Shown here piece by piece: positions 1 to 64,000 of a stretch of 64,000 bases of DNA. Every line of letters begins with the position of its first letter. Within the stretch, counting starts at the first letter, position 1. Both the position numbers and the translations under genes were made by a program. This DNA comes from Candidatus Latescibacterota bacterium (GTDB lineage Bacteria; Latescibacterota; UBA2968): the NCBI GenBank assembly GCA_965198115.1, contig OZ240241.1, positions 3,264,001-3,328,000 on the forward strand. The letters are read 5' to 3'. The notes under the pieces were generated by a model. That model worked only from the letters and a program-made list of their open reading frames with translations. It was not told where the DNA came from and did not search any database.

Positions 1-100
1 GTGGGTCCTCAGTGCCCGTCCTGAGTAGGCTGCGCTGCAGCCTTACCGAAGGAGCCTTTTTCTTCTCCGTCACACGCCACCAAGGCCTATCTTGGCACCA

Positions 101-1456
101 ATGAACCTGCGTGTTCTCTTCAGCCTTCTGAGTCTTCTCCTCATCGCCTGCGTTTCGGCGTTTGCGCCCCTCGATCTGACGCAAGACGATCGCATCCTCG
201 TCGCCGTTGCCCTCACCGCCGCGATGCTGTGGACGCTCGAACCGGTCCCGATCGAGTGGACCGCGCTCGCGCTGTTGTTCGCCCTGCCCGCGCTCGGGCT
301 CGTGACCTTTGAACAGGCCTTCGCCTCTTTCGGGGGAAAGGCGATGTGGCTCGTCATCGCCGGAATGGTCCTCAGCTCGCTGATCACCGAAACCCAGCTC
401 GCGGGCCGACTGTCCAGATGGATTGCCGGACGCGCTGGCCACGCTGGCTTCATCCTCGTCCTGCACGTCATCGGTCTGATCCTGGCCGTGCTCATCCCAT
501 CCGGCGTCGTGCGTGTGCTCATTATTATGCCTGTCATCGTCCGGTTGCTGGAGGATCTCGGCGAACGACCGGGTTCGAAAACGTCGGCCGCTATCGTCCT
601 CTCCATCGTGTGTGCGACTTACTACGGGGGAACCGGCGTCCTCACCGCTTCCGTTCCGAACCTCGTAGTGATGGGCGTGCTCGAATCGCGCGGCACGCTC
701 GTCTACTGGGCGAACTGGGCGCTCCATATGTTTCCCGTCATCGGGCTTCTCCGTGTCGCGATCGGGGCCGGATTCGTCTACTTGCTTTTTCGCCCACAAC
801 CGCTTGCGAAGCGCGCATCATCGCCCCCTCCTGAACCGATGGGGCACAGGGAGATCACCGGGCTCATCTTGCTCGGTCTGGCGATTGGATTCTGGTCCAC
901 CGATATCATCCACGGCATCCATCCGGCCCTCGTCGGTCTCGGCATTGCCGTTTGCTGTTTTCTCCCTCGCGTAGGCCCCCTACATATCAACGTCTTGCGA
1001 AAGATCAATTTCCCCATCGTCGTCTACATCGGAAGCGTATTCGCCATTGGTGAGGCGATGGAAGTCGTCGGCACGAGCGGTCGCATGGCAAGCGCCTTGG
1101 CCCGAGCCATCGACCTTACAGGATCGGCGGGCGAGCAGCTGTCGGCCATCACGTGGGCAGTCGCTCCCTTCAATTTCCTCGTCGACACCGCAGTCGTCGC
1201 CGGCGTCCTGACCCCCGCCCTGCTCGACCTCGGCGTCGGAGCGGGGCTTACGACGACCCAGGTCGGACTCGCCGTGGCCGTCGGCACCGGACTCGTCTTC
1301 ATCCCCTACCAGGGTGCCCCGTTCATCCTCGCCTACAGCTTTCAATACGTCAGAATGAGCCAGTTCATCGCCTTGATGGCCCTGATCTGTCTCGTCCATC
1401 TCCTTCTGCTCGTCCCGCTCAACCTGGTTTACTGGCGGTGGCTCGGTCTGTTCTGA
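101..1456 (+). CDS. SLC13/DASS family anion (sulfate/dicarboxylate):sodium symporter
   Basis: ~450 aa, about 12 hydrophobic segments; LW-LEPVP, IPSGVVR and GGTGVLTASVPN motifs. ATG at 101 preferred to TTG at 92. Confidence 0.85.
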   Translation: MNLRVLFSLLSLLLIACVSAFAPLDLTQDDRILVAVALTAAMLWTLEPVPIEWTALALLFALPALGLVTFEQAFASFGGKAMWLVIAGMVLSSLITETQLAGRLSRWIAGRAGHAGFILVLHVIGLILAVLIPSGVVRVLIIMPVIVRLLEDLGERPGSKTSAAIVLSIVCATYYGGTGVLTASVPNLVVMGVLESRGTLVYWANWALHMFPVIGLLRVAIGAGFVYLLFRPQPLAKRASSPPPEPMGHREITGLILLGLAIGFWSTDIIHGIHPALVGLGIAVCCFLPRVGPLHINVLRKINFPIVVYIGSVFAIGEAMEVVGTSGRMASALARAIDLTGSAGEQLSAITWAVAPFNFLVDTAVVAGVLTPALLDLGVGAGLTTTQVGLAVAVGTGLVFIPYQGAPFILAYSFQYVRMSQFIALMALICLVHLLLLVPLNLVYWRWLGLF

Positions 1457-1463
1457 CCGATCC

Positions 1464-1492
1464 TTGACAGGCAGAAGTCGCACGGGTACTAT
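1464..1492 (+). promoter_or_regulatory. sigma70-type promoter
   Basis: TTGACA-N17-TACTAT upstream of ATG 1531. Confidence 0.65.
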
Positions 1493-1530
1493 CTCCTCAG
1501 TCCATCATCGTACCCATCGGAGACAATTCA

Positions 1531-3147
1531 ATGTCACGACAGAATGTCAATGGCGAGCAGGCGCTCGCGTGGGGGGCCGTCGAGGCGGGTGTGTCCGTCG
1601 TATCGGGCTATCCCGGATCGCCCGGCACGAACACATTCAACGCCCTCCAGGAGATGAGCAAGGATCACGGCCATCATACCGAGTGGTGCCTGAACGAAAA
1701 GATTGCCCTCGACATCGGGGTCGGCTCATCCCAGGGCGGAAAACGCGCCCTCGTGTGCTTGAAAAGCGTCGGGATGAACGTCGCCCTCGACACCCTGATG
1801 GTGGTCAATATGACCGGCGCCCACGCAGGGCTCGTCGTCCTGATGGGCGACGACCCGGGCGCCTGGGGGTCGCAGAACGAGCAGGACACGCGCCCCCTCG
1901 CACCGTTCGCCGAGATTCCGATGGTCGAGCCCGCGAGCCCCGCCGAGGGCCGCGCGACGATGAAGTGGGCGTTCGATTACTCTGAAAAACATCGGACGAT
2001 CGTCATCGTCCGCATCACCCGGAGCTACAGCGTCCAGATCGAAGAAGTGGACGCCCTCGACGCGCCGAAAACCAAACCGTCCCTCGACCCCGCTCGCGAG
2101 CCGTGGCGATTCGTCTCCGCTCTGAAAACAGTCGATCGCAGCCACAGGCGACTTCATAAAAAGCTGGCCGCGATCCGATCCGAATTCGATTCGAGCGACC
2201 TCAACACCGTGTCGGGTTCGGGGGTGAAGGGCATCATCACGACCGGATTCGTCCACACCAAGTTCCTCGAAGCCGTCGAGGGCGCCGACCTCTCCGACGT
2301 CGCAGTCCTGAAGGTCGGCACCCTGTATCCACTGCCCGAAAAAACGATCGGTGACTTCCTCGTAGACCGTGATGAGGTCGTCGTGTTCGAAGAGGTCGAT
2401 CCCTACCTCGAGGACGCCATCAAAACCATCGGCTACGACGTTGGCGCGAAGGCGAAGATCCTCGGCAAGCGAACGGGCGACGTCAACTGGGTCGGCGAGT
2501 TGTTCCGCTGGCATATGCAGGAGACACTACGGTCGTTCGCCCCGGGATTTTCGCCAGCGAAGGAATTCACAGAAGAGAATTGGGAAGAGGAGAAACCGTT
2601 CAGGAAGGGCCACTGCTCGGGTTGCCCCTACGTCGAGATCATCAAGGCGTTCCGTGATGAAGCCGGGAAGCTCGGGCAGAACCCCTTCCTCGCGGGCGAC
2701 CCGGGATGTCTCGTCATCGCCGCCGAATACCTCGACACGAAGCTTTGTATGGGGTCCGCCCTCGGGGTAGCCTCTGGACTCAACTCGTCTGGTGTCAACG
2801 AAAGGACCGTGGCGGTCATCGGCGATTCGGCCTTCTACCACGGCGGACTGCCAGCGCTCGTTCAGGCCAAAGCCACGAACGCCAACACCCTCATCCTCAT
2901 CCTCGACAACGGGGGCGCGCTCACCACGGGCGGCCAGCCAACACCGGACGAGGGCATCGACCTGGGCGACAACACAGGCCCCCAAGTAGGCATCGACACC
3001 ATCGCCCGCGCCTGCAGAGTCGACCCCATCTGGGAAGTCGCGGAAACGGATTCCGACGAACGAATGCGGGAAGTCTTCCGCGAAGCCCTTCAGAACGACA
3101 CACTGAGTATGGTCATCCTGCGGAAGGCGTGTAAGCCGGTCGATTGA
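1531..3147 (+). CDS. iorA: Indolepyruvate:ferredoxin oxidoreductase alpha-subunit-like ThDP enzyme, lacking the C-terminal ferredoxin domain
   Basis: GYPGSPGT, NEKIA, KSVGMNVALD, GDDPG..SQNEQD, CSGCP and GDSAFYH..DN motifs. Confidence 0.8.
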   Translation: MSRQNVNGEQALAWGAVEAGVSVVSGYPGSPGTNTFNALQEMSKDHGHHTEWCLNEKIALDIGVGSSQGGKRALVCLKSVGMNVALDTLMVVNMTGAHAGLVVLMGDDPGAWGSQNEQDTRPLAPFAEIPMVEPASPAEGRATMKWAFDYSEKHRTIVIVRITRSYSVQIEEVDALDAPKTKPSLDPAREPWRFVSALKTVDRSHRRLHKKLAAIRSEFDSSDLNTVSGSGVKGIITTGFVHTKFLEAVEGADLSDVAVLKVGTLYPLPEKTIGDFLVDRDEVVVFEEVDPYLEDAIKTIGYDVGAKAKILGKRTGDVNWVGELFRWHMQETLRSFAPGFSPAKEFTEENWEEEKPFRKGHCSGCPYVEIIKAFRDEAGKLGQNPFLAGDPGCLVIAAEYLDTKLCMGSALGVASGLNSSGVNERTVAVIGDSAFYHGGLPALVQAKATNANTLILILDNGGALTTGGQPTPDEGIDLGDNTGPQVGIDTIARACRVDPIWEVAETDSDERMREVFREALQNDTLSMVILRKACKPVD

Positions 3148-3209
3148 CACGAGCGGGCGAAGGGGCGATAGGGCGTGGCATGGAAATGGTCAATATCAGG
3201 TTACGAGAG

Positions 3210-3240
3210 AAGCCCCCTTTGGGTATACCAGAGGGGGCTT
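3210..3240. terminator. Hairpin terminator between convergent genes
   Basis: AAGCCCCCTTTGG / CCAGAGGGGGCTT stem. Confidence 0.7.
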
Positions 3241-3320
3241 ACTTATTGTGATAGACCGAGCAGGGTCACTTCGAGTGGAGTCGAGAAGTCCTCCCCTCAA
3301 CCTCAGTTCTCTCAGTGTCC

Positions 3321-4634
3321 TCAGTGGCTGCCCTGTTTTTGGTAGTGTTCTCCCACCTTCCTGAACGCCTCGACGAATTGATCCACAACGCCATCCGCAG
3401 GATCTGTCAGCACAGGTAACGTCAGCATCCGCGCCAGCGCCTCGCGTGTTTGGGGGAACTCGTCAGGTTCGTACCCTTCGTAGCCTTCCCACAGCGGACC
3501 GCGTCCGTGGGTGTAAAGATCGAACCCGCGCGCGAACAACGGCATCATATGGTAGGGCTGATGGCCGCTCGGTCCGATGCGATCGGGCACGACGGCTCCC
3601 TCCTTGACATTCACGCCTTCGGCCTTCAGCGCCGCGCAATAGTCCGCCCGCGGCAATCCGCCCAGGTCCTCCGGCCAATAGCGTGCCTGCATTCCGCTGT
3701 ACCAGCCACCCGGCTCCGCTTTCGGGTAGACGTAGAGCGGATCGATCCCGGGAACGTCCTCGAGCCCCTGGTTCAGGGCTCTCGCGTAAGCGGAACGCTT
3801 TTCGTTCTGCTCTTGAACGCGCGTCAACTGCACTTTCGCGATCGCCAGTCCCAACGGATGCGCCCGAAAGTTCATCCCCAGCCCGAACGGTGCCAGCTGA
3901 GCGTGTCTAGAATCCTTCAGCTCATCCGCCAGACCCTCCCGACCCCCGTGCGCGAACAGGAGCACGCGCTCGTAGAGATAGCGATCCATCGTCGCCACCA
4001 TTCCAGCCTCGCCTCCACACACCGGCTTGCCGCTGCCCGGTACCCCCTGGAAGCTGAACGCCCCCATCGCACCGATCGTCCCGACGCACCTTCCGTCGAA
4101 CTTCGCACCGTGCGCGTGCGAACAATCCTCGACCACCGGGATGCCGTGGCGATCGGCCACATCCATAATCCCGGCCAGGTCGCAGATGTTGCCACCCCAG
4201 TGAACGGCCACGATCGCCTTCGTATGCTTCGTGATCCGTCGCTCGACATCTTCGGGGTCGATCAGGAACGTCTTCGGGTCGATCTCGGCGAACACGGGAC
4301 GCGCGCCCAGCTGATACGTCGGCGCCACCGAACAGATCCACGTAAAGTTCGGATGAATCACCTCGTCACCCGGCCCGACACCCAGCGCGAAATAGGCCGA
4401 CCACAGCGTCGACGTCCCGTTGTGCTGTGACACGGCGTAGTTCGCACCGATCATCTCGGCGAACGCACCCTCCACGTCGCGCGCCAGCTTCTGCCCCTCC
4501 GACCAGACCGCATTCGTCGCAACCGTCCGCTCGACCTCCGCCACCATCGCCGCCGTCATCCCCCCCCACCGATCCAGCTCGTCGATCGTCACAGCCTTGG
4601 GTCCACCCTGTGATGCCAGTTTCTCAGCCATCAT
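3321..4634 (-). CDS. DegT/DnrJ/EryC1/StrS family PLP-dependent aminotransferase
   Basis: NGTSTL, GVGPGDEVI, VEDCSHAHGA, FSFQ...K..GGEAG motifs. Confidence 0.92.
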   Translation of the reverse strand: MMAEKLASQGGPKAVTIDELDRWGGMTAAMVAEVERTVATNAVWSEGQKLARDVEGAFAEMIGANYAVSQHNGTSTLWSAYFALGVGPGDEVIHPNFTWICSVAPTYQLGARPVFAEIDPKTFLIDPEDVERRITKHTKAIVAVHWGGNICDLAGIMDVADRHGIPVVEDCSHAHGAKFDGRCVGTIGAMGAFSFQGVPGSGKPVCGGEAGMVATMDRYLYERVLLFAHGGREGLADELKDSRHAQLAPFGLGMNFRAHPLGLAIAKVQLTRVQEQNEKRSAYARALNQGLEDVPGIDPLYVYPKAEPGGWYSGMQARYWPEDLGGLPRADYCAALKAEGVNVKEGAVVPDRIGPSGHQPYHMMPLFARGFDLYTHGRGPLWEGYEGYEPDEFPQTREALARMLTLPVLTDPADGVVDQFVEAFRKVGEHYQKQGSH

Positions 4635-4665
4635 TCACTCCAGAAACTAAAGTCGAGTTCCGAGT

Positions 4666-6635
4666 TCAGAGGTATTGCAAGAAGACACAGGGGCGAAGCC
4701 GTCGCTCGTCTACCGTCCACTGTCTACCGTCCACGGGTTCGCGGCCGGGAGGCCGCTCCCACCAGTTTGTTTCCGTTCGTGTATTTCGTGTTTTTCGTGG
4801 CTCCTGTCTTGGAGTTTTGGTACCAGTTGGATGTTCAAACCCATCGACAGAGAGAAAGGCTGCCGAGAGTTTACGTGGATTCACCCGGTAATCCAAGACC
4901 ATCTCACCCCCCGGATGTAGATGAATCCGCTCGACACAGGCGTGGATGATGGCCTTGCGCATTCGAAACTGCTTAAGCTGATCCTCTGAGTAGCTTCTAT
5001 TCTTTACGAGAAAAGATGGAACCGTATCGTCGACATCGACTAGCGAGAGGATTCCATCGCCCGCAAACGTCAGCGCGTGGGCGAGACCATCCTTAAGTGC
5101 GTCGGCCCCCTCGCGCGCATCCAGCTTGGCAGTTATCTGATGAATCTCTTGATCCAGGTGCACGCCTTCTGCTTGGATCCTGTCCACTTGCTTTTGATAC
5201 CGGCTTCCCGTCAGCGTTCCAGATACGTACGCAAAATCCGCTCGCTCAACATGTCCTGCAAGACCGTCCCTCTTCTTTTTCAGACTTTCGAGTCGCTGCG
5301 CCATCGCTTCTCCGCCTTCTGAATCGAACTGTTCCTGCCAGATCGCCAGGATTTTCTCGGGCTTCATCAGCATCCGATGCACTTGTGCGGACACTCGCTG
5401 ATTCACGTCCGATATTTTTTGGCTGGGCGCGCTGCACCTCTTTCCGAACTGATCGAATCTGGCGTTGCAGTAGAGCCGGCCATCGATCAGGTTCGACCGT
5501 TGGCCATACATCCCCCGTCCACCCCCTCGGTATCCTCGGTCCTCTTCGTGACAGACTCCGCAACGAAGAAGCTTGCCAACAGATACTCGGTCGCGTCGGT
5601 GCGGGTGCCTTGCGACTTCTTGCCGTCCTTGGCCGCAGGCTGTGCCTTTTGCCAGGTGGCGTCGTCGATGATCCCGGGCACCGAGCAGGAGACCCATTCG
5701 GATCTGGGCTTCAGCCGTTGTTTTTTCCGACCCGTCAGCGGGTCCTGCTCATACGCGTATTTGCTGTAGTTGAAGACTCCCTTGTAGGTCTCCGAAGATA
5801 GCACGCCCCGCACGTGCTGCGGTCGCCACGGCACACCTTTATTGGTCAGGGTGCCTTGCGCATCGAGAGTCAGGGCGATCCGGTAGGTCGCCACACCTCG
5901 CAGACACATCTCAAACATACTGCGGACCACCTTGGCCTTCTCATCATCAACGACGAGCCGCGAACGCGAGCCCTGCTTGCCGCGAGCCGAGTCGCCTGTT
6001 AGCTCCAGCCGATAGCCGAAAGGGGTGCAACCGCCCGGCCAGTGACCATGTTCGGCTGCCGCAAGTTTGCCCTGGATCATCCGTCGGTGGCGCGTGTCAG
6101 AATCAGCTTCGACGATCGATAGCCTAATGGACGTCTCCAGCTTCTCCGGATCGAGCCAGCCCTCATTTATGGTGTAAATCAGCGCGTCCAATTCCAAAAG
6201 GACGGCCGTAAACTCGCCTCTCTGACGGGCCTTCTCGGCACTACCGGCTTTGAGCCTTATCAGACGATCAAGGAACGTCGACCGCAGCACCGACAACTTG
6301 CCGGCAGTTCGTAACTCCTTCGCCGTCTCCAGCAGAACACGCCCGGCTGGACGTTCCCAAAGCGGATACCGTTCTGCCGATACCCCAAGATCGAGCAAGA
6401 TGGTATGGGAGTCGTCCACGAACACCGTCTCGGCTGACTGCTGTTTGGCAGGCGTCCGCTTCCCGCCGTCGTAGACGACCAGGGAATCGAACCGGTGCAG
6501 GGGCCACTGGTTCTGTTCGGCGTCTTCGTTCAGCGCACGGATGTTGCCAAGATGCGTCTCGGCTGCTCGCTGCTCGGCGGACGAAGAACGGTGGTAGGAT
6601 AGGATGACTGCATTCTGTGGCAAGGTAGTCTGCAT
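4666..6635 (-). CDS. Large serine recombinase, one frameshift near 5575
   Basis: SYHRSS catalytic motif, DRL, PFGY, recombinase domain and GIIDDATWQKAQ; frameshift leads into zinc ribbon LLRCGVC...LYC...KRC and a coiled coil (ORFs 5487-6731 and 4666-5697). Confidence 0.8.
4708..4800. repeat. Short tandem repeats
   Basis: GTCTACCGTCCAC x2 (4708-4734); TTCGTG x3 with 9-bp period (4776-4800). Confidence 0.7.
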
Positions 6636-6652
6636 TCGGGCCTCCATCGGTA

Positions 6653-7291
6653 TCAGGGGGTTATCACTTTCGGCTGTAGCCAATTTGACTGATTCTTCGA
6701 CGTCTGTCTCGTGATTTCCTGGTGCATCCACAGGATTCCGGGCACAAACAGGTTCCTGTGCTGAATGGGGTCAATCCAGCCCATCCATTTCGGAAAGCTA
6801 CCATCCGACATGAGGGCAATACCATAGACAGCCACTGTAATTCCAAACAGGAGACCCAGGATACTTGCGAGGCCTATCTCAATCTGTCTCACTGCGAAAG
6901 TGGCAAGGAACAGCATTTCTTTGTCTGCTGTCGAAGCGGCTGCCCAACTGTCCACCATCTGTTTGAGCGCTATGCCATCAACGGCCTGTAGGGCTCCCGC
7001 TACTGATAGACTCGACCCAGCGCCAACGACGCCCAAGTAAGCCCAACTCGCGCCATCACCGTTAGACATCAGTCTCGACAGGAAAACCAGGGCGACCACG
7101 ATCAATATTATGCCGAACAGCTGCATCAAGTGGCTAGCTATCCAAGGGCGGTTGGCGGCATATTCCGTGAAGGCAGCCACCGGGTCGTTCGGATCAGCAT
7201 TCGATGGACGCAAGAAGGTTCCTACAAACAGGGTCAAGGCTCCGGCAACAGCAGCTACAGCACACATCTTATAGGTGTTGTGTTCAGACAT
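6653..7291 (-). CDS. Integral membrane protein (DUF4386-like), C-terminus possibly truncated
   Basis: About 5 TM helices; WIASHL, LQAVDGIALK and FPKWMGW motifs. Confidence 0.6.
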   Translation of the reverse strand: MSEHNTYKMCAVAAVAGALTLFVGTFLRPSNADPNDPVAAFTEYAANRPWIASHLMQLFGIILIVVALVFLSRLMSNGDGASWAYLGVVGAGSSLSVAGALQAVDGIALKQMVDSWAAASTADKEMLFLATFAVRQIEIGLASILGLLFGITVAVYGIALMSDGSFPKWMGWIDPIQHRNLFVPGILWMHQEITRQTSKNQSNWLQPKVITP

Positions 7292-7317
7292 TTACTTAGC
7301 TCCATGATTAATGGCAT

Positions 7318-7392
7318 TCACTGGCTCGCGTTGACGGTCACGCTGCCGGTGTCGGTGAACTTGCTGGCGTTGCTGAGGAGGTTGATCACCTT
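7318..7392 (-). pseudogene. Histidine kinase HATPase N-box fragment
   Basis: Translates to KVINLLSNASKFTDTGSVTVNASQ*. Confidence 0.7.
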
Positions 7393-7449
7393 GGCGCTTT
7401 GTCGGTGAGCCTGGCCGATACATCCTGCTTCTGTTTCAGGCCTCCCGTA

Positions 7450-8778
7450 TCAAAGAGGCCCGAACGCTGCCGCAAAGATGAGGAAATCCGGGAAGGAAAC
7501 CACTGAATCGCTGTTGAGATCGAACTTCGTGTTGAACACGTCACTATCCGAATCTGATCCGAAAGCACCTGCGAATTCCAGGAAGTCAGCGAAGTCTACC
7601 CTCCCATCCCCGTTGAAGTCGGAAGTGGGCATTGCTGAATCGTCTAGTTCCTGGAGCCATCAACGAATCTGATGCGATGGTTCTCACGATCGGCTATGTA
7701 GAGCCCGGAGGTGTGCGCGAACACGCTTCTTGGAAAGTTTAGTGCCGTTTCGGTCGGCGGCACGCCATCTCCGGAAAACCCGCGTTCTCCATTGCCGACG
7801 ACGGTCGTCAATGTACCTCCAGGCGAGACTCGCCTGATTCGGTTATTTTCACGATCGGCAATGTAAATGGTCCCGTCCGCCTGGACTGAGATTCCTCGTA
7901 CACGAGTCGTGCTCCCGTCGGTGGCCGGGCCGCCATCGCCGAGAAAGCCGGACATGCCGTTCCCGGCAACCGTCGAAATCACGCCATCCAATCCGACCGC
8001 ACGGATCCTCAGGTTCTGTCGATCCGAGACGTAGAGCACGCCCGTCGAATCGAACCCTACGCCGACCGGCCCGTTCAGGGTGGCCTCGGTCGCCGGGGCG
8101 CCATCCCCGGAAAACGAAGCCTGACCGGTTCCCACGACCGTCGTTATCGTCCCATCTGCAGCAATGCGTCGTACGCGATGGTTGTTCGTGTCGGCGACGA
8201 AGATATTGCCGTTCGCGTCGACGGTCACACCGTGGGGTCGGTTCAGGGTAGCCTCTGTCGAGGATCCCCCGTCACCCGAAAAAATCGTCACTGCCCGTAC
8301 CGGCCACGGTGACGATCGTGCCGTCCAAAGCAATCCTTCTGAGCCGGTGGTTCCGCGTGTCGCAGACCAGAATTTCACCGGACAACATCACGAAGATCCC
8401 GTGGGGCGTGTTCAAAGATGCTTCAGTGGCAGGACCGCCCTCTCCTCCAAATCCAGCCGTGCCGTTTCCCGCGACGGTTGTGATCGTGCCCGCTCCATCG
8501 ACGACGCGGATTCGATGATTGCTTGTATCCGCGATGTAGATCGCGCCCGCTGAATCGACAAAGACGGCAGACGGTCGGTTCAGGGCCGCTTGCATTGCCG
8601 GGCCTCCGTCACCGTTGAAACCCCCCTCCCCGTTTCCTGCGATCGTCGTAATCACTGAGGCGTGTGAGGTCGCAACGAGGACGTTCACAGTCACCCACCA
8701 CAATGCCAGCACGTTCACCCCCAAGCGAAAGCAGCCGGAGCCATTCAGCGGCCCCGGCTGTTTCAGCTTTGACATCAA
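7450..8778 (-). CDS. Secreted NHL-repeat beta-propeller with C-terminal dockerin-like EF-hand pair (frameshifts near 8280 and 7650)
   Basis: About 6 repeats of ITTVAGNG..GF.GDGGPAT.A.LN.P..V.VD..G.IYIAD..NHRIR; tail DFNGDGRVDFADFLEFAGAFG / DLNSDSVVSFPDFLIFAAAFG. Confidence 0.85.
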
Positions 8779-8791
8779 TCAACCGTTTCGG

Positions 8792-11306
8792 TCACTTCAG
8801 TAACATCATCTTGCGGACGTCCCGGAAACCGTCCGTGGTCATCTGGACGTAGTAAATCCCGGAGGAGATGCCCACTGCGTCGAACGACACCGTATAGCTG
8901 CCCGCGTCTTGGCGTGAATCTACCAGCGTCCGCACCTTCTGACCCAGAGCGTTGAAGATGGTCAATCTCACCGGCCCGTCTTGACCGACGTCGTAGTGAA
9001 TCTGCGTCGTCGGATTGAACGGGTTGGGATAGTTCTGGTGCAGCGCCGTACTCAGGGATCGGGACGAAAAGCGTACGTTCAGGTCGACGATCGCGACCGG
9101 CATGAGATCCGAATCGAAAAACAGCCCACCGAACTCGATCGCCGTTGGAGGCTGTTCAGTGAAGATCAGATTTATCTGATCACTGGACCTGAATCCTCTA
9201 TCTAGGGCAAGTCGAGCGTGTCCGGGCACTTCGGAAACAAAGGCGAGACGTTCTCCCCGATGCTCGATGGCCACGAGGTGGGTCCCGGAATCGAAGGCGA
9301 TTTCGATGTCTGCGCCCGCGATGTCCTGTCCTCTTTCGATCGAGAGAGGAAGCAGAAGGTTCGACCCGTTCTCGGCCCATTCCCCGAAGGCAATCGTGGG
9401 AGTCCGACTTGGCCGGAGTGCAGGGACCTCGCCATTCCACTGAACGACAACCTTGCCGGCCGCATCCAGAACCGATCTGCCCGTTATATCCACCCGAGCA
9501 CCTACGGCCAGGTCCAGGTCGTTCTGGAAGCCGCCTCGAATCGGGATACTTCCCCAGGTCCCGATCACCCGACCACCCCCCTCCGCCAGCTGTGCAAGGT
9601 AGTAGCCGTTTGCGCCGATTCTACGGAATCGGAAAGCGTCACCGCTTGTGACCGTCACCTGAGCGGTCCCGTCGCTTCCCGTCAAGCCAGACCACGCGAA
9701 GTCAGGCGCAACCCCAGAGATTGAGCGCGCGAACGATAGGACCAGGCCGGACAAATCACGGTCAGGTTTTCCAATCTGCCCACGGATTTCGCCAGAAGGG
9801 TTCGCTGCAGTGTGCACGTTCAGGTAGAGGTTTCCCATCATCAGCTCACCGATGAGGTCGCTCGTGAGCGAGGACGCATCCGAAGCAGCCCAGGTGCCAG
9901 CTGCCGAATTGCCGTCAAATGAATCACCGATATCGCGGACGACTCCGCCATTCGTGCCAGCAGGCGCGTTGTGGAAGTGAGCAGCGGTGAAGTCATCCGT
10001 GAGTCCGTCGACGGTGACCCAATACTGGAGGCCGGACCCGTCCCACAGGAAGCCGGCTGTCCCGGAACCATCGCCCTCGACTGCGGGGTTCTCCTGGTCG
10101 CCGTCCAAGCCGGCGATGAACCCGACACCGGATGATGCGGTCAACTGACCGCGAATTTCCCCTGAGGGGTTTTCAGAAGTGTGCACGTTGAGGTAAAGAT
10201 TCCCTGCCAGCAATTCCTTAATCAGCGTGGCGGTCAGCGGAGAATCGTCGTCCGGCTTCCACGTCCCGACGACCGTGTTGCCCACGAACTCGTCCGTGAT
10301 ACCACGCACGACCCCGCCGGTTGCCCCGGCCGCTCCGTTGTGGAAATGGGCGCCGGTCAACGGTCCCGTCAGCCCCGTGACCGTCAAACGAAAGGCAACA
10401 TTGGTTCCGTCGAACGTGATGACCGCGGTCCCGGATCCATCAACCGTCACTGACGGGACTTCCTCGTCCCCGCTAAGGCGGGAAATCATCCGAACACCGG
10501 CGACCATTTCGACCTGTCCGCGAACCTCCCCGCCCGCGTTCTCCGCTGTATGAATGTTGATGTAGATATTTCCCGCCAGCAGCTCTCCGAGGAGCTCAGA
10601 CGTCAGATCTGCGGTCCCCCAGACACCGATTCCCGTATTGCCCGAGAACGACGCATCAATCCCGTGTACTACCCCGCCGTTCGCGCCGGCCGGCGCGTTG
10701 TGGAAATGGGCGCCCGTGATCGAGCCGGTCAGGTCGTCGACTGTCACCCAGTAGTGCAGACCGTCGCCATCGAGAATCATGGCGGCCGACCCCGATCCCG
10801 AACCACTCGAGCCCGACACCTCCTGATCGACCGTCAAATCCCCCCAGAAGCCTACACCCGTAGCGACCAGAACCTGGCCTCGTATCTCGCCTCCCGGATT
10901 GTTCGCTGTATGGATGTTCACGTAGATATTGCCGGCGAGGAGGTCGCCGATCATCTCGCTCGTGAGACCGTCGGTCGATCGCCAGATCCCGCGGGCAGTA
11001 TTGCCTGAAAAGGAGTCCCCGATACCGTACACGACGCCGGTTGCCCCGGCGGCGGCGCCGTGAAAGTGGGCACCTGTGATGTCGCCGGAAAGCCCCGTCA
11101 CTGTGATCACAAATTGAAGCCCTTCGTCGTCGAGGCGGAAGGCTCCCGTACCCGTCCCATCCGTCGTCGTGGCCGGTACTTCCTGATCGCCGTCCAGAGT
11201 CGCCGTAAAGAACGTCGTCGAAGCAGACGTGGCGGCCCCCTCAATGTCCACGCTCGCCGAAACAACCGCGGTTTCGTGAGCGGCGAAACTTGTGCCTATT
11301 GTAATT
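8792..11306 (-). CDS. 4x CHRD-domain protein with C-terminal T9SS/FlgD-like sorting domain, 5' end cut by ISL3
   Basis: Four repeats of L.G.QEVP...AHFH...GN.Y.N.HT..NP.GEIRGQ; tail LHQNYPNPFNPTTQI.Y...RKMMLLK; frame stays open from GTG 11251 to the IS boundary. Confidence 0.85.
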
Positions 11307-12724
11307 GGCTCTATCCGGGTTTCTCAACGGTGAAACTATAGAATGACAAGGTCATAGATCGTTCCCTACGCTTGGTTGTGTGTGTAGGACAATCAAAGCG
11401 AAGGGGGTGCGACCTATGACCGGGAGCAGATTACTATCGAAACTGCTGAGATTCAAGGGGTTCCGTGTTGTCAGCTGGTGGTTTGAGGGGAGAAGCTGTT
11501 TCGTCATCGCCGTAAAGCCACATAAGAATGGTTGTTGTTGTCCGGAGTGCGGCCGTCGAGGTAAAATCGTCCGCACAATGCCCCATCCGCGTCGGTGGCG
11601 TGACATTCCGGTGTGCGGGTGGAGGGTCTGGCTTCTCTACCATCCTCGGGAGATTCGGTGTCCTACCCACGGTCGTGTGGTCGAGGAGATTCCGTGGGCG
11701 GAGCGGTTCTCTCGGGTGACGTATCGCTTCGAGTATGCCATGCTGCGCTACTGCCAGACCATGACGCAGAAGGCGGCGTCCGAGTTACTGCGCATCTCTG
11801 CCTCGACGCTGTCGGATCTCCTTCACCGATCCATCACGCGGCTTCGTGAAGGTCATCGTATCCGAGGGCTCAAAACCATCGGGATCGACGAGATCTCCTA
11901 CGCCAAGCGTCACAGGTACGCCACGCTCGTTTACGATCTGGACCGCTCCTGCGTGGTGTGGGTTGGCCGCGGCAGGGCGCGTAAAACGATCGATCGGTTC
12001 TTCACAGAGGCTCTCAGTCCCTACCGGAGATCCAAGATCGAGTGGGCCTGCTGCGACATGAGCGAAGCTTACATCGGAGCCATCCAGGAACACTGTCCGA
12101 ATGCCAAGCTGGTCCTCGATCGCTTTCACATCGTCAAGGCTCTCAATGCCGCCGTTGACGAGGTCCGTAAGGACCAGTGGCGTAAAGCTGCCCCGGATGA
12201 GCGCAAAGCCATGAAGGGCCTCCGATGGCTCCTCTACCGGCACTCAGCGACACGCTCCAGAGGGGATACTCGGACACTCAAAGCACTGGAGAAGGCGAAC
12301 TACCGAATCTATAGAGCCTGGAGACTCAAGGACGAGTTCGAGCAGTTCTGGGAATACAAAGCGCCCTGGGCTGCCGAACGCTTCCTGAAATGCTGGACGA
12401 CGTCCGCACTCAGAAGTCGACGTGAACCCCTGCGAAAGTTCGTCAGGACCCTGCGACAGCACTTCTTCGGCGTCCTCGCATTCGTGAACACGCGTCTTAC
12501 CAACGCCATCGCCGAAGGCCTCAACCGAATCGTCCAAATCGTCAAGAACCGAGCCAGCGGATTCCGCACACTCGACGCATTCAACGATATGATCTTCCTT
12601 ACCGTCGGAGACATAAACATCCCTGAGCAGATTCCGAAGAGGTTCCGCACACTCTAACCGCGCCCATGCCAGGAACCACGGCACCTTCACCCACTTCATC
12701 TCGTTGAGAGATCCGGATATAGCC
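11307..12724 (+). mobile_element. ISL3-family IS, copy 1 (1418 bp)
   Basis: IRL GGCTCTATCCGGGTTTCTCAACG, IRR CGTTGAGAGATCCGGATATAGCC; flanks TTGTAATT / AAATAAAT do not match. Confidence 0.95.
11380..12657 (+). CDS. ISL3 family transposase
   Basis: CPECG zinc finger, IGIDE, CCDM, DRFHIV, TNAIAEGLN. Confidence 0.95.
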   Translation: MCRTIKAKGVRPMTGSRLLSKLLRFKGFRVVSWWFEGRSCFVIAVKPHKNGCCCPECGRRGKIVRTMPHPRRWRDIPVCGWRVWLLYHPREIRCPTHGRVVEEIPWAERFSRVTYRFEYAMLRYCQTMTQKAASELLRISASTLSDLLHRSITRLREGHRIRGLKTIGIDEISYAKRHRYATLVYDLDRSCVVWVGRGRARKTIDRFFTEALSPYRRSKIEWACCDMSEAYIGAIQEHCPNAKLVLDRFHIVKALNAAVDEVRKDQWRKAAPDERKAMKGLRWLLYRHSATRSRGDTRTLKALEKANYRIYRAWRLKDEFEQFWEYKAPWAAERFLKCWTTSALRSRREPLRKFVRTLRQHFFGVLAFVNTRLTNAIAEGLNRIVQIVKNRASGFRTLDAFNDMIFLTVGDINIPEQIPKRFRTL

Positions 12725-12974
12725 AAATAAATGGCTGATATTCCGATCACCTCAAAGCAGCTATCCTCTCACGAGTTCTTCCCTCAGCAGGAGACAAAAT
12801 AACTTTGCCATCTGCAACCGGACCGCAGGTCGAAGCCGGGAAGATGGCCGCCTGATTTCTTTTACACACCTATTGACCTGAGCTCAGACAACCCACCACT
12901 CGGTTGCTGAGCTGTTGAGATGATTTCTGTTCCCCGTCCCTGTGTCCTCTTCGGACAGGATGAACTCCTTGCCC

Positions 12975-13050
12975 TGAGCCCACCCGGTGTTTCGTGAATA
13001 GGACTATCTCACGGGAAGTGTAGGGTCGCCCTTTCTCTTTTTCCACACCT
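12975..13050 (-). mobile_element. Orphan left end of an IS256-family element
   Basis: Reverse complement AGGTGTGGAAAAAGAGAAAGGGCGACCCTAC.CTTCCCGTGAGATAG matches the IS256 end at 51112; a similar terminus lies at 12856-12871. Confidence 0.75.
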
Positions 13051-13144
13051 ATTAATCATAGCTCCATCGAAGACCTGCGCCTCGCACTCTGGTCCACCCC
13101 ATGCTGCACTCTGTCCTAAAAGAGACTTCATCTGAGGATCGGAC

Positions 13145-13202
13145 AGTCATGACCTCCGGCAAAGCCGGAGGCTTGAAAACTTGTGAACCGCTCAAAGCGG
13201 TT
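13145..13202 (-). mobile_element. IS200/IS605-family end remnant
   Basis: Hairpins CCTCCGGC-AAA-GCCGGAGG and AACCGCT-CAA-AGCGGTT, typical of IS200-type ends; no tnpA present. Confidence 0.65.
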
Positions 13203-13499
13203 GGACTCTGAGTCGCCACGCAAGACGTCGTAGAACACATCTTGTCTTGGGGGGGTTATTGACCACACACTCCCATTGCCGTTACCAGTCGTCCTATTTA
13301 TTCGTAACTAATTGTCGTGCAGTAAATTATGCGATTCATGCAGTTGGCATCAGGACTTGGATAAGCAAGGTGGAGAAGATGGCAAAGTTATTTTGTCTCC
13401 TGCTGAGGGAAGAACTCGTGAGAGGATAGCTGAGATCGGAATATCAGTATATTTATTATGTGAAGGGCCGACAATACAAAGGACGCCGACTAGAGACGG

Positions 13500-14509
13500 C
13501 GCCCTCTCGATGTATCCGTTCTCCCACGGGCTGCCCGGCTCGATGAACAAAGTTCCGACCTCCAACCTCGAGAGCCAGTCCCGAACCGCTTTGGCTACAA
13601 ACTCCGGCCCGTTATCCGATCTGATGTGTTTCGGGACACCATACCTCAGCATCAGCTTCGCCAACGTCCGCAGAACGTCCCGTGATGTTTGCTTGCGAGC
13701 GACCTCGATGGTCAGGCACTCACGCGTGTATTCATCCACGACTGTCAGGAACTTCAACGGCCTCCCTTCACGTGTGCGATCGAACACGAAGTCGTAGGCC
13801 CAGACGTGGTTACGATGCTCGGGTCTGAGTCTGATGCAGGAGCCGTCGTTGAGCCAAAGTCGACCCCGCTTCGGCTGCCTAGCGGGCACCTTCAGCCCCT
13901 CCTGACGCCAGATCCGCTCCACCCGCTTGTGGTTCACCCGCCAGCCATCGGTCCTAAGAAGAGCCGTGATTCGACGGTAGCCATAACGTCCATATTCGCT
14001 GGCCAGAGAGACGATGTTCGCGGTCAGGACGGTCTCGCCGTCCGCCACCTTGAGCGTGTATCGCTGGGTACGGCGCACCTGACCCAGCACACGGCACGCC
14101 CGACGCTCCGAGACAGCCAGGGCCTCACGCACGTGCCCGACCGCCTTCCTTCGCCGCGTCGGGCTCAGAAGTTTCCCCGGGACACCTCCTTGAGAATCGA
14201 GATATCCAGGGCCTGGTCGGCCACAAGACGTTTCAGACGCCCGTTCTCTTGCTCCAGCTCCTTCAGCCGGCGGACCTGGTCGACCTCCATACCGCCGTAT
14301 TCCTTGCGCCACCGGTAATAGGTCTGTTCGCTGACGCCAAGCTCACGCGAGACCTCGCCGACCGTCTTGCCTTACGATATACGAATCTCTGCCTGACGGA
14401 GATGTCCGATGATCTGCTCCGCTGTGTATCGCTTCCTGGCCATTCGGCCCCCTTTCTATGTTCCGATATCCTAACTTTAGGAATGGGAACAATCCAGGGG
14501 GGCAGGTCA
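13500..14509 (-). mobile_element. Truncated IS3-family element
   Basis: TGACCTGCCCCC end at 14509; orfA 14443-14165 (MARKRYTAEQII.., internal TAA); GGGAAAC frameshift site; orfB with RYGYRRI, WAYDF, SDNGPEF, SPWENGYIE, then cut off. Confidence 0.9.
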
Positions 14510-15847
14510 GGAGCAGATGGGCACGGTGAGTCGGGCGAACTTCGCCAGATCGCCACAGTTGTGGAAGCTGCGTAAGAAACTGATCGAGTGTCTTTCGACC
14601 GGGTCCTTCGACGATGCTATCGGTCGAGACCAGGGCTGCCAGCGCAGCTTGGGCATCACGCAGCCGATGCAGAATCGCCACAGGGTCAAGCTGCAGACAC
14701 AGCTCTCGGAGGATCTCCTTGGTGTCATTCTGTGGACCGCGGGGTGATTTACAAGGCGCTCGCATGGCGTTCTCGGGCGATCGTAAGTCCTCTTTACTTT
14801 GGCACCTTGATGCGTCTTACTGAGCAGTTTAGACGATGGCTGAAAGAAATTCACGTGAAGACGGGCAGCCTGGTACAAATGGCCAAGTGCTTGAGCAGCA
14901 ACTACACCTGAGAATCTACCGTGGCCTGCGATGCGTCGGACGACCGCACCATTCTTCTGTTCCACCCATGCCTAGTCATTCTTGCGATAGGGCCGGGAGC
15001 GCGTGAACTCAATGCGATGCGATTTGCAGAACGCCAGTAGCGTGTCGTTGATAAAGGCACTGTCGTTATCGGAGTCGATACCTTTGACTGGGAACGGAAC
15101 TTGCCGAAAAAGAGCCTGCAGCCCCTCGACAACGAGGGACTGCTCCCGTGCCAGCAGTGGCAGGCACTCTGTCCATCCAGAGCAGATGTCTGTCACGACT
15201 AGCGTATGGATGACGGATCCGGCCATGGATCCGCCGCAATGTGCAACGAAGTCAATTTCCAACCAACCAGGATCCGGCTGATTCCAGTCGGCGAATGTTC
15301 GAACGGGAACCTTGTTGCTGACTTTCGAAGTCTGGCGACGTTTTCTCCGGCCTTGTGCCTTGCCCCGAATCGGTGCGAGCAACCGATCAATGGTAGCTGC
15401 ACTGACGGTTTGCAGTCTCGACCGCACGTCGGGATCAAGATCCAAATGGCCGTGACGCTCCATTGCATCGATGAGATCTGGCAATATTGCTTTCAGCCGC
15501 TTGCCACAGATTCGATCCGACGCCTCCCACGTTAGGATCAGGGCTTCTTTCACCGCTTCGTCGTAGACTCGCCGGCCGTTGGTGTGCTTCAGCTGTGGGC
15601 GCCCATTAACCGAGCGACAGCATAGAAGCCGAGTCGCGTGTTTGCGGTGATAGCCACTCACGGCTACAAACTCGTCGAGGATTCGGTGTTTTCTCCCTCT
15701 TCGATGACTCGAGGTATCGACGCCCCAGAGCCTCAACGAGCTCCTGTCTGGTGTTCGTACTGATTCTTCTGCCCATCGCTTGCCTCCAATTTGGGTAACA
15801 ATTCCTTTGAGGCAACAATCTTTGCTTGGTAACACAATCCCTGAGGC
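14510..15847 (-). pseudogene. rve/DDE transposase (ISNCY-like), degraded, with end repeats
   Basis: Starts MGRRISTNTRQEL at 15776; ILDEFVAVSGYHRKHA, EIDFVAHCG, DSDNDSAF, KND*AWVEQKNG; stop plus frameshifts; GGTAACA...TGAGGC x2 at 15794-15847. Confidence 0.8.
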
Positions 15848-15853
15848 CATGGG

Positions 15854-16076
15854 TGTGATGGGTGGTGGCCGGGCCATCCAGTTGATGCGTTTAGATCGTG
15901 GCAGGATGCGTTGTTCGTAGTGTGGGGCGTTCTGGGTTGTCATTATGGGTTCTGAGCGACCCTGGTTTTGCCCTTCCTGGCGGTTTTCGAGTGTTCGAGC
16001 CGATAGCTGGGGAGGTTGAGCTCGAGGATCACGCAGTGATGGACGAGGCGGTCGATGGCCGCTGCGGTGGTCATCT
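15854..16076 (-). pseudogene. istB: IS21-family istB C-terminal fragment and right end
   Basis: 15943-16074 translates to MTTAAAIDRLVHHCVILELNLPSYRL...*. Confidence 0.8.
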
Positions 16077-16084
16077 AAATATGC

Positions 16085-16192
16085 GTGTTCAATCCCCCGG
16101 CTTCCCACACCATCCACGCCGGTGACACCCTGGTGGTCATTGGAAAAGGCGCTGATCTGAAGAAACTGGAAATCGATTGTTCCAGTCGCTGA
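16085..16192 (+). pseudogene. TrkA-C/RCK C-terminal fragment (K+ channel type)
   Basis: Translates to VFNPPASHTIHAGDTLVVIGKGADLKKLE...*. Confidence 0.65.
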
Positions 16193-16370
16193 GGAGAGTC
16201 CGAAGTGTGGGAGGCGCCTCAGGTGCCGAATTCGACGACTCACTACTCCTTGTCCGCACGCATCAGGGGCTCGGGTGATTGCGCCGGGGGATTCATGCTC
16301 CGCAGTCCAAGACAGGAAGCCTGTCGAGGGGAGCCGGACTCACGTGGTCCCGTGATGCGTGAGGTCTGAC

Positions 16371-17231
16371 CTACGACGCAGTTTCAGCGTGTCTCCCACC
16401 GAGGATATTCAGAATACGGTCGCTTGTCGACGGCAACTCTTTTTCCGGGATCGGGACCCGATTCATCCAACCGAAGCGTTTCCACGCCCAGCTGATGGCG
16501 TACTGTGAGTGGATGAGATATCGTGTTCGATCGGATGTGTTCGGCGCGCCTCGATGCCAGCACTGAGGGTCCTGGATGTAGATGTCGCCCGCTTTGCAGA
16601 AGATGGATACGGGTTCGTTCCCTTCGAAGGAAGGATGGTCCTGATCGTTCGGGTCTTTTCCGGACCAGTGGCTGCCAGGAACGTATTGAGTCGGTCCCTG
16701 TTCGAGCGTGTCGATGTCGGTGAGCGCCATCTGGACTGTAATCCAGAGCACGGGAGGCCGGATGCGTCGGTCGTGACGGGGAACGTCTTCCGGAACGGGG
16801 AAATGGACGGCGCCGTCGACGTGCCACCGTTCGATGGCTAAACCGGGGAGATTCCGAAGAACGTTCTGGCCACAGAATTTACAATCCTGCCCGACGATCG
16901 CCTCTGCGAGTCCCAAAATCGGTTCCCGAACAAGCATATCCCGGAACATGGAATCTAATTCGATCGTGTTTCGAAGGATGAAAGGAAGGGCTTCGCCTGT
17001 TTTGTCGTTCTTGAACGTTTGGACGTAGTGCCTGTCGCTCAAGTCCAGGTTCTCCCTTGCCGCGAGCACCGGATCGTCTAGGAGTTCATCCGTTCGATCC
17101 TTCAGAGCTGAAATTTCTTCGGGCTCGAGCACGCCAGGAATGTAGACGAACCCATCTCGGTGAAAGGTGTCGACGATCTCTTTTGTTTCTGTTTCGTCGA
17201 ACGATTCTCCTGCGCGAATCGGACCAGCCAT
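16371..17231 (-). CDS. Phytanoyl-CoA dioxygenase (PhyH) family Fe(II)/2OG oxygenase
   Basis: FHRDGF, WHVD, GPTQYVPGSH, WHRGAPN.S...R; ATG at 17231 lies 6 bp from ISL3. Confidence 0.88.
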   Translation of the reverse strand: MAGPIRAGESFDETETKEIVDTFHRDGFVYIPGVLEPEEISALKDRTDELLDDPVLAARENLDLSDRHYVQTFKNDKTGEALPFILRNTIELDSMFRDMLVREPILGLAEAIVGQDCKFCGQNVLRNLPGLAIERWHVDGAVHFPVPEDVPRHDRRIRPPVLWITVQMALTDIDTLEQGPTQYVPGSHWSGKDPNDQDHPSFEGNEPVSIFCKAGDIYIQDPQCWHRGAPNTSDRTRYLIHSQYAISWAWKRFGWMNRVPIPEKELPSTSDRILNILGGRHAETAS

Positions 17232-17237
17232 AAATTC

Positions 17238-18657
17238 GGCTCTATCCGGGTTTCTCAACGGTGAAACTATAGAATGACAAGGTCATAGATCGTTCCCTAC
17301 GCTTGGTTGTGTGTGTAGGACAATCAAAGCGAAGGGGGTGCGACCTATGACCGGGAGCAGATTACTATCGAAACTGCTGAGATTCAAGGGGTTCCGTGTT
17401 GTCAGCTGGTGGTTTGAGGGGAGAAGCTGTTTCGTCATCGCCGTAAAGCCACATAAGAATGGTTGTTGTTGTCCGGAGTGCGGCCGTCGAGGTAAAATCG
17501 TCCGCACAATGCCCCATCCGCGTCGGTGGCGTGACATTCCGGTGTGCGGGTGGAGGGTCTGGCTTCTCTACCATCCTCGGGAGATTCGGTGTCCTACCCA
17601 CGGTCGTGTGGTCGAGGAGATTCCGTGGGCGGAGCGGTTCTCTCGGGTGACGTATCGCTTCGAGTATGCCATGCTGCGCTACTGCCAGACCATGACGCAG
17701 AAGGCGGCGTCCGAGTTGCTGCGCATCTCTGCCTCGACGCTGTCGGATCTCCTTCACCGATCCATCACGCGGCTTCGTGAAGGTCATCGTATCCGAGGGC
17801 TCAAAACCATCGGGATCGACGAGATCTCCTACGCCAAGCGTCACAGGTACGCCACGCTCGTTTACGATCTGGACCGCTCCTGCGTGGTGTGGGTTGGCCG
17901 CGGCAGGGCGCGTAAAACGATCGATCGGTTCTTCACAGAGGCTCTCAGTCCCTACCGGAGATCCAAGATCGAGTGGGCCTGCTGCGACATGAGCGAAGCT
18001 TACATCGGAGCCATCCAGGAACACTGTCCGAATGCCAAGCTGGTCCTCGATCGCTTTCACATCGTCAAGGCTCTCAATGCCGCCGTTGACGAGGTCCGTA
18101 AGGACCAGTGGCGTAAAGCTGCCCCGGATGAGCGCAAAGCCATGAAGGGCCTCCGATGGCTCCTCTACCGGCACTCAGCGACACGCTCCAGAGGGGATAC
18201 TCGGACACTCAAAGCACTGGAGAAGGCGAACTACCGAATCTATAGAGCCTGGAGACTCAAGGACGAGTTCGAGCAGTTCTGGGAATACAAAGCGCCCTGG
18301 GCTGCCGAACGCTTCCTGAAATGCTGGACGACGTCCGCACTCAGAAGTCGACTTGAACCCCTGCGAAAGTTCGTCAGGACCCTGCGACAGCACTTCTTCG
18401 GCGTCCTCGCATTCGTGAACACGCGTCTTACCAACGCCATCGCCGAAGGCCTCAACCGAATCGTCCAAATCGTCAAGAACCGAGCCAGCGGATTCCGCAC
18501 ACTCGACGCATTCAACGATATGATCTTCCTTACCGTCGGAGACATAAACATCCCTGAGCAGATTCCGAAGAGGTTCCGCACACGCTAACCGCGCCCCCAT
18601 GCCAGGAACCACGGCACCTTCACCCACTTCATCTCGTTGAGAGATCCGGATATAGCC
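17238..18657 (+). mobile_element. ISL3 copy 2 (1420 bp; transposase 17311-18588)
   Basis: Same IRs and near-identical transposase as copy 1. Confidence 0.95.
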
Positions 18658-18665
18658 TTTTTTTT

Positions 18666-20085
18666 GGCTCTATCCGGGTTTCTCAACGGTGAAACTATAG
18701 AATGACAAGGTCATAGATCGTTCCCTACGCTTGGTTGTGTGTGTAGGACAATCAAAGCGAAGGGGGTGCGACCTATGACCGGGAGCAGATTACTATCGAA
18801 ACTGCTGAGATTCAAGGGGTTCCGTGTTGTCAGCTGGTGGTTTGAGGGGAGAAGCTGTTTCGTCATCGCCGTAAAGCCACATAAGAATGGTTGTTGTTGT
18901 CCGGAGTGCGGCCGTCGAGGTAAAATCGTCCGCACAATGCCCCATCCGCGTCGGTGGCGTGACATTCCGGTGTGCGGGTGGAGGGTCTGGCTTCTCTACC
19001 ATCCTCGGGAGATTCGGTGTCCTACCCACGGTCGTGTGGTCGAGGAGATTCCGTGGGCGGAGCGGTTCTCTCGGGTGACGTATCGCTTCGAGTATGCCAT
19101 GCTGCGCTACTGCCAGACCATGACGCAGAAGGCGGCGTCCGAGTTGCTGCGCATCTCTGCCTCGACGCTGTCGGATCTCCTTCACCGATCCATCACGCGG
19201 CTTCGTGAAGGTCATCGTATCCGAGGGCTCAAAACCATCGGGATCGACGAGATCTCCTACGCCAAGCGTCACAGGTACGCCACGCTCGTTTACGATCTGG
19301 ACCGCTCCTGCGTGGTGTGGGTTGGCCGCGGCAGGGCGCGTAAAACGATCGATCGGTTCTTCACAGAGGCTCTCAGTCCCTACCGGAGATCCAAGATCGA
19401 GTGGGCCTGCTGCGACATGAGCGAAGCTTACATCGGAGCCATCCAGGAACACTGTCCGAATGCCAAGCTGGTCCTCGATCGCTTTCACATCGTCAAGGCT
19501 CTCAATGCCGCCGTTGACGAGGTCCGTAAGGACCAGTGGCGTAAAGCTGCCCCGGATGAGCGCAAAGCCATGAAGGGCCTCCGATGGCTCCTCTACCGGC
19601 ACTCAGCGACACGCTCCAGAGGGGATACTCGGACACTCAAAGCACTGGAGAAGGCGAACTACCGAATCTATAGAGCCTGGAGACTCAAGGACGAGTTCGA
19701 GCAGTTCTGGGAATACAAAGCGCCCTGGGCTGCCGAACGCTTCCTGAAATGCTGGACGACGTCCGCACTCAGAAGTCGACTTGAACCCCTGCGAAAGTTC
19801 GTCAGGACCCTGCGACAGCACTTCTTCGGCGTCCTCGCATTCGTGAACACGCGTCTTACCAACGCCATCGCCGAAGGCCTCAACCGAATCGTCCAAATCG
19901 TCAAGAACCGAGCCAGCGGATTCCGCACACTCGACGCATTCAACGATATGATCTTCCTTACCGTCGGAGACATAAACATCCCTGAGCAGATTCCGAAGAG
20001 GTTCCGCACACGCTAACCGCGCCCCCATGCCAGGAACCACGGCACCTTCACCCACTTCAGCTCGTTGAGAGATCCGGATATAGCC
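18666..20085 (+). mobile_element. ISL3 copy 3 (1420 bp; transposase 18739-20016), tandem with copy 2
   Basis: Separated from copy 2 by T8; right flank TTTTTTAT. Confidence 0.93.
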
Positions 20086-20169
20086 TTTTTTATGTCATAT
20101 CGGTTCCGTTCAGAGAAGGACCGATGATGGCCCTTGTTCAACCACGCTCACACCGCAGCAGGGAACCGA

Positions 20170-20976
20170 ATGACCGACGACGCCGTAGAAATCTACTCCA
20201 TCGGCACCGAACTCCTGCTCGGCCAGATACAAGACACCAACGCCTTCTGGATGGCTCAGCAGGTTGCGCGACTCGGCGCCCACACACGACGAATCTCGAT
20301 CCTCGACGACGACGTCGACGATCTCCTCGTCGTTTTACAAGACGCCATCGATCGTAACACACGCATCCTCATCACAACGGGTGGGCTTGGCCCCACACCC
20401 GACGACCTGACCGTCGAGGTCATCGCACGCCTCAAGGGCGTCGACGTCGTCGTGAACGAAGAACTCGTCGAGCGGTTCATGCAGACGCGCGAAATCTCCC
20501 GTCGTGAGGATGTCCGTCCCGGCCTCATCAAAATGGCCAGCTCGCCGGAGGGCTCCGTGGTCCATCCCAACCCGGCAGGCGTTGCGCCCTGCGTCGAAAC
20601 CCGGATCGGTGACACCACCATCTATAACCTGCCCGGTCCGCCTCGCGAGGTACAGGCCCTGTTCGATCAATGTCTCGAGGGGCCGATCGCCGACATCGCC
20701 TCCGGCGATCGAGTGACGCTTCGTGTCGCCGTCAACCTTCCCGAGTCGGAATTGGGCCCCATCCTGCACGAGGTGATGGAACGACACCCCAACACCTACG
20801 TCAAAGCGTATGTCGCCCTCCGTGAGCGAATCGAGGGCGGACAACGTCTGCCCGTCGATATCGTCGCGCACGATGTCGATGACACGACCGCCAAAGCATT
20901 GCTCGACGATGCGCTCGCGACCTTCACCGTCCTCGTCGCCCAGAAGGACCGCACCGTCGAGCATCTCACCGAGTGA
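20170..20976 (+). CDS. CinA-like molybdopterin-binding domain protein (no PncC domain)
   Basis: IGTELLLGQIQDTNA, TTGGLGPTPDDLT, LPGPPRE. Confidence 0.85.
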   Translation: MTDDAVEIYSIGTELLLGQIQDTNAFWMAQQVARLGAHTRRISILDDDVDDLLVVLQDAIDRNTRILITTGGLGPTPDDLTVEVIARLKGVDVVVNEELVERFMQTREISRREDVRPGLIKMASSPEGSVVHPNPAGVAPCVETRIGDTTIYNLPGPPREVQALFDQCLEGPIADIASGDRVTLRVAVNLPESELGPILHEVMERHPNTYVKAYVALRERIEGGQRLPVDIVAHDVDDTTAKALLDDALATFTVLVAQKDRTVEHLTE

Positions 20977-20992
20977 TCACTGGAGGCAACGA

Positions 20993-21181
20993 ATGCCGTT
21001 CGTCAACGTCCGTATGCTCGAAGGTCGTTCCCACGATCAGAAACGACGCCTCGTCAAAGCAATCACCGATGCGATGGCCGACATCTGCGATGCCAAGCCC
21101 GAAGGAACGATGATCGTCATCGATGAGGTCCCCAGAGATCACTGGGCACGCGGTGGCGTCCTGATATCGGAACGCACCTGA
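20993..21181 (+). CDS. 4-oxalocrotonate tautomerase family protein
   Basis: 62 aa; Pro-1, PFVNVRMLEGRSHDQKRRL...WARGG; GGAGG RBS. Confidence 0.92.
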   Translation: MPFVNVRMLEGRSHDQKRRLVKAITDAMADICDAKPEGTMIVIDEVPRDHWARGGVLISERT

Positions 21182-21354
21182 CCGAGCCTGGCTCGGGTCG
21201 ATTATTCCCCCTGTCCCACAGCACCAGAGATCGTCCAAGGTCGTCCCTGTCCGCCTGCGATCCCCGAGTTAAAAAGTCTTTGGGGAACCGATGGCCTGAT
21301 CAACCCGTTTAACGGTCAGCCGGCTGTCGGACGCTCCCCTTTTATCCTGCTGGC

Positions 21355-21383
21355 TTGACACACATGGGCCCCCAGTCTATATT
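21355..21383 (+). promoter_or_regulatory. sigma70-type promoter
   Basis: TTGACA-N17-TATATT. Confidence 0.7.
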
Positions 21384-21456
21384 GGCCGCGCAAGTCCCTA
21401 TCAAACAAGAACTAATGTCGAAGAAGATCTCTGATCGTCTGAGAAAGGAGCCGTCC

Positions 21457-22698
21457 ATGCTCGCCCTCAAACGACCCGCCGCTTGGGTTGTGGCAGCGCT
21501 CTTTACGATGGGTCTGTTCACCAGCGACACCTCTGCCCAGGTCAGGGTCAGGAGCGCAAAAGTGGCCATGTCGTCGGCCAAGAACTACATCCAGCAACGG
21601 GTGCCCGACAAAGCCTTCGAGATGCTCGAGATCGCCATCAAGCTCAAGCCCGACCACCACGAGGCGCACTTCATGCTGGGCGCGATTTATGCCGAGCGGG
21701 AAATGATCGACGAGATGAACAAGCAGTTCGAGATCGTCATGGCCCACAAAAAAGGGAAGAAGTACTACAAAAAGGGAGTCAAAACAGCCGGAGCCAGTGA
21801 TTTCATGTTCGGGGGGATCCGTTACACCCGCGAGACGCTCTGGCGCCAGAACTTCAACACAGGCGTGCGATCGCTCAACGGAGGGAAGCTCCACGCGGCC
21901 ATCGCGAACTTCCTGACCGCTGCGCAGGTCGACCCGACCAACCCGGGGTCCTTCAGCGCGATAGGCAAAGTCTACATCAACATGGGGCGCGACAGTCTCG
22001 ACACCGCGATCTCCTACTACAACAAAGCACTTGCTCTCGACAGCACGATGGTCGAAGCCTACGCCGACATGGGAATAGCTTTTCTCAACAACGGGCGACA
22101 CGCGGAAGCTGAGGTCAATCTGAAGAAGGCTCACGACTTGCAGCCGGAGAACATCAGCATCTGCCGAGCCTTATCAAGCGCGCAATGGGCGCAAAACAAG
22201 AGGGAGGCGGCTACAGCGACCGCCGAGTTGGCACTTTCAGCAGCACCCGAAGATCCTAAAGTCCTCTCGCTCGTGGGTGGTCTGCTCACCGACATGCGCG
22301 AATTCGAAAAGGCCATAGTCCACCTCGAAAAGGCCTTGGAGAAGGAACCGGAAGATGCCGACATCAAGTTCAACCTCGCCAATGCCTACCTCGGAACGGG
22401 CAACCTCGACCAGGCGGAGGGGCTCTTCCTGAAGTCGATCGAGACCGACCCCAACGACCATCAGGCCATTTACCAGCTCGGATCCATCTACGACAAGTCA
22501 GAAAAGTTCGACGAGGCCATTTCGATGTTCGAGAGAGTGACGAGCCTCAAGCCGCAGTGGCCTCAAGGTTGGGACGCCCTCTACAAAGCCTACGCACACA
22601 AGTCGGCCGTGACGGAGGGTGACGCCGCGAGGAATGCGGCAAAGAAGGCAGAAGAGGCGCTCAACGTCTACACCGCGCTTTCGGGTAGCGGCGAATAG
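21457..22698 (+). CDS. Exported tetratricopeptide repeat protein
   Basis: AAGGAG RBS, signal peptide, multiple TPR motifs. Confidence 0.85.
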   Translation: MLALKRPAAWVVAALFTMGLFTSDTSAQVRVRSAKVAMSSAKNYIQQRVPDKAFEMLEIAIKLKPDHHEAHFMLGAIYAEREMIDEMNKQFEIVMAHKKGKKYYKKGVKTAGASDFMFGGIRYTRETLWRQNFNTGVRSLNGGKLHAAIANFLTAAQVDPTNPGSFSAIGKVYINMGRDSLDTAISYYNKALALDSTMVEAYADMGIAFLNNGRHAEAEVNLKKAHDLQPENISICRALSSAQWAQNKREAATATAELALSAAPEDPKVLSLVGGLLTDMREFEKAIVHLEKALEKEPEDADIKFNLANAYLGTGNLDQAEGLFLKSIETDPNDHQAIYQLGSIYDKSEKFDEAISMFERVTSLKPQWPQGWDALYKAYAHKSAVTEGDAARNAAKKAEEALNVYTALSGSGE

Positions 22699-22719
22699 TA
22701 CTCAGGGGAGGGGAACAGC

Positions 22720-23727
22720 GTGTATCTCACGAACGACAAGGTAGTGGTTCTCGGGGCTGCCGGCGCGATCGGCTCCAATCTCGCACAGACGCTCCTGGCG
22801 TCGGGCACGGCTGGAACCGTTTGCATGTACGATCCGTTCGAGCCGGGTCTCGAAGGTGCCGCGGAAGAGATCTTCCACTGCGGTTTTCCAGGGGCCGACG
22901 TCACCTGGACGACCGACATCGCACAGGCGCTCGATGGCGCATCCTACATCATCACCTCGGGTGGCGCGCCCCGTAAAGAAGGCATGACACGCGAAGACCT
23001 GCTCCGCGACAACGCCCAGATCGCCAAAGGATTGGGTCTCGACATCAAAGCCAACTGTCCGAATGCGAAATTTGCCATCGTCATCTTCAACCCCGCCGAC
23101 ATCACAGGTCTCACCGCCCTCGTCCACTCGGGTCTTGCGCCGACCAGGGTAGGCACCCTTGCCGCGCTAGACAGCACGCGTCTCCAGTCCGCGCTGGCCA
23201 AACACTTCGATGTTCTGCAATACAAAGTCACAGGGTGTCGGACCTACGGAGGCCACGGCGAGCAAATGGCCGTCTTCCAAGGCGGAATCGAGATCGACGG
23301 TGTCGGACTCGACGCCATCCTCGATGGCGGACAGGCCAACGGAAAGACAATGTCGGCGGACGAATGGAAAGACATTCAGGAACGTGTGACACAGGGGGGT
23401 GCCGCCATCATCAAGCTTCGCGGTCGGTCTTCGTTTCAGTCACCCGCACAGCAGAGCGTTTTGATGCTTCGCGGCATTCTGGGCGAAGCCTACGACTGGC
23501 CTACGGGGTGCTACGTCAGCGGCGGTGACTTCGACCAAATCATGATGGCCATGCCGGCCAAGCTCTCGACGGCCGGCGCCGAATGGCAGATGCCCGAGGG
23601 GTCTTCCGAGGACCTGGCCGCTCTCAAAGAGTCCTACAATCACCTTGTCGAACTGCGCAACGAAGTCATCGAAGCCGGCATCCTGCCCCCGCTCGATGCG
23701 TGGAAGGATGCAAACCCGAATCTGTAG
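22720..23727 (+). CDS. mdh: Malate dehydrogenase
   Basis: GAAGAIG, GAPRKEGMTREDLL, FNPAD, LDSTRL, GGHGE, RGRSS. Confidence 0.9.
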   Translation: MYLTNDKVVVLGAAGAIGSNLAQTLLASGTAGTVCMYDPFEPGLEGAAEEIFHCGFPGADVTWTTDIAQALDGASYIITSGGAPRKEGMTREDLLRDNAQIAKGLGLDIKANCPNAKFAIVIFNPADITGLTALVHSGLAPTRVGTLAALDSTRLQSALAKHFDVLQYKVTGCRTYGGHGEQMAVFQGGIEIDGVGLDAILDGGQANGKTMSADEWKDIQERVTQGGAAIIKLRGRSSFQSPAQQSVLMLRGILGEAYDWPTGCYVSGGDFDQIMMAMPAKLSTAGAEWQMPEGSSEDLAALKESYNHLVELRNEVIEAGILPPLDAWKDANPNL

Positions 23728-23839
23728 GCACGCGTTATCGAACACTTCGAAGGAGCGGTGCGCAACCGACGAGGTTGCCCCGCTCCTGTTTTACGTTGTT
23801 GCACGTCTGGCGAGAAGCCAGGCCAGCGGATAGACCGGA

Positions 23840-24988
23840 ATGCCCCAATACGATCTGCTCGTCAAACGAGGGACCTTGATCGATCCCGCCAGCGGTCTTA
23901 CCGGCGTAGGTCGCGACATCGCCATCACGGGCGATCGCATCGCCAGGGTGGCCGAGGAGATTTACGAAGAAGAAGCCGCGACCGTCATCGATGCCAGCGA
24001 TGTCTACGTGTCGCCGGGATGGATCGACCTTCACGTCCACGTGTGGGACGGTGTCGCCGACCTCGCGATCCCGGGCGATCCCAATTGCGTCGGCAAGGGT
24101 GTCACGACGGCTTTCGACGCCGGATCTGCCGGCGCCGACACGTATCCCGGATTCCAAAAGTACGTCATCGACGTCAGCGCGACGAGGGTCAAAGCCTTCC
24201 TCCACATTTCTTCGCAGGGCCAGCTCACCAAGAACATCGGCGAACTGACCGACTTGAGATACGCCGACGTCGACCGAGCTGTCAAGATGTGCGAGGCTTA
24301 CAAAGACGACATCGTCGGCGTGAAGATTCGGATGAGTCGAAACATCGTGGGAGAGAACGGCAAGGAGGGGCTGAAGCGTGCACGCGAGGTCTGCGAAGCC
24401 ACCGGGCTCCCGTTGATGCTCCATCCCAACGCGAGCCCGCTCTCACTGTCGGCCATGCTCGACGAAATGCGGGTGGGAGATGTCATGACGCATTGCTTCC
24501 ACAAGAGCGACACGGGCGTCATCGACGAAGAAGGGACTGTTCGTCCCGAAGCGGTCAAGGCAGTGGAGGAAGGCGGGATTCTGTTCGACGTCGGCCACGG
24601 CGCAGGCAGCTTCGCCTTCGAGATCGCAGAGATGGCGATGGGACAGAGTCTTCACCCCGGGACCATCTCGAGCGACCTCCACAAGTACAACGTCCAAGGC
24701 CCGGTTTACTCCCTCGCGCTTACGATGTCGAAATTTCTGCACCTCGGTCTGTCGCTCGAGGAAGTGATTCGAAAAGTCACCGTTGCCCCGGCAGAGGCGA
24801 TGGGCATGCTCAACGAGATAGGCGTCATTCGGGAAGGATCGTGTGCGGACCTGACGCTTTTCAACGTCGCGGAGGGGACTTTCGAACTGCGCGACGCCAT
24901 CGGTCACACGCGAACGGGAGAGCGTTCGATCGAACACGTCTCCACGATACGCGGCGGCCGGATTTACGCGCCGGGTGTGTTCGACTAA
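23840..24988 (+). CDS. Amidohydrolase/deacetylase family metallohydrolase (dihydroorotase-like)
   Basis: PGWIDLHVH, DAGSAG, GVKIR, THCFH, FDVGHG, ISSDLH. Confidence 0.88.
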   Translation: MPQYDLLVKRGTLIDPASGLTGVGRDIAITGDRIARVAEEIYEEEAATVIDASDVYVSPGWIDLHVHVWDGVADLAIPGDPNCVGKGVTTAFDAGSAGADTYPGFQKYVIDVSATRVKAFLHISSQGQLTKNIGELTDLRYADVDRAVKMCEAYKDDIVGVKIRMSRNIVGENGKEGLKRAREVCEATGLPLMLHPNASPLSLSAMLDEMRVGDVMTHCFHKSDTGVIDEEGTVRPEAVKAVEEGGILFDVGHGAGSFAFEIAEMAMGQSLHPGTISSDLHKYNVQGPVYSLALTMSKFLHLGLSLEEVIRKVTVAPAEAMGMLNEIGVIREGSCADLTLFNVAEGTFELRDAIGHTRTGERSIEHVSTIRGGRIYAPGVFD

Positions 24989-24991
24989 GCG

Positions 24992-25757
24992 CTAGGTCGA
25001 GGCCAGCGTAGCCGGACCCGTCTCGCACCCCTTGACCAGGTAGCCGCCACAGGAAATGCTGGAAACCATGTTCTCGGGCTTGTCTGCGAGGAATCGATCG
25101 ACGGCAGCTGTCGCCCCGGCACAGCTGATCCCCCCGTAGTCGTCGCACAGAATGATGCCGCCTTCGTTCATCCTCGGGTAGAAGAACGACAGGCTGTCAC
25201 CCGTCGGCTGCGCGAGGTCGACGTCGATGTGGACGAACGAAAATCGTCGATCCTCCACATCGCTGAATCGATCTGGAATCCAGCCCTTGTAGTATTCGAC
25301 GGAAGGGAAATCACTTAAAGCTTCCTGAACCGTCGCGACGGTGACGGCGAGATCGCCGCCCCGCCAATGTCCACCGTCGGCGACATCAGGTTCGGAGAGT
25401 CCCTCGAACGAATCGAAAACGTGGTGGGTTCGGGGCAAAGACGAACGCTCGTTCGCAGCGCAGATACGAACTCGCTCCGCGATACACACCACACTCTGCG
25501 GTGTCGCCCGGAATCGCGTGAGTAAGACGCAGCAACTGATGCAGTAACCAGCGGCGCTCGGTGTTCAACCATCCCATCTCCGCAAAGCGGGCGAGGTAGG
25601 CGTTGAACCCGTCGTCGTGCCACCAGTCCATTTCCGGCAGCTTGAATCGGTAGCCCGGCACGAGCAACTTGCCGAGATACATCATCAAATAAAACCGGAA
25701 GAAACGGCGATGCCGGGACTCCAGCAATTTGGGCAGTCCGCGGATCAAACGAGACAT
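24992..25757 (-). CDS. TylF/MycF/NovP-type O-methyltransferase (frameshift near 25470)
   Basis: IPGDTAECGVYRGAS, FDSFEGL, KGWIP, FVHIDVDL, GGIILCDDYG split over two frames. Confidence 0.85.
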
Positions 25758-25847
25758 AGACGATTCCTCAACACAGCAGACCGATCATTCGACTGACTAT
25801 AGGCCTTTCCCCTGACTTGGAAAACAGGCCACGCCAAAGGAGGATGC

Positions 25848-26933
25848 ATGCTCTACTCACCCGTCGGTCACAGCAAGTGGGAACTCGACACACCGGCCCT
25901 GTTGATCGATCTCGATAAACTCGAGCGTAACATCGCGGCCATGGCGTCTCGCTGTGAGGAGAACGGCGTCGACTGGCGGCCTCATACGAAGGGCCACAAA
26001 AACCCCGCCATCGCGCACGCCTGCATCGAGGCTGGCGCAATCGGCGTCACCTGTGCCAAACTCGGGGAAGCCGAGGTCATGGCCGCCGCCGGCATCCGGG
26101 ACATCCTCGTTGCCAACGAGGTCGTCGGAGACCAGAAGGTGCGACGCCTAGCGGGTGTTCAGCGTCGATCGAGTGTGATGTGCGCCGTCGACGATCCGTT
26201 TCACATCCAGCAGATCGGGTCGGCGGCAACCGATGCGGGTGTCTCCGTGCGTGTGCTCGTCGACGTCGACGTCGGGATGAACCGGTGTGGTGTCCCGCCC
26301 GGTGCGCCCGCCGCCGACCTGGCAGAACAGGCCGAAGCAACCGACGGCATCGCCTTCGCAGGCATCATGGGCTACGAAGGACACGCCATGAAATTGCCCG
26401 ACAACGAAAAGAAGGCCGAGGTCGAGCGTGACTCCGCGATGCTCCGCGACACGATCGAGGACATTCAATCACGGGGACTCAAGGTCGGGATCGTCAGCGC
26501 CGGCGGCACGGGAACGTTGTCTTTCACGCCCCAGCAGGAAGGCGTTACGGAGATTCAGGCTGGCGGCGGCGTACTCATGGACACGGTATATCGTGACGTG
26601 CTGAACGTTCCGCATCTTGAGTGTGCCCTGGGCCTGCTCGTCACGGTCATCAGTCACGCGACTCCGGAGCGCGCCGTCATCGACGCAGGGCGCAAGACGA
26701 TGCACCCCGCCGTCGAATTCGTCGACCAGGACGACGTCGAAATGGGTGGCCTCTCGGCCGAACACGGCAACCTGAAGGTCGGGCCCAATGCGAATCTGAA
26801 GGTCGGCCAGAAGCTCGAACTCACCTCCGGCTATGGAGACGACACAATCTTCCTCCACAACGAGGTTTACGGGATCAGAAACGATCACGTCGAAGTCGTG
26901 TGGGATATCCCCGGCCGTGGCAAGCTGCACTGA
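25848..26933 (+). CDS. DSD1 family PLP enzyme (D-threonine aldolase / D-serine dehydratase-like)
   Basis: DTPALLID, RPHTKGHK, RCGV, GYEGH, GGTGT, SAEHG. Confidence 0.88.
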   Translation: MLYSPVGHSKWELDTPALLIDLDKLERNIAAMASRCEENGVDWRPHTKGHKNPAIAHACIEAGAIGVTCAKLGEAEVMAAAGIRDILVANEVVGDQKVRRLAGVQRRSSVMCAVDDPFHIQQIGSAATDAGVSVRVLVDVDVGMNRCGVPPGAPAADLAEQAEATDGIAFAGIMGYEGHAMKLPDNEKKAEVERDSAMLRDTIEDIQSRGLKVGIVSAGGTGTLSFTPQQEGVTEIQAGGGVLMDTVYRDVLNVPHLECALGLLVTVISHATPERAVIDAGRKTMHPAVEFVDQDDVEMGGLSAEHGNLKVGPNANLKVGQKLELTSGYGDDTIFLHNEVYGIRNDHVEVVWDIPGRGKLH

Positions 26934-27025
26934 GCGGCATCATTTTCCACCAGAATGATGTTTCGTTCAGGTAGCGGCTTACCTAATTCGCGAATTATCA
27001 AGGGTTAATCTTCGCTCCCGGAAAG

Positions 27026-27041
27026 TGGCACCAGGCTTGCT
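27026..27041 (+). promoter_or_regulatory. sigma54 -24/-12 promoter
   Basis: TGGCAC-CAGGC-TTGCT, a perfect consensus match. Confidence 0.8.
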
Positions 27042-27097
27042 CCCTGCGATCCTGACTGCGGATTCCCCCTTCGGCCCCGATTCGAGAGTCGTTCGAC

Positions 27098-27124
27098 TCA
27101 AGAGTCGACCGAATCCGCCGATCA
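27098..27124 (+). promoter_or_regulatory. sigma28 (FliA)-type promoter
   Basis: TCAA-N15-GCCGATCA. Confidence 0.55.
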
Positions 27125-27143
27125 GGAAAATAGGAGAGCGACC

Positions 27144-27332
27144 TTGGATTACCTTCTCGTCACATTCATCTTCCTGGCCGTGACCATCCTGGCCGGCTTG
27201 TGCCTGTTCGTGATCGAGTATCAGAACAGCCGCACACGCCGTCTCAACCAGGTTTGGTCAGCCCGCCTCGGGGCGTTGTCTGCGCAGCCACGACCCGCCG
27301 ACGGACCCCAGAACGAACAACACGCGGCGTAG
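27144..27332 (+). CDS. Small single-pass membrane protein
   Basis: AGGAGAG RBS, TTG start, N-terminal TM helix, 62 aa. Confidence 0.6.
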   Translation: MDYLLVTFIFLAVTILAGLCLFVIEYQNSRTRRLNQVWSARLGALSAQPRPADGPQNEQHAA

Positions 27333-27366
27333 CGACACACGCTCTTCAGAACACGGAGAACCCTGC

Positions 27367-28311
27367 TTGAATTGCCTCGTTACGGGTGGTGCAGGCTTCA
27401 TCGGTCATAACCTCGTTCGGAATCTGCTCGACAGAGGTCACGCGGTACGCGTGCTCGACAACTATGCCACGGGCAAACGCAAGAACCTCGATCCCTATCT
27501 AAACAACATCGACTTTGTCGAAGGAGATCTCAGAGACTTCGACGTCGTCCGTGAGTCCGCTCGCGATATGGAAGTGATCTTCCATCAGGGTGCGCTCGCA
27601 TCTGTTCCCCGGTCGATCAAAGACCCCATCACTTCCAGCCAGGTCAACATCAACGGGACGCTTCACGTACTCGAAGCTGCGCGCCACCACGACGTGCGCA
27701 GAGTCGTTTACGCGTCATCCTCCTCCGTCTATGGCCACAATCCCAAGCTACCCAAACACGAAGGGATGGTCCCTGCCCCCGTTTCACCTTACGCGGTCAG
27801 CAAACTGGCCGGTGAGCAATACTGTAGGGTCTTCGCGCAGATTTACCACCTCGAGACCGTCGCCCTCCGCTACTTCAACGTCTTCGGACCCGGCCAGGAC
27901 CTCCACTCGCCTTACGCGGCCGTGATGCCGCTGTTCGCGGCAGGCTTCCTGAACGGGACACCCATCACCGTCAACGGCGACGGTGAACAGTCCCGCGACT
28001 TCACGTTCATCGACAACGTCGTTCAGGCTAATCTCTGTGCGGCAACAGCCCGCGAAGCCTCCGGGGGCGCCTTCAACGTCGCTTGTGGCCAGCGTACGAC
28101 GCTCAACCAGGTCCTCGACCACCTCCGCACGATGACCGAGGTCGATACCGAAGTCGTCTACGGTCCCGATCGTCCCGGCGACGTGAAGCATTCGCTCGCC
28201 GACATCGACCGGGCAAAAACCGTCCTCAGCTACACGCCGTCCGTTCCTCTCGAAGCCGGCCTCCGCTCGACCGTCGAATACTACCGATCCCTCGTCGGCA
28301 ACGCCGGCTGA
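27367..28311 (+). CDS. NDP-sugar 4-epimerase (WbpP/TviC-like SDR)
   Basis: TGGAGFIG, SVPRS, SSSSVYG, YAVSK, RYFNVFGP. Confidence 0.9.
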   Translation: MNCLVTGGAGFIGHNLVRNLLDRGHAVRVLDNYATGKRKNLDPYLNNIDFVEGDLRDFDVVRESARDMEVIFHQGALASVPRSIKDPITSSQVNINGTLHVLEAARHHDVRRVVYASSSSVYGHNPKLPKHEGMVPAPVSPYAVSKLAGEQYCRVFAQIYHLETVALRYFNVFGPGQDLHSPYAAVMPLFAAGFLNGTPITVNGDGEQSRDFTFIDNVVQANLCAATAREASGGAFNVACGQRTTLNQVLDHLRTMTEVDTEVVYGPDRPGDVKHSLADIDRAKTVLSYTPSVPLEAGLRSTVEYYRSLVGNAG

Positions 28312-28528
28312 TTCTCGACTCCATACGGAACCAATCAGTAGGACTGGCCTCCCGGCCAGGAAACCCTGCCGCGAATCACACTCCCCATTTCTTTCGCAGC
28401 CGGGAGACTGTTCCCACCGCATCCTCATCGCCTGTGAAGTGGATTCGTGTTCCCTCGCGTGCTCACAGCAGACAATCTCCGATCCAAATGGGGTTGACCG
28501 GGATAGGGTTCTCACCCACTATCCCGAC

Positions 28529-30037
28529 ATGGCCGCCTCCCACTTGAATCGACGGATGATCCTCATCGGGCTCGATTGCGTCCCACCCGAGTTGCTGTTC
28601 GATCGCTTTCGCGACGACCTGCCGAACATCACTTCCCTCGTCGATCGCGGGCTTTCCGCCCCGCTGAAAAGCACGATTCCTCCCATTACGATTCCGGCGT
28701 GGATGTGCATGATGACCGGCAAGGACCCGGGCACCCTCGGCATCTACGGTCTTCGAAATCGACAGGCCCACGACTATCGACCCCTGGCGGTAGCGAACGC
28801 TCGCCACGTGCTCGAACCCACGATCTGGGATACAGTCGGCGGTGCCGGCGGCCAGGTCATCCTCGTCGGTGTGCCTCAGACCTATCCGCCCCCCAAGATC
28901 AACGGCGTCCTCGTATCGTCGTTCCTCGCCCCCAGCACCGAGTCGATCTTCACGCATCCACCCGAACTGAAAGAGGAAATCGCACGCATTACCCCGGACT
29001 ATATGATCGATGTGCCCGACTTCCGCTCCGACGACAGGGACCGCATCCTTGCCGACATCCACGACATGACCGAGAAGCGGTTTCGATTGTTTCGCCACTT
29101 CCTGTCAACCCGCGACTGGCGGTTCGCGATGCTCGTGGAAATGGGCACCGACCGCATCCACCACGCCTTCTGGCGATTCCTCGACGAGACGCACCGCGAC
29201 CATCAACCCGAATCGCCCTACGCCAACGCAATTCTCGACTACTACCGCGCGATCGATACCGAGGTCGGACAGACGCTCGACCTCATCGACGAGGAAACGA
29301 TCGTCGCCATCGTCTCCGACCACGGCGCTAAACGCATCGACGGCGGCTTCTGCGTCAACGAATGGCTGATCGAACGAGGCGACCTCGTACTGAACCAACG
29401 TCCTCTAACGATCACACCCCTGCAGCTTGACAACATCGACTGGTCGCGCACAAAGGCGTGGGGCGAGGGCGGATACTATGCGCGCATCTTTCTGAACGTC
29501 GAAGACAGGGAACCCGAGGGTCAGATCCCCAAGGTCGACTACGAGCGGACGCGAGATGCAATCGCCGCCGCGATAGAATCCGTTCCAGGACCCGACGGAC
29601 GGACATTGGCGACGATCGCGCATCGGCCCGACCGCATATACCGTCAAGTGCGAGGTCATCCCCCCGACCTCATCGTCCATCTGGACGACCTCTACCTGCG
29701 CTCGATCGGATCGATCGGTCACGGACGTCTTTTCATCGAGGGCAACGACGCCGGGCCCGACGACGCCAATCACGCACAGCACGGCGTCTTCGCCGTCGCG
29801 GGGCCTGGGATAGATCCCAAGAGGATCGACGAAATGGACATACTCGATGTCGCGCCAACGCTATTGGAACAGATGGGGCTCGGGATTCCGGAGGACGTGC
29901 AAGGCCGGAGCGTGATCGCGAAGGTCGCCCACTCGTCGGAGCCCGCGGCCGAAAACGCGGAGGAGACAGAGAGCGTCTACACAGAAGAGGAGCAGCAAGC
30001 GGTCGAGGAACGCCTCAGATCCCTGGGTTACCTTTAG
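28529..30037 (+). CDS. Alkaline phosphatase superfamily / nucleotide pyrophosphatase-like protein
   Basis: IGLDC, STIPPITIPAW, DRIHH, SDHG, DDANH; C-terminal EERLRSLGYL. Confidence 0.85.
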   Translation: MAASHLNRRMILIGLDCVPPELLFDRFRDDLPNITSLVDRGLSAPLKSTIPPITIPAWMCMMTGKDPGTLGIYGLRNRQAHDYRPLAVANARHVLEPTIWDTVGGAGGQVILVGVPQTYPPPKINGVLVSSFLAPSTESIFTHPPELKEEIARITPDYMIDVPDFRSDDRDRILADIHDMTEKRFRLFRHFLSTRDWRFAMLVEMGTDRIHHAFWRFLDETHRDHQPESPYANAILDYYRAIDTEVGQTLDLIDEETIVAIVSDHGAKRIDGGFCVNEWLIERGDLVLNQRPLTITPLQLDNIDWSRTKAWGEGGYYARIFLNVEDREPEGQIPKVDYERTRDAIAAAIESVPGPDGRTLATIAHRPDRIYRQVRGHPPDLIVHLDDLYLRSIGSIGHGRLFIEGNDAGPDDANHAQHGVFAVAGPGIDPKRIDEMDILDVAPTLLEQMGLGIPEDVQGRSVIAKVAHSSEPAAENAEETESVYTEEEQQAVEERLRSLGYL

Positions 30038-30069
30038 TCATCTGTCTGCGAATCATCACGGAGGATCCG

Positions 30070-30810
30070 ATGCCGAACGAGATACACAACACCGCCGAAA
30101 TGGGCTCGGGCACGACCGTCGGGCACTATGCTGTCGTATCCGAGCACGTCATCATCGGAAACGGCTGCCGGATCGGCCATCACGCCATCATCCATCCCAA
30201 CACCGTTGTGGGCGACGGCTGCGTCATCGACGACGGGGCCGTCATCGGCAAGCCACCGCTTCGGTCTGCCGCAATGGACATCGAGCCCGGCAGCGACCTA
30301 CCGGGGCTCGAGATTGCAAACGGAACCGTCGTCGGCACGGGGGCGATTCTGTTTCGGGGATCGACGATCGGAAGCGGTAGCCTCGTCGCCGACCTGGCGT
30401 CGGTTCGGGAGAACACGAGAATCGGCGAAAGAACGATAATCGGTCGCGCGTCGGCGATCGAAAACCAGGTCACGATCGGCGATCGATGCAAGGTCGAAGC
30501 AGGGTGTTTTATCTGCGCCTTCAGCGTGATCGAAGACGACTGCTTCGTCGCCCCCGAGGTCACCTTCACGAACGACAATTTCCTCGGCCGAACGGAAGAG
30601 CGGAAGAAGCACTATGCCGGACCAACACTTCGCCGCGGGGCCAGGGTCGGCGCCAACGCTACGATCCTACCCGGGAAGGTCCTCGAGCCCGATGCCCTTG
30701 CTGCCGCCGGCGCGGTCGTGACACGAAATGTTCCTAAACGCGAGATTTTCAAGGGAGTTCCGGCAAAACCCCACGGCTCTGTACCCCCCGAACAATTAGT
30801 CGGTGAGTAG
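30070..30810 (+). CDS. Hexapeptide-repeat sugar N-acyltransferase (WbpD-like)
   Basis: Left-handed beta-helix repeats, FTND, IGANATILPG-like, GVPAK. Confidence 0.88.
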   Translation: MPNEIHNTAEMGSGTTVGHYAVVSEHVIIGNGCRIGHHAIIHPNTVVGDGCVIDDGAVIGKPPLRSAAMDIEPGSDLPGLEIANGTVVGTGAILFRGSTIGSGSLVADLASVRENTRIGERTIIGRASAIENQVTIGDRCKVEAGCFICAFSVIEDDCFVAPEVTFTNDNFLGRTEERKKHYAGPTLRRGARVGANATILPGKVLEPDALAAAGAVVTRNVPKREIFKGVPAKPHGSVPPEQLVGE

Positions 30811-30902
30811 GAACCTTTTTCCCTGCACCACGACGCCCTGAAAGGCGCCTCTCCAATCCATTATTGACTTAAGTATAACTAAAACAATCATTTATATATA
30901 TT

Positions 30903-30935
30903 AGGCTCGTTCCCTCGAACGCAGGGGAACGGGCC
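30903..30935 (+). terminator. Stem-loop after module 1
   Basis: GGCTCGTTCCC / GGGAACGGGCC. Confidence 0.5.
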
Positions 30936-30943
30936 GATTTTCG

Positions 30944-31001
30944 TGGTATCGCGATTGCACTACGGCGTGAGGGCTAAGGCGATCAAGAGATCCGCCGATA
31001 C
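30944..31001 (+). promoter_or_regulatory. Tandem sigma54 and sigma28 promoters
   Basis: TGGTATCGCGATTGCA (GG-N10-GC, 30944-30959); TAAG-N15-GCCGATAC (30975-31001); AT-rich tract upstream. Confidence 0.7.
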
Positions 31002-31080
31002 TGAAAAGAGACGGGATTCCGACGGAACGGCACCACCCCGCCCGGCCGTTCTCATCTTCGAGTAGCCGAAACTTGCTGGA

Positions 31081-32079
31081 ATGTATCCATTCCCGCCGCC
31101 AGAGGCGTGGAAGGAGGTCGCTGTGGTGTTTAGGAAGACACTGCGTCTTCTGGGGCTGATTCTTTTCGCCTACATCCTCACACAGGTGGATGTCGGGAAG
31201 GTCGTGGCGGTCTATCGCGACAGTGACCTCGTCCCTCTGGCTCTCGTGGTCTTGCTCTTCTACCCGACGATCTGGTTCAGGTCGCTACGCTGGCAGCGTC
31301 TTCTCCCCAAGTCCGGCGCCAGGCTCACTCAGAAACAGCTCTTCCGGTCTTACTTGGCCAGCTACTTCGCTGGTACCATCACACCGGGCCGGGTCGGAGA
31401 GCTCAGCCGCGTCGGCTATCTCCGCGCGCACGACGTTCCGATATGGGAATCGGCATTCAGCACGGTCGCAGACCGAGCGCTCGATATCGCCGCCCTCGGG
31501 CTTCTCGCGATGATGGGAGCGATCGTTCTCCTCGACGGCTGGAGCCCCTGGGTCCTCACCTTCGGAACGGCCATCGGCTGTGTGACAATCGCCCTGACGT
31601 GGCGACGAGGGATCGAAAGGGTGCCCGCCCTCATTCGACGACTGCTGCCGCAAAGATGGGGGGAGCGTCTTCACGACCCGGCCAACGCGCTCGTCCAAGG
31701 ACTCGGAAACAACCGCGCCATCGTAGGATCCGCCGTCGGCTGGACAGCCCTCAGCTGGGGGCTTGTCTGCATACAGGTCCTGTTGATGGCCGGCGCCCTC
31801 CACATCGAGGCGGACGCCGCACAGCTCGTCGGCGCCTACAGCCTGGCTGCGGTCGTCGGAGCATTGCCGATCACTGTCGCCGGCGTGGGCACGAGAGATG
31901 CGGCGCTCGTCATCACGTTCGGGTTGGCCGGCCTGCCGGCCGAAACCGCGATCGCGTTCTCATCGGGCGTTCTGCTCCTCTACGTCTTTCAGGGAATCCT
32001 CTGTATGCCCTTCTGGCTGCACGTTCCCGTCAAAAGGACTGACACGCCCGTGATGGCTCGGGTGGCAACAGAGGCATGA
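31081..32079 (+). CDS. Lysylphosphatidylglycerol synthase TM / UPF0104 flippase-like protein
   Basis: RSLRW, TPGRVGE..R, DR..D, LPITVAGVGTRD. Confidence 0.85.
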   Translation: MYPFPPPEAWKEVAVVFRKTLRLLGLILFAYILTQVDVGKVVAVYRDSDLVPLALVVLLFYPTIWFRSLRWQRLLPKSGARLTQKQLFRSYLASYFAGTITPGRVGELSRVGYLRAHDVPIWESAFSTVADRALDIAALGLLAMMGAIVLLDGWSPWVLTFGTAIGCVTIALTWRRGIERVPALIRRLLPQRWGERLHDPANALVQGLGNNRAIVGSAVGWTALSWGLVCIQVLLMAGALHIEADAAQLVGAYSLAAVVGALPITVAGVGTRDAALVITFGLAGLPAETAIAFSSGVLLLYVFQGILCMPFWLHVPVKRTDTPVMARVATEA

Positions 32080-32223
32080 CGAAGCTGAATTTATGTATCG
32101 AGCGCCCGGGAATGGCCAACTGCAGGCAGATTCTCCCCGTCCGATATAGAGAATGGGAGTGGAGCCTGATCATTTTCGATGTAAGCCGTAGAACTTTGCA
32201 CCGGCATCGGAGGAGTCCCTGAA

Positions 32224-33671
32224 ATGAAGATTCTCGTCCTCAACCCCGCCAGTACCGCGACAAAGAACGTCATCCGTGACGTGCTCTACGGGTGCTGGTG
32301 CAAGGGCAAGCGCATGGCGGAGCGACCGTCCCCCCGTTCGCCCTGCTCGAGATCGCGACCATCCTGCAGAACGACGAGCACGACGTCGAGTTTCTCGATG
32401 CGCAGGCCGAGCAGCTCCCGTTCGAGATCGTAGAGCGCAAGGTCACCGACCGCGATGCTGTCATCGTCTCCACATCGACCATGACCTTCACCGAGGATGC
32501 GAACACGCTCCTCGCCCTCAAAGCCGTGAACGAGAACCTGACGACCGTGATGTTCGGGTCGCACCCGTCCTTCATGCCGACCTATTCGCTCGCGCACGAC
32601 GGCCCCGACATCATCGTCCGTCACGAGCCCGAATTCATCATCCGGGACCTGTTCCGCACCCTCCGCAAGGGCGGCGACGACTGGAAAACGACCAACGGCA
32701 TCGGTTTCCGCCAGAATGGCGAGCACATCATCAACCCGGATTATCCGTTTATCGATCTCGATGAGCTTCCCTATCCCGACGTCACACTTCTGCCGCAGGG
32801 TATCGACTACTACAATCCGCTAGTCCGCCGCATGCCCTACATCACCACAACGACGTCCAAGGGATGTCCCGCCAAGTGCACGTTTTGCACGACCCCCTAC
32901 TTCGACGGGATGAAAGTCCGGTTCCAGAGCGCCGACTACGTGATCGGCGAAATCGAGCACTTCCTCGCGCACGGTTTCCGCGAAGTCTACTTCCGCGACG
33001 ACACATTCTTCGTGTGGAAAAAACGAGATATCAAACTCTGCGAGGAGATCGTCAACCGGGGTCTCGACGTCACGTGGATCGCCAACGCCCGCGTCAGCAT
33101 GATCGACAAGGAGATGATGCAACGGGCGAAGGATGCCGGATGCCACACGATCAAGTTCGGCATCGAGTCTGGCGTTCAGGAGATTTTAGACCGAATGCGT
33201 AAGGGCTACACGATCGACCAGGCCTACGAGGTCTTCGAGTGGGTCCACGACGTCGGCATCCACGCCCACGCGCACGTCATGCTCGGCAATCCGGGCGACT
33301 CGCACGAGACGATCGAGCGCACCATCGCGTTTGTGAAGGAGCTCAACCCCGGCACGGCCACCTTCGGGCTCTGCACACCCTACCCCGGCACGCCCTTGTT
33401 CGATGAGGTAGCAGAGATGCATCCCGAGATCAAGGACGGGACGCAGAGCGACCTGTCAAAGCTGCACACCGAGGGCCTCTTCAACGAGCACTACACCTCA
33501 CTCAAGAAGGACGAGCTCGAAGAATACGTCCAGAAGGCCTACCGGGAATTCTACTTGCGCCCCGGCTACGTCGTCGAAACCGCCGTAAATCAGCTCCGCG
33601 GTATCGATGACATCAAGCGATTGAGCATCGCGGCGTCGAACGTCGTCGACTTTGCGTTGCGAGGAGAATGA
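32224..33671 (+). CDS. B12-binding radical SAM protein (frameshift near 32315)
   Basis: N-terminal MKILVLNP; B12-binding region; KGCPAKCTFC, FRDDTF, FGIESG, TPYPGT. Confidence 0.88.
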
Positions 33672-34621
33672 GCATGTCTCGCCCCTGGTCTCTGAGCGTC
33701 ATCATTCCCGCACTCAACGAAGCCGATACGATCGGTGGGATCGTGCGTGAGATCCGCAGGCTCGACGAAGCCGACGAGATTCTCGTCATCGACGACGGCT
33801 CTACTGACGGCACTGCCGACATCGCCGAACGGGCTGGCGCGTCTGTCATACGCCATCCCTACAACATCGGAAACGGCGCCGCCGTCAAAACCGGCATCCG
33901 CGAAGCTACGGGCGACGTCCTTCTGTTCATGGACGGCGACGGCCAGCACGACCCCACCGACATTCCTCGCCTGCTCGACAGGATGAACGACTACGACATG
34001 GTCGTGGGCGCTCGCACGAAGGATGCCAAGGTGTCGGCGTTCCGCTCTCTCGGAAACTGGGGTCTCATCAAGGTCGCCGAATACCTGTCGGGTCACAGCA
34101 TCCCTGACTTGACCTCTGGTTTCCGCGCCTTCCATCGCAACAAGATCCTGCGATTCGTGCACCTGCTGCCCAACCGCTACAGCTACCCGACGACCAGCAT
34201 CATGGCCTTCCTGCACGCGGGCCACACGATTCACTTCGAGCCGCTCAGCTCGATCCGCAAGAGACAGGCGGGGCAAAGCAACATCCGGCCGTTCAAAGAC
34301 GGCTTCCGGTTCATCAACATCATCCTGCGCATCATCATGATGTTCGCGCCACAGAAGATCTTCATGCCTGCGAGCTCGGCTCTCTTGATCACGGGTGGCG
34401 GGCTGCTCAGCTACAACCTGTTCTACCAGCACAACATCCACGACGCCTCCATCATCGTCATCACAGTTGGCACATTCACCTTTTTCTTCGGTCTCCTTGC
34501 CGACCAGATCGCCCACATCCGACGTGAGCTTGGACGTTTCACGCTCATGGATCTGGCCGCTCACCACAGCCATACAAGCGAACCATCCAGTCCAGAAGAC
34601 ATTCGGTCGATCGTCTCGTAG
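33668..34621 (+). CDS. GT2 glycosyltransferase (DPM1-like, C-terminal TM helices)
   Basis: IIPALNE, IDDGSTD, MDGDGQH, DLTSGFR. Confidence 0.92.
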   Translation: MSMSRPWSLSVIIPALNEADTIGGIVREIRRLDEADEILVIDDGSTDGTADIAERAGASVIRHPYNIGNGAAVKTGIREATGDVLLFMDGDGQHDPTDIPRLLDRMNDYDMVVGARTKDAKVSAFRSLGNWGLIKVAEYLSGHSIPDLTSGFRAFHRNKILRFVHLLPNRYSYPTTSIMAFLHAGHTIHFEPLSSIRKRQAGQSNIRPFKDGFRFINIILRIIMMFAPQKIFMPASSALLITGGGLLSYNLFYQHNIHDASIIVITVGTFTFFFGLLADQIAHIRRELGRFTLMDLAAHHSHTSEPSSPEDIRSIVS

Positions 34622-34658
34622 CGCGCGATACGATCGACCCGCTCGACAAGGGCAGCAC

Positions 34659-36432
34659 ATGAACCTCCTCGGTCTCTCCATCTGTCACGACGCTCACGTT
34701 GCGGTCGTTCGCGACGGAAAGCTCGTGGCGGCGATCGGCGAAGAACGGCTCAACCGCGTCAAGATGTACTATGGGTTTCCCTTCCTCGCGATCGAGGAGG
34801 CGCTCAGAATCTCGGGGTTGACCGGCAACGAGGTCGATGCCGTCTGCATCGGGTCCACCTCGACGAAGTATGTCCCAAAGTGGTTGATGGACCTCTACCT
34901 GGACCCGGACCACCTGCACTTCGACGGAAGCAACCATTACACGGTCCCCGAAAGACTTCGCTACCTCCAGGGCTTCCTTGGGGCAAGGTTCGCTCCCGAA
35001 CCCACGACCAACGAGGCCAGGCTCAGAAACGTCCTCGCTGACTACGGTATCGACGCACCGATGTTCTTCTACGATCACCATCACGCCCACTGCGCATCCT
35101 CTTACTTCACGTCCGATGCGGAGAAGGCCCTTTCCCTCTCGATCGACGGCGGTGGTGATGGTCGATACGCTACAGCATGCATACGAAAACGGAATCGGCA
35201 GATGCCTGTCGTCATCTCCGGGTGAAGGTCGACGCCCGGAGTATTCGCCCGCCGACGTCTACTCCTTCGTGACGAAACACCTCGGCTTCAAACGCGTTCA
35301 GCACGAAGGGAAGGTGACTGGATTGGCCGCACACGGCGACCCAGATCGGCTCTACGCACACTTCGAAAAGCTGACCTACCTCGAAACGGAGTCACGAACG
35401 TTCAGGTCCGCGATTCCCTACGACCGTTTTAGAACGAAATTCGCGAGAACCATCGCACTCGGAACGCCCTACGACACGGGCCTGTTGGAATATTTCCGCC
35501 GCGAGTTCGACGGCGAGTCAAGAGAAGACATCGCCGCCGCACTGCAAAAGCGGTGCGAAGACCTCGCAAGGGACTACGTCACCCTTCATCTGGAGGCGTC
35601 GCCATCCAGAAAGATCCTTCTCTCCGGGGGCCTCTTTGCCAACGTCCAGATCAACCAGATTGTCTCCGAGATCGATGGTGTGGACGAGATTTACGTGCAT
35701 CCCTGCATGGGCGACGGAGGCCTCGCAGCTGGCGCCTGTTTCCTCCACTACGAGCGATCGCAACGCAAGCTGGGGCGTGTCTGGGTCGGGGACCGAATCG
35801 ACGACGTCTATCTGGGCCCGGACTACAGTGAGACCCAGGTCGAGCGCGCCCTCGCGGCAAGCGGGCTTCGATATTTCAAGAGTAAGAGTCCGAGCGGTGA
35901 TATGGCGACCCTGTTCTCTAAACGAAGAGTCGTGGGCCATTTCTCGGGCAGAATGGAATACGGGCCGAGGGCCCTCGGGAATCGGTCGCTGCTCTACGCG
36001 CCCGACGACCCGGCCGTGAACGCCCAGCTCAACCACCGTCTCCACCGAACGGAGTTCATGCCTTTCGCCCCAATGTGCCTCGCCGAGTGTGCGCCTGACC
36101 TCTTCGAGGCATTCCACGCGGGTCGAACCGCAGCTCAGTTCATGACGACGACGTTCGAGATTCGACCGGAATGGCGTCATCGGCTAGCCGGTGTCTGTCA
36201 CATCGATCAGACAGCACGTCCTCAAACCATCCGGGCCGATCAGAACCCACGCGTGCACGGTATCCTCGAGGCCTACCGCCGAATCACCGGGACGCCCGCC
36301 CTCATCAACACATCGTTCAACATTCACGGCGAACCCATCGTCTGCACGCCCGAGGATGCGATTCGGTCGTTCAAAGCCGACGCGTGCGACGTGCTCGTGC
36401 TAAATGATTTCATCTGCGAGAAGCCGTCTTGA
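34659..36432 (+). CDS. Carbamoyltransferase, NodU/CmcH family (frameshift near 35180)
   Basis: HDA, EERLNRVK, HHHAH, DGGGD, EGKVTGLA, EYGPRALGNRS, NTSFNIHGEPIV. Confidence 0.9.
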
Positions 36433-37676
36433 GCGAGGCCCTCCCCGCCCGACCACCCGAGACCGTCCCGGGTCAACGGCCTCGACCCCATCTCCTGTGT
36501 CTCCCTGCGGACTCCGTGGACGCGCTCGAAACGCTGGGGGTTGCCTCCTTCATCTGGCGTCACTACGCGCCCAGAGCCTACTTCTCGAAGATTATATTCG
36601 CCCTTCTCGGGGACCACGCATCGGAGCGCGGCCTCGACCCCAGCACGTCGATCCTCGTTTTCCGACGTCGATGGGGAGCGGGTCGGTTCTCACGCGCGTT
36701 CTTCTACGCCATACGTGTTCCGCTCTTCACGGCCTACCTCGTTCAGCTCATCCGTCGCGAACAGATCGACGTGGTTCGCGCGCGATCGGCCGGATACAAC
36801 GCCCTGGCCGGCCTCCTCGCCGCGAAACTGACGGGCACCCGCTGCGCCGTCTCCCTGCACGCACCCTACGCTGTCGATCGCGAATACTGGCCACGCGGTT
36901 TTCGCCGCTGGGAAGAGGCCTGCATCGAGCGGATCGTGCTGACTCTCGCGGATCGTGTCTACTGCGTCGGCAATGCGTTGCGGAACTATGCGATCTCCGC
37001 TGGAGTCCCGCCGGAACGGGCCCAGGTCCTGTTCAATCGCGTCGACATCGCCAAGTTCGCGAACGTCCACCCGAACGATGCATCACGCATCTGGTCGGAA
37101 TTCCGCGTCGCAGAAACAGATCGCATACTCATCACGGTAGGCAGGTTCGTCCCATCCAAAGACCCGTTGACCCTGTTGGAAGGGTTCAGAGACCTCTACG
37201 CCGACGACCCGGGCTACAAACTCGTCATGGTTGGCGACGGGCCACTGCGGGGTCAGGTGGACGCCTACGTGGAGAAACACGGCCTGACCCAGTCGGTGAA
37301 GTGCGTAGGAAACGTTTGCAACGATCTGCTCCCCGCTTACCTGCACGCCGCGGACGTGTTCGTCTTCCCGACTCACTTCGAAGGCTTCGGCATTGTCCTC
37401 GCAGAGGCTCAGGCCGCCGGAATCCCCATCGTGACGACACGGATTCCGGGCACATCCGACATCGTGTCCGACGACAACGCCTGGCTCGTCCCGGTAGGAG
37501 ATCCCCAGGCCCTGGCAGCGGCCGTCCGAACGGTCTTCGTGGACGCCGCAGCGGCCGCTCGCAAGACCGATTCCGGACGCAGAAACGTGGGCCGCTTCGA
37601 CGAGCGGGTGATTCTCTCGCGTGAAGAAGCCCTCTACGACGAATTGCTCGCCTCACCCACGGGGAAACGGGCGTGA
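36429..37676 (+). CDS. GT4 glycosyltransferase
   Basis: VGR...KD, VGDGPLR, EGFGIVLAEA. Confidence 0.9.
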   Translation: MSEALPARPPETVPGQRPRPHLLCLPADSVDALETLGVASFIWRHYAPRAYFSKIIFALLGDHASERGLDPSTSILVFRRRWGAGRFSRAFFYAIRVPLFTAYLVQLIRREQIDVVRARSAGYNALAGLLAAKLTGTRCAVSLHAPYAVDREYWPRGFRRWEEACIERIVLTLADRVYCVGNALRNYAISAGVPPERAQVLFNRVDIAKFANVHPNDASRIWSEFRVAETDRILITVGRFVPSKDPLTLLEGFRDLYADDPGYKLVMVGDGPLRGQVDAYVEKHGLTQSVKCVGNVCNDLLPAYLHAADVFVFPTHFEGFGIVLAEAQAAGIPIVTTRIPGTSDIVSDDNAWLVPVGDPQALAAAVRTVFVDAAAAARKTDSGRRNVGRFDERVILSREEALYDELLASPTGKRA

Positions 37677-38551
37677 AAGCACGGATCAAGCGCAAACTGC
37701 GAGCCCTGCTCGATCGAGGATCACGGCGACGAACGCTCGGCTGCCTGGCGACGCTCTATGGCACTCTGACGCAGCGATCGTGGATGCGAATCACCTATCG
37801 CGACAGATTCTGGCATATCCGCCGCCGCGGCGGGACCGTGGTCAGCAGAGACCCGGCCTGGTGGAAACCCGACCCGGCAGAAAGCACGCCCGTTGCGGCC
37901 GACCACTGGTTCGAAGTCTACGAGCCGCGCAAGGGTGACACCATCGTCACAATCGGGGCGGGGCGCGGAGAGGAGATTCTGTGTTTTGCCGATGCGGTAG
38001 GGACGTCGGGACGGGTGATCGCAGTTGAGGCACATCCGGAAAGCTATGCGCATCTCGAACGGTTCTGCGAAGTCAATGGATTGGACCACGTCACACCTGT
38101 CCACGCGGCCGTCCTCGATCGGGAGGCGGTGGTTCGCATCACGGACGACGCCCACGTCGCGAACACGATCCTATCCGAAGCTGGCAGCATAGACGTGCCC
38201 GGAATGACACTCGATACCCTCCTACATCGCCTGGGCGTCGACCACGTCGATTTCGTGAAAATGAACATCGAAGGTGCTGAACGATGGGGCATCCTGGGAA
38301 TGGAGGACGCGCTAGCCAGCCACCCGGTCCTGTGTATCGCCTGTCACGACTTCATCGCCGAACGCGATGGAGCGGCATCCATGCGAACAAAGTCGTTCGT
38401 CATACGATTCGTCGAGGACAGGGGCTACGAAGTGATTTCACGAGACGACGACCCGAGGCTCTACGTCCGAGACCAGGTCAACGCGCGTTACCCGAATCGC
38501 CAACTGGTCGACGCCAATGCCCCCTTAATTGGTGAATCGGTGGCACTGTAG
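37673..38551 (+). CDS. FkbM family methyltransferase
   Basis: IGAGRG, AVEAHP, TLD..L, VKMNIEGAE. Confidence 0.85.
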   Translation: MKARIKRKLRALLDRGSRRRTLGCLATLYGTLTQRSWMRITYRDRFWHIRRRGGTVVSRDPAWWKPDPAESTPVAADHWFEVYEPRKGDTIVTIGAGRGEEILCFADAVGTSGRVIAVEAHPESYAHLERFCEVNGLDHVTPVHAAVLDREAVVRITDDAHVANTILSEAGSIDVPGMTLDTLLHRLGVDHVDFVKMNIEGAERWGILGMEDALASHPVLCIACHDFIAERDGAASMRTKSFVIRFVEDRGYEVISRDDDPRLYVRDQVNARYPNRQLVDANAPLIGESVAL

Positions 38552-38663
38552 TGTCGCGGGCTGGGAAAGCCTTTCCGCAATCCCCGGCGTCAGTGGCCCG
38601 CGCTTCATCTCAATTTCATCGTAACATACTGTTTATAAATTTCTTATACAACATAAAGACCCG

Positions 38664-38713
38664 TGGCATATTCTTTGCCAAAGGGTTAATGGGGTCGGGA
38701 TTCCTGCCGATAA
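38664..38713 (+). promoter_or_regulatory. Tandem sigma54 and sigma28 promoters
   Basis: TGGCATATTCTTTGC (38664-38678); TAAT-N15-GCCGATAA (38687-38713); AT-rich tract upstream. Confidence 0.72.
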
Positions 38714-38786
38714 ATAGAACGATGGTGTCCGGCCCTATGATGATGGCCCATTCTGTACACGAAGCACACTGAAAGAGGAGTTCCCA

Positions 38787-41700
38787 ATGGCTCGGAAAGT
38801 CCTGCTCATCGACCCGGGACAGAAGTTCGCCGAGAACGGTTCTCGGCATTCCGTTCGGCAGACCCCGCACATCGGTCTCTGCTATCTCGCGACGGTCCTG
38901 CGGGACATAGCTGACGTCAAGGTGCTCGACATGCCATTGCTGCGTCTCGGCGAGGAGGATCTCCTCGAGGAATACGCGAAGCTCGATTCTGGCGACATCG
39001 TGGGTATCACAGCAGCTACCTTCAACGTGCCCGAAGCACTGCGCGCTGCGGAGATGGCCAAAGCCCACAATTCTGATTTCCTGGTCGTGATGGGAGGCCC
39101 CCACGTGAACGCCTTCCCGACCGACGTGCTTGAGAGATGCGAACACGTCGATGCGGCAGTGGCTGGCGAAGGGGAGAAGATCCTCACAGAGATCGTGAAC
39201 AATTATGACCAGCCTGGCTTCAGCTGGGACATTCCGGGAGTTGCTTGGCGCAATAGCGGGGAGTTGACCTACAGACCTGTCACAAATGATTGGGTCGTCC
39301 AGGACCTGGACGAGATTCCCCTCCCAGACTGGGAGTTTCTCGAGCTGGATCGCTATTCGAAACGATATTCGTCCCACTTCGATCGCATGGAGCAGGTAGC
39401 TCCGCTCTCCACGAACCGGGGATGCCCCTACCAGTGTTCCTTCTGCGACGGCGCGAACCTGACGAACAAGCTCAAGTGGCGATCCGCTCAGAATACGATT
39501 GACGAAATCCAGAATGGTCTGGAGCGGCACAATCTCCGGCACTACTACATCACAGACTCCGTCATGTGCATCCCCAAGTGGCGGTTCCTCGAGTTCTGCG
39601 ACCTGATGATCGCAACAGGGCTGAACAAAGAGGTTTCGATGATCGGGCAGGCTCAGATCAACTCGATCGACGAAGAAATCGTCACGAAATACAGCGAAGC
39701 AGGTGGGGAGTACATCTTCTTTGGCCTGGAGAGCGGAAACGAAGAGGTGTTGAAAAAGGGCTATATCCGGATCTCTCAACGAGATGAAGTGGGTGAAGGT
39801 GCCGTGGTTCCTGGCATGGGGGCGCGGTTAGAGTGTGCGGAACCTCTTCGGAATCTGCTCAGGGATGTTTATGTCTCCGACGGTAAGGAAGATCATATCG
39901 TTGAATGCGTCGAGTGTGCGGAATCCGCTGGCTCGGTTCTTGACGATTTGGACGATTCGGTTGAGGCCTTCGGCGATGGCGTTGGTAAGACGCGTGTTCA
40001 CGAATGCGAGGACGCCGAAGAAGTGCTGTCGCAGGGTCCTGACGAACTTTCGCAGGGGTTCAAGTCGACTTCTGAGTGCGGACGTCGTCCAGCATTTCAG
40101 GAAGCGTTCGGCAGCCCAGGGCGCTTTGTATTCCCAGAACTGCTCGAACTCGTCCTTGAGTCTCCAGGCTCTATAGATTCGGTAGTTCGCCTTCTCCAGT
40201 GCTTTGAGTGTCCGAGTATCCCCTCTGGAGCGTGTCGCTGAGTGCCGGTAGAGGAGCCATCGGAGGCCCTTCATGGCTTTGCGCTCATCCGGGGCAGCTT
40301 TACGCCACTGGTCCTTACGGACCTCGTCAACGGCGGCATTGAGAGCCTTGACGATGTGAAAGCGATCGAGGACCAGCTTGGCATTCGGACAGTGTTCCTG
40401 GATGGCTCCGATGTAAGCTTCGCTCATGTCGCAGCAGGCCCACTCGATCTTGGATCTCTGGTAGGGACTGAGAGCCTCTGTGAAGAACCGATCGATCGTT
40501 TTACGCGCCCTGCCGCGGCCAACCCACACCACGCAGGAGCGGTCCAGATCGTAAACGAGCGTGGCGTACCTGTGACGCTTGGCGTAGGAGATCTCGTCGA
40601 TCCCGATGGTTTTGAGCCCTCGGATACGATGACCTTCACGAAGCCGCGTGATGGATCGGTGAAGGAGATCCGACAGCGTCGAGGCAGAGATGCGCAGCAA
40701 CTCGGACGCCGCCTTCTGCGTCATGGTCTGGCAGTAGCGCAGCATGGCATACTCGAAGCGATACGTCACCCGAGAGAACCGCTCCGCCCACGGAATCTCC
40801 TCGACCACACGACCGTGGGTAGGACACCGAATCTCCCGAGGATGGTAGAGAAGCCAGACCCTCCACCCGCACACCGGAATGTCACGCCACCGACGCGGAT
40901 GGGGCATTGTGCGGACGATTTTACCTCGACGGCCGCACTCCGGACAACAACAACCATTCTTATGTGGCTTTACGGCGATGACGAAACAGCTTCTCCCCTC
41001 AAACCACCAGCTGACAACACGGAACCCCTTGAATCTCAGCAGTTTCGATAGTAATCTGCTCCCGGTCATAGGTCGCACCCCCTTCGCTTTGATTGTCCTA
41101 CACACACAACCAAGCGTAGGGAACGATCTATGACCTTGTCATTCTATAGTTTCACCGTTGAGAAACCCGGATAGAGCCTGAAAAAAAGAACGGCAAACGC
41201 ATCAGCAAGGACCGGGTACGAAGAATCGTCGACGCTGCACACTTTGGCGGTCTGCATCCCCGTGGTTCGTTCATCTTTGGGCTCCCATTCGACACCCAGG
41301 CAAGCGTCGAGGAAACGATCGAGTTCTCGCACGAACTAAAGTTGCATTCGGCCAATTTCTTCATCCTCGACTTCTATCCTGGAACGAGAGCAAAGGACTA
41401 CCTGCTGAACGGAGAAGGCGGTCTCACCATGCTAGATGGTGGCATAGATTGGTCGGTCTACACGCCTAGTAGGGACAAAGCCGCTGTCCGCGTCAATGAC
41501 CTGACGCCCGACCTCCTTCGGGATTACCTGGCTCAAGCAAAGTCCCTTCCCATGCCCTACGAAGACAAGGATCTCACCTTTCGCCAGAAACTGACCGAGT
41601 TCATCTACTTCGTAGAGAACGGTTTCATGGCGGTTTCGGAATCTGGAGATTGGTACGATTCCATAGAAAGTATGAAGACCCACGTATCCGCGGAAACGCT

Positions 41701-41869
41701 CACAGCGTGCGCACCCCGGCTGGAGCGGGTGAGTGAATTGACGGGAAATCAGCTCCGCGTGGCTTGTGTAAGGGTTCATGACGCCCAGACGTCTTCGGAA
41801 ACCCCATCGCGAGAGCCCAGCCGGCCCTGCCTGGCCTGGGCTCTCAGCTTTTTGTGGGACGACTCATAG
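38787..41869 (+). pseudogene. B12-binding radical SAM gene interrupted by ISL3 copy 4
   Basis: RGCPYQCSFC and FGLESGNEEVLKK before the IS; NGKRISKD...FIFGLP...FYPGT resumes after it. Confidence 0.9.
39759..41178 (-). mobile_element. ISL3 copy 4 (transposase 39828-41105)
   Basis: Same IRs; flanks TGAAAAAG / TGAAAAAAAG fit an 8-bp TSD with a homopolymer length difference. Confidence 0.95.
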
Positions 41870-42019
41870 TAGCTCCAACCTCATCCAGCAGTTCCGCCTC
41901 CCGAAGACGACCCCCTCGGAAAATTATTCCTCGATGCAGGACTCCCCGATAGGATTTCCATCACTATAACCTTCTATAAGATATTATTTAATAACAGTTT
42001 AGTTCGGAATACCTGAGCA

Positions 42020-42035
42020 GGGCACAATGCTTGCT
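42020..42035 (+). promoter_or_regulatory. sigma54 promoter
   Basis: GGGCAC-AATGC-TTGCT after an AT-rich tract (41965-42002). Confidence 0.7.
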
Positions 42036-42233
42036 AAAGAATTCACTGCGGCAATTTCAGATACGGTCGATAAACGGAAAGAAGGACCACCCCAGAAACA
42101 CCTCCACCCGCCATCCCACCCTGATATCCGGCCTCTGTCCAAAATGCACTCGCGGTCAGCGGCTTGATTCGAGTTTGAGTCATTCACGCGTCACCAAGAC
42201 GCCAAGAGCAGCATTTAAAGGGAGAACGTTCCG

Positions 42234-43420
42234 ATGCGAGTACTGATTACAGGCGTTGACGGCTATCTCGGCTGGAGTCTGGCCGTCCATCTGGCCAACG
42301 CAGGTCATACGATCGGTGGAATCGACACAGGGATGCGCAGGGAGTGGGTCGCGGAAATGGGCTCACAGAGTGCGACACCCATCGGCTCGATGAAGGAACG
42401 CTCTGCGGCCTTCCGTGAGCACTTTGGCGAAGATCTGGTCTACGTAGATGGCGATCTCCGGAACTACGACACGACGTGTGACCTGCTCGCCTCCTTCCGG
42501 CCCGACACGATCGTCCACCTTGGTGAGATGCCATCGGCACCCTACAGCATGGTCGACGTCCATCACGCGGTCTTCACGCAGACGAACAACATCGTCGGCA
42601 CACTCAATCTCCTTTACGCGATGAAGGACCACACACCCGAGGCCCATCTCCTTAAGCTTGGCACGATGGGCGAATACGGCACACCCAAGCTCGATATTCC
42701 CGAGGGCTTCTTCGAGGTCGAGTACCGGGGGAAAAAGGACGTTCTCCCCTTCCCCAGGCAGGCGGGCAGTTGGTATCACCAAAGCAAGGTACACGACACG
42801 AACAACATCATGATGGCTTGTAAGTTCTGGGGCCTCCGGTCCACGGACATTATGCAGGGTGTCGTGTATGGGACACGCATCGCCGCTATGAATGACGACG
42901 AGCAGATGCTGACCGATACGATTTCGATCAGTCTTTCGGCACCGCCATCAACCGATTCTGTGCCCAGTCGGTGGTCGACGCGCCGATGACACTTTACGGC
43001 AAGGGAAAGCAGAAGAGGGGCTTCCTCCCCCTCTGCGACTCGATGCAGTGCCTGACCCTGGCTACTGAGAATCCTCCCGAGCCTGGTGAATACCGGGTCT
43101 TCAATCAGTTCGAGGAAGTCTATGACATCACGGGGCTCGCGACGACGGTACGTGAGGTCGCCAATGAGTTCGGCATCGAAACGAAGATCAACCAGTTCGA
43201 GAACCCGAGAAAAGAGCTCGAAGAGCACGATTACAACCCGGATCATCAGAAGCTGTTCGACCTCGGATACAAACCGACGCGTGACATGAGGTCCGAGCTG
43301 CGTACGGTGTTCCAGGATCTCTTGCGGTATCGGGATCGCATCGAAGAGGTCAGGGACTCGGTCTTCCCGGATATCCGCTGGGATGGCACGAGGCGGCGTT
43401 CGAAGATCATCGGTGAGGTC
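42234..43420 (+). CDS. sqdB: UDP-sulfoquinovose synthase (frameshift near 42915; 3' end uncertain, possibly fused to the next domain)
   Basis: GVDGYLGW, PSAPYSM, KLGTMGEYGTP, YHQSKVHD, TDIMQGVVYG, GEYRVFNQF, ENPRKE. Confidence 0.9.
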
Positions 43421-43519
43421 AACGGCGTGCATCGCCCCCCCACTTCGAACGGAACCGGCCACGGCAAGAGCACGGACGAGCTGGAAATCGGGATTCCTGC
43501 CAACCGGATCGCGAAGGGT

Positions 43520-44334
43520 GCGCCCCGGAATGGCTGGGCAGACGAGGCGTCTACGCTGGCATCACGGGCGGCGGCCTCGGGAATCACGTCCCCGGCTACT
43601 CGTCCTACAACGTGCGCATCAGGACGGAGATCCTCGAGGACTTCCTCAAAGAGCTGCCCAAGGATGCGTCGATTCTCGACGTCGGATGCAGCAACGCCCC
43701 CCTCTACCCTTTCATCCGGGAGTGGGGATTCAACGGCAAATACATAGGCGCCGACCTACTCGTCAGGCAGCTAAAGCAGGCCAAAGAAAGAGGGGCCTCA
43801 CCCGTCAACGTGAACGCCATCAATCTGCCGTTCCCGAGCCAGAGCTTCGACCTGGTCATCTGCACGGAGATGTTCGTTCATCTGCTCGACCGGGACGTTC
43901 AGCGCGACGTGCTTCGCGAGATCGACCGGGTCCTCAAGCCGGGTGGGACCATCACCCTCAGCCTCACGAACGCTCATGCTTTGACCGTTCGCCGCCACTT
44001 GGAGAAGGCCGTCGGCCGGATCTACGAGACGCAGCCCTACTGCACTTATTTCTCGTGGGACGACATCGAGAACTTGCTTTCCGACGCGTCTGACGGTCTG
44101 AAGGTCGAGCGATACCGCGCGGTCAAGTACTACGATATGGTCCCCTCGTGGTTCGGAAAACTGCGAGGAATCTTCAAACATCCTGCGGTGATGTACGCTG
44201 CAGATCGACTGTTCGGAATCCTGCCAGTTACGAACCGGTTCGGGGGCATCATCCAGCTCCTAATTCGGAAGAACGAAGCCTCTACCGTCAAACGGGTCGA
44301 GGCGAACGACCGGGAACTGGTCTATGCGAAGTAG
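43520..44334 (+). CDS. Class I SAM-dependent methyltransferase (start uncertain)
   Basis: ILDVGCS, NLPFPSQSFDLV, RVLKPGG. Confidence 0.85.
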
Positions 44335-45501
44335 GAGCAGCATCCGGGTTCTCCACATGGGAAACCTGGGTAACAATGCCTATCGTGAAGTGAAGTTCCT
44401 GCGACGCCGGGGCATCGAAGCGGATCTACTGGTCTTTTCCGGTGAGCTGGAAGGCAATACCCACCCCAGGCACGAGGACCTTCAGAACTACCGCGGCTTG
44501 CCCGATTGGGTCAAAGTCGAACACGAGCTCTGGGGCCGGCGTCCTGATCCCAAGACAAGACCAGTCGATTGGTTGGAGTGGAGAGCACAGCTGCCGGAGA
44601 GGGTTCGTCGATTCCTGGGGGGATATGATATCGTCCAGGCCTATTGCACGACGTCGATCTGGGTCAGGCGATTCATGCCAGAGGACGGACCGGCCCTCAT
44701 CACCTTCAGTACGGGCAGCGACCTGCGTGAACTGGCAACTCTGGGGCGTAGGCGACGAGCTCGTCGCCTACGACAGGCTTATCGATACGCCGACCTCAAA
44801 CTCTCAACAACCTCGACCAGATAGACAGCTGGGAACGGTTGGGTTTCGGAGACCCTGTCTTCATACCCAACCCTTACGATCTGGAGAACGTCTCCCCGTC
44901 CGAACGTCAGGACCACGACCGCCACGAGCTTCTCCTGTTCCATCCCACCCGGCTGGACTGGACTTACTCAGGCGAAGACCGAAGCTCCGGAAAGGCCAAC
45001 GACAGGCTGATTCGAGCATTCCGTCGCTTCCTCGACGATGGGCATAAAGCGCGTCTGCTTCTTCTTGAGCGAGGCGCGGACGTGCGGGCGACACACGAAC
45101 TCGTTAAGTCCCTCGGGCTGGCACAGTTCACCCTCTGGGAGTCGGAACTCAAGAAGAAACAGCTGGTCGACTACCTCAATGCGGCAGACATCGTCGCCGA
45201 CCAGTTCACGCTGGGCGCCTTCGGCGGGACGGCTCTGGAAGCCATGGCCTGTGCAAAGCCTCTCCTGACGCACCTCAAGTCGAGTCGCGCCCTGGAGTGC
45301 TATGGCGATCTACCACCCATTATGAATGTGGCCACCGAAGATGAGATCTACACAGCCCTGGTCGCCCTGCGATCACCCGCCGAGCGGAGCAAGCTCGGTC
45401 GCCGGGCCAGAGCCTGGATCGAAAAGCATCACGACTGGCGCGGTGTAACAGACACGCTGATCCGACTTTATGAGTCGACGCTGAACGGTACGGGTAGCTG
45501 A
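44324..45501 (+). CDS. GT4-like glycosyltransferase (frameshift near 44810)
   Basis: HMGNLGNNAY, GSDLRE, KANDRLI, DQFTLGAFGGTALEAMAC. Confidence 0.82.
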
Positions 45502-45626
45502 GTCGCCTCCGCCAGGCACGCTGCTTGCCATCCCATCCCGACATCCCACCCCTCAGTCTGAATCACGGAGAAATCCTCCGTCTGATGAACACGTTGGAGC
45601 GATCCTGACACATACGGAACCGCATC

Positions 45627-46673
45627 ATGTTAACTGTTCAGAGAGTCTTCCCCCGGGACGAGTCCGAATGGGATTGTCATTTCGAAGGCCGATACCCCGC
45701 CGGGCTCGGCCAGTCGCATTTCTACGCACGTCTCTTCGGCCAGATCGACGGCTCTGAATCCGTCTTTCTTCAATGCGATCACGGGGGCACCGCTGTCGGA
45801 TGGCTCCTCCTGATGGAAAAACGTCTTTCCGATCGGTCGCAGATGCTCGACTGGATCGACGGCCCTGTGATGATGACGGAGGACGCACCTGAGGAAGTCG
45901 GTCTTGCCTTACTAGACTGGATTTCCCGCTACGCACGCGACCGACGGATCGCCAGGGCCTACTGTCACGGCCTCCCGATAGACCGTCGCTCTGACAGCAC
46001 TCTTGACGGGGCCTTTGCCTCGCGCGGATATGACCGACAGCCCTGGGCAACTTTCATCGTCGACCTGTGTACCGACGAGGAAGCCCTGTGGAAAGGTCTG
46101 AATCGAGCCGTACGGAAAGCCGTCAACAAGTGTTCGAGAGAGGGTCTGTCGGTCGTTCGAGCCGGCAGTCCAGACCAGTTCGCCAACCTCTTCTATCCTG
46201 CCCTGTCTGCGGGCAAAGCTGCCGCCGGGCTGACGACGCGTCCGCGTGAAGTCTACGATGTCGTCTTCGAGGAAGACCGGAAGTCCCGTTACGCATACTA
46301 CGTGGCAGTCGATGCCGATCACGTCCCTCTCGGCACCCTGGGTGTTCACACTTTCGGGGGCACAGCCACGGAAATCGCCTCAAGCGTCGTCCCAACCACC
46401 CGGCTGCCGGTCCAGGATCTGCTCCACTGGCACGCGCTCAAGCTGGCCAAAAAGGACGGATGCCATCAGTTCGACCTCGCCGGCGTGCATCCGAACCCGC
46501 TCCAGAATAGCAAGGAGGCCGGCATTCGTCGCTTCAAGGCAAAATGGGGAGGGACCTGCGTCGACTATGGCAGATACGGTCGTCACTTCGCCTGGTTGCC
46601 CCGAATCAAGCAATGGGCGAGAAAACAGAGCGCCTTGTCGCTCGTCACACGCGCGGTAAGCGTTGGCCGATGA
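45627..46673 (+). CDS. FemAB/FemX-like GNAT acyltransferase
   Basis: ATFIVDL..DEEALW...RKAVNK, LLHW, FDLAG, GIRRFKAKWGG. Confidence 0.8.
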   Translation: MLTVQRVFPRDESEWDCHFEGRYPAGLGQSHFYARLFGQIDGSESVFLQCDHGGTAVGWLLLMEKRLSDRSQMLDWIDGPVMMTEDAPEEVGLALLDWISRYARDRRIARAYCHGLPIDRRSDSTLDGAFASRGYDRQPWATFIVDLCTDEEALWKGLNRAVRKAVNKCSREGLSVVRAGSPDQFANLFYPALSAGKAAAGLTTRPREVYDVVFEEDRKSRYAYYVAVDADHVPLGTLGVHTFGGTATEIASSVVPTTRLPVQDLLHWHALKLAKKDGCHQFDLAGVHPNPLQNSKEAGIRRFKAKWGGTCVDYGRYGRHFAWLPRIKQWARKQSALSLVTRAVSVGR

Positions 46674-48123
46674 TCAAGTCCTACTTCAAGAACGCCGGGA
46701 TCCTCGGTCTGATCGAAGTGGCCCTGAGGATGAAGGGTCTGATCATTCTGCCCATCCTTACGCGGCACTTCGGCGCAGTGAACTACGGCGTCTGGGCACA
46801 GGTCGGTGTGCTGACCGGCCTACTGGCGACCTTCGTTACGTTCAAGACAGATGGTGCGCTGGTTCGGTACCTTCCCGGGGGCGACCAACAGACGCGTCGG
46901 GAGGGTCTGTCCACGCTCGTCGTCTGCCTGTTCCTCAGCATCTGCGGATGCTGGGTGGTCATCCATACCGCACGCGAGGAGTTGGCTTCGATCCTGCTCG
47001 GATCACCCGAAGAGGGAAGATTCATCTCGCTTGCGGGTTTCGTGGTCCTCAACAGCGTGCTCTACACGATCGTCGGCAAATGGTATCGGATCATCGACAA
47101 TGCTGGCATGGTCGGTTGGATCAGCGCTATTCAGGCTGTCACCGGGCTGGCTGCAGTTGCAGTCGTTGCTCTCGCCGACGCGGGTGTATTTGAGCTCATC
47201 GCTATAACGACGGCTGTCGAGTTCGTGTTCGCCGTCGCACTGCTCTGGAAGATCCTCTGGGAACTCGGCTTTGTACGGCCTCGATTCGACGTGATGATTC
47301 GGTATCTGAAATTCGGTCTTCCGTTTCTCCCAGCGAGCTATGCCACGTGGATCGTTCACGCTTCGGACCGTCTTCTGATCCAACATTTCGGATCGATCGC
47401 CGATGTCGGCGTCTACAGCGTCGCTTACAGTGTGGGCTGCTTGTTCGTCCCCCTATTCACGAAGCCATTCCGCACGATGTATACGGCGAGGGCGAGTGAA
47501 CTCTACGACACCGGACGACTCGAGGACCTCCATCGCCTGTTCCACCACTCCAGTCGCACGGCGCTGGGGCTGGTCATCCGTCGATCATCGGGTTCTCCGC
47601 ACTCGCCAACCCCTTCTTTCATATCCTGACCACACCGGAATTCGAGACGGGCGCCCCACTCGCCGCGATCGTGGCGACAGGCTATGTCATCCACTTCTAC
47701 GCCGGCTACTTCGCCGTCTCGCTCAGTCTGGTACACCGGACGCATTGGGCAACGATCGGCACGATCGTCGCCGCCGTCGCAAACGTTGGCCTGAATCTGC
47801 TACTCATCCCTCAGTACGGATTGGTTGGCGCGGCCACCTCGACCGTCGTCGCATTCAGCTTGAACACGTTGGTCTGCGGCTACCAGGCACAGAAGTATAT
47901 CCGGCTGCAGCTGGACGGGCTGTTCATCCTCAAGTCGCTCCTCGCCTCGATCGCCATGTTTCCCGTGCTGAGCGTTCTCCCGTCCGAGTCGATTGCTCAC
48001 CTCATCCTGAATGTGATCGCCGGTCTCTGTGTCTATGCGTGTGCGATGCTGGCCCTCCGGGTCTTCAGCGACGATGAGAAGCGTCAACTCGCTCGGTGGT
48101 TCCAGCCCCGAAGGGCAGCCTGA
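46670..48123 (+). CDS. Wzx-type oligosaccharide flippase (frameshift near 47580)
   Basis: LPILTR....YG, FGLP, SDRLLI, VGVYSVAY, LNLLLIPQYGLVGAA. Confidence 0.88.
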
Positions 48124-48869
48124 TGGAAACCACACTGACCACCTCGACTTCGGCTGCTTTCCGGGCTCGGCCCAGAGAAAGCACGGTAACGGGTCTGGTG
48201 GGCTACGGACCCGGGGCCGAGCCGGAGACCTGGCTGACGCAAGACGCTGACATCCACGTGCTTGAACCCGGACAGGACGAACTCTGCCTTCTAGGCTCTC
48301 ACGATCTGGAGTTCTGTCCAGAGGCCTTGAGCCGCGAGCTCGAGAACGTAACCGCCACGACATTGGCGTTCCCGATCCTCCTCGAAAACGTGTTCGCCGA
48401 TCAGGATCCGACCAGCTATGTCGCCCGAATGGGAGCCGCCTTCCCCGATGCCAGTCAGGTCGTGGTTGTCGCGGCACCGGACACAGCAGCCGAGGTGCTT
48501 TATCGAAACTACGTACGGCTGGGAGGTAGCCTTCACATCAGAGAGCTCTTCTATAGGCCGGGGTCGCCCGGCGTCGATGTGTTCGCATACCCTTTCTTGG
48601 TCGAGGCGATCACGCGTAATCCCGAACCCACTCGGGAGACCTGCGTCATTCGCGTCGATCACCAAAAAGGCCGTCTGGCGGCAGTAGAAGCACTTGGTTT
48701 GCCCACGTCTGCTTTGCTCACGACGCATAGGCCGCGTTACGCTCTCTCCTATGGTGCGACCCACCGATGTCGGTGGATCAACCAGGTGACAGCCACCCCG
48801 CACTCTGATGCACCATCGACGGGACCGATCCAGGCAAGAAGCACCGCAGGTCCGTCGCAATCGGCTTGA
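48123..48869 (+). CDS. Degenerate sulfotransferase-like domain, probably the N-terminal half of the next ORF
   Basis: Shares LY..Y...GGSL, RP.SP and NQ...T..SDAP blocks with 48882-50045. Confidence 0.6.
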   Translation: METTLTTSTSAAFRARPRESTVTGLVGYGPGAEPETWLTQDADIHVLEPGQDELCLLGSHDLEFCPEALSRELENVTATTLAFPILLENVFADQDPTSYVARMGAAFPDASQVVVVAAPDTAAEVLYRNYVRLGGSLHIRELFYRPGSPGVDVFAYPFLVEAITRNPEPTRETCVIRVDHQKGRLAAVEALGLPTSALLTTHRPRYALSYGATHRCRWINQVTATPHSDAPSTGPIQARSTAGPSQSA

Positions 48870-48881
48870 GGACGGCGCTTC

Positions 48882-50045
48882 GTGGACCGCCCAAAGAAGT
48901 GGTTCGCCCGAAGACTGGTGAAGCGGACGATCTTGCGCAGTGCAAGAAAGACCGATGACGATCTCACGATTGCCCAGGATCTTGTGCAGCGCAGCCAACA
49001 CCCACGGATGCCGTCGTCAGCGAGCAGTCGCTCATCGGAGCCGCTTCTCGCCGACGCACTCCACATCGGCTACCAGAAAACGGCGACCACTTGGCTGCAG
49101 ACCGACATCATCCCTGCCCTGCCTGACGTCGCCCCCCTCGCCAAACCCGCACTCATCGATCGGGGCTACCGTGACGTGCTCGACCGCATTTGCTCTGACC
49201 GGGATGGCACCTTCGACGCGGGGGCCCTGCGGGACCGAATCGGGCGCATACACGAATCCAACGGGCTGACCGACCACCGGAAGCGTCTGATCTGCTACGA
49301 GCACCTGTGCGGAGAACTCTTCTCAGGATGGGACACGATCAGAGTACTCGACAGGGCGCGGAATGTGTTCGGCCCAACGAAGATCATCGCCACGATTCGC
49401 GAACAGAAAAGCATGGTCGAGTCTCTCTATCGATATTACCTGCAATGCGGGGGAAGCCTCGATCTCGCCGACTTCCTGTTCAGACCCTCCTCACCCGCTG
49501 TCAGTAACAGCGGCGTACCCGGCTGGCAGATCAAGTTCAGTTACGACCGAGTGATGACGTACTGCCAGAGTCTTTTCGGAGAGGAGAATGTGCGTTTCCT
49601 GCCATTCGAGTGGATTCGCAAGGATACTTGCAGGTTCCTCAAAGCCTATTTTGGCTTCTTCGGTGTCGATGTGCCTGCGTCGCTGGCAGACCGCGATCAG
49701 GCACGAAACGAAGCCATGTCGTTCTATGGGTCATCCGCGTTGAGGGTGCTGAATCAGTACCGATCGACGAAATACTCCGACGCTCCTTTTGCGCGGAATC
49801 TTTCGCCCTTCTTCATCAGCCTCCAGACAAATGTGCTGGCCCCCGTGGATCGAGCGTGTTTCGGGAGCCTCGGACGGGCGAAGAGGTTCGTGAATCAGGC
49901 CGTTCCAGACAGACCATGGATTCCCGCGGTCTGGCAAGAATACGCATCCTTCGCAGAAGCATTCGACGCATTTTTCGCCGAATCCAACCGCAATCTGGTA
50001 GGCTACACCGGCCAGCTGCTACACGACTTCGGTTACGCAACCTGA
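48882..50045 (+). CDS. PAPS-dependent sulfotransferase
   Basis: 5'-PSB loop HIGYQKTATTWLQ; IREQ..MVESLY; FGEENV.FLPFE. Confidence 0.85.
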   Translation: MDRPKKWFARRLVKRTILRSARKTDDDLTIAQDLVQRSQHPRMPSSASSRSSEPLLADALHIGYQKTATTWLQTDIIPALPDVAPLAKPALIDRGYRDVLDRICSDRDGTFDAGALRDRIGRIHESNGLTDHRKRLICYEHLCGELFSGWDTIRVLDRARNVFGPTKIIATIREQKSMVESLYRYYLQCGGSLDLADFLFRPSSPAVSNSGVPGWQIKFSYDRVMTYCQSLFGEENVRFLPFEWIRKDTCRFLKAYFGFFGVDVPASLADRDQARNEAMSFYGSSALRVLNQYRSTKYSDAPFARNLSPFFISLQTNVLAPVDRACFGSLGRAKRFVNQAVPDRPWIPAVWQEYASFAEAFDAFFAESNRNLVGYTGQLLHDFGYAT

Positions 50046-50062
50046 GAAAGCGGGAGGAAATC

Positions 50063-51010
50063 GTGTCCATCCGATCAATACTCGTTACGGGCGGATGTGG
50101 GTTCATCGGTTCGAACCTGGCCCCATACCTCATCGATCGAGGCTACGAGGTCTCTGTATTCGACAACTTGTCAATTGGATCGCGCGAGGCGTTGACAGGG
50201 TTGCCCGTTGAGGTCCATACCGGCGACATTCTCGACCGACAGGCAGTGGACTCAGCGATGCGTGAGTGCGACGCCGTGGTCCACCTAGCTGCCCATTCGA
50301 GTGTTGTAGACTCGATCGAGAACCCGATGGTCGACGCGCAGATCAACGTGATGGGCACGTTGAACGTCCTCCAGGCCGCGGTCGCTCATAAAGTACAATC
50401 GTTCGTTCAGGCTTCCTCGAATGCCCCGATCGGAGAACAGCCTCCCCCATCGTCCGAGGACAAAGCGGCGCGCCCTTCAGCTCCCTACGGGGCAAGTAAG
50501 CTTGCCTGCGAAGGCTACTGTTCGGCTTTCCACAAATCCTATGGATTGAAAGCCGTAGCTCTGCGGTTCGCGAATGCTTACGGTCCTCGCTCCACGCACA
50601 AAGCCAGCGCAGTTGCCAAGTTCATTCGACTGATCCTCTCCGGCGAAGGGCTGACGATCTTCGGCGACGGTGGTCAGACCCGCGATTTCGTTCACGTTCA
50701 GGATATCTGTCAGGGCATCCACAAGGCCCTCATCTCCGAACGCGGCGGTGAGCTCTACTGTTTAGGTACGGGCATCGAGACCAGCGTACTTCGGCTGGTC
50801 GATCTGTTCAGAGAAATCAGTGGACTGGACTTCCCAGTGGCTCACGTGCCAGCGCGGGCGGGCGAGATCACACGAAACTACACCGACATCTCGAAGGCGC
50901 GGGCAGAGTTGGGTTTCGAGCCGACGGTCGAGCTCCGAGATGGACTTCGCGCGTGTTTCAACTGGTTCGTCGAGAGCACGGGGCATACTCAGTCCGTGAC
51001 AGCGGGATAG
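50063..51010 (+). CDS. NAD-dependent epimerase (GalE-like)
   Basis: GGAGG RBS; TGGCGFIG, HLAA, YGASK, RFANAYGP, DGGQTRDF. Confidence 0.9.
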   Translation: MSIRSILVTGGCGFIGSNLAPYLIDRGYEVSVFDNLSIGSREALTGLPVEVHTGDILDRQAVDSAMRECDAVVHLAAHSSVVDSIENPMVDAQINVMGTLNVLQAAVAHKVQSFVQASSNAPIGEQPPPSSEDKAARPSAPYGASKLACEGYCSAFHKSYGLKAVALRFANAYGPRSTHKASAVAKFIRLILSGEGLTIFGDGGQTRDFVHVQDICQGIHKALISERGGELYCLGTGIETSVLRLVDLFREISGLDFPVAHVPARAGEITRNYTDISKARAELGFEPTVELRDGLRACFNWFVESTGHTQSVTAG

Positions 51011-51014
51011 ACAT

Positions 51015-51111
51015 TTGGGACGCAAGGATACCACTATTAGTCTCCTGCGAGAGGAAGACGGCATCCATCGACTGCTGGACGTCGGCTGCAGTTTCGGGAG
51101 CTATAATCAAA
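51015..51111 (+). pseudogene. N-terminal fragment of a SAM methyltransferase cut by IS256
   Basis: Translates to ...REEDGIHRLLDVGCSFGSYNQ up to the IS end. Confidence 0.6.
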
Positions 51112-51684
51112 AGGTGTGGAAAAAGAGAAAGGGCGACCCTACCCTTCCCGTGAGATAGTTGATTCACACAAAACCGGGTGAGAGGCCCGGTTGGGAAGGA
51201 GGATCGCCGTGAAGGAACATACGCATAGAGCCCCATTGAAGTCCATGCCGACGTGGGAGACGGTTGACGATTGGATCCGTGAAGAGATCCAGGGCCGGTT
51301 CCAGTCCATTCTGGAGGAGGAGGCGACCGCGTTCTTGGGCCGGTCGTGGTATGAGCGCCGAGCCGAGGTCGATAGCTCCACGGGCTACAGGAACGGCTAC
51401 GGCAAGCCCCGGCGTCTCTCGACGAGCTGCGGAACGATCAAGGTCCGGCGTCCCCGGATTCGTGGTCTGGAAGAGCGGTTTGAAAGCCGCATCCTCCCCC
51501 TGTTCGCCCGGAGAACCAGGGCCATTGGAGATCTGCTTCCCGACCTTTATCTCCACGGTCTCTCCCAGGGCGACTTCGAGTTGTCTTTGCGTGCGCTGCT
51601 CGGTGATGGCGCGCCGCTTTCGCCGACCTCGATCGCTCGTCTTCGAGGGAAGTGGGAGGTCGACTTCCAGGACTGGAAAGAAAG
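51112..51684 (+). mobile_element. Truncated IS256-family element (transposase from GTG 51209)
   Basis: YRNGYGKPR, V.RPR.R, FESRILP, LYLHGLS; cut by ISL3 copy 5. Confidence 0.88.
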
Positions 51685-53104
51685 GGCTCTATCCGGGTTT
51701 CTCAACGGTGAAACTATAGAATGACAAGGTCATAGATCGTTCCCTACGCTTGGTTGTGTGTGTAGGACAATCAAAGCGAAGGGGGTGCGACCTATGACCG
51801 GGAGCAGATTACTATCGAAACTGCTGAGATTCAAGGGGTTCCGTGTTGTCAGCTGGTGGTTTGAGGGGAGAAGCTGCTTCGTCATCGCCGTAAAGCCACA
51901 TAAGAATGGTTGTTGTTGTCCGGAGTTCGGCCGTCGAGGTAAAATCGTCCGCACAATGCCCCATCCGCGTCGGTGGCGTGACATTCCGGTGTGCGGGTGG
52001 AGGGTCTGGCTTCTCTACCATCCTCGGGAGATTCGGTGTCCTACCCACGGTCGTGTGGTCGAGGAGATTCCGTGGGCGGAGCGGTTCTCTCGGGTGACGT
52101 ATCGCTTCGAGTATGCCATGCTGCGCTACTGCCAGACCATGACGCAGAAGGCGGCGTCCGAGTTACTGCGCATCTCTGCCTCGACGCTGTCGGATCTCCT
52201 TCACCGATCCATCACGCGGCTTCGTGAAGGTCATCGTATCCGAGGGCTCAAAACCATCGGGATCGACGAGATCTCCTACGCCAAGCGTCACAGGTACGCC
52301 ACGCTCGTTTACGATCTGGACCGCTCCTGCGTGGTGTGGGTTGGCCGCGGCAGGGCGCGTAAAACGATCGATCGGTTCTTCACAGAGGCTCTCAGTCCCT
52401 ACCGGAGATCCAAGATCGAGTGGGCCTGCTGCGACATGAGCGAAGCTTACATCGGAGCCATCCAGGAACACTGTCCGAATGCCAAGCTGGTCCTCGATCG
52501 CTTTCACATCGTCAAGGCTCTCAATGCCGCCGTTGACGAGGTCCGTAAGGACCAGTGGCGTAAAGCTGCCCCGGATGAGCGCAAAGCCATGAAGGGTCTC
52601 CGATGGCTCCTCTACCGGCACTCAGCGACACGCTCCAGAGGGGATACTCGGACACTCAAAGCACTGGAGAAGGCGAACTACCGAATCTATAGAGCCTGGA
52701 GACTCAAGGACGAGTTCGAGCAGTTCTGGGAATACAAAGCGCCCTGGGCTGCCGAACGCTTCCTGAAATGCTGGACGACGTCCGCACTCAGAAGTCGACT
52801 TGAACCCCTGCGAAAGTTCGTCAGGACCCTGCGACAGCACTTCTTCGGCGTCCTCGCATTCGTGAACACGCGTCTTACCAACGCCATCGCCGAAGGCCTC
52901 AACCGAATCGTCCAAATCGTCAAGAACCGAGCCAGCGGATTCCGCACACTCGACGCATTCAACGATATGATCTTCCTTACCGTCGGAGACATAAACATCC
53001 CTGAGCAGATTCCGAAGAGGTTCCGCACACGCTAACCGCGCCCCCATGCCAGGAACCACGGCACCTTCACCCACTTCATCTCGTTGAGAGATCCGGATAT
53101 AGCC
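51685..53104 (+). mobile_element. ISL3 copy 5 (transposase 51758-53035; zinc finger CPECG changed to CPEFG)
   Basis: Same IRs; flanks AAAGAAAG / CTAAAAAG do not match. Confidence 0.95.
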
Positions 53105-53423
53105 CTAAAAAGAGACTCACCGAATAGAAGAGTCCGGTGATGATTCCGATGGACTTGAGGCTCTCACCCAATACCATCAAAGAAAGGCATTGAATCCAGC
53201 TTGTCAGCATGCCGTAGATCGTCACCACTTCCTTGTGTGGAATGAGGCCCATTTTCAGATCCAAAGCGGGTAGATACACAAAGCCCCAATGGTGACTGTC
53301 GTGATTGACGGTGGATTCAATCCAGCTGAATGCAAAGCTCACGCAGCACACGGCTATCACCGCAGCATCATAGAAACGGTCGTTCCTGAGAATCGCCCGA
53401 CTTCGCTGAAGAGCAATGGACAT
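53105..53423 (-). pseudogene. Membrane protein (possibly GT-C-like), 3'-truncated by ISL3
   Basis: TM helix followed by DSHHWG..LPA....G..PHKE...IYG; frame runs into the IS. Confidence 0.5.
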
Positions 53424-53666
53424 TCCTGGCACGATGATCGTCCTATGGCAGCGGGATCAGGCCGAGCGTAGACGAACTTGGCCGCTGGGGGCGGTAGGTC
53501 GTGGATGGCGTGTTCCCGCCTTCGCGCAGGTGCGCTTCCTCTCGACTTTGCTCGAGACAGGCTCCGGGAACCAGTTGTCAGTCGTCAGGGAAGCTTGCCC
53601 CAGAAAGGGGAAGAGAAACGACGATTGGCGGGAACATGATGACGCGATCGCGAGGCCTGCGCAACC

Positions 53667-53695
53667 TTGACAGAAACCATCGGAAAGTTTAGATT
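53667..53695 (+). promoter_or_regulatory. sigma70 promoter of the tRNA
   Basis: TTGACA-N17-TAGATT, 15 bp before the tRNA. Confidence 0.75.
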
Positions 53696-53710
53696 CTCAG
53701 CCACTTAGGT

Positions 53711-53786
53711 GACCCCGTCGTTCAGTGGCCTAGGACACCTGACTCTCACTCAGGAAACGGGGGTTCGACTCCCCTCGGGGTCACCA
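53711..53786 (+). tRNA. tRNA-Glu (CTC)
   Basis: Acceptor stem GACCCCG/CGGGGTC; anticodon arm CCTGA-CT CTC AC-TCAGG; GGTTCGACTCC T-arm; encoded CCA; 76 nt. Confidence 0.96.
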
Positions 53787-55305
53787 TGCTAACGCAACCC
53801 AGTGAGTCTAGCAGCCCTTCCGGATTGGCTTCCAGGAGGGCTGCTCCTGTTCTGGGAATCTTGATTTGGCGGATGTGTTCCTGGAGCAGGACCTTCTGCT
53901 CCTCGGGCGTTGCGTAGTTCAGAGTCTCCTTCAGGTCCCGAATCGCGGCCTTGATCTTCCTCCGACCCATATTCCCCACCTGAGCTTTCTCAGCACCCTT
54001 CAGTTCCTTCGTCTCCGCCTTTAGCTCAGTCTTCCGGGCCTCACACGCTTTGTATTCCTTCACGAAATCCTCAATCGGGCCGCCGGCCTTAATAGCCGCC
54101 GTCAGGTTCTTCATCTCCCGATCGACCTGCCGAATCTGGCGATCTACCTCCTTCGCCCGTCCGGAATTCGCCAGTCCCGTCTCTTTAAGCTGAGCCCTCA
54201 ACTCCTCGAGAATGGCCTCGATCGTGTCCACGTTGAGCAGCTTCTCGGACAAGAGGTCCAGAACTGCCCCCTCCAGCTTGTCTTTGTTGACTGTCCGGCC
54301 GTTGCCGCAGACAGCCTTGCCCCGGTTCGAGTGGTAGGAGCAGCGGTAGAATTTCCGGGCTTTCCCGTTCTTCTTTGTCGTGGTGATCGTGAAGTTGGCA
54401 CCACATTCCTCGCACTTGAGGAGTCCTGACAACAGAAACTTCGAGCGAGCACCCTTGTGGTTCGTCTTGCCACTGTCAATATGGAAGCTGATCTGTCCCC
54501 TCTGTGCCTGGACCGCCTCCCACAAGCCGGCCTCGATGATCGCCGGATGTGCGCCTTCGGCAATCACCCACTCTTCGTGCGGCTTTGGAACCTTCGTCCC
54601 TCGCTGCAGCTTCTTGTTTCGCCTGGTCTGATTCCAGACACGATTTCCCAAGTAATTCTCGTTTAGGATGATCGTCCGCACCCCAGAAATGTCCCACGTC
54701 CCATCCCGGGGCGAGATGACGCGATCAGCATTCAGATTGTGAGTGATCTTCTTGTAACCCAAACCTTCGGCGTACTCTCTGAAGATGTGCTGAACGATTT
54801 CTGCTTCTTCGGGCACGACCTCGAATGTCGTGTATTCGACCACCTGGCCGTCTTTGTCTGTCTTCCCCTCAGGATCTGGTACCTTCACACGTCGATAGCC
54901 ATAGGGCGCCTTGCCGCCGCCGTGGAATCCCTTCTTCGTGACCTGCTTCTGGCCCTGGAAGGCGTATTCGCCAATCTGGATTGAGTCGAACTCATCCTTC
55001 CATTCGTAGATCCGCTCTATCAGCGTGCCGATATGGCCTTCCGGGACCGGCTGGGACACGAACCTGACATCTACCCCTTGTCGGCGTAGCCCAATCTTGT
55101 TGAAGATGGCCTCATCCTGGTCGCGACCGAATCGTGATGTTGACCAGGCGATTACGACATCGAACGGGCGTTCCCTGTCCTTGGCGATGCCGACCATCTG
55201 GTTGAAGGCTTCACGCCGGAAGGTTGACGTTCCGGATCGGGCCTCATCGACGAAGATGTTGGCGTCATCCAGAGTCCATCCCTGCTTGGTGATATATTCC
55301 CGACA
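53746..55305 (-). pseudogene. Large serine integrase lacking its N-terminal catalytic Ser motif
   Basis: CREY...FVDEARSG, SRFGR, PYGY, HPAII, LLSGLLKCEECG, YRC; in-frame TAG at 55306-55308 with no start; C-terminus overlaps the tRNA. Confidence 0.88.
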
Positions 55306-55310
55306 CTATC

Positions 55311-56123
55311 GGGGGCAAGGGCGCGAACCAGGCGGTCGCCGCCGCCAGAGCGGGAGGCAACGTGCGTTTCGCCACCCGAATAGGATCGGATGCTTTCGGC
55401 GATGCCGCGCTCGCCGCACTCACGGACGATGGCATCGACGTGCGGCTCGTCCAACGGTGTTCCGACCGTCCCACGGGGGTCGCCCTGATCACCGTCGATC
55501 GTTCCGGCGAAAATTGTATCGTCGTCGCATCGGGTGCGAACGGCGCGATCTCGCCCGACGATCTCACACAGAGCGACCTCGACGGATGCGCCGTGTTCGT
55601 CACTCAACTCGAGATCCCCCTCGACGCCGTCGTGCGCGGACTCGGTCTCGCCCGCCAGAAGAGGCTCGTGACATTGCTGGACCCCGCGCCGGCGCAACCG
55701 CTCGAACCCGAACTGCTCGCTCTCGCCGACTGCGTGACTCCCAACGCATCCGAACTCACGACCCTCACCGGGCTCCGTCTGAACTCGGTGTCGGACTGCG
55801 AAAAAGCGACGGCCCCATTGCGCGAAGCCGGCGTCGCCACGGTCATCGTCACGCTGGGACCCGAAGGGGCGGTCCTGGTGGACGATCGAGGTTCACTCCA
55901 CCAACCAGCGCCCAAAGTCTCTGCAGTCGACGCAACCGCGGCGGGCGATGCGTTCACCGGAGCCCTGGCCGCTGAATGCGCGGCAGGCCGGACCCTCCGC
56001 GAGGCGCTGGCTTTCGCCGTCTGTGCGGGAGCTCTGGCTACAACCGTCGAGGGTGCTCAGCCTGCGATTCCCCACCGAGCGGACGTGAGGCGACTGGAAG
56101 AGCAAATCTCGGCCGGGCATTGA
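55311..56123 (+). pseudogene. rbsK: Ribokinase, 5'-truncated
   Basis: Begins at GGKGANQAVAAAR; QLEIP, PAPA, TPNASE, DATAAGDAF; N-terminal VVGS.N.D strand missing. Confidence 0.85.
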
Positions 56124-56148
56124 CCCACCATGCCGCCTTTCCTATATT
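56120..56148 (+). promoter_or_regulatory. sigma70-type promoter
   Basis: TTGACC-N17-TATATT. Confidence 0.5.
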
Positions 56149-56241
56149 AACAGTCCCCACTCGACAGGCTGTGCTAAGTCTTTATTCTTCACATAGATCG
56201 AAGGAACTCGGCCCTCTCCCCGCCAACAAGAGGGGTGTTCC

Positions 56242-56418
56242 GTGGACAACACGGCTGAATTCGAGGATCTTGTTCAGGAACTCGACACATTCGAACAGGA
56301 GGCCAAGAGTCTCCAGGAAAAAATCGCCCGGCTGATGCACGATGCACGGGAAGTTTCGGGTGTACCTTCCGGACCGGACGGGGCCCCCGAAGGCTTCTCC
56401 GAGGGAGGCGAGTCCTGA
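56242..56418 (+). CDS. Small acidic coiled-coil protein (58 aa, below the ORF-track cutoff)
   Basis: GAGGGG RBS; VDNTAEFEDLVQELDTFEQEAKSLQEKIARLMHDARE... Confidence 0.6.
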   Translation: MDNTAEFEDLVQELDTFEQEAKSLQEKIARLMHDAREVSGVPSGPDGAPEGFSEGGES

Positions 56419-56440
56419 TCCGAGCGAGATCGCTCCGACG

Positions 56441-56695
56441 ATGGTTCCGGGCAGGTGGACGCGACGCGTTCGCCTGCCTTTCTTCGACGTGCTGACCACG
56501 CTGCTCATCGCGCTGGCCCTCGTCGCCGTGCTCGTTTACCGGTGCGCCGGCCCGCGTGCGGAGCGATGTCCGGAATGTCAACGCAAGCGAGAGGACGATC
56601 ACCCCATCTGCCCCTGCGGGTGGGTTTACGAGTATCCAGAAACCGACCAGCCGCTCGAGTATGGCTCCTCTTCACCAGAGGAGGTCGACCCGTGA
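56441..56695 (+). CDS. Small membrane-anchored zinc-ribbon protein
   Basis: TM helix followed by CPEC-x10-CPCG. Confidence 0.6.
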   Translation: MVPGRWTRRVRLPFFDVLTTLLIALALVAVLVYRCAGPRAERCPECQRKREDDHPICPCGWVYEYPETDQPLEYGSSSPEEVDP

Positions 56696-57711
56696 AAATG
56701 ACCCTTCTCCTGTGTGCGTCGTTGCTGGCTTCGCTCCTCGCGGCGGAAACCGATCCCGAGACGGGTCGGTTTTCCTACGCCGTCAACAACCCGTTCGTCG
56801 ACGACACCCTCGCTCGCATCGCACTCTATCTGATCCGCGAAAATCATCGCGAAGGCATCGCCTACCTCTCGCCGGAAGTCGAGTCGGGCATCGTCGGGTT
56901 CCAGCTTCGCCTGTTCGACAACGGTAACGAACTCGTGGATGAGAAGGACAAACTGAGCGTACGTCGATTCACGGTCCCCGCTGTGCCCGACAGCACGATG
57001 CCGGATGGATACTGGCGGAACGAATATGTCGAGTATGTCGACGGAGGTCTCAACGGCCTGGACGAAGAGGACCACTACTTCGTGAACGGCCGACGATTCG
57101 ACCTGTTTGGCGAAAGTCTCACCGCCCTGACCCAACATCAGACCCAGGTCGAAACCGCAATCAACGCCTTCATCCAAAAAGTCGACTACCAGGCATCGCT
57201 TCGCGACCTCGGCTCGCGCACTCAGCTCTCGATCCGGAAGGGCTCGGCATTCGAGGACGGCTCGCTTCCCGCACAAGTCGTGTTCGGTCTCGACCTCAGT
57301 TACGTGTTCAAACCGATCGAACGAAACGGAACGGTGTTGCCTGAGGGAGCCATGCTGGAAGAGATCCGGTCACGCATCGGGTTCGTTTACAGTGCCACGC
57401 TCGGCTACACGAACCTGACCGGGTATCGGTTTCGCGATTTGGCCGACCAGACCGCCCTCCTGCAACGCTCCTACGACCCGGCTGAAAAGCGGTTGATCCA
57501 GCTGATCGTCGACAGCCTGTTCGATCCCGACGGCGACGGCCTCATCGAGGCTCAGAACATTTCCAACGGCTACACGCGCTTCCGGGAACTCCACCAGGAG
57601 CTGTCCGACAACGCGCGATCGGAAAACCGGCGGATCGTTCTTCCAGGAGAGAAAATCGGTCGTCTGCGTCAGGAATACGAGTCCGTCAGAAACGAACCCT
57701 TCCGTCTGTAA
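56692..57711 (+). CDS. Secreted hypothetical protein
   Basis: GGAGG RBS; GTG overlaps the upstream stop; signal peptide; DPDGDGLIE EF-hand-like loop. Confidence 0.7.
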   Translation: MKMTLLLCASLLASLLAAETDPETGRFSYAVNNPFVDDTLARIALYLIRENHREGIAYLSPEVESGIVGFQLRLFDNGNELVDEKDKLSVRRFTVPAVPDSTMPDGYWRNEYVEYVDGGLNGLDEEDHYFVNGRRFDLFGESLTALTQHQTQVETAINAFIQKVDYQASLRDLGSRTQLSIRKGSAFEDGSLPAQVVFGLDLSYVFKPIERNGTVLPEGAMLEEIRSRIGFVYSATLGYTNLTGYRFRDLADQTALLQRSYDPAEKRLIQLIVDSLFDPDGDGLIEAQNISNGYTRFRELHQELSDNARSENRRIVLPGEKIGRLRQEYESVRNEPFRL

Positions 57712-57729
57712 ACCGGACAGTCCACGAAA

Positions 57730-57766
57730 AAGAGGGGCATCACGCATCACGCGTTTTGCCCCTCTT
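57730..57766. terminator. Hairpin terminator between convergent genes
   Basis: AAGAGGGGCA / TGCCCCTCTT. Confidence 0.6.
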
Positions 57767-57885
57767 GTAGTTTGTCCTCTGGCGGCAGTCAGACTTCAGG
57801 TCGCCACGCAAACCCCGTCATTCGTCACCAAGCCTTCTTCAACACGCCGATCCGCCCACGCCCCGACCGCAGGGGCGGCAAAGCC

Positions 57886-60800
57886 TCAATCGATGAGATC
57901 GCCGAAGAAGTTGTTGAAAATCAGGAAGTCCGCCAGATTGACGCTTTCGTCGCCGTTGGCGTCCATTCGCCGGTGCGGCCTCTCTCCGACGGACCATCCG
58001 ACGTCGCTCGACGACTTGTTGAACGCAAGTATCAGCCGTGTAAAGTCCGCGAACCCGACCGACCCGTCACCGTCCACGTCCGCCCACCGTCCCAGATCGA
58101 GAGCAAGCGTCGTGAAGGAGATCACCGACACGGCGGTCTCTTGGCCGTCGAGCGTCCGATAACGAAGCTGGGCTGTTTCGATCCGGGTCTCATTATTCCC
58201 CGAGGCCTCGAAGAATCCCCCGATCGTTCGGAACGTCACCGTTCCCAGATAGCCATCTCCCGGACCGAAATTGCTGCCTTGTGAAACGATCCTCAACTCG
58301 AGCAGCCCTGGCGCGACGATCTCGGACGCGAACTCGCCGACGATCCAACCGTTCGACACCAGAACGAGGGCATCCCGATCATACGAAATCTGAATGGCCA
58401 CTTCCGACACTTCTGGCAGGTCTGAGACGTGAAGCTCCATCGACGCCGTCTCGTTCACACCTAAGCGTGTCGACAGAAGGTCCTGCAGACCGACGCGCGT
58501 GTCGAGGTCGAGTCGTACGCGATCCCGATTGGGCAACACGGCGCTTCCCGCCACATAAATGATCCGGACGCCCTCGATGTCATCCGTGATCCGAACCTGC
58601 CCTCCGAGGAACCCCGCATCGCTCGGCGCGTAGGTCAGGACGATCGTCTCGCTCTGACCGGGCGGCAAATCGTGGATCTCGGTCGCGTTCGACGTGACGC
58701 CCTGGGCAATCAGTTCGATGTCGAACGACAGCTCGACACCCCCGTCGTTCCGCAGCTCGATCGTGTGCGTACTCGTTTCTCCCACGAGCACGGCGCCGAA
58801 CTCCAGGCTGTCAGGAAGATCGACGATCGGGAACGACAACGTATTTCCGACCAGGTTGTTGTTGGAGAAGTCCGCCTCCAGAATGCTGCGATCCGGGTTG
58901 ATGGTCACACCCCATCGAATAGCCGTCGGTGGCTGGCTCCCGGGGACGATGACGGGAACGTTGACTTGCTTGACCTCATCGGGTTCGAGAATACTCGACA
59001 CCTCGGTCACGCCGACCAGCACATCCGTCTCGTCACCGACCACGTCGTCCGTCGTCAGATAGATCGCCACTTCGAAATCGGCGATCGTGCTACCTTCTCC
59101 AGCGTTCCGGACATCCACAAGAATGTTGTAGAGACGACCGCGTGAAACTTCGTCGGGTCCCTCGAGCGACCCCAGGACGACCAGGTCCGGCGGAAACGGA
59201 ACGACGGTGAACAGAAGTCCGATCTGCGCGTTGTTCGTCTCATTCGACTCGATCACCGTGCCACCCTCGTCCACCACCAGCCCCCAGTGATAGTTGGACA
59301 GCGGCAGGTCGGCGGGAACCATCAGCGGAACTTCCGCCACAACGATCTCGCCCGCACCCAGCCCCCCGGTCACCGTCAGGTCGCCCACCCGCACATCGTC
59401 TTCGTCCCCCGCAAGGGCGTTGCTGCTTATGACGGCCGCAATCACGAAGTCGTCGAGCAGGGGCCCACCCGAGAAGTTCTGGATTTCGGCCGACACGGTG
59501 TAGGTGCCCTCTCTCAGCACCTTCGTCGGCCCGACAGGATCCGTCAAAATATGAAGATCCGCAGCGTCGGACGAAACAACGACCGTCGCCGTCGAAACGC
59601 CCCCGTTGTTGAGCTCGCTAACTTCTGTCTCGAAACTCGTCGCATCCACCAGGGCCGCGTATCGGTAGGTCCCCACCGGATGCTGAGATGGGATCGTCAC
59701 CTGCACTTCGAGCGGTGCCCGTGCGTCGTTCAGCATTTCTTCGGTGTAGGTCGTGTTACCGATCCGGACACCGTCGTCGTTCCCTGCCGTCGCGTCTTCG
59801 CTCAGGTAGATCGAAACCTGAAACGCGCCCGTCGTCGTCCCCGCCCCCACGTTCTGAATCTCCAGACTCACGGTGTGGAAAGAGTTCCAAACGACGAGCT
59901 CGGGTCCCTCCGGAGCGATCGACACGACCAGATCGGCGGGCTGTGCGACCACCGTAAAGGATTGGCCGAGGCGCAGGTTATCGGTCTCTTCCGATTCTTC
60001 GATGAACCCACCGTCGTCGACCGCGGCCGCCCAATTGTAGACCCCTGTCGGTTGGACAGCTGAAACGATGACGGGGACGCTCACCATCAGTTTGTCACCC
60101 GCCCCGATCGGGTTGAGAATCGCCGTGTCGCCGACACGAATGTCATCCTCGTTTCCGACGATCAGGTCGGTCGTCAGGTAGACGGCCACGTCGAATGCCG
60201 TGTCAGTCGGCCCGTCGCCCTGGTTCTCGATCTCGAGCGTCACCGTCGTCGACACACCCTGGTAGATGGCCGCGTCGCCCTCGGGTTGGATCGAGATGGT
60301 CAGATCGGGTTCGGTCAGGATGATCTGGACATCGCCGCCAACCTGGACGTTGTTGCTTTCGTCGGTCTCCGGCTGAGTGCCGAAAGCATCGACGACGGCG
60401 ATCCATCGATAGGTGCCTTCGGCCAGGTCCTCGGGCACGAAAACATTGATGTTCTGTGTGCGACTCTCACTCGGATTGACGCTATCCTGCAGCACAACAC
60501 TTCCGACCTGCAAATCGCCTGCGTCGAAAAGGGTATCAACACTCAGGTAGATCGTGACGTCATACGGCGCGAACGACGTTCCCGAACCCGCGTTCATGAC
60601 TGTGACCGACACGCTCCCCGACGTCCCCAAAGACATCAGACTCGGGCCGGTCGGGCCGTCGCTCACAACAAAATCAGGCGGCGTCGGTGCGACCTCCACC
60701 CCGTTCCCGACACCGGCGTTGTTGTCCTCATCGCTTTCGGCGACCACGTTGCTGGCGTCGACCTGAACAAGCCATTGGTAGGCCCCAAGGGCCTGAAGCG

Positions 60801-60962
60801 AAGGAACCCTGATCGGAATCGCCAGAGATCGCGTCTCACCCGGGTCGAGCACGACGGCAACCCCCTTGTCCCCGACCTTTTCGATCGTGGAGGGCTGGTC
60901 GTCCTCGCTCAGATAGGCCGTCACGTCGAACGTGCCGGAGGTCGGGGTGTCGCCCTGATTCC
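57886..60962 (-). pseudogene. CARDB-repeat surface protein with Ig-like, cohesin-like and dockerin-like C-terminus, 5'-truncated
   Basis: About 6 repeats of PDL.V...N.G.G....F.V.IYLS.D...E..E.NN; LEFGAVLVG; tail ADVDGDGSVGFADF / DANGDESVNLADF; stops mid-repeat at the mini-element. Confidence 0.85.
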
Positions 60963-61724
60963 TGTTACGGCTTACGATAGATTCCCGCCCAGATTACGCT
61001 ATTCGCATTCTCACGCACCAAGAACTGACGACCCGGAGATAAGGGGGATGAACTCTCTGGGCGTTCCGATGTAGACCGCGCCCTTTTCATTTTCCCACAC
61101 GCCCGAGAAATAGGCTCTCGAACCGCGAAAATAGCGCGTTTCGACCGATTAGGCTCAAGACGTGGCCAGGCCAGGTCCCAGCGGGCATAGGGGGGTGCGG
61201 AAAACCTGTGGCCGTCCGACCGGAGACCGGTCATGTCCCGTTTCTTTTGCTAATCCGTCCTAATTTCAGTCCCGGACTGGCGCATCGCGGCCGTTGTCGA
61301 CGAAAGGGGGTTTTCAGGTGTCGGAAACACTTAAACCAGTTCAAAAACAAGAGCTTGCGTCTGTCGACAAGGCGGCTTTGAAGGTGCTTCCCGAAAATGG
61401 CGAAGCGGGGTAGAAAATCGGCCGTTTCCCTGGCGGTGTTGCCGATGGCGGACCCGTCGGAGGTCGAGAGCGTTTCGCGTCCCGATCCCCCGGAATGTGC
61501 CAAACGCGTTCGCGTAAAGAAAGGGACATCAGGCGTAGGTCCGACAACCGCTTTTGGCCGTTGCGCCTTGTAAGTACTCCTATGGCACTATGTCGCATGG
61601 CCGCCAGATCTTAGGTGACCCTCAACTCATTAGGGAACGGTCTCCACTGTTAACCGTATTGAAACGATTCTGCCTATTTTGCGAATAGCTTAAGCCAGGC
61701 GGAGAATTATCGCAAGGCGTCACA
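60963..61724. mobile_element. 762-bp non-autonomous element with TGT...ACA ends
   Basis: 45-bp terminal inverted repeats, 34/45 identical; no credible ORF; both neighbouring genes break at its ends. Confidence 0.78.
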
Positions 61725-63470
61725 GCCATCCAGATGCTCTACCTCGGTGTGGCCCTACAGAGCCGAGGTCAGACCCGGGCCCTGGCCGACGGCATCGGCA
61801 AACCTGTTGCGATTGCGCTAGCCGGGCTCGGTCTTGTCCTCGCGACCGACATACCGCCCCAAGTGCTCGCCATCACCACGGCCGTCGCCGCCGTTGCCTG
61901 GATCTTTCTGGCCCGCCTGAACCACGCGGCCTACGTTCGCGCCCTCATCGCGTCGATCGGCTCTCATCGCTTCGACGCATCGGCCGAAACGGGCCCCGTT
62001 CAGGACAAGGCCTTCGAAGATCACCTCCGCAACGCTCTGGCGACCGGCTCGGATGAGGAAATTACCTATCTGCTGGGCGTCGTCTCCACGATCGACGCGG
62101 ACTGGACGCCCGAGTTCCGTCGCGTACTCGACCGGGAGTCGCCCCACATCAAGGTCATGGCACTGATACATCTCACCGCCAACGGGACGACGTCCGACGC
62201 ACTGGCGGCTCAGCGCCATCTGTCCCACGTCGATCCGTCCGTCCGTGCCGCCGCCATTGAAGCCCTGGCAGCCCTGTCGGAAGACGATCCGCTCGAAGAC
62301 ATCGAACGATGCCTGGACGATCCGGACCCGGAACCCCGTGCGGCCGCGATCGCCTGCATGATCGGAAGCGGTGACCTGGACCGCCTGCTCAGCGCCGGCG
62401 CGTCACTCAAGACCTTGCTAGAATCGCAGGCTCCAACAGAACGGATCGGCGCGGCGACCGCCCTTTCCAAGATCGAGCGCGGGGGCATGGTTCGGCCCCT
62501 CGTCCGCCTGTTGCAGGATGACGATCCCGAGGTCGTCATCGCCGCCCTCCGGGCGTGTCGCAACCAGCAAGACCCCCTCCTCCTGCCCGTCATCACGCCC
62601 CTCCTGGCGGAACCGCACGTGGCCCACGAAGCGGCGGACACGTTGAAGGCCTTCGATTCGAGCGTTCTGGACCACCTCATCCCCTACATCGAGCTCGCCC
62701 CGGAAGAAGGTGCCTTCGACGGTGCCGCCGGAATACCCCCAATCCTGGCCGAAATCGGGGACGAGGCCTCCGTCCCGGTTCTGGCAAAAGCGTCTCGCTC
62801 CGCCGACCTCACCCTCAGAGCGCAAGCAATCGAGGCGCTCGCACAGCTCATCATCCGCCTAGGTGCCCAGAATCGCTACGCCGAGGAGACCCAGGAACTT
62901 GCCAGGGGCGAGATCGATGCTTGCCTCCAGTGCCGCGTGCGTCGAGCGGCTGTTCGAACCGCCTCTCGGGCTCAGGTCCTCGTCGATGCACTCGATCACC
63001 AGGCCGGCATCCACCTCACGAATGCGCTAAGGCTCCTCGACCTCACCACGCCCGAAGTCGATTTCCTTCAGCTGCAGGACTCCATTCGGCTGGGTGGGCC
63101 CCAGCGTGCGAGCGCGCTCGAGGTCGTCGACAACGTTGTCAAAGGACCCCTTAAGACGGACCTTCTGGCCTGCCTGGACGGCCGCACGCCGAGCGTGCTC
63201 AGCCAGGAGGATCCTCTGGACGCCATCCTCGCGAGCGACACGTCGGAATGGGTGCGGATCGGGACCCTCTTCGCGGCCTCAGAGGGACCGGACCGAGAGC
63301 TGATTCGGCAATCGACCACTCACTTGGAGCCCGTCGTGCGGGAAACCGCCCTGTTCGCCCTCCACCACGTGGCACCCGCGTCGGCCGTCGAATCCGCACA
63401 GCGTCTCAACTCGGATCCGGCGGTCGTCGTGCGAGACATAGCGAACCAGATTCTGAATGAATCTTCTTAA
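61725..63470 (+). pseudogene. Npt/TLC-type transporter plus HEAT-repeat protein, 5'-truncated
   Basis: Starts in the last TM segment (QMLYL..R...RA..DGIGKP, Y..AL..S), followed by HEAT repeats. Confidence 0.75.
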
Positions 63471-63671
63471 TTGACTGCACCGCAGACGATTAAATGCGTT
63501 TCCAAATGCAGAACAACCACAATAGCCCTGTTCGATGACCAACACTTCGACTTCGCTCGCGACTTCGCCGACAACCTCCGTCAAGGCTCCCGCCATCAGG
63601 GTGGCTATGTCGTGCAGCCAGTGTGACGGTGCTTTCCAGAACGATCATCCCCAGCGTCATACGCGGCCGTC

Positions 63672-64000
63672 ATGATAACCGTTGAGAAAATCCTATTTCT
63701 TCGAAACGTGCCTCTCTTCTCCAGCATGCCGCCGGAGGAACTCGGGGCCCTGGCCGGCATCGCGGAGGAGGTCGTCTACTCGACGGGCCAGGCCATCATC
63801 GAAGAAGGCGCGCTAGGGGACACGATGTATCTCATCGTCGAGGGCGAAGTCGACGTCCATCGTGGAGACGATTCGCTTGCTGTTCTGAAGTCGCAGGACT
63901 ACTTTGGAGAAATGACGATTCTCGACGGAGAACCGCGATCGGCCAGCGTCACGGCTCTTCAAGACTGTCTCCTGCTGCGCATCAACCAGACGGACTTCCA
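63672..64000 (+). CDS. Cyclic nucleotide-binding domain protein (runs off the window)
   Basis: MITVEKILFLRNVPLF...GDTMYLIVEGEV...FGEMTILDGEPRSASV. Confidence 0.9.
   Translation, partial: MITVEKILFLRNVPLFSSMPPEELGALAGIAEEVVYSTGQAIIEEGALGDTMYLIVEGEVDVHRGDDSLAVLKSQDYFGEMTILDGEPRSASVTALQDCLLLRINQTDF

Follow-up and report, generated by a model that had tools for sequence, protein, structure and literature searches.

The window analyzed here, a stretch of 64,000 nucleotides from a Candidatus Latescibacterota genome, carries a glycan locus in which each of four modules is preceded by a cassette formed by a palindromic activator site, an IHF-like AT tract, a σ54 box and a σ28 promoter (Table 1). The activator site, of the GGAA-N5-TTCC type and 91-135 nt upstream of the GG of the σ54 box, had been overlooked in the first-pass annotation. 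The σ54 GG-N10-GC boxes were re-read as claimed, at 27026, 30944, 38664 and 42020, and three σ28 pairs were re-read exactly (TCAA-15-GCCGATCA, TAAG-15-GCCGATAC and TAAT-15-GCCGATAA); the fourth site, described as having a -10 element only, also has a weak -35, with the correct spacing. The three boxes said to follow an AT-rich tract are boxes 2-4 (best 25-nt AT share 0.88, versus 0.68 for box 1). That each large intergenic gap holds a σ54 box is true of those four gaps, but not of 28312-28555 and 32080-32291, also longer than 200 nt; that nearby genes use plain σ70 promoters is true of the one such promoter identified, which lies ahead of TPR-mdh at 21355 (TTGACA-17-TATATT). Short-read contigs confirmed positions 26500-39779 and 41156-43061 with zero differences, although the reads are probably from the source sample and not independent. 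The σ54 boxes at 45514 and at 3.4 kb past the end of the window were excluded from the cassette set, as they are without an activator site.

Table 1. Features of the glycan locus. σ54 and σ28 elements were scored with matrices whose training sites came from this genome, the window excluded.
Feature	Position	Strand	Remarks
Cassette 1 activator site	26935..26949	+	GGAA-N5-TTCC type, 91 nt upstream of GG; 12.9 bits (matrix built from relatives alone, a near-identical G001 site included)
Cassette 1 IHF-like site	26996..27008	+	Read by eye against the IHF consensus; regex search without match there
Cassette 1 σ54 -24/-12 box	27026..27041	+	14.0 bits; kept in G001
Cassette 1 σ28 promoter, -35 ACTCAAG, -10 GCCGATCA	27096..27124	+	19.1 bits; identical in G001, flanks diverged
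Small ORF, first gene behind cassette 1	27144..27332	+	One predicted membrane helix, then EYQN motif
WbpP/WbgU/TviC-like UDP-sugar 4-epimerase	27367..28311	+	Orthologs (65-80%) in 8 relatives, each of which has flagellin
Alkaline-phosphatase-superfamily (Phosphodiest) enzyme	28556..30037	+	Sole module-1 gene that aflagellate relatives also keep
Hexapeptide N-acetyltransferase, QdtC-like	30070..30810	+	Putative WbpD-type role; orthologs in relatives
Cassette 2 activator site	30809..30823	+	135 nt upstream of GG; 12.7 bits
Cassette 2 AT tract	30860..30903	+	IHF-like site within, 30882-30894
Cassette 2 σ54 box (30944-30959) and σ28 promoter (30973-31001)	30944..31001	+	13.2 and 15.2 bits
Module 2	31123..38551	+	LPG_synthase_TM (flippase-like), B12 radical SAM, AglJ-like GT2, split carbamoyltransferase, GT4, FkbM methyltransferase
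Cassette 3 activator site	38563..38577	+	101 nt upstream of GG; 10.4 bits
Cassette 3 IHF-like site	38622..38634	+	Reverse complement of tract in σ54 flagellin promoter
Cassette 3 σ54 box (38664-38679) and σ28 promoter (38684-38713)	38664..38713	+	16.2 and 14.3 bits
Module 3	38787..41869	+	B12 radical SAM gene broken by ISL3 copy, about 39788-41152
Cassette 4 activator site	41917..41931	+	103 nt upstream of GG; 18.7 bits, strongest of four
Cassette 4 AT tract	41975..42001	+	AT-content scan
Cassette 4 weak σ54 box (42020-42035) and weak σ28 promoter	42020..42073	+	7.9 and 9.6 bits
Cassette 4 σ28 elements, -35 ACTGCGG and -10 GTCGATAA	42045 (-35), 42066 (-10)	+	Weak
Module 4	42234..51010	+	Split UDP-sulfoquinovose-synthase-like gene, methyltransferase, split GT4, FemAB/GNAT-like gene, split Wzx flippase, two unnamed genes, epimerase
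Extra σ54 box before FemAB-like gene	45514..45529	+	13.5 bits; activator score -5.2; without σ28 partner

The small ORF behind cassette 1 is present in 7 genomes (6 aligned) and had no match in Pfam, nor any at 0.9 or more in the Atlas. A search of all genomes with the phosphodiesterase returned a single close relative; the other 79 were distant and belonged to other phyla. Module 2 also has a weak lone σ28 site, at 32119. The sulfoquinovose-synthase-like gene of module 4 proved a poor marker, since a single relative of 40 has a close match. Neither flagellin genes nor a Maf, FlmG or GT2-TPR transferase was found in the window.

The first-pass annotation had assigned the locus to a motility or developmental regulon. 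Scans of the genome with RpoN and FliA matrices agree, in that the motifs of the window are those of the genome's own flagellar genes, and also precede flagellin, flgF, fliG, fliD and flgM. Of 3782 upstream regions, 32 reach 16 bits or more with the σ28 matrix, against 0-4 in controls that were shuffled or given a wrong spacer; the targets include flagellins, fliD, an MCP and fliL, flgM being reached via the consensus pattern; at 14 bits or more the σ54 matrix finds 60 of 3782 (3-6 when shuffled). The flagellin at 369340 has a σ54 promoter and the other flagellins σ28 promoters. Among held-out promoters of this genome, the activator site was recovered at flgF (16.2 bits), flagellin (12.1), fliG (11.8) and flgB (12.8); it is also found at σ54 promoters in the flagellin/flgF regions of four relatives (G001, G009, G010 and G036), and is absent from the fliM and flgC σ54 promoters (-4.2 and 6.8 bits). 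All 18 cassettes examined have it (14 are the training set), and with this matrix 10 bits is attained by 0.5% of random stretches of 100 nt. Its distances to the GG show a 10.8-nt phasing (R 0.71, p 0.0002 by permutation, for 17 non-independent sites). An IHF-like pattern occurs in 17 of 60 σ54 upstream regions versus 71 of 2936 other regions (mean after shuffling 1.5), and the genome has five HU/IHF genes.

What the flagellar operons do not share is the tandem arrangement: each has one promoter type or the other, and the close tandem is confined to the glycan locus. Close pairs (15-100 nt apart; σ54 at least 12 bits, σ28 at least 14 bits) occur in the 8.43 Mb at sites 1-3 only, with 0.46 expected (the output has four rows, site 3 being entered twice). 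Cut-offs loose enough to admit site 4 (7.5 and 9 bits) give 51 pairs versus 38.6 expected, which is near chance, and site 4 is therefore upheld only jointly with its activator site: among 3042 GG-N10-GC boxes genome-wide, an activator site of at least 10 bits and a σ28 promoter of at least 9 bits accompany exactly the four sites of the window (0.73 expected). Low scores are met elsewhere too, namely -0.2 bits for the σ54 box of cassette 2 in G001, 3.5 in G012 and 6.9 for the σ28 promoter of cassette 1 in G010.

Cassette 1 precedes the orthologous operon in all seven flagellin-bearing relatives in which the region is assembled, representing two Latescibacterota families; its spacing is 37-39 nt in three genera and 72/77 in the genus of the window. 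Motifs and spacing are kept across the two families while the spacers have diverged, and a locus may have up to seven copies, as in G036, where all seven are forward. The cassette is absent from the eight aflagellate relatives examined, and orthologs of the module-1 epimerase and acetyltransferase are lacking in aflagellate relatives. In G028, an aflagellate genome, a pair no better than chance (8.2/15.7 bits, 45 nt apart) lies on the opposite strand to the acetyltransferase. Flagellin, fliA and the activator share the same 11 of 41 genomes. Cassette and module-1 genes co-occur with flagellar genes, among relatives that are kin rather than independent, the 30 aflagellate genomes standing for a few losses. 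The regulon assignment is partly supported, by the flagellar motifs and this co-occurrence; it needs amending for the lack of the tandem at flagellar operons and, in this genome, for a broken fliA.

A search for rpoN, fliA and flagellin found rpoN in a 501-aa open frame and flagellin genes; fliA, one full frame in G001, G010 and G036, is split here by a 1-nt deletion, with which the short-read contigs concur, and flhA-flhB-fliPQR is deleted. Long-read error as the source of frameshifts was ruled out for two stretches by these contigs, probably from the same source sample. The 465-aa activator gene, which occurs in the same 11 genomes as fliA, is intact. The deletion and the frameshift leave the σ28 halves of the cassettes orphaned, and since it is the flagellum that is being lost, the σ54 arm alone could still work. 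With fliA frameshifted and flhA absent, the regulon is decaying and does not work as first described; the cassette of this genome is probably a half-dead relic. Broken genes are not above baseline in the glycan locus (5 of 19, versus 32 of 169 in the genome), so that co-decay with the flagellum is not apparent there.

As to the destination of the glycan, flagellin or a swarmer-stage surface had been proposed. The latter fits best; flagellin is the weaker part of that claim, having its own GT2-TPR/DegT/GNAT cluster, and the flippases here are of the lipid-carrier type. The contrast originally drawn with O-antigen is not a real alternative: the lipid A-core genes LpxC, LpxB and WaaA were found in none of five genomes, with positive controls in E. 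coli and others. Since the five genomes yielded no lipid A genes and flagellin comes with a GT2-TPR cluster of its own, the glycan is likely to form a coat on swimming cells, built on a lipid carrier. Export route genes are Wzx and flippase-like genes in this locus and an ABC flippase in G036; a PMT_2 GT-C is present in six flagellin-bearing relatives, and no GT-C was found in this genome. The flagellin genes lie about 20 kb from the locus in G036 and 34 kb in G009. By co-occurrence and promoters, a candidate acceptor is a family of ~1,700-aa type IX-secreted proteins with Por_Secre_tail domains, encoded outside the window in 10 of 11 flagellin genomes and in none of 30 others, unlike PorV, which is in 21 of 21 genomes. 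One paralog has an activator site and a σ54 box in 8/8, and the others have σ28 promoters of 20.9-22.7 bits in 5/5. A PorU-like gene is intact (45% over its full length to a C25 protein of a relative). A structure model of the cargo N-terminus (pLDDT 43) was too poor for a structure search.

We consider it somewhat better than an even chance (roughly 0.55) that the cassette motifs, which match the flagellar promoters of the lineage, switch the module on twice and that swimming cells would build a dedicated surface glycan; what the sequence itself shows is the four cassette parts, that they are conserved, and that they occur together with flagellar genes. The flagella-linked response-regulator/AAA activator (at 4507195 in this genome) would bind GGAA-N5-TTCC, the AT tract would be bent by IHF, and σ54 polymerase would fire in the hook-basal-body phase; FliA, once released from FlgM, would then fire the downstream σ28 promoter. 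In cassettes 2-4 the σ28 -35 overlaps the predicted σ54 start, which argues for a relay (an OR gate) rather than joint action. The enzymes may make modified sugars on a lipid carrier, which would be flipped outward and attached outside the cytoplasm, most likely on, or as the anchor of, the ~1,700-aa proteins, one a σ54 paralog and several σ28 paralogs. More tentatively, and as a possibility about which we are doubtful, flagellated Latescibacterota devoid of lipid A might run a swimming-stage envelope programme under the flagellar cascade, in which an undescribed activator site and a recurring σ54-to-σ28 relay time a giant glycan locus, whose product would anchor or coat early and late paralogs of this lineage-specific protein, as a coat or flagellar sheath, with this genome losing the whole programme.

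A rather unlikely alternative keeps the cassette as described and has the locus serve mainly flagellin glycosylation, modified NDP/CMP-sugars going to the flagellin-adjacent GT2-TPR enzymes and the double drive reflecting one σ54 and several σ28 flagellins. The promoters of the flagellins conform to this, their middles are 18-20% Ser+Thr, modules in G036 and G010 have a pseudaminic-acid-type set (Polysacc_synt_2, DegT, CTP_transf_3, NeuB), and RpoN-dependent flagellin glycosylation enzymes are known (PMC3930126). However, the flagellin-adjacent GT2-TPR, DegT and GNAT genes form a cluster under flagellar promoters of its own, and Wzx, ABC and LPG-type flippases and GT-C work on lipid carriers. 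Flagellin has an export channel to itself and should not come into contact with such carriers. Maf-type PF01973 is found in 1 of 41 genomes, not this one, and PMC3931799, in which a lipid carrier was put forward for the flagellin of Aeromonas, is listed as retracted.

It is likewise unlikely that, with the same cassette, the glycan ends on a lipid (an LPS-replacing outer-membrane glycolipid, a capsule or the lipid of a flagellar sheath) rather than on protein. The lack of lipid A genes does allow for a different glycolipid, Wzx, Wzy_C-TPR and WcaJ-like genes are present, and the loci, of up to about 100 kb, vary as capsule loci do; but a general outer-leaflet lipid should survive flagella loss, and the aflagellate relatives have no module-1 epimerase or acetyltransferase orthologs. 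The type IX anchor of Bacteroidota is itself a glycolipid (PMC7468200), by which this alternative partly merges with the preferred surface-glycan reading. It is very improbable that the motifs arose as chance matches or as copies of intergenic DNA and have no promoter function: site 4 alone is at chance level as a pair, yet all genome-wide triples fall in the glycan locus, motifs outlast their diverging spacers, and identical motifs stand at flagellar genes.

Literature searches, in which few subscription journals were covered, brought up nothing on a flagellar regulon of Latescibacterota or on this cassette. The activator site, the σ54 and σ28 motifs and the candidate activator offer a readable flagellar regulatory code for an uncultured phylum, from which testable predictions follow. 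Flagellar control becomes connected with an exported glycan of large size and perhaps with type IX cargo as well, systems usually studied in separate phyla; the locus also points to what may cover a diderm without lipid A genes. The regulon is caught mid-loss, with the export apparatus deleted, fliA broken and the promoters still legible.

A precedent for dual control is the "intermediate" flagellar class of Helicobacter pylori (RpoN and FliA), which includes HP0366 (PseC). FlgR of H. pylori lacks a DNA-binding domain and works without an enhancer (PMC3930126). Here, unlike in H. pylori, a full activator-IHF-σ54-σ28 cassette recurs ahead of each module, in a locus of 25-100 kb that includes lipid-carrier genes. 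The activator site probably resembles the Caulobacter ftr consensus. As with FlbD, which activates hook and flagellin genes (PMC3930126), a dedicated element would be bound by a flagellar σ54 activator; in contrast to the FlbD/ftr/σ54 promoters, a σ28 promoter follows. Caulobacter flagellin glycosylation genes are controlled by CtrA, and FlmG-type TPR and GT proteins bind and glycosylate flagellin (PMC7591256). GT2-TPR genes likewise adjoin flagellins in this genome and in G036, but lie away from the window locus, which, unlike FlmG-type islands, has neither a TPR-GT nor a flagellar gene. In Porphyromonas and Tannerella, the WbpD acetyltransferase, AsnB-like WbpS and FemAB-related VimA make the cargo-tethering sugar (PMC7468200). 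QdtC-like acetyltransferase, AsnB-like and FemAB-like genes occur in the locus and its orthologs, with PorU-like and PorV genes present, a similarity at family level only and a weak one for the FemAB-like gene (32.8 bits against TIGR03019, cut-off 260). Those bacteria have an LPS anchor and no flagella, whereas here lipid A genes were not found and the control looks flagellar.

In the genome under study (G000; 8.43 Mb in a single contig, 14% of it repeats), where the window spans positions 3264001-3328000, sigma54 and sigma28 matrices were trained on upstream regions outside the window, using gene calls made in this analysis. In the genome scan that the first-pass annotation had proposed, both motifs stood above background: the sigma54 matrix reached at least 14 bits in 60 of 3782 upstream regions (three to six in shuffles) and the sigma28 matrix at least 16 bits in 32 (one to three in shuffles, zero to four with wrong spacers), against 18 on the reverse strand, probably in part from divergent genes. 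Sigma28 sites precede the flagellin genes, fliD, an MCP gene and fliL by the matrix, and flgM by the consensus pattern; unrelated genes follow many other matches, some of which are surely chance. Sigma54 sites lie upstream of flgF, flgC, fliM and one flagellin gene. The motifs described for four intergenic gaps of the glycan locus are all in place (see table), and the proposed tie to motility is supported, since they are those of the flagellar genes and the epimerase largely co-occurs with flagellin among the genomes (see below). The proposed test of whether flagellar operons share the tandem cassette came out negative: these carry single promoters only, and at cut-offs of 12 (sigma54) and 14 (sigma28) bits the close tandem pairs of the whole genome are sites 1-3, with 0.46 expected. 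Elsewhere in the genome the two sites also form four pairs separated by about 200 nt, and one pair in reversed order.

Coordinates of features in the window and elsewhere (G000:C1, contig of the genome under study; L, individual loci; site scores are sigma54/sigma28/activator bits)
Feature	Coordinates	Remarks
Glycan locus	window 27144-51010	sugar epimerases, acetyltransferase, GT2/GT4 enzymes, B12 radical SAM enzymes, methyltransferases, carbamoyltransferase, sulfoquinovose-synthase-like gene, flippase-like protein, Wzx; no flagellar genes
Site 1	window 27026	14.0/19.1/12.9
Site 2	window 30944	13.2/15.2/12.7
Site 3	window 38664	16.2/14.3/10.4
Site 4	window 42020	7.9/9.6/18.7
Small membrane protein, EYQN motif	window 27144-27332	conserved, first behind cassette 1 in every case; possible regulator or scaffold of glycan enzymes
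ISL3 copies	window 11380-12657, 17311-20016, 39788-41152, 51758-53035	five, near-identical
Large serine recombinase genes	window 5487-6731, 53746-55197	two, with Recombinase domains; may mark the edges of integrated elements
819-aa protein	window 8792-11251	four CHRD domains, type IX secretion tail
Sigma54/sigma28 sites about 200 nt apart	G000:C1:732198, 734152, 4954561, 5506898	before unnamed or unrelated ORFs; strong activator site at 4954561; possible small RNAs between the two sites
Reversed dual promoter	G000:C1:8258178-8258232 (L070); L101:11333-11384; L220:226; L255:14929-14986	sigma28 51-57 nt before sigma54; conserved in four genomes, no strong activator site in three scored; in G000 a displaced glycan module lies behind it (AsnB-like, carbamoyltransferases, GT2, GT4), with WcaJ-like, Wzy_C-TPR and fliM genes nearby
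Second sigma70-family gene	L035:260-290 (G000:C1:1671054)	preceded by a sigma28 site of 17 bits, a hint of a possible further tier below FliA
Split 1,700-aa paralogs	G000:C1:8204953-8219187, 5912513-5915043	three; one sigma54-driven, two sigma28-driven
Sigma28-like site about 50 nt before phosphodiesterase	L110:10018 (G023), L119:12057 (G013)	up to 13 bits, weaker in G008 and G017; all four aflagellate, without fliA; relic, or site of another sigma factor; Peptidase C25 gene precedes phosphodiesterase in G023
Other activator-site promoters	G000:C1:1365868, 721038, 5438329, 6934973	split membrane/TPR protein, small unnamed ORFs, EPSP_synthase-family gene

An IHF-like pattern (a loosened consensus) was found in 17 of the 60 sigma54 upstream regions vs 71 of 2936 others; AT tracts thus belong to the sigma54 promoters of G000 in general, and the genome has five HU/IHF genes. 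Reading the aligned cassettes revealed that 18/18 carry a palindrome, GGAA-N5-TTCC, at a distance of 82-147 nt upstream of the GG. A matrix trained on the 14 sites from relatives, with 10 bits reached by 0.5% of random stretches, recovers the held-out G000 promoters of flgF, fliG, flgB and the sigma54 flagellin, as well as sigma54 promoters in flagellin/flgF regions of four relatives; it missed any such site at the fliM and flgC promoters. Distances from palindrome to GG follow a period of 10.8 nt (R 0.71, p 0.0002, for sites that share ancestry), which looping would predict. When activator site, GG-N10-GC and sigma28 promoter are all demanded, the four cassettes of the window are precisely what remains of 3042 boxes (0.73 expected); slightly looser cut-offs give six to seven sites, these four included. 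The best candidate for the protein binding the palindrome is the product of a response-regulator/AAA gene at 4507195, which adjoins a kinase gene and lies 5 kb from flgB; of the 41 genomes, the same 11 carry this gene, flagellin and fliA.

The small ORF-epimerase operon has cassette 1 upstream in all seven flagellin-bearing relatives with the region assembled (G001, G002, G007, G009, G010, G012 and G036), a count that leaves aside G003, whose contig stops within the ORF, and G005 and G006, which yielded no epimerase ortholog. Spacing in cassette 1 measures 37-39 nt for three genera but 72 or 77 nt for the genus of the window. There is a second cassette, with a spacing of 38-48 nt, after the acetyltransferase gene in G002, G003, G009, G010 and G036; in G001 it comes after an additional AsnB gene, and in G006 it lies ahead of the acetyltransferase gene. 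Some boxes are weak (sigma54, -0.2 bits in G001 and 3.5 in G012; sigma28, 6.9 in G010); G036 carries seven cassettes in forward orientation, spread across about 90 kb, and five or more are present in G010. Epimerase orthologs (65-80%) occur in 9/11 flagellin genomes vs 0/30 others, which represent only a few independent losses (G037 has one 53% match), and acetyltransferase orthologs also in 9/11 (G028 has one 49% match). Eight aflagellate genomes examined keep the phosphodiesterase and have no cassette (best sigma54, 5.4 bits), two of them retaining a 13-bit sigma28-like site; from the same neighbourhood of G026, an aflagellate member of G036's genus, cassette, small ORF and epimerase have been lost.

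Of the regulators and target sought in G000, rpoN is intact, as is the activator gene, and flagellins are present, but fliA is frameshifted. G000 is losing its flagellar system: FlhA, present in 4/4 relatives tested, has no match, FliP/Q/R gave none by tblastn, FlhB matched only as a C-terminal piece, and a 15.2-kb stretch of G001 corresponds to 0.4 kb. Short-read contigs of one sample cross this junction and the fliA frameshift unchanged. By hand tally, 11/26 flagellar genes are broken or partial vs 32/169 for orthologs of genes in arbitrarily chosen stretches of G001 (Fisher p 0.011, genes counted irrespective of length and 32 genes without ortholog left out of the baseline), and the sigma54 box of flgB carries a one-base insertion. 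The glycan locus has 5/19 genes broken, not above the genome baseline, and has no counterpart of the GT-C (PMT_2 glycosyltransferase) of G001. The sigma28 site of cassette 1 is still identical to that of G001, and thus the loss looks recent. Genome-wide, some 14-19% of the orthologs compared are broken, which with the ISL3 copies is the pattern of recent genome decay.

LpxC, LpxB and WaaA were found in 0/5 genomes searched, so the product is not ordinary O-antigen; the first-pass annotation had likewise preferred other products to constitutive O-antigen. Flippases in the locus, with a PMT_2 GT-C or an ABC flippase behind relatives' cassettes, suggest that the glycan is built on a lipid carrier and ends up outside the cytoplasm. 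Of the two destinations proposed earlier, flagellin or a swarmer-stage surface, the second fares better: we favour a glycan of the swimming-stage surface, on or anchoring secreted proteins (probability about 0.55). The candidate acceptors, reached via the activator site, are a secreted family of about 1,700 aa with 20% Ser+Thr in the part read and type IX tails, found in 10/11 flagellin genomes and 0/30 others, although PorV occurs in 21/21. One paralog has activator site and sigma54 box in 8/8 examined, and the remaining paralogs sigma28 in 5/5. A structure model of the protein's N-terminus has a pLDDT of only 43. Early and late acceptors would require glycan genes under both promoters, which would explain the dual arrangement; flagellins fit the same logic.

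That the locus supplies flagellin glycosylation, to which pseudaminic-acid-type genes in G036 and G010 lend some weight, appears unlikely, because the flagellar cluster already holds the flagellins' own GT2-TPR, DegT and GNAT genes, the first resembling FlmG-type enzymes (PMC7591256). A glycan ending as lipid or capsule is likewise rather doubtful. Chance matches would be a very improbable account; the cassettes almost certainly exist as genuine features, far exceed what chance would give, and use a flagellar code.

Our literature search returned no account of a four-part cassette repeated along a giant locus for an exported glycan, nor of the activator site and type IX link. In Porphyromonas, a Wbp/Vim sugar tethers type IX cargo (PMC7468200), and the likeness of the glycan locus to that system is at the family level only. 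The individual parts are already known: accounts of Helicobacter pylori describe an RpoN/FliA intermediate class in which HP0366 is listed (PMC2864241, PMC2883586), and RpoN-dependent flagellin glycosylation enzymes are on record (PMC3930126).

Follow-up and report, generated by a model that had tools for sequence, protein, structure and literature searches.

A proline-type SqdB homolog in a decaying glycan locus of a Latescibacterota bacterium and its possible role in supplying a C6-sulfonated sugar

Introduction

Sulfolipid and archaeal N-glycans are known to contain C-sulfonated sugars, and SqdB makes UDP-sulfoquinovose for both. An uncultured Candidatus Latescibacterota bacterium carries an SqdB homolog among glycosyltransferase, flippase, and tailoring genes, within the 64,000-nucleotide stretch of contig OZ240241.1 analysed here (the window). 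The initial annotation read these genes as a co-oriented unit placing sulfoquinovose in a highly modified surface glycan. In this study, we aimed to elucidate which sugar this SqdB supplied, to which product, and whether the locus still works.

Materials and methods

Neighbourhoods were counted in 80 loci of close SqdB relatives. The SqdX reference set was picked by a sequence motif and contained 40 members adjoining sqdB. Breaks were compared with contigs of runs X1 and X2, which represent one sample, probably the source of the assembly (no library is on record). Run X3 covered the locus patchily, with no listed piece across a break.

Results

Gene content of the locus

Most of the gene list was borne out by family scans: SqdB, the alkaline-phosphatase-superfamily enzyme, NodU, the hexapeptide acyltransferase, two B12 radical SAM enzymes, three glycosyltransferases (a GT2 and two GT4s), two epimerases, and the FemAB-like GNAT (Table 1). 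The PAPS sulfotransferase was supported by its homologs and atlas score; the protein itself had no Pfam or NCBIfam match and a weak PDB match (E 0.04), and is predicted from its sequence to have the Sulfotransfer_1/3 fold and the 5'-phosphosulfate-binding loop. Of three methyltransferases announced, the FkbM and class-I enzymes were recovered by family scan, and the third is a 28-codon stub with no Pfam match. A search with one right-end variant found no IS256 flank matching its lost remainder. The two supposed flippases comprise one Wzx, both halves of which match the HfsF model and one same homolog, and one LPG_synthase_TM/TIGR00374 protein. The genes share the plus strand, but an ISL3 element on the minus strand interrupts the run. 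The ORF at 48123 was rejected as a methyltransferase fragment; it resembles a sulfotransferase (atlas 0.91; E 1e-7 against the family profile of the downstream sulfotransferase) and, read from the alignment by eye, lacks the Lys and first Thr of the 5'-phosphosulfate-binding loop.

Table 1. Features of the locus, with positions in the window
Feature	Position	Strand	State and evidence
NDP-sugar 4-epimerase, WbpP/WbgU/TviC-like	27367..28311	+	intact; conserved 5' module; 80%/68% identity in G001/G002
Alkaline-phosphatase superfamily, nucleotide pyrophosphatase-type	28529..30037	+	intact; PF01663 (Phosphodiest) E 2e-40; 73%/55% in G001/G002
Hexapeptide-repeat acyltransferase	30070..30810	+	intact; PF00132; NeuD/PglB family E 9e-29, under cut-off
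LPG_synthase_TM flippase-like membrane protein, not Wzx	31081..32079	+	intact; PF03706 E 4e-40; TIGR00374 above cut-off
B12-binding radical SAM 1	32224..33671	+	frameshift ~32310; intact orthologs in G001 (90%) and G002 (81%)
GT2, AglJ/polyprenol-phosphate-sugar-synthase-like	33668..34621	+	intact; PF00535; TIGR04182 E 4e-38, under cut-off
NodU/CmcH carbamoyltransferase	34659..36432	+	frameshift ~35180; PF02543 over two frames, PF16861
GT4 glycosyltransferase a	36429..37676	+	intact; not SqdX
FkbM-family methyltransferase	37673..38551	+	intact; TIGR01444 above cut-off
B12-binding radical SAM 2	38787..41869	+	split by ISL3; N-part to 39758, C-part from ~41180
ISL3 element	39759..41179	-	genome holds 223 near-full-length copies, this one included
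SqdB/SQD1-like, Pro-type at the Arg101 position	42234..43411	+	frameshift ~42913
Class-I SAM methyltransferase	43612..44334	+	PF08241 E 3e-17; start uncertain
GT4 glycosyltransferase b	44324..45501	+	frameshift ~44800; not SqdX
FemAB-like GNAT acyl/aminoacyl transferase	45627..46673	+	intact; TIGR03019 E 4e-8, PF13480
Wzx flippase	46670..48123	+	frameshift ~47580; PF13440/PF01943
Degenerate sulfotransferase-like ORF	48123..48869	+	in frame with next gene; stops at in-frame TGA
PAPS-type sulfotransferase	49008..50045	+	open frame; PF13469/PF00685 on homologs; atlas score 0.97
GalE-like SDR	50063..51010	+	close relatives directly adjoin SqdB in other loci
Methyltransferase-like stub, 28 codons	51015..51097	+	SAM-motif-like stretch; cut by IS256-like element from 51098

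The epimerase at 27367 is WbpP-like and predicted to act on UDP-GlcNAc or UDP-GlcNAcA. No Wzy, initiating transferase, or GT-C was found within the locus, whose 3' end is IS-cut; elsewhere in the genome are two PF02397 genes, 16 PF04932 genes, Sat, APS kinase, and a PAPS-reductase-family gene. Base composition gave no island signal, GC and GC3 at the locus being in line with the genome, and a promoter and terminator scan of the locus stayed at or below chance.

The locus is a decaying mosaic

The gene cluster is decaying and partly broken. Clear breaks affect six of the 19 genes, or eight counting the IS-cut stub and the TGA-ending sulfotransferase-like ORF. SqdB, NodU, Wzx, GT4 b, and radical SAM 1 are frameshifted, and radical SAM 2 is split by ISL3, its two parts each matching B12 radical SAM families. 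SqdB matches NF041015 in two pieces (positions 1-224 and 226-383), and its C-terminal frame lacks the usual stop and runs open to 43747. IS elements cut the 3' end of the locus, and the IS256-like element there is itself interrupted by another ISL3. The source genome shows an IS burst and about 11% broken genes.

It is quite unlikely that the frameshifts are assembly errors in a pathway working save for the IS insertions. Such errors would fit a single-contig genome typical of long reads and the one-base losses behind four of the five shifts, and the confirming X1 and X2 are one sample. Against this, the same breaks occur in the contigs of both runs, with no gap or differing letter over 26079-39779, 41156-43061, and 43033-51121. 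Nonsense codons and 2-8-base indels also figure among the breaks across the genome, which spare conserved genes: the background rate, 0.166 per kb, drops to 0.049 as conservation rises, and ribosomal and RNA-polymerase genes have zero breaks. Phase variation was rejected, since the shifts fall in short runs, 2-3 bases long, and not in long tracts. The locus is probably inactive, and its sulfo-sugar branch and flippase are probably no longer functional in this population. Given the breaks in SqdB, Wzx, NodU, and both radical SAM genes, the idea of a working, highly tailored pathway is unsupported, and with its key genes broken this locus is poorly suited to experiments.

The combination of genes is no conserved module but a mosaic, situated at a hypervariable site. 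The site holds a conserved 5' module and an exchanged 3' part, the sister genomes G001 and G002 having other 3' genes there. Close SqdB relatives lie mostly inside polysaccharide loci, with a glycosyltransferase nearby in 54 of the 80, Wzx in 25, any of Wzx/Wzy/Wzc/Wza in 30, and an SDR no more than 300 bp from sqdB in 24; an SqdX-like gene occurred in one. A conserved module of sqdB, wzx, nodU, and radical SAM genes was sought among these loci and rejected (NodU in 0/80, B12 radical SAM in 8/80). The combination as a unit is unsupported, because none of the 80 SqdB loci has NodU nearby and the 3' genes of sister genomes differ. The same parts list recurs in G010 from other lineages (SqdB 41%, NodU 29-34% identity).

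SqdB lacks the arginine of the sulfolipid-type enzymes

The SqdB has the SDR fold with an SQD1-type sequence expected of a UDP-sulfoquinovose synthase (N-terminal half against SQD1, E 1e-68). The catalytic set (Thr, YHxxK, TMGEY) is retained; relative to Table 1 of PMC4388408, Thr145, Tyr182, Lys186, and the His, Met, Glu, and Tyr tested in Agl3 are all kept (HLGEMPS, GTMGEY, YHQSK). The residue at the Arg101 position of SQD1 and Agl3 is Pro. PMC4388408 reports that Agl3 R101A is inactive, and its mutagenesis primer pins the residue position; the window SqdB and its clade lack this required arginine. The two SqdB halves score 331 and 204 bits against NF041015, together below its cut-off of 575; intact bacterial relatives score 489-570 (L116 and L047, 563 and 570) and a Bathyarchaeia relative 630. 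The modelled fold of intact L116 (pLDDT 94.6) aligns with SQD1 at TM 0.94, without ligand, and is therefore no test of the pocket; the single-sequence fold reached pLDDT 39.

Pro occupies position 101 in 81 of 82 close genome relatives, 12/12 viral enzymes, and 120/120 top homologs. Arg is present in 46 of 47 SqdX-linked enzymes and in the sqdB-GT8 loci of S. meliloti and Palleronia, and Arg or Lys in 26/29 Thermoproteota. Among 186 sequences no other column co-varies with Arg/Pro, and 20 columns are invariant in both types. In the tree, Pro seems ancestral, Arg having been gained twice, in the two groups known to make sulfoquinovose; Pro may therefore mark nothing about substrate. G043 carries an Arg-type and a Pro-type gene, each paired with a GT4 of its own. 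Judged by sequence, this SqdB is not of sulfolipid type, and Pro-type SqdBs are a widespread branch without the arginine on which archaeal Agl3 depends. The proposal of sulfoquinovose itself is unsupported, because the SqdB lacks Arg101 and sits in a separate branch; the surface glycan, rather than SQDG, stands.

No sulfolipid route is evident

Synthesis of SQDG, with the glycan-locus position incidental, is a very improbable role for this SqdB. Neither GT4 proved to be SqdX: held-out SqdX-like proteins scored 431-681 bits, and the two GT4s 77 and 17.5. In the 100%-complete genome, the best ORF reached 103 bits against SqdX, and SqdD had no match. A few Pro-type relatives do adjoin SqdX-like genes, in Chloroflexota (L089; also G044, where two SqdX-like genes accompany a single Pro-type SqdB); the SqdX motif scan of viral contigs returned 0. 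The sulfolipid explanation is already largely refuted.

Discussion

We tentatively propose, at somewhat less than even confidence, that this variable, part-broken cluster built a Wzx-flipped surface glycan for which SqdB made a C6-sulfonated nucleotide sugar, most probably UDP-N-acetyl-6-sulfoquinovosamine. By part, the destination was very probably a surface glycan, the SqdB product was probably a C6-sulfonate, and a 2-amino or acetamido form is close to a toss-up. Since 81 of 82 relatives are Pro-type and lie mostly in polysaccharide loci, and Haloarcula hispanica has 6-sulfo-quinovosamine, the intact ancestor of the locus would most likely have fed a Wzx-type glycan with a C6-sulfonated sugar, the 2-amino or acetamido form being the leading candidate. 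SqdB would use UDP-GlcNAc and sulfite, rather than making UDP-sulfoquinovose for sulfolipid, by C4 oxidation, C6 hydroxyl elimination, and sulfite addition as in SQD1 and Agl3; Pro at 101 may give space for the 2-acetamido group. The last SDR (50063) may epimerise the sulfo-sugar. The GT2 and GT4s would load a polyprenol carrier with sugars, the unit would receive methyl, carbamoyl, acyl, and sulfate groups, Wzx would flip it, and ligases or polymerases encoded elsewhere would complete the glycan.

Two other products must be weighed. Ordinary UDP-sulfoquinovose, formed from UDP-glucose by the Pro-type enzyme for a surface glycan, is a rather unlikely product, although the enzyme's 47-48% identity and TM of 0.94 to SQD1, the lack of any second co-varying column, and the Chloroflexota genes adjoining SqdX-like GT4s agree with this. 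The alignment of SqdB position 101 with WbpP G102 (counted by hand) and the WbpP-like epimerase of the locus favour our proposal, but bioRxiv 2020.05.26.111013 reports that WbpP G102K favours acetylated substrates more, not less; the pocket argument is therefore not clean. On the other side, both enzymes with shown UDP-sulfoquinovose activity have Arg101, whose loss inactivates Agl3, Arg arose, by the tree, in the two groups known to make sulfoquinovose, and G043 pairs each type with its own GT4. Still less likely, the enzyme adds no sulfite and acts as a 5,6-dehydratase or with another nucleophile, a partner SDR giving a deoxy or modified sugar and sulfur entering only as sulfate. A basic residue near the sugar is absent, an SDR lies near sqdB in 24 of the 80 loci, and PMC8987622 reports that SQD1 and Agl3 act as 5,6-dehydratases without sulfite; the 20 invariant columns argue the other way, as does H. 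hispanica, which combines a Pro-type enzyme with a 6-sulfo sugar.

The N-glycan of H. hispanica bears 6-sulfo-QuiN (PMC9943897), and Sulfolobales glycans, including that of S. tokodaii, bear QuiS (PMC7064770). H. hispanica is the only Pro-type organism found with glycan chemistry, and no paper in the literature searched ties its gene to the 6-sulfo sugar. The amino-sugar link comes from this one organism. Its SqdB-like protein (P0253) shares Pro at 101, and in a haloarchaeal plasmid locus the SqdB-like gene lies, as here, with LPG_synthase_TM, an AP-family protein, and SDRs, but P0253 falls in another Pro-bearing clade (TTTGVY motif; L116 is 35% identical) and serves an archaeal dolichol pathway. 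SQD1 of Arabidopsis (PDB 1QRR/1I24) and the SqdB-SqdX and SqdB-SqdD systems share the SDR fold, catalytic Thr, and YxxxK; the present SqdB differs in Pro for Arg101, a separate branch, a genome in which neither SqdX nor SqdD was found, a glycan-locus setting, and a frameshifted gene. Agl3 of Sulfolobus acidocaldarius, which makes UDP-sulfoquinovose for the S-layer N-glycan, likewise serves a surface glycan and shares TMGEY and the NF041015 family, matched by both SqdB halves; it requires Arg101, and here the summed score is sub-threshold and the context a bacterial Wzx locus. Wzx/Wzy-dependent O-antigen, capsule, and S-layer glycan loci resemble this one in Wzx (present here yet frameshifted), glycosyltransferases, NDP-sugar epimerases, tailoring enzymes, and a fixed site with content swapped between kin, whereas here no Wzy, Wzz/Wzc, or initiating transferase was found within the IS-cut locus and a GT2/LPG_TM lipid-carrier-type module is present. 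Such a lipid-carrier glycosylation module comprises a GT2, a flippase, and a GT-C; both G001 and G002 have the GT-C at this site, and the same queries found none in the present genome (G000).

No C-sulfonated sugar in a bacterial polysaccharide was found in the literature searched, which excluded most subscription journals. If the proposal holds, bacterial polysaccharides would contain an undescribed C-sulfonated amino-sugar. It is possible, on balance doubtful, that most uncultured-bacterial, many archaeal, and some phage "UDP-sulfoquinovose synthases" are Pro-type UDP-N-acetyl-sulfoquinovosamine makers for surface glycans, the ancestral state, and that glucose-using Arg101 enzymes arose twice, for sulfolipid and crenarchaeal N-glycans. 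One residue would then be a testable marker that predicts substrate and divides an enzyme family both very large and mis-named. If right, this would give bacterial glycobiology a new sugar, the organosulfur cycle a pool, and sulfolipid synthesis an origin story.

Gene content and destination of the glycan

Family scans recovered nearly all of the genes named in the initial annotation. One of its two flippases is Wzx; the other belongs to the LPG_synthase_TM family (LPG_TM) instead. Its third methyltransferase is a stub truncated by an IS. The sulfotransferase was identified via homologues (2/7 with PF13469/PF00685) and has an atlas score of 0.97. NodU-like genes occur six further times in G000, the genome holding the window (at C1:3264001-3328000). 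Feature coordinates are listed in the table.

Coordinates of features in and around the locus and in related sequences
Feature	Coordinates	Description
Second serine recombinase	window 4666-6731	split
Secreted-type protein	window 8792-11251	four CHRD domains, C-terminal sorting domain
IS copies	window 11380, 17311, 18739, 39759, 51758	
Degenerate sulfotransferase copy	window 48123	ORF in same frame as next gene
Methyltransferase stub	window 51098	truncated by an IS at this position
Membrane-protein-like fragment	window 53105-53432 (-)	truncated by ISL3; no Pfam match
tRNA-Glu and large serine recombinase	window 53711-55197	tRNA overlaps gene end; integrative-element junction just beyond locus
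Secreted-type CARDB-repeat protein	window 57886-60924	dockerin-like end
Two ORFs of ~1,100 aa	G000:C1:3369365-3370096 and 1429118-1430107	partial RpoB matches, apart from true rpoB; possibly mobile-element RNA polymerases
O-antigen-ligase-like (Wzy_C) array	G000:C1:8189290-8204075	seven long genes in tandem; 16 in genome; arrayed in related genome G001 too
Two distinct Pro-type SqdB-like genes	L039:3399-4565 and 8856-10037	one nonulosonic-acid-type locus, Syntrophaceae genome

An SqdX profile was built from 40 metagenome GT4s that adjoin sqdB and were picked by a sequence motif; sqdB lies within 2.5 kb in 49 of 116 motif-selected GT4 loci. Scores were 431-681 for 24 held-out members, 103 for the best ORF of G000, and 77 and 17.5 for the GT4s of the locus. 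S. meliloti SqdD as a query gave no match in G000. Out of 162 SqdB relatives in the collection of genomes, the best 80 had their neighbourhoods scored with profiles derived from those very neighbourhoods; Pfam supplied the names of most families, whereas BLAST and inspection were used for the main GT and DegT clusters. GT genes were found in 54/80, Wzx in 25/80, any of Wzx/Wzy/Wzc/Wza in 30/80, a sulfotransferase in 10/80, NodU in 0/80 and an SqdX-like gene in 1/80, counts that include many loci cut short and kin that are not independent. The proposed surface-glycan destination is upheld, since G000 gave no SqdX-like or SqdD match and SqdB relatives lie mostly near GT or Wzx genes. In their accessible text, reviews assign sulfoquinovose (SQ) to sulfolipid and to the glycans of archaea (PMC13436972, PMC8987622, PMC11407970). 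Our literature search for a bacterial polysaccharide with this sugar found none.

Sugar substrate of the SqdB-like enzyme

The SqdB of the locus retains the catalytic residues and carries Pro at the position of Arg101 in SQD1 (Arabidopsis) and Agl3 (Sulfolobus acidocaldarius). This position is pinned by the Agl3 primer table, and the accessible part of that study reports R101A as inactive (PMC4388408). Pro was found in 81/82 genome relatives, 12/12 viral sequences, 120/120 best homologues of an intact Pro-type relative (L116) and 120/120 haloarchaeal sequences. Arg was found in 46/47 SqdX-linked sequences and in each of the four bacterial plasmid records inspected; 26/29 Thermoproteota have Arg or Lys there. 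Among 186 sequences, no other alignment column followed this split, and a literature search for an Arg/Pro split of the family found none. A FastTree of 88 rows requires 2 residue changes (shuffled mean, 22.9); with a root that depends on long outgroup branches, Pro is basal and Arg occurs in the sulfolipid clade and a crenarchaeal clade.

Pro could be read as the mark of an amino-sugar substrate. In an alignment counted by hand, the Arg101 position corresponds to WbpP G102, a site that, from the GalE/WbpP literature, we take to face the sugar 2-substituent. The Haloarcula hispanica SqdB-like enzyme is Pro-type; according to the accessible text, the H. hispanica N-glycan carries 6-sulfo-quinovosamine (6-sulfo-QuiN) and DolP-QuiNS was detected (PMC9943897), unlike Sulfolobales glycans, which carry QuiS (PMC7064770, likewise its accessible text). 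Against the amino-sugar reading, WbpP G102K is reported, in the part of the preprint available, to raise preference for acetylated substrates (bioRxiv 2020.05.26.111013), the haloarchaeal enzymes form a separate clade, and a further comparison genome (G044) has SqdX-like genes and only Pro-type SqdB was found there. SQ, the sugar proposed in the initial annotation, is itself probably wrong, given the Pro of the locus enzyme.

A Chloroflexota genome (G043; loci L300 and L301) has both types of SqdB, each adjoining its own SqdX-like GT4: Arg-type sqdB is followed by canonical SqdX, and Pro-type sqdB lies beside a divergent SqdX-like GT4. The two pairs possibly serve two different sulfolipids. 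Pro-type SqdB-like genes are also found on twelve viral contigs (L011-L022), in some cases next to glycosyl- and methyltransferase-like ORFs, suggesting phage-encoded sulfo-sugar glycosylation.

Mosaic composition at a fixed site

Two related genomes (G001 and G002) share with G000 the upstream genes and, at 55-90% identity, the 5' module, which comprises epimerase, AP protein, acyltransferase, radical SAM 1 and GT2, with LPG_TM in G001. Their genes 3' of the module differ from those of G000 and include no sqdB; their GT-C and FrhB-like genes were searched for in G000 and not found. SqdB-like genes occur in 6 of the 168 genomes of the phylum searched, pointing to gain by transfer. G010, which belongs to the same family, encodes Wzx, two NodU, a B12 radical SAM enzyme, GNAT, GT2 and LPG_TM, plus a distant SqdB-like gene; it is the same parts list, drawn from other lineages.

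Proposed chemistry

We infer the chemistry of the locus from its genes. When intact, it would most likely have made lipid-linked glycan units, with N-acetylhexosamine-derived sugars given the WbpP-like epimerase. The SqdB-like enzyme would C6-sulfonate one of these sugars, and the last SDR may epimerise it; relatives of this SDR (at least 45% identity) directly adjoin sqdB in 11/80 loci. The unit would also receive methyl, carbamoyl, acyl and sulfate groups and be flipped by Wzx. PAPS and sulfite could come from Sat, APS kinase and a PAPS-reductase-family gene elsewhere in the genome.

Decay of the locus

Frameshifts were located in radical SAM 1, NodU, SqdB and Wzx against intact homologues, and the GT4b frameshift was deduced from reading frames. 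Radical SAM 2 is interrupted by ISL3. SqdB extends 121 residues beyond its last conserved motif (59 relatives: median 14, maximum 40). Logan contigs of sequencing runs X1 and X2 are gapless and letter-identical to 26079-39779, 41156-43061 and 43033-51121, a non-independent confirmation of the breaks because both runs come from one sample.

As a control, 642 G001 genes, drawn from 868 kb, were compared with G000. Of the 508 with orthologues, 54 were broken; across 552 kb there were 53 frameshifts or insertions, plus 8 clean nonsense codons. Breaks per kb were 0.166 for genes of 72-80% identity, 0.130 for those below 72% and 0.049 for those of at least 88%. Ribosomal and RNA-polymerase genes had zero breaks; two adjoining sugar genes were broken. 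This dependence on conservation, with the unbroken ribosomal and RNA-polymerase genes, is consistent with genuine decay under relaxed selection. Breaks are more frequent in the locus than in this background: 6/19 genes are broken (p 0.012), or 8/19 by another count (p 0.0004), and there are five frameshifts where 1.9 would be expected (p 0.047); the background set is skewed to conserved genes, so the locus-versus-background p values overstate the excess. A working, highly tailored pathway, as first annotated, is probably wrong; the glycan locus is real, but it is a mosaic in decay.

G000 is a single-contig genome of 8.43 Mb, 100% complete, and its kin measure ~5.5 Mb. It most likely belongs to Latescibacterota: RpoB from its genus shares 70% identity with that of a Latescibacterota genome and 53-58% with those of four other phyla. 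It holds 223 near-full ISL3 and ~142 IS256-like copies, and ~11% of orthologues are broken. This IS burst, together with the broken orthologues, is the pattern seen when a lineage has recently become host-restricted or bottlenecked.

Follow-up and report, generated by a model that had tools for sequence, protein, structure and literature searches.

A gene-less mini-transposon with 7-bp target duplications in a Latescibacterota chromosome, with ends likely derived from a Mu-like prophage and a probable deletion at its side

The window analysed here is a stretch of 64,000 nucleotides from a Candidatus Latescibacterota bacterium (source genome G000; 8.43 Mb, one contig). It contains a short element lying between two divergent genes that both lack their 5' parts, and the features of this locus are collected in Table 1. 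The preliminary description had presented the element as non-coding, 762 bp long and bounded by TGT/ACA termini, and its ends, length and flanks were found as claimed. The longest ORF of the window copy encodes 90 aa and the longest ORF is not the same across copies, indicating that no conserved ORF and no transposase are present. An Rfam scan of the element gave no match at E ≤ 1, and a scan of the element for promoters and terminators detected none, no outward sigma-70 promoter included. The terminal inverted repeat is the longest of the region, extending over 51 nt including a chance extension at 75% identity, and the two 45-nt ends are identical at 34 of 45 positions. The motif recurring at a 22-bp spacing (element positions 10 and 32) was recovered clearly in the left end and more loosely in the right end, where the two sites share 5 of 8 positions. 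Flanks differing over 5 bp (ATTCC and GCCAT) had also been described; they do differ, but the informative length is 7 bp, over which they mismatch at 4 of 7 positions.

Table 1. Features of the element and its surroundings, in window positions.
Feature	Position	Strand	Remarks
Non-autonomous mini-transposon	60963..61724	+	762 bp; corresponds to G000 C1:3324963-3325724; one of 18 left-right pairs in the genome
Left end, TGT	60963..61007	+	Predicted transposase sites from 60972 and 60994 (22 bp apart)
Right end, TGT	61680..61724	-	Predicted transposase sites 22 bp apart
Left 7-bp flank TGATTCC	60956..60962	+	Inside the CARDB gene; target preference 5/5
Right 7-bp flank GCCATCC	61725..61731	+	Inside the TLC/HEAT gene; target preference 4/5; unlike the left flank
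Interior segment with variable 6-nt core	61219..61362	+	92% similar to the DNA preceding a small-terminase-like ORF elsewhere in G000; possible captured cos-like site (putative)
Interior segment (element 436-633)	61398..61595	+	96% identical to a non-element locus, G000 8403001-8402803
CARDB-repeat/Ig/dockerin surface-protein gene, 5'-truncated	57886..60962	-	Pfam; about 57-64 N-terminal aa and signal peptide missing
TLC ATP/ADP-transporter and HEAT-repeat gene, 5'-truncated	61725..63470	+	332 N-terminal aa (TLC membrane domain) missing

Besides the 18 left-right pairs, the genome holds unpaired pieces, namely an orphan left part (5976093) and, at 1427051 and 25523, two orphan right ends. Seventeen pairs measure 751–823 bp, and one reaches 3598 bp owing to two 1.4-kb insertions. 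The window copy shares 89.0–99.3% identity over aligned columns with 16 other copies, a range from which the 3.6-kb copy is omitted. A 5-bp target duplication had been expected; the genome-wide search of ends instead gave an exact 7-bp duplication in 12 of the 18 copies, at different sites, and a 5-bp duplication in none. The remaining six comprise one copy with 7 bp and one mismatch, two that bound a composite, one with a 4-bp overlap, and two without duplication, namely the window copy and the copy at 7511903. The target preference is symmetric, N-S-W-W-W-S-N, as derived from 13 duplicated targets. All 35 matches to the two-site end pattern in G000 are element ends, and no other end-like sites occur in this genome. 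At 1426913, a left end is fused to the right-end region of a different copy. The element is real, non-coding and mobile, exhibiting the terminal inverted repeats, dispersed duplicated copies and lack of an internal transposase that define MITEs. The 18 copies with inverted ends and no conserved internal ORF support the earlier proposal of a MITE-like unit, which would be mobilised in trans. Outside G000, the whole element was found in 0 of 40 relatives, its exact right-end 25-mer was found in no metagenome contig, and no match was obtained among plasmids and phages; contigs of other studies contain variants of it, one of them complete (X4). G000 is very rich in IS copies, and just left of the locus (window 51758-55197) a mobile region is marked by an ISL3 transposase together with a large serine recombinase whose resolvase domain is short.

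Both neighbouring frames are open up to the element, over 1024 and 581 codons, confirming that their 5' loss falls exactly at its ends. Residue 1 of the CARDB protein aligns to residue 58 of the ortholog in G005 and residue 65 of that in G006, and the alignment of the TLC/HEAT protein to its 911-aa ortholog in G001 starts at residue 333. All 12 TLC/HEAT homologs at E ≤ 1e-100 are 896–923 aa long, with the TLC domain in 11 of them, and no near-identical full-length allele occurs among the scored candidates. Both genes are thus likely inactivated, as judged from these alignments, one having no transporter domain and the other no signal peptide. The orthologs are divergent neighbours in five relatives (G001, G003, G005, G009 and G012), and coordinate arithmetic places the junction points approximately 1.4–1.55 kb apart in four of the five. 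The missing segment of G001 finds only paralogs of 27–29% identity in G000. Since the genes were already divergent neighbours in relatives and the missing piece was not found in G000, a deletion is indicated rather than an inversion. The adjacent deletion suggested previously hence holds, with about 1.4 kb present between the genes in relatives and missing at the window copy, and the inversion offered beside it is not borne out, the missing gene halves being found nowhere else in G000. Both flanks fit the target preference (sum 9/10; joint P of 0.005 from local sequence), so that the transposase probably produced both junctions.

The apparent deletion could also have been produced by the assembly, if a pair of direct copies, separated by 1.4 kb and both bearing a 7-bp duplication of their own, had been collapsed into one. 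In X1, a run possibly made from the source sample, the right junction is crossed by a contig that extends 76 letters over it, and the left junction is covered only by a contig entering the left end by 29 letters, under the 31-letter rule; no contig of this run spans the element as a whole, which leaves some room for such an artefact. Against it, the single 8.4-Mb contig resolves 18 copies as well as an 11.3-kb two-copy composite, and a join of distant copies is excluded because the flanks adjoin in relatives. The depth in X1 is 9–10 on the flanks and 154–240 inside the element, which agrees with the copy number without being a measure of it. We consider a collapsed assembly highly improbable.

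The composite (1426120-1437467; 11.3 kb) contains two element copies as direct repeats, shows CTACAGA on both outer sides and splits an IS256-like gene; its arrangement fits a cointegrate or a composite transposon. Inside it, approximately 100 bp beyond one right end, lie a DUF3102 gene (281 aa) and an rve DDE transposase gene (460 aa, TnpA); the flank separating this right end from DUF3102 agrees with the target preference at 2 of 5 positions only. By chance, an element copy would fall within 1 kb of the single TnpA locus with a probability of about 0.4%. The best PHROG of TnpA is phrog_310, transposase (E 3.6e-27), and residues D154, D240 and E276 are invariant in 16 aligned sequences. Weak PDB matches of the TnpA profile were to IS5376 IstA (1e-9) and Tn7 TnsB (6e-4). 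No close named phage was found for TnpA, the one GenBank phage reaching 31% identity over 34% of the length. The 15 closest homologs are 523–550 aa long with 32–59% identity, and in comparison with their length of about 538 aa the 460-aa protein of G000 lacks some 80 C-terminal residues. The only full tnpA copy of G000 is that of the composite locus; elsewhere the gene is represented by three 3' fragments. The early stop is real, as it also occurs in two of these fragments and in short-read contigs. Contigs of three other studies contain element variants with no cover of the transposase, at low depth. The composite also encodes an ECF sigma factor and, after it, a protein of 1069 aa (G000 1427405-1431186; L026:5406-9187), in which domains of RNA polymerase beta (Rpb2_3, Rpb2_6) are combined with one of beta-prime (Rpb1_2), and which has a 39% paralog at G000 3368600-3371731.

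Of the 168 genomes of the phylum, 8 contain homologs of TnpA (E ≤ 1e-15), and homologs were also detected in viral contigs; they stand in the prophage gene order of repressor, DUF3102-like, TnpA and AAA TnpB. In G105 the prophage further carries Portal_Mu, Phage_Mu_F, Mu-like_gpT and terminase genes. Its TnpA-side end was recovered by a pattern built from the element alone, and its tail-side end, set independently by the divergence of two copies, is identical to the element right end at positions 9–20 (12/12). A second site lies 22 bp inward at both G105 ends, in the same register as in the element. The end identity is modest, as the element left end shares 25/41 and 27/41 positions with the two G105 ends, an end in L055 gives 22–23/41, and a cargo gene of G105 contains a site that by chance reaches 26/41 against the element right end. 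The same end layout recurs in six further phage ends. Among the 168 genomes of the phylum, the two-site pattern matches only G000 and G105, the two with the best TnpA matches, though this result is not independent, the pattern having been built partly from G105; it matches none of the viral contigs. A narrow TnpA alignment search found nothing in the genome or the viral contigs, and no intact parent with the exact ends of the element was found. One record of the transposase family is labelled Candidatus Latescibacterota, which is a hint at the host group only.

The flanks of these relatives were compared as well. G105 offers one TnpA-side and two tail-side ends, whose flanks are unpaired at 5, 6 or 7 bp; the left end in G169 lies beyond the contig, the right end in G171 has a flank of 3 bp, and an inverted-repeat scan of the G051 prophage returned only noise. 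The 7-bp stagger is hence observed for the element only, no relative having both ends with matching flanks. The G105 prophage is present in at least two copies (C1/C2 contig ends), one of which is cut at the capsid region, and its unpaired flanks suggest rearrangements there too. Ends starting with TA are frequent in prophages of the TnpA family (L091:9859, L136 ~178, L100:17193, L138:3451, L055:2778, L102:12 and L105:2); G105 combines one TG and one TA end, and G171:C85 seems to have TA at both, judged by motif register only. At L055:2778-9193 an end and a few tail genes are followed directly by tnpA-tnpB, resembling an internally deleted prophage.

These data suggest that the parent was most likely a transposable phage, and not Tn7, Tn5053, Tn552 or IS21. 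Among the parents named in the preliminary description, the Mu-like type gained support, since the linked TnpA is of a prophage family and the G105 ends share the register; a TnsB/TniA parent of the Tn7, Tn5053 or Tn552 type was not upheld, as the linked transposase belongs to Mu-like prophages. A non-phage DDE transposon of these types, or an IS21/IS481-family IS, with the Mu-like transposase adjacent by chance, has nevertheless to be weighed. TGT...ACA ends with repeated sites are common to the Tn7, Tn5053, Tn552 and IS21-type families, IS21-family duplications of 4–8 bp take in a length of 7, and G000 holds 22 IstB-like and 37 rve matches. Yet the best end-like sites within 4 kb of 30 IstB/rve positions score 20–24/41, equal to background, except for one element copy, and none of the IS21, IS481 and IS3 loci of G000 carries ends of this type. 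The profile PF09299 gave no match in G000, where its controls were equally silent. The probability of about 0.4% given above and the shared register of the prophage ends speak further against a chance neighbour, and we regard a non-phage parent as very unlikely.

The reading that we prefer, with a probability of roughly 0.6, is that this is a gene-less mini-transposon of 18 copies with 7-bp target duplications, its ends likely taken from a Mu-like prophage, and that about 1.4 kb of DNA beside the window copy was probably removed when one end transposed 1.4 kb away on the same chromosome. TnpA of the prophage family would bind the two 22-bp-spaced sites of each end and cut the target with a 7-nt stagger, and the attack of one end on a site 1.4 kb off would remove the DNA between them. 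The parent prophage would have decayed in G000, leaving the truncated TnpA. No TnpB, head or tail genes of this prophage family were found in this genome, where the TnpB proteins of relatives match only an AAA protein at 1738318, with 23–26% identity and far from tnpA. The C-terminus of MuA contacts MuB, and nearby targets are used when MuB is absent. In Mu, MuB promotes integration into MuB-bound DNA, and the removal of MuB near the ends provides immunity (PMC2837660). Loss of the MuB-like TnpB and of the TnpA tail may thus have abolished target immunity and favoured nearby targets. Such nearby attacks would explain the deletion in the window, the mismatched copy at 7511903 and the left end at 1426913.

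The same element and parent could have produced this locus by another route, in which two insertions in the same orientation, approximately 1.4 kb apart, were followed by homologous recombination. Two unlike flanks, each in line with the target preference, would be expected on this route too, and the window copy is a patchwork of variants found in different copies. Such a patchwork is, however, seen in all copies, and without strong local hopping two hits would have to fall within 1.4 kb of each other in an 8.4-Mb genome with 18 copies. The left end at 1426913, moreover, indicates that one-ended attacks on nearby DNA occur. Sequence alone cannot tell intramolecular transposition from two insertions with recombination; on the points listed, the latter seems rather unlikely.

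The interior of the element raises a separate possibility that is compatible with one-ended transposition of a phage-derived unit. Element positions ~221-405 are 88–95% like DNA that ends 30 bp before a small ORF at G000 8396816. Intact members of this ORF family match terminase small subunit phrog_2538 (E 6e-8 and 3e-8), and the 6-nt core varies among copies within conserved flanks, also in other samples. The element may then have been kept because its middle carries a captured cos-like site, letting terminases package the element with flanking DNA. Several observations weigh against this: such upstream DNA precedes only one of the nine ORF starts listed, one of the nine being a false match; the conserved-flank pattern was found in no viral contig; the element has no match in phages or plasmids; no large terminase was seen at the six loci inspected; and the terminase match itself rests mostly on HTH. 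A TerS-like protein was likewise found in none of the viral contigs, and G000 was the only one of the 168 phylum genomes to have it. Retention through a cos-like site is accordingly regarded as doubtful, and the interior suggests, from one locus only, capture from a phage-satellite-like island, possibly with a cos-like site. G000 has 13 matches to the small-terminase-like HTH family (for example at 18879, 429756, 434439, 856285, 5973774 and 7333492), which are mostly broken, two of them beside tRNA-like sequence, and which are possibly decayed phage satellites. The orphan left part (G000 5976093-5982105; L024:6094-12106) stands beside a small-terminase-like gene and a P4-type integrase.

Several known systems resemble the element. 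In the text of PMC8705779 on Mu- and B3-type phages, Mu has a target duplication of 5 bp, B3 and 97 Leptospira prophages have one of 6 bp, and the footprint of B3/Tn552 is 6 bp. These phages and engineered mini-Mu share TG...CA ends, repeated transposase sites and DUF3102 before a DDE TnpA with the present family, and mini-Mu is likewise an ends-only unit moved in trans with host rearrangements (PMC8705779). The element differs from them in its 7-bp rather than 5- or 6-bp duplication, and in being natural, gene-less, about 0.8 kb long and present in 18 copies. It consequently falls outside the Mu and B3 groups in the sense of that paper, though its sequence suggests that it works like them. 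Relatives of TnpA have ends starting with TA like the Leptospira TA-TA prophages (WETA1; PMC8705779), whereas the element has TG at both ends and a 7-bp instead of a 6-bp duplication. Prokaryotic MITEs, given as 50–800 bp long with duplications of 2–10 bp in PMC11602168, are similarly non-autonomous with inverted ends; the element lies at their upper size limit, and its parent would be a phage rather than an IS. The terms 'transposable phage' and 'Mu-like' do not occur in the main text of that paper. IS21, Tn7, Tn5053 and Tn552 share TG...CA ends with iterated sites, and the 7-bp duplication sets the element apart from Tn552 (6 bp) and from Tn7 and Tn5053. Tn7 and Tn5053 duplicate 5 bp. Tn552-II was considered and set aside as not comparable, since in the description of PMC12486829 it has a 7-bp att, produces no duplication and, in the manner of Tn554, relies on tnpABC and a circular intermediate.

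Neither a transposable phage with a 7-bp duplication nor a MITE derived from a phage was found described in the literature covered, most subscription journals being outside its scope. That an undescribed phage clade with a 7-nt stagger exists is, taken alone, quite probable. The fuller picture, in which a natural gene-less mini-Mu of this clade captured a cos-like site with interchangeable cores, so that its spread by a phage transposase seeds packaging starts, and hence transduction, across the chromosome, is put forward as speculation with little likelihood.

Deletions such as this one are a common result of transposition. As a rule, MITEs have been traced back to insertion sequences; here a transposable phage would have decayed into a MITE family that amplified and rearranged the host chromosome. 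The TA-starting relatives bear on a question left open in PMC8705779, namely whether such ends exist outside Leptospira. A 7-bp duplication would also extend the 5/6-bp rule used for finding transposable prophages (PMC8705779), and current screens may miss such prophages. As a natural variant, the element would further help in studying how Mu-type transposases fix their target stagger.
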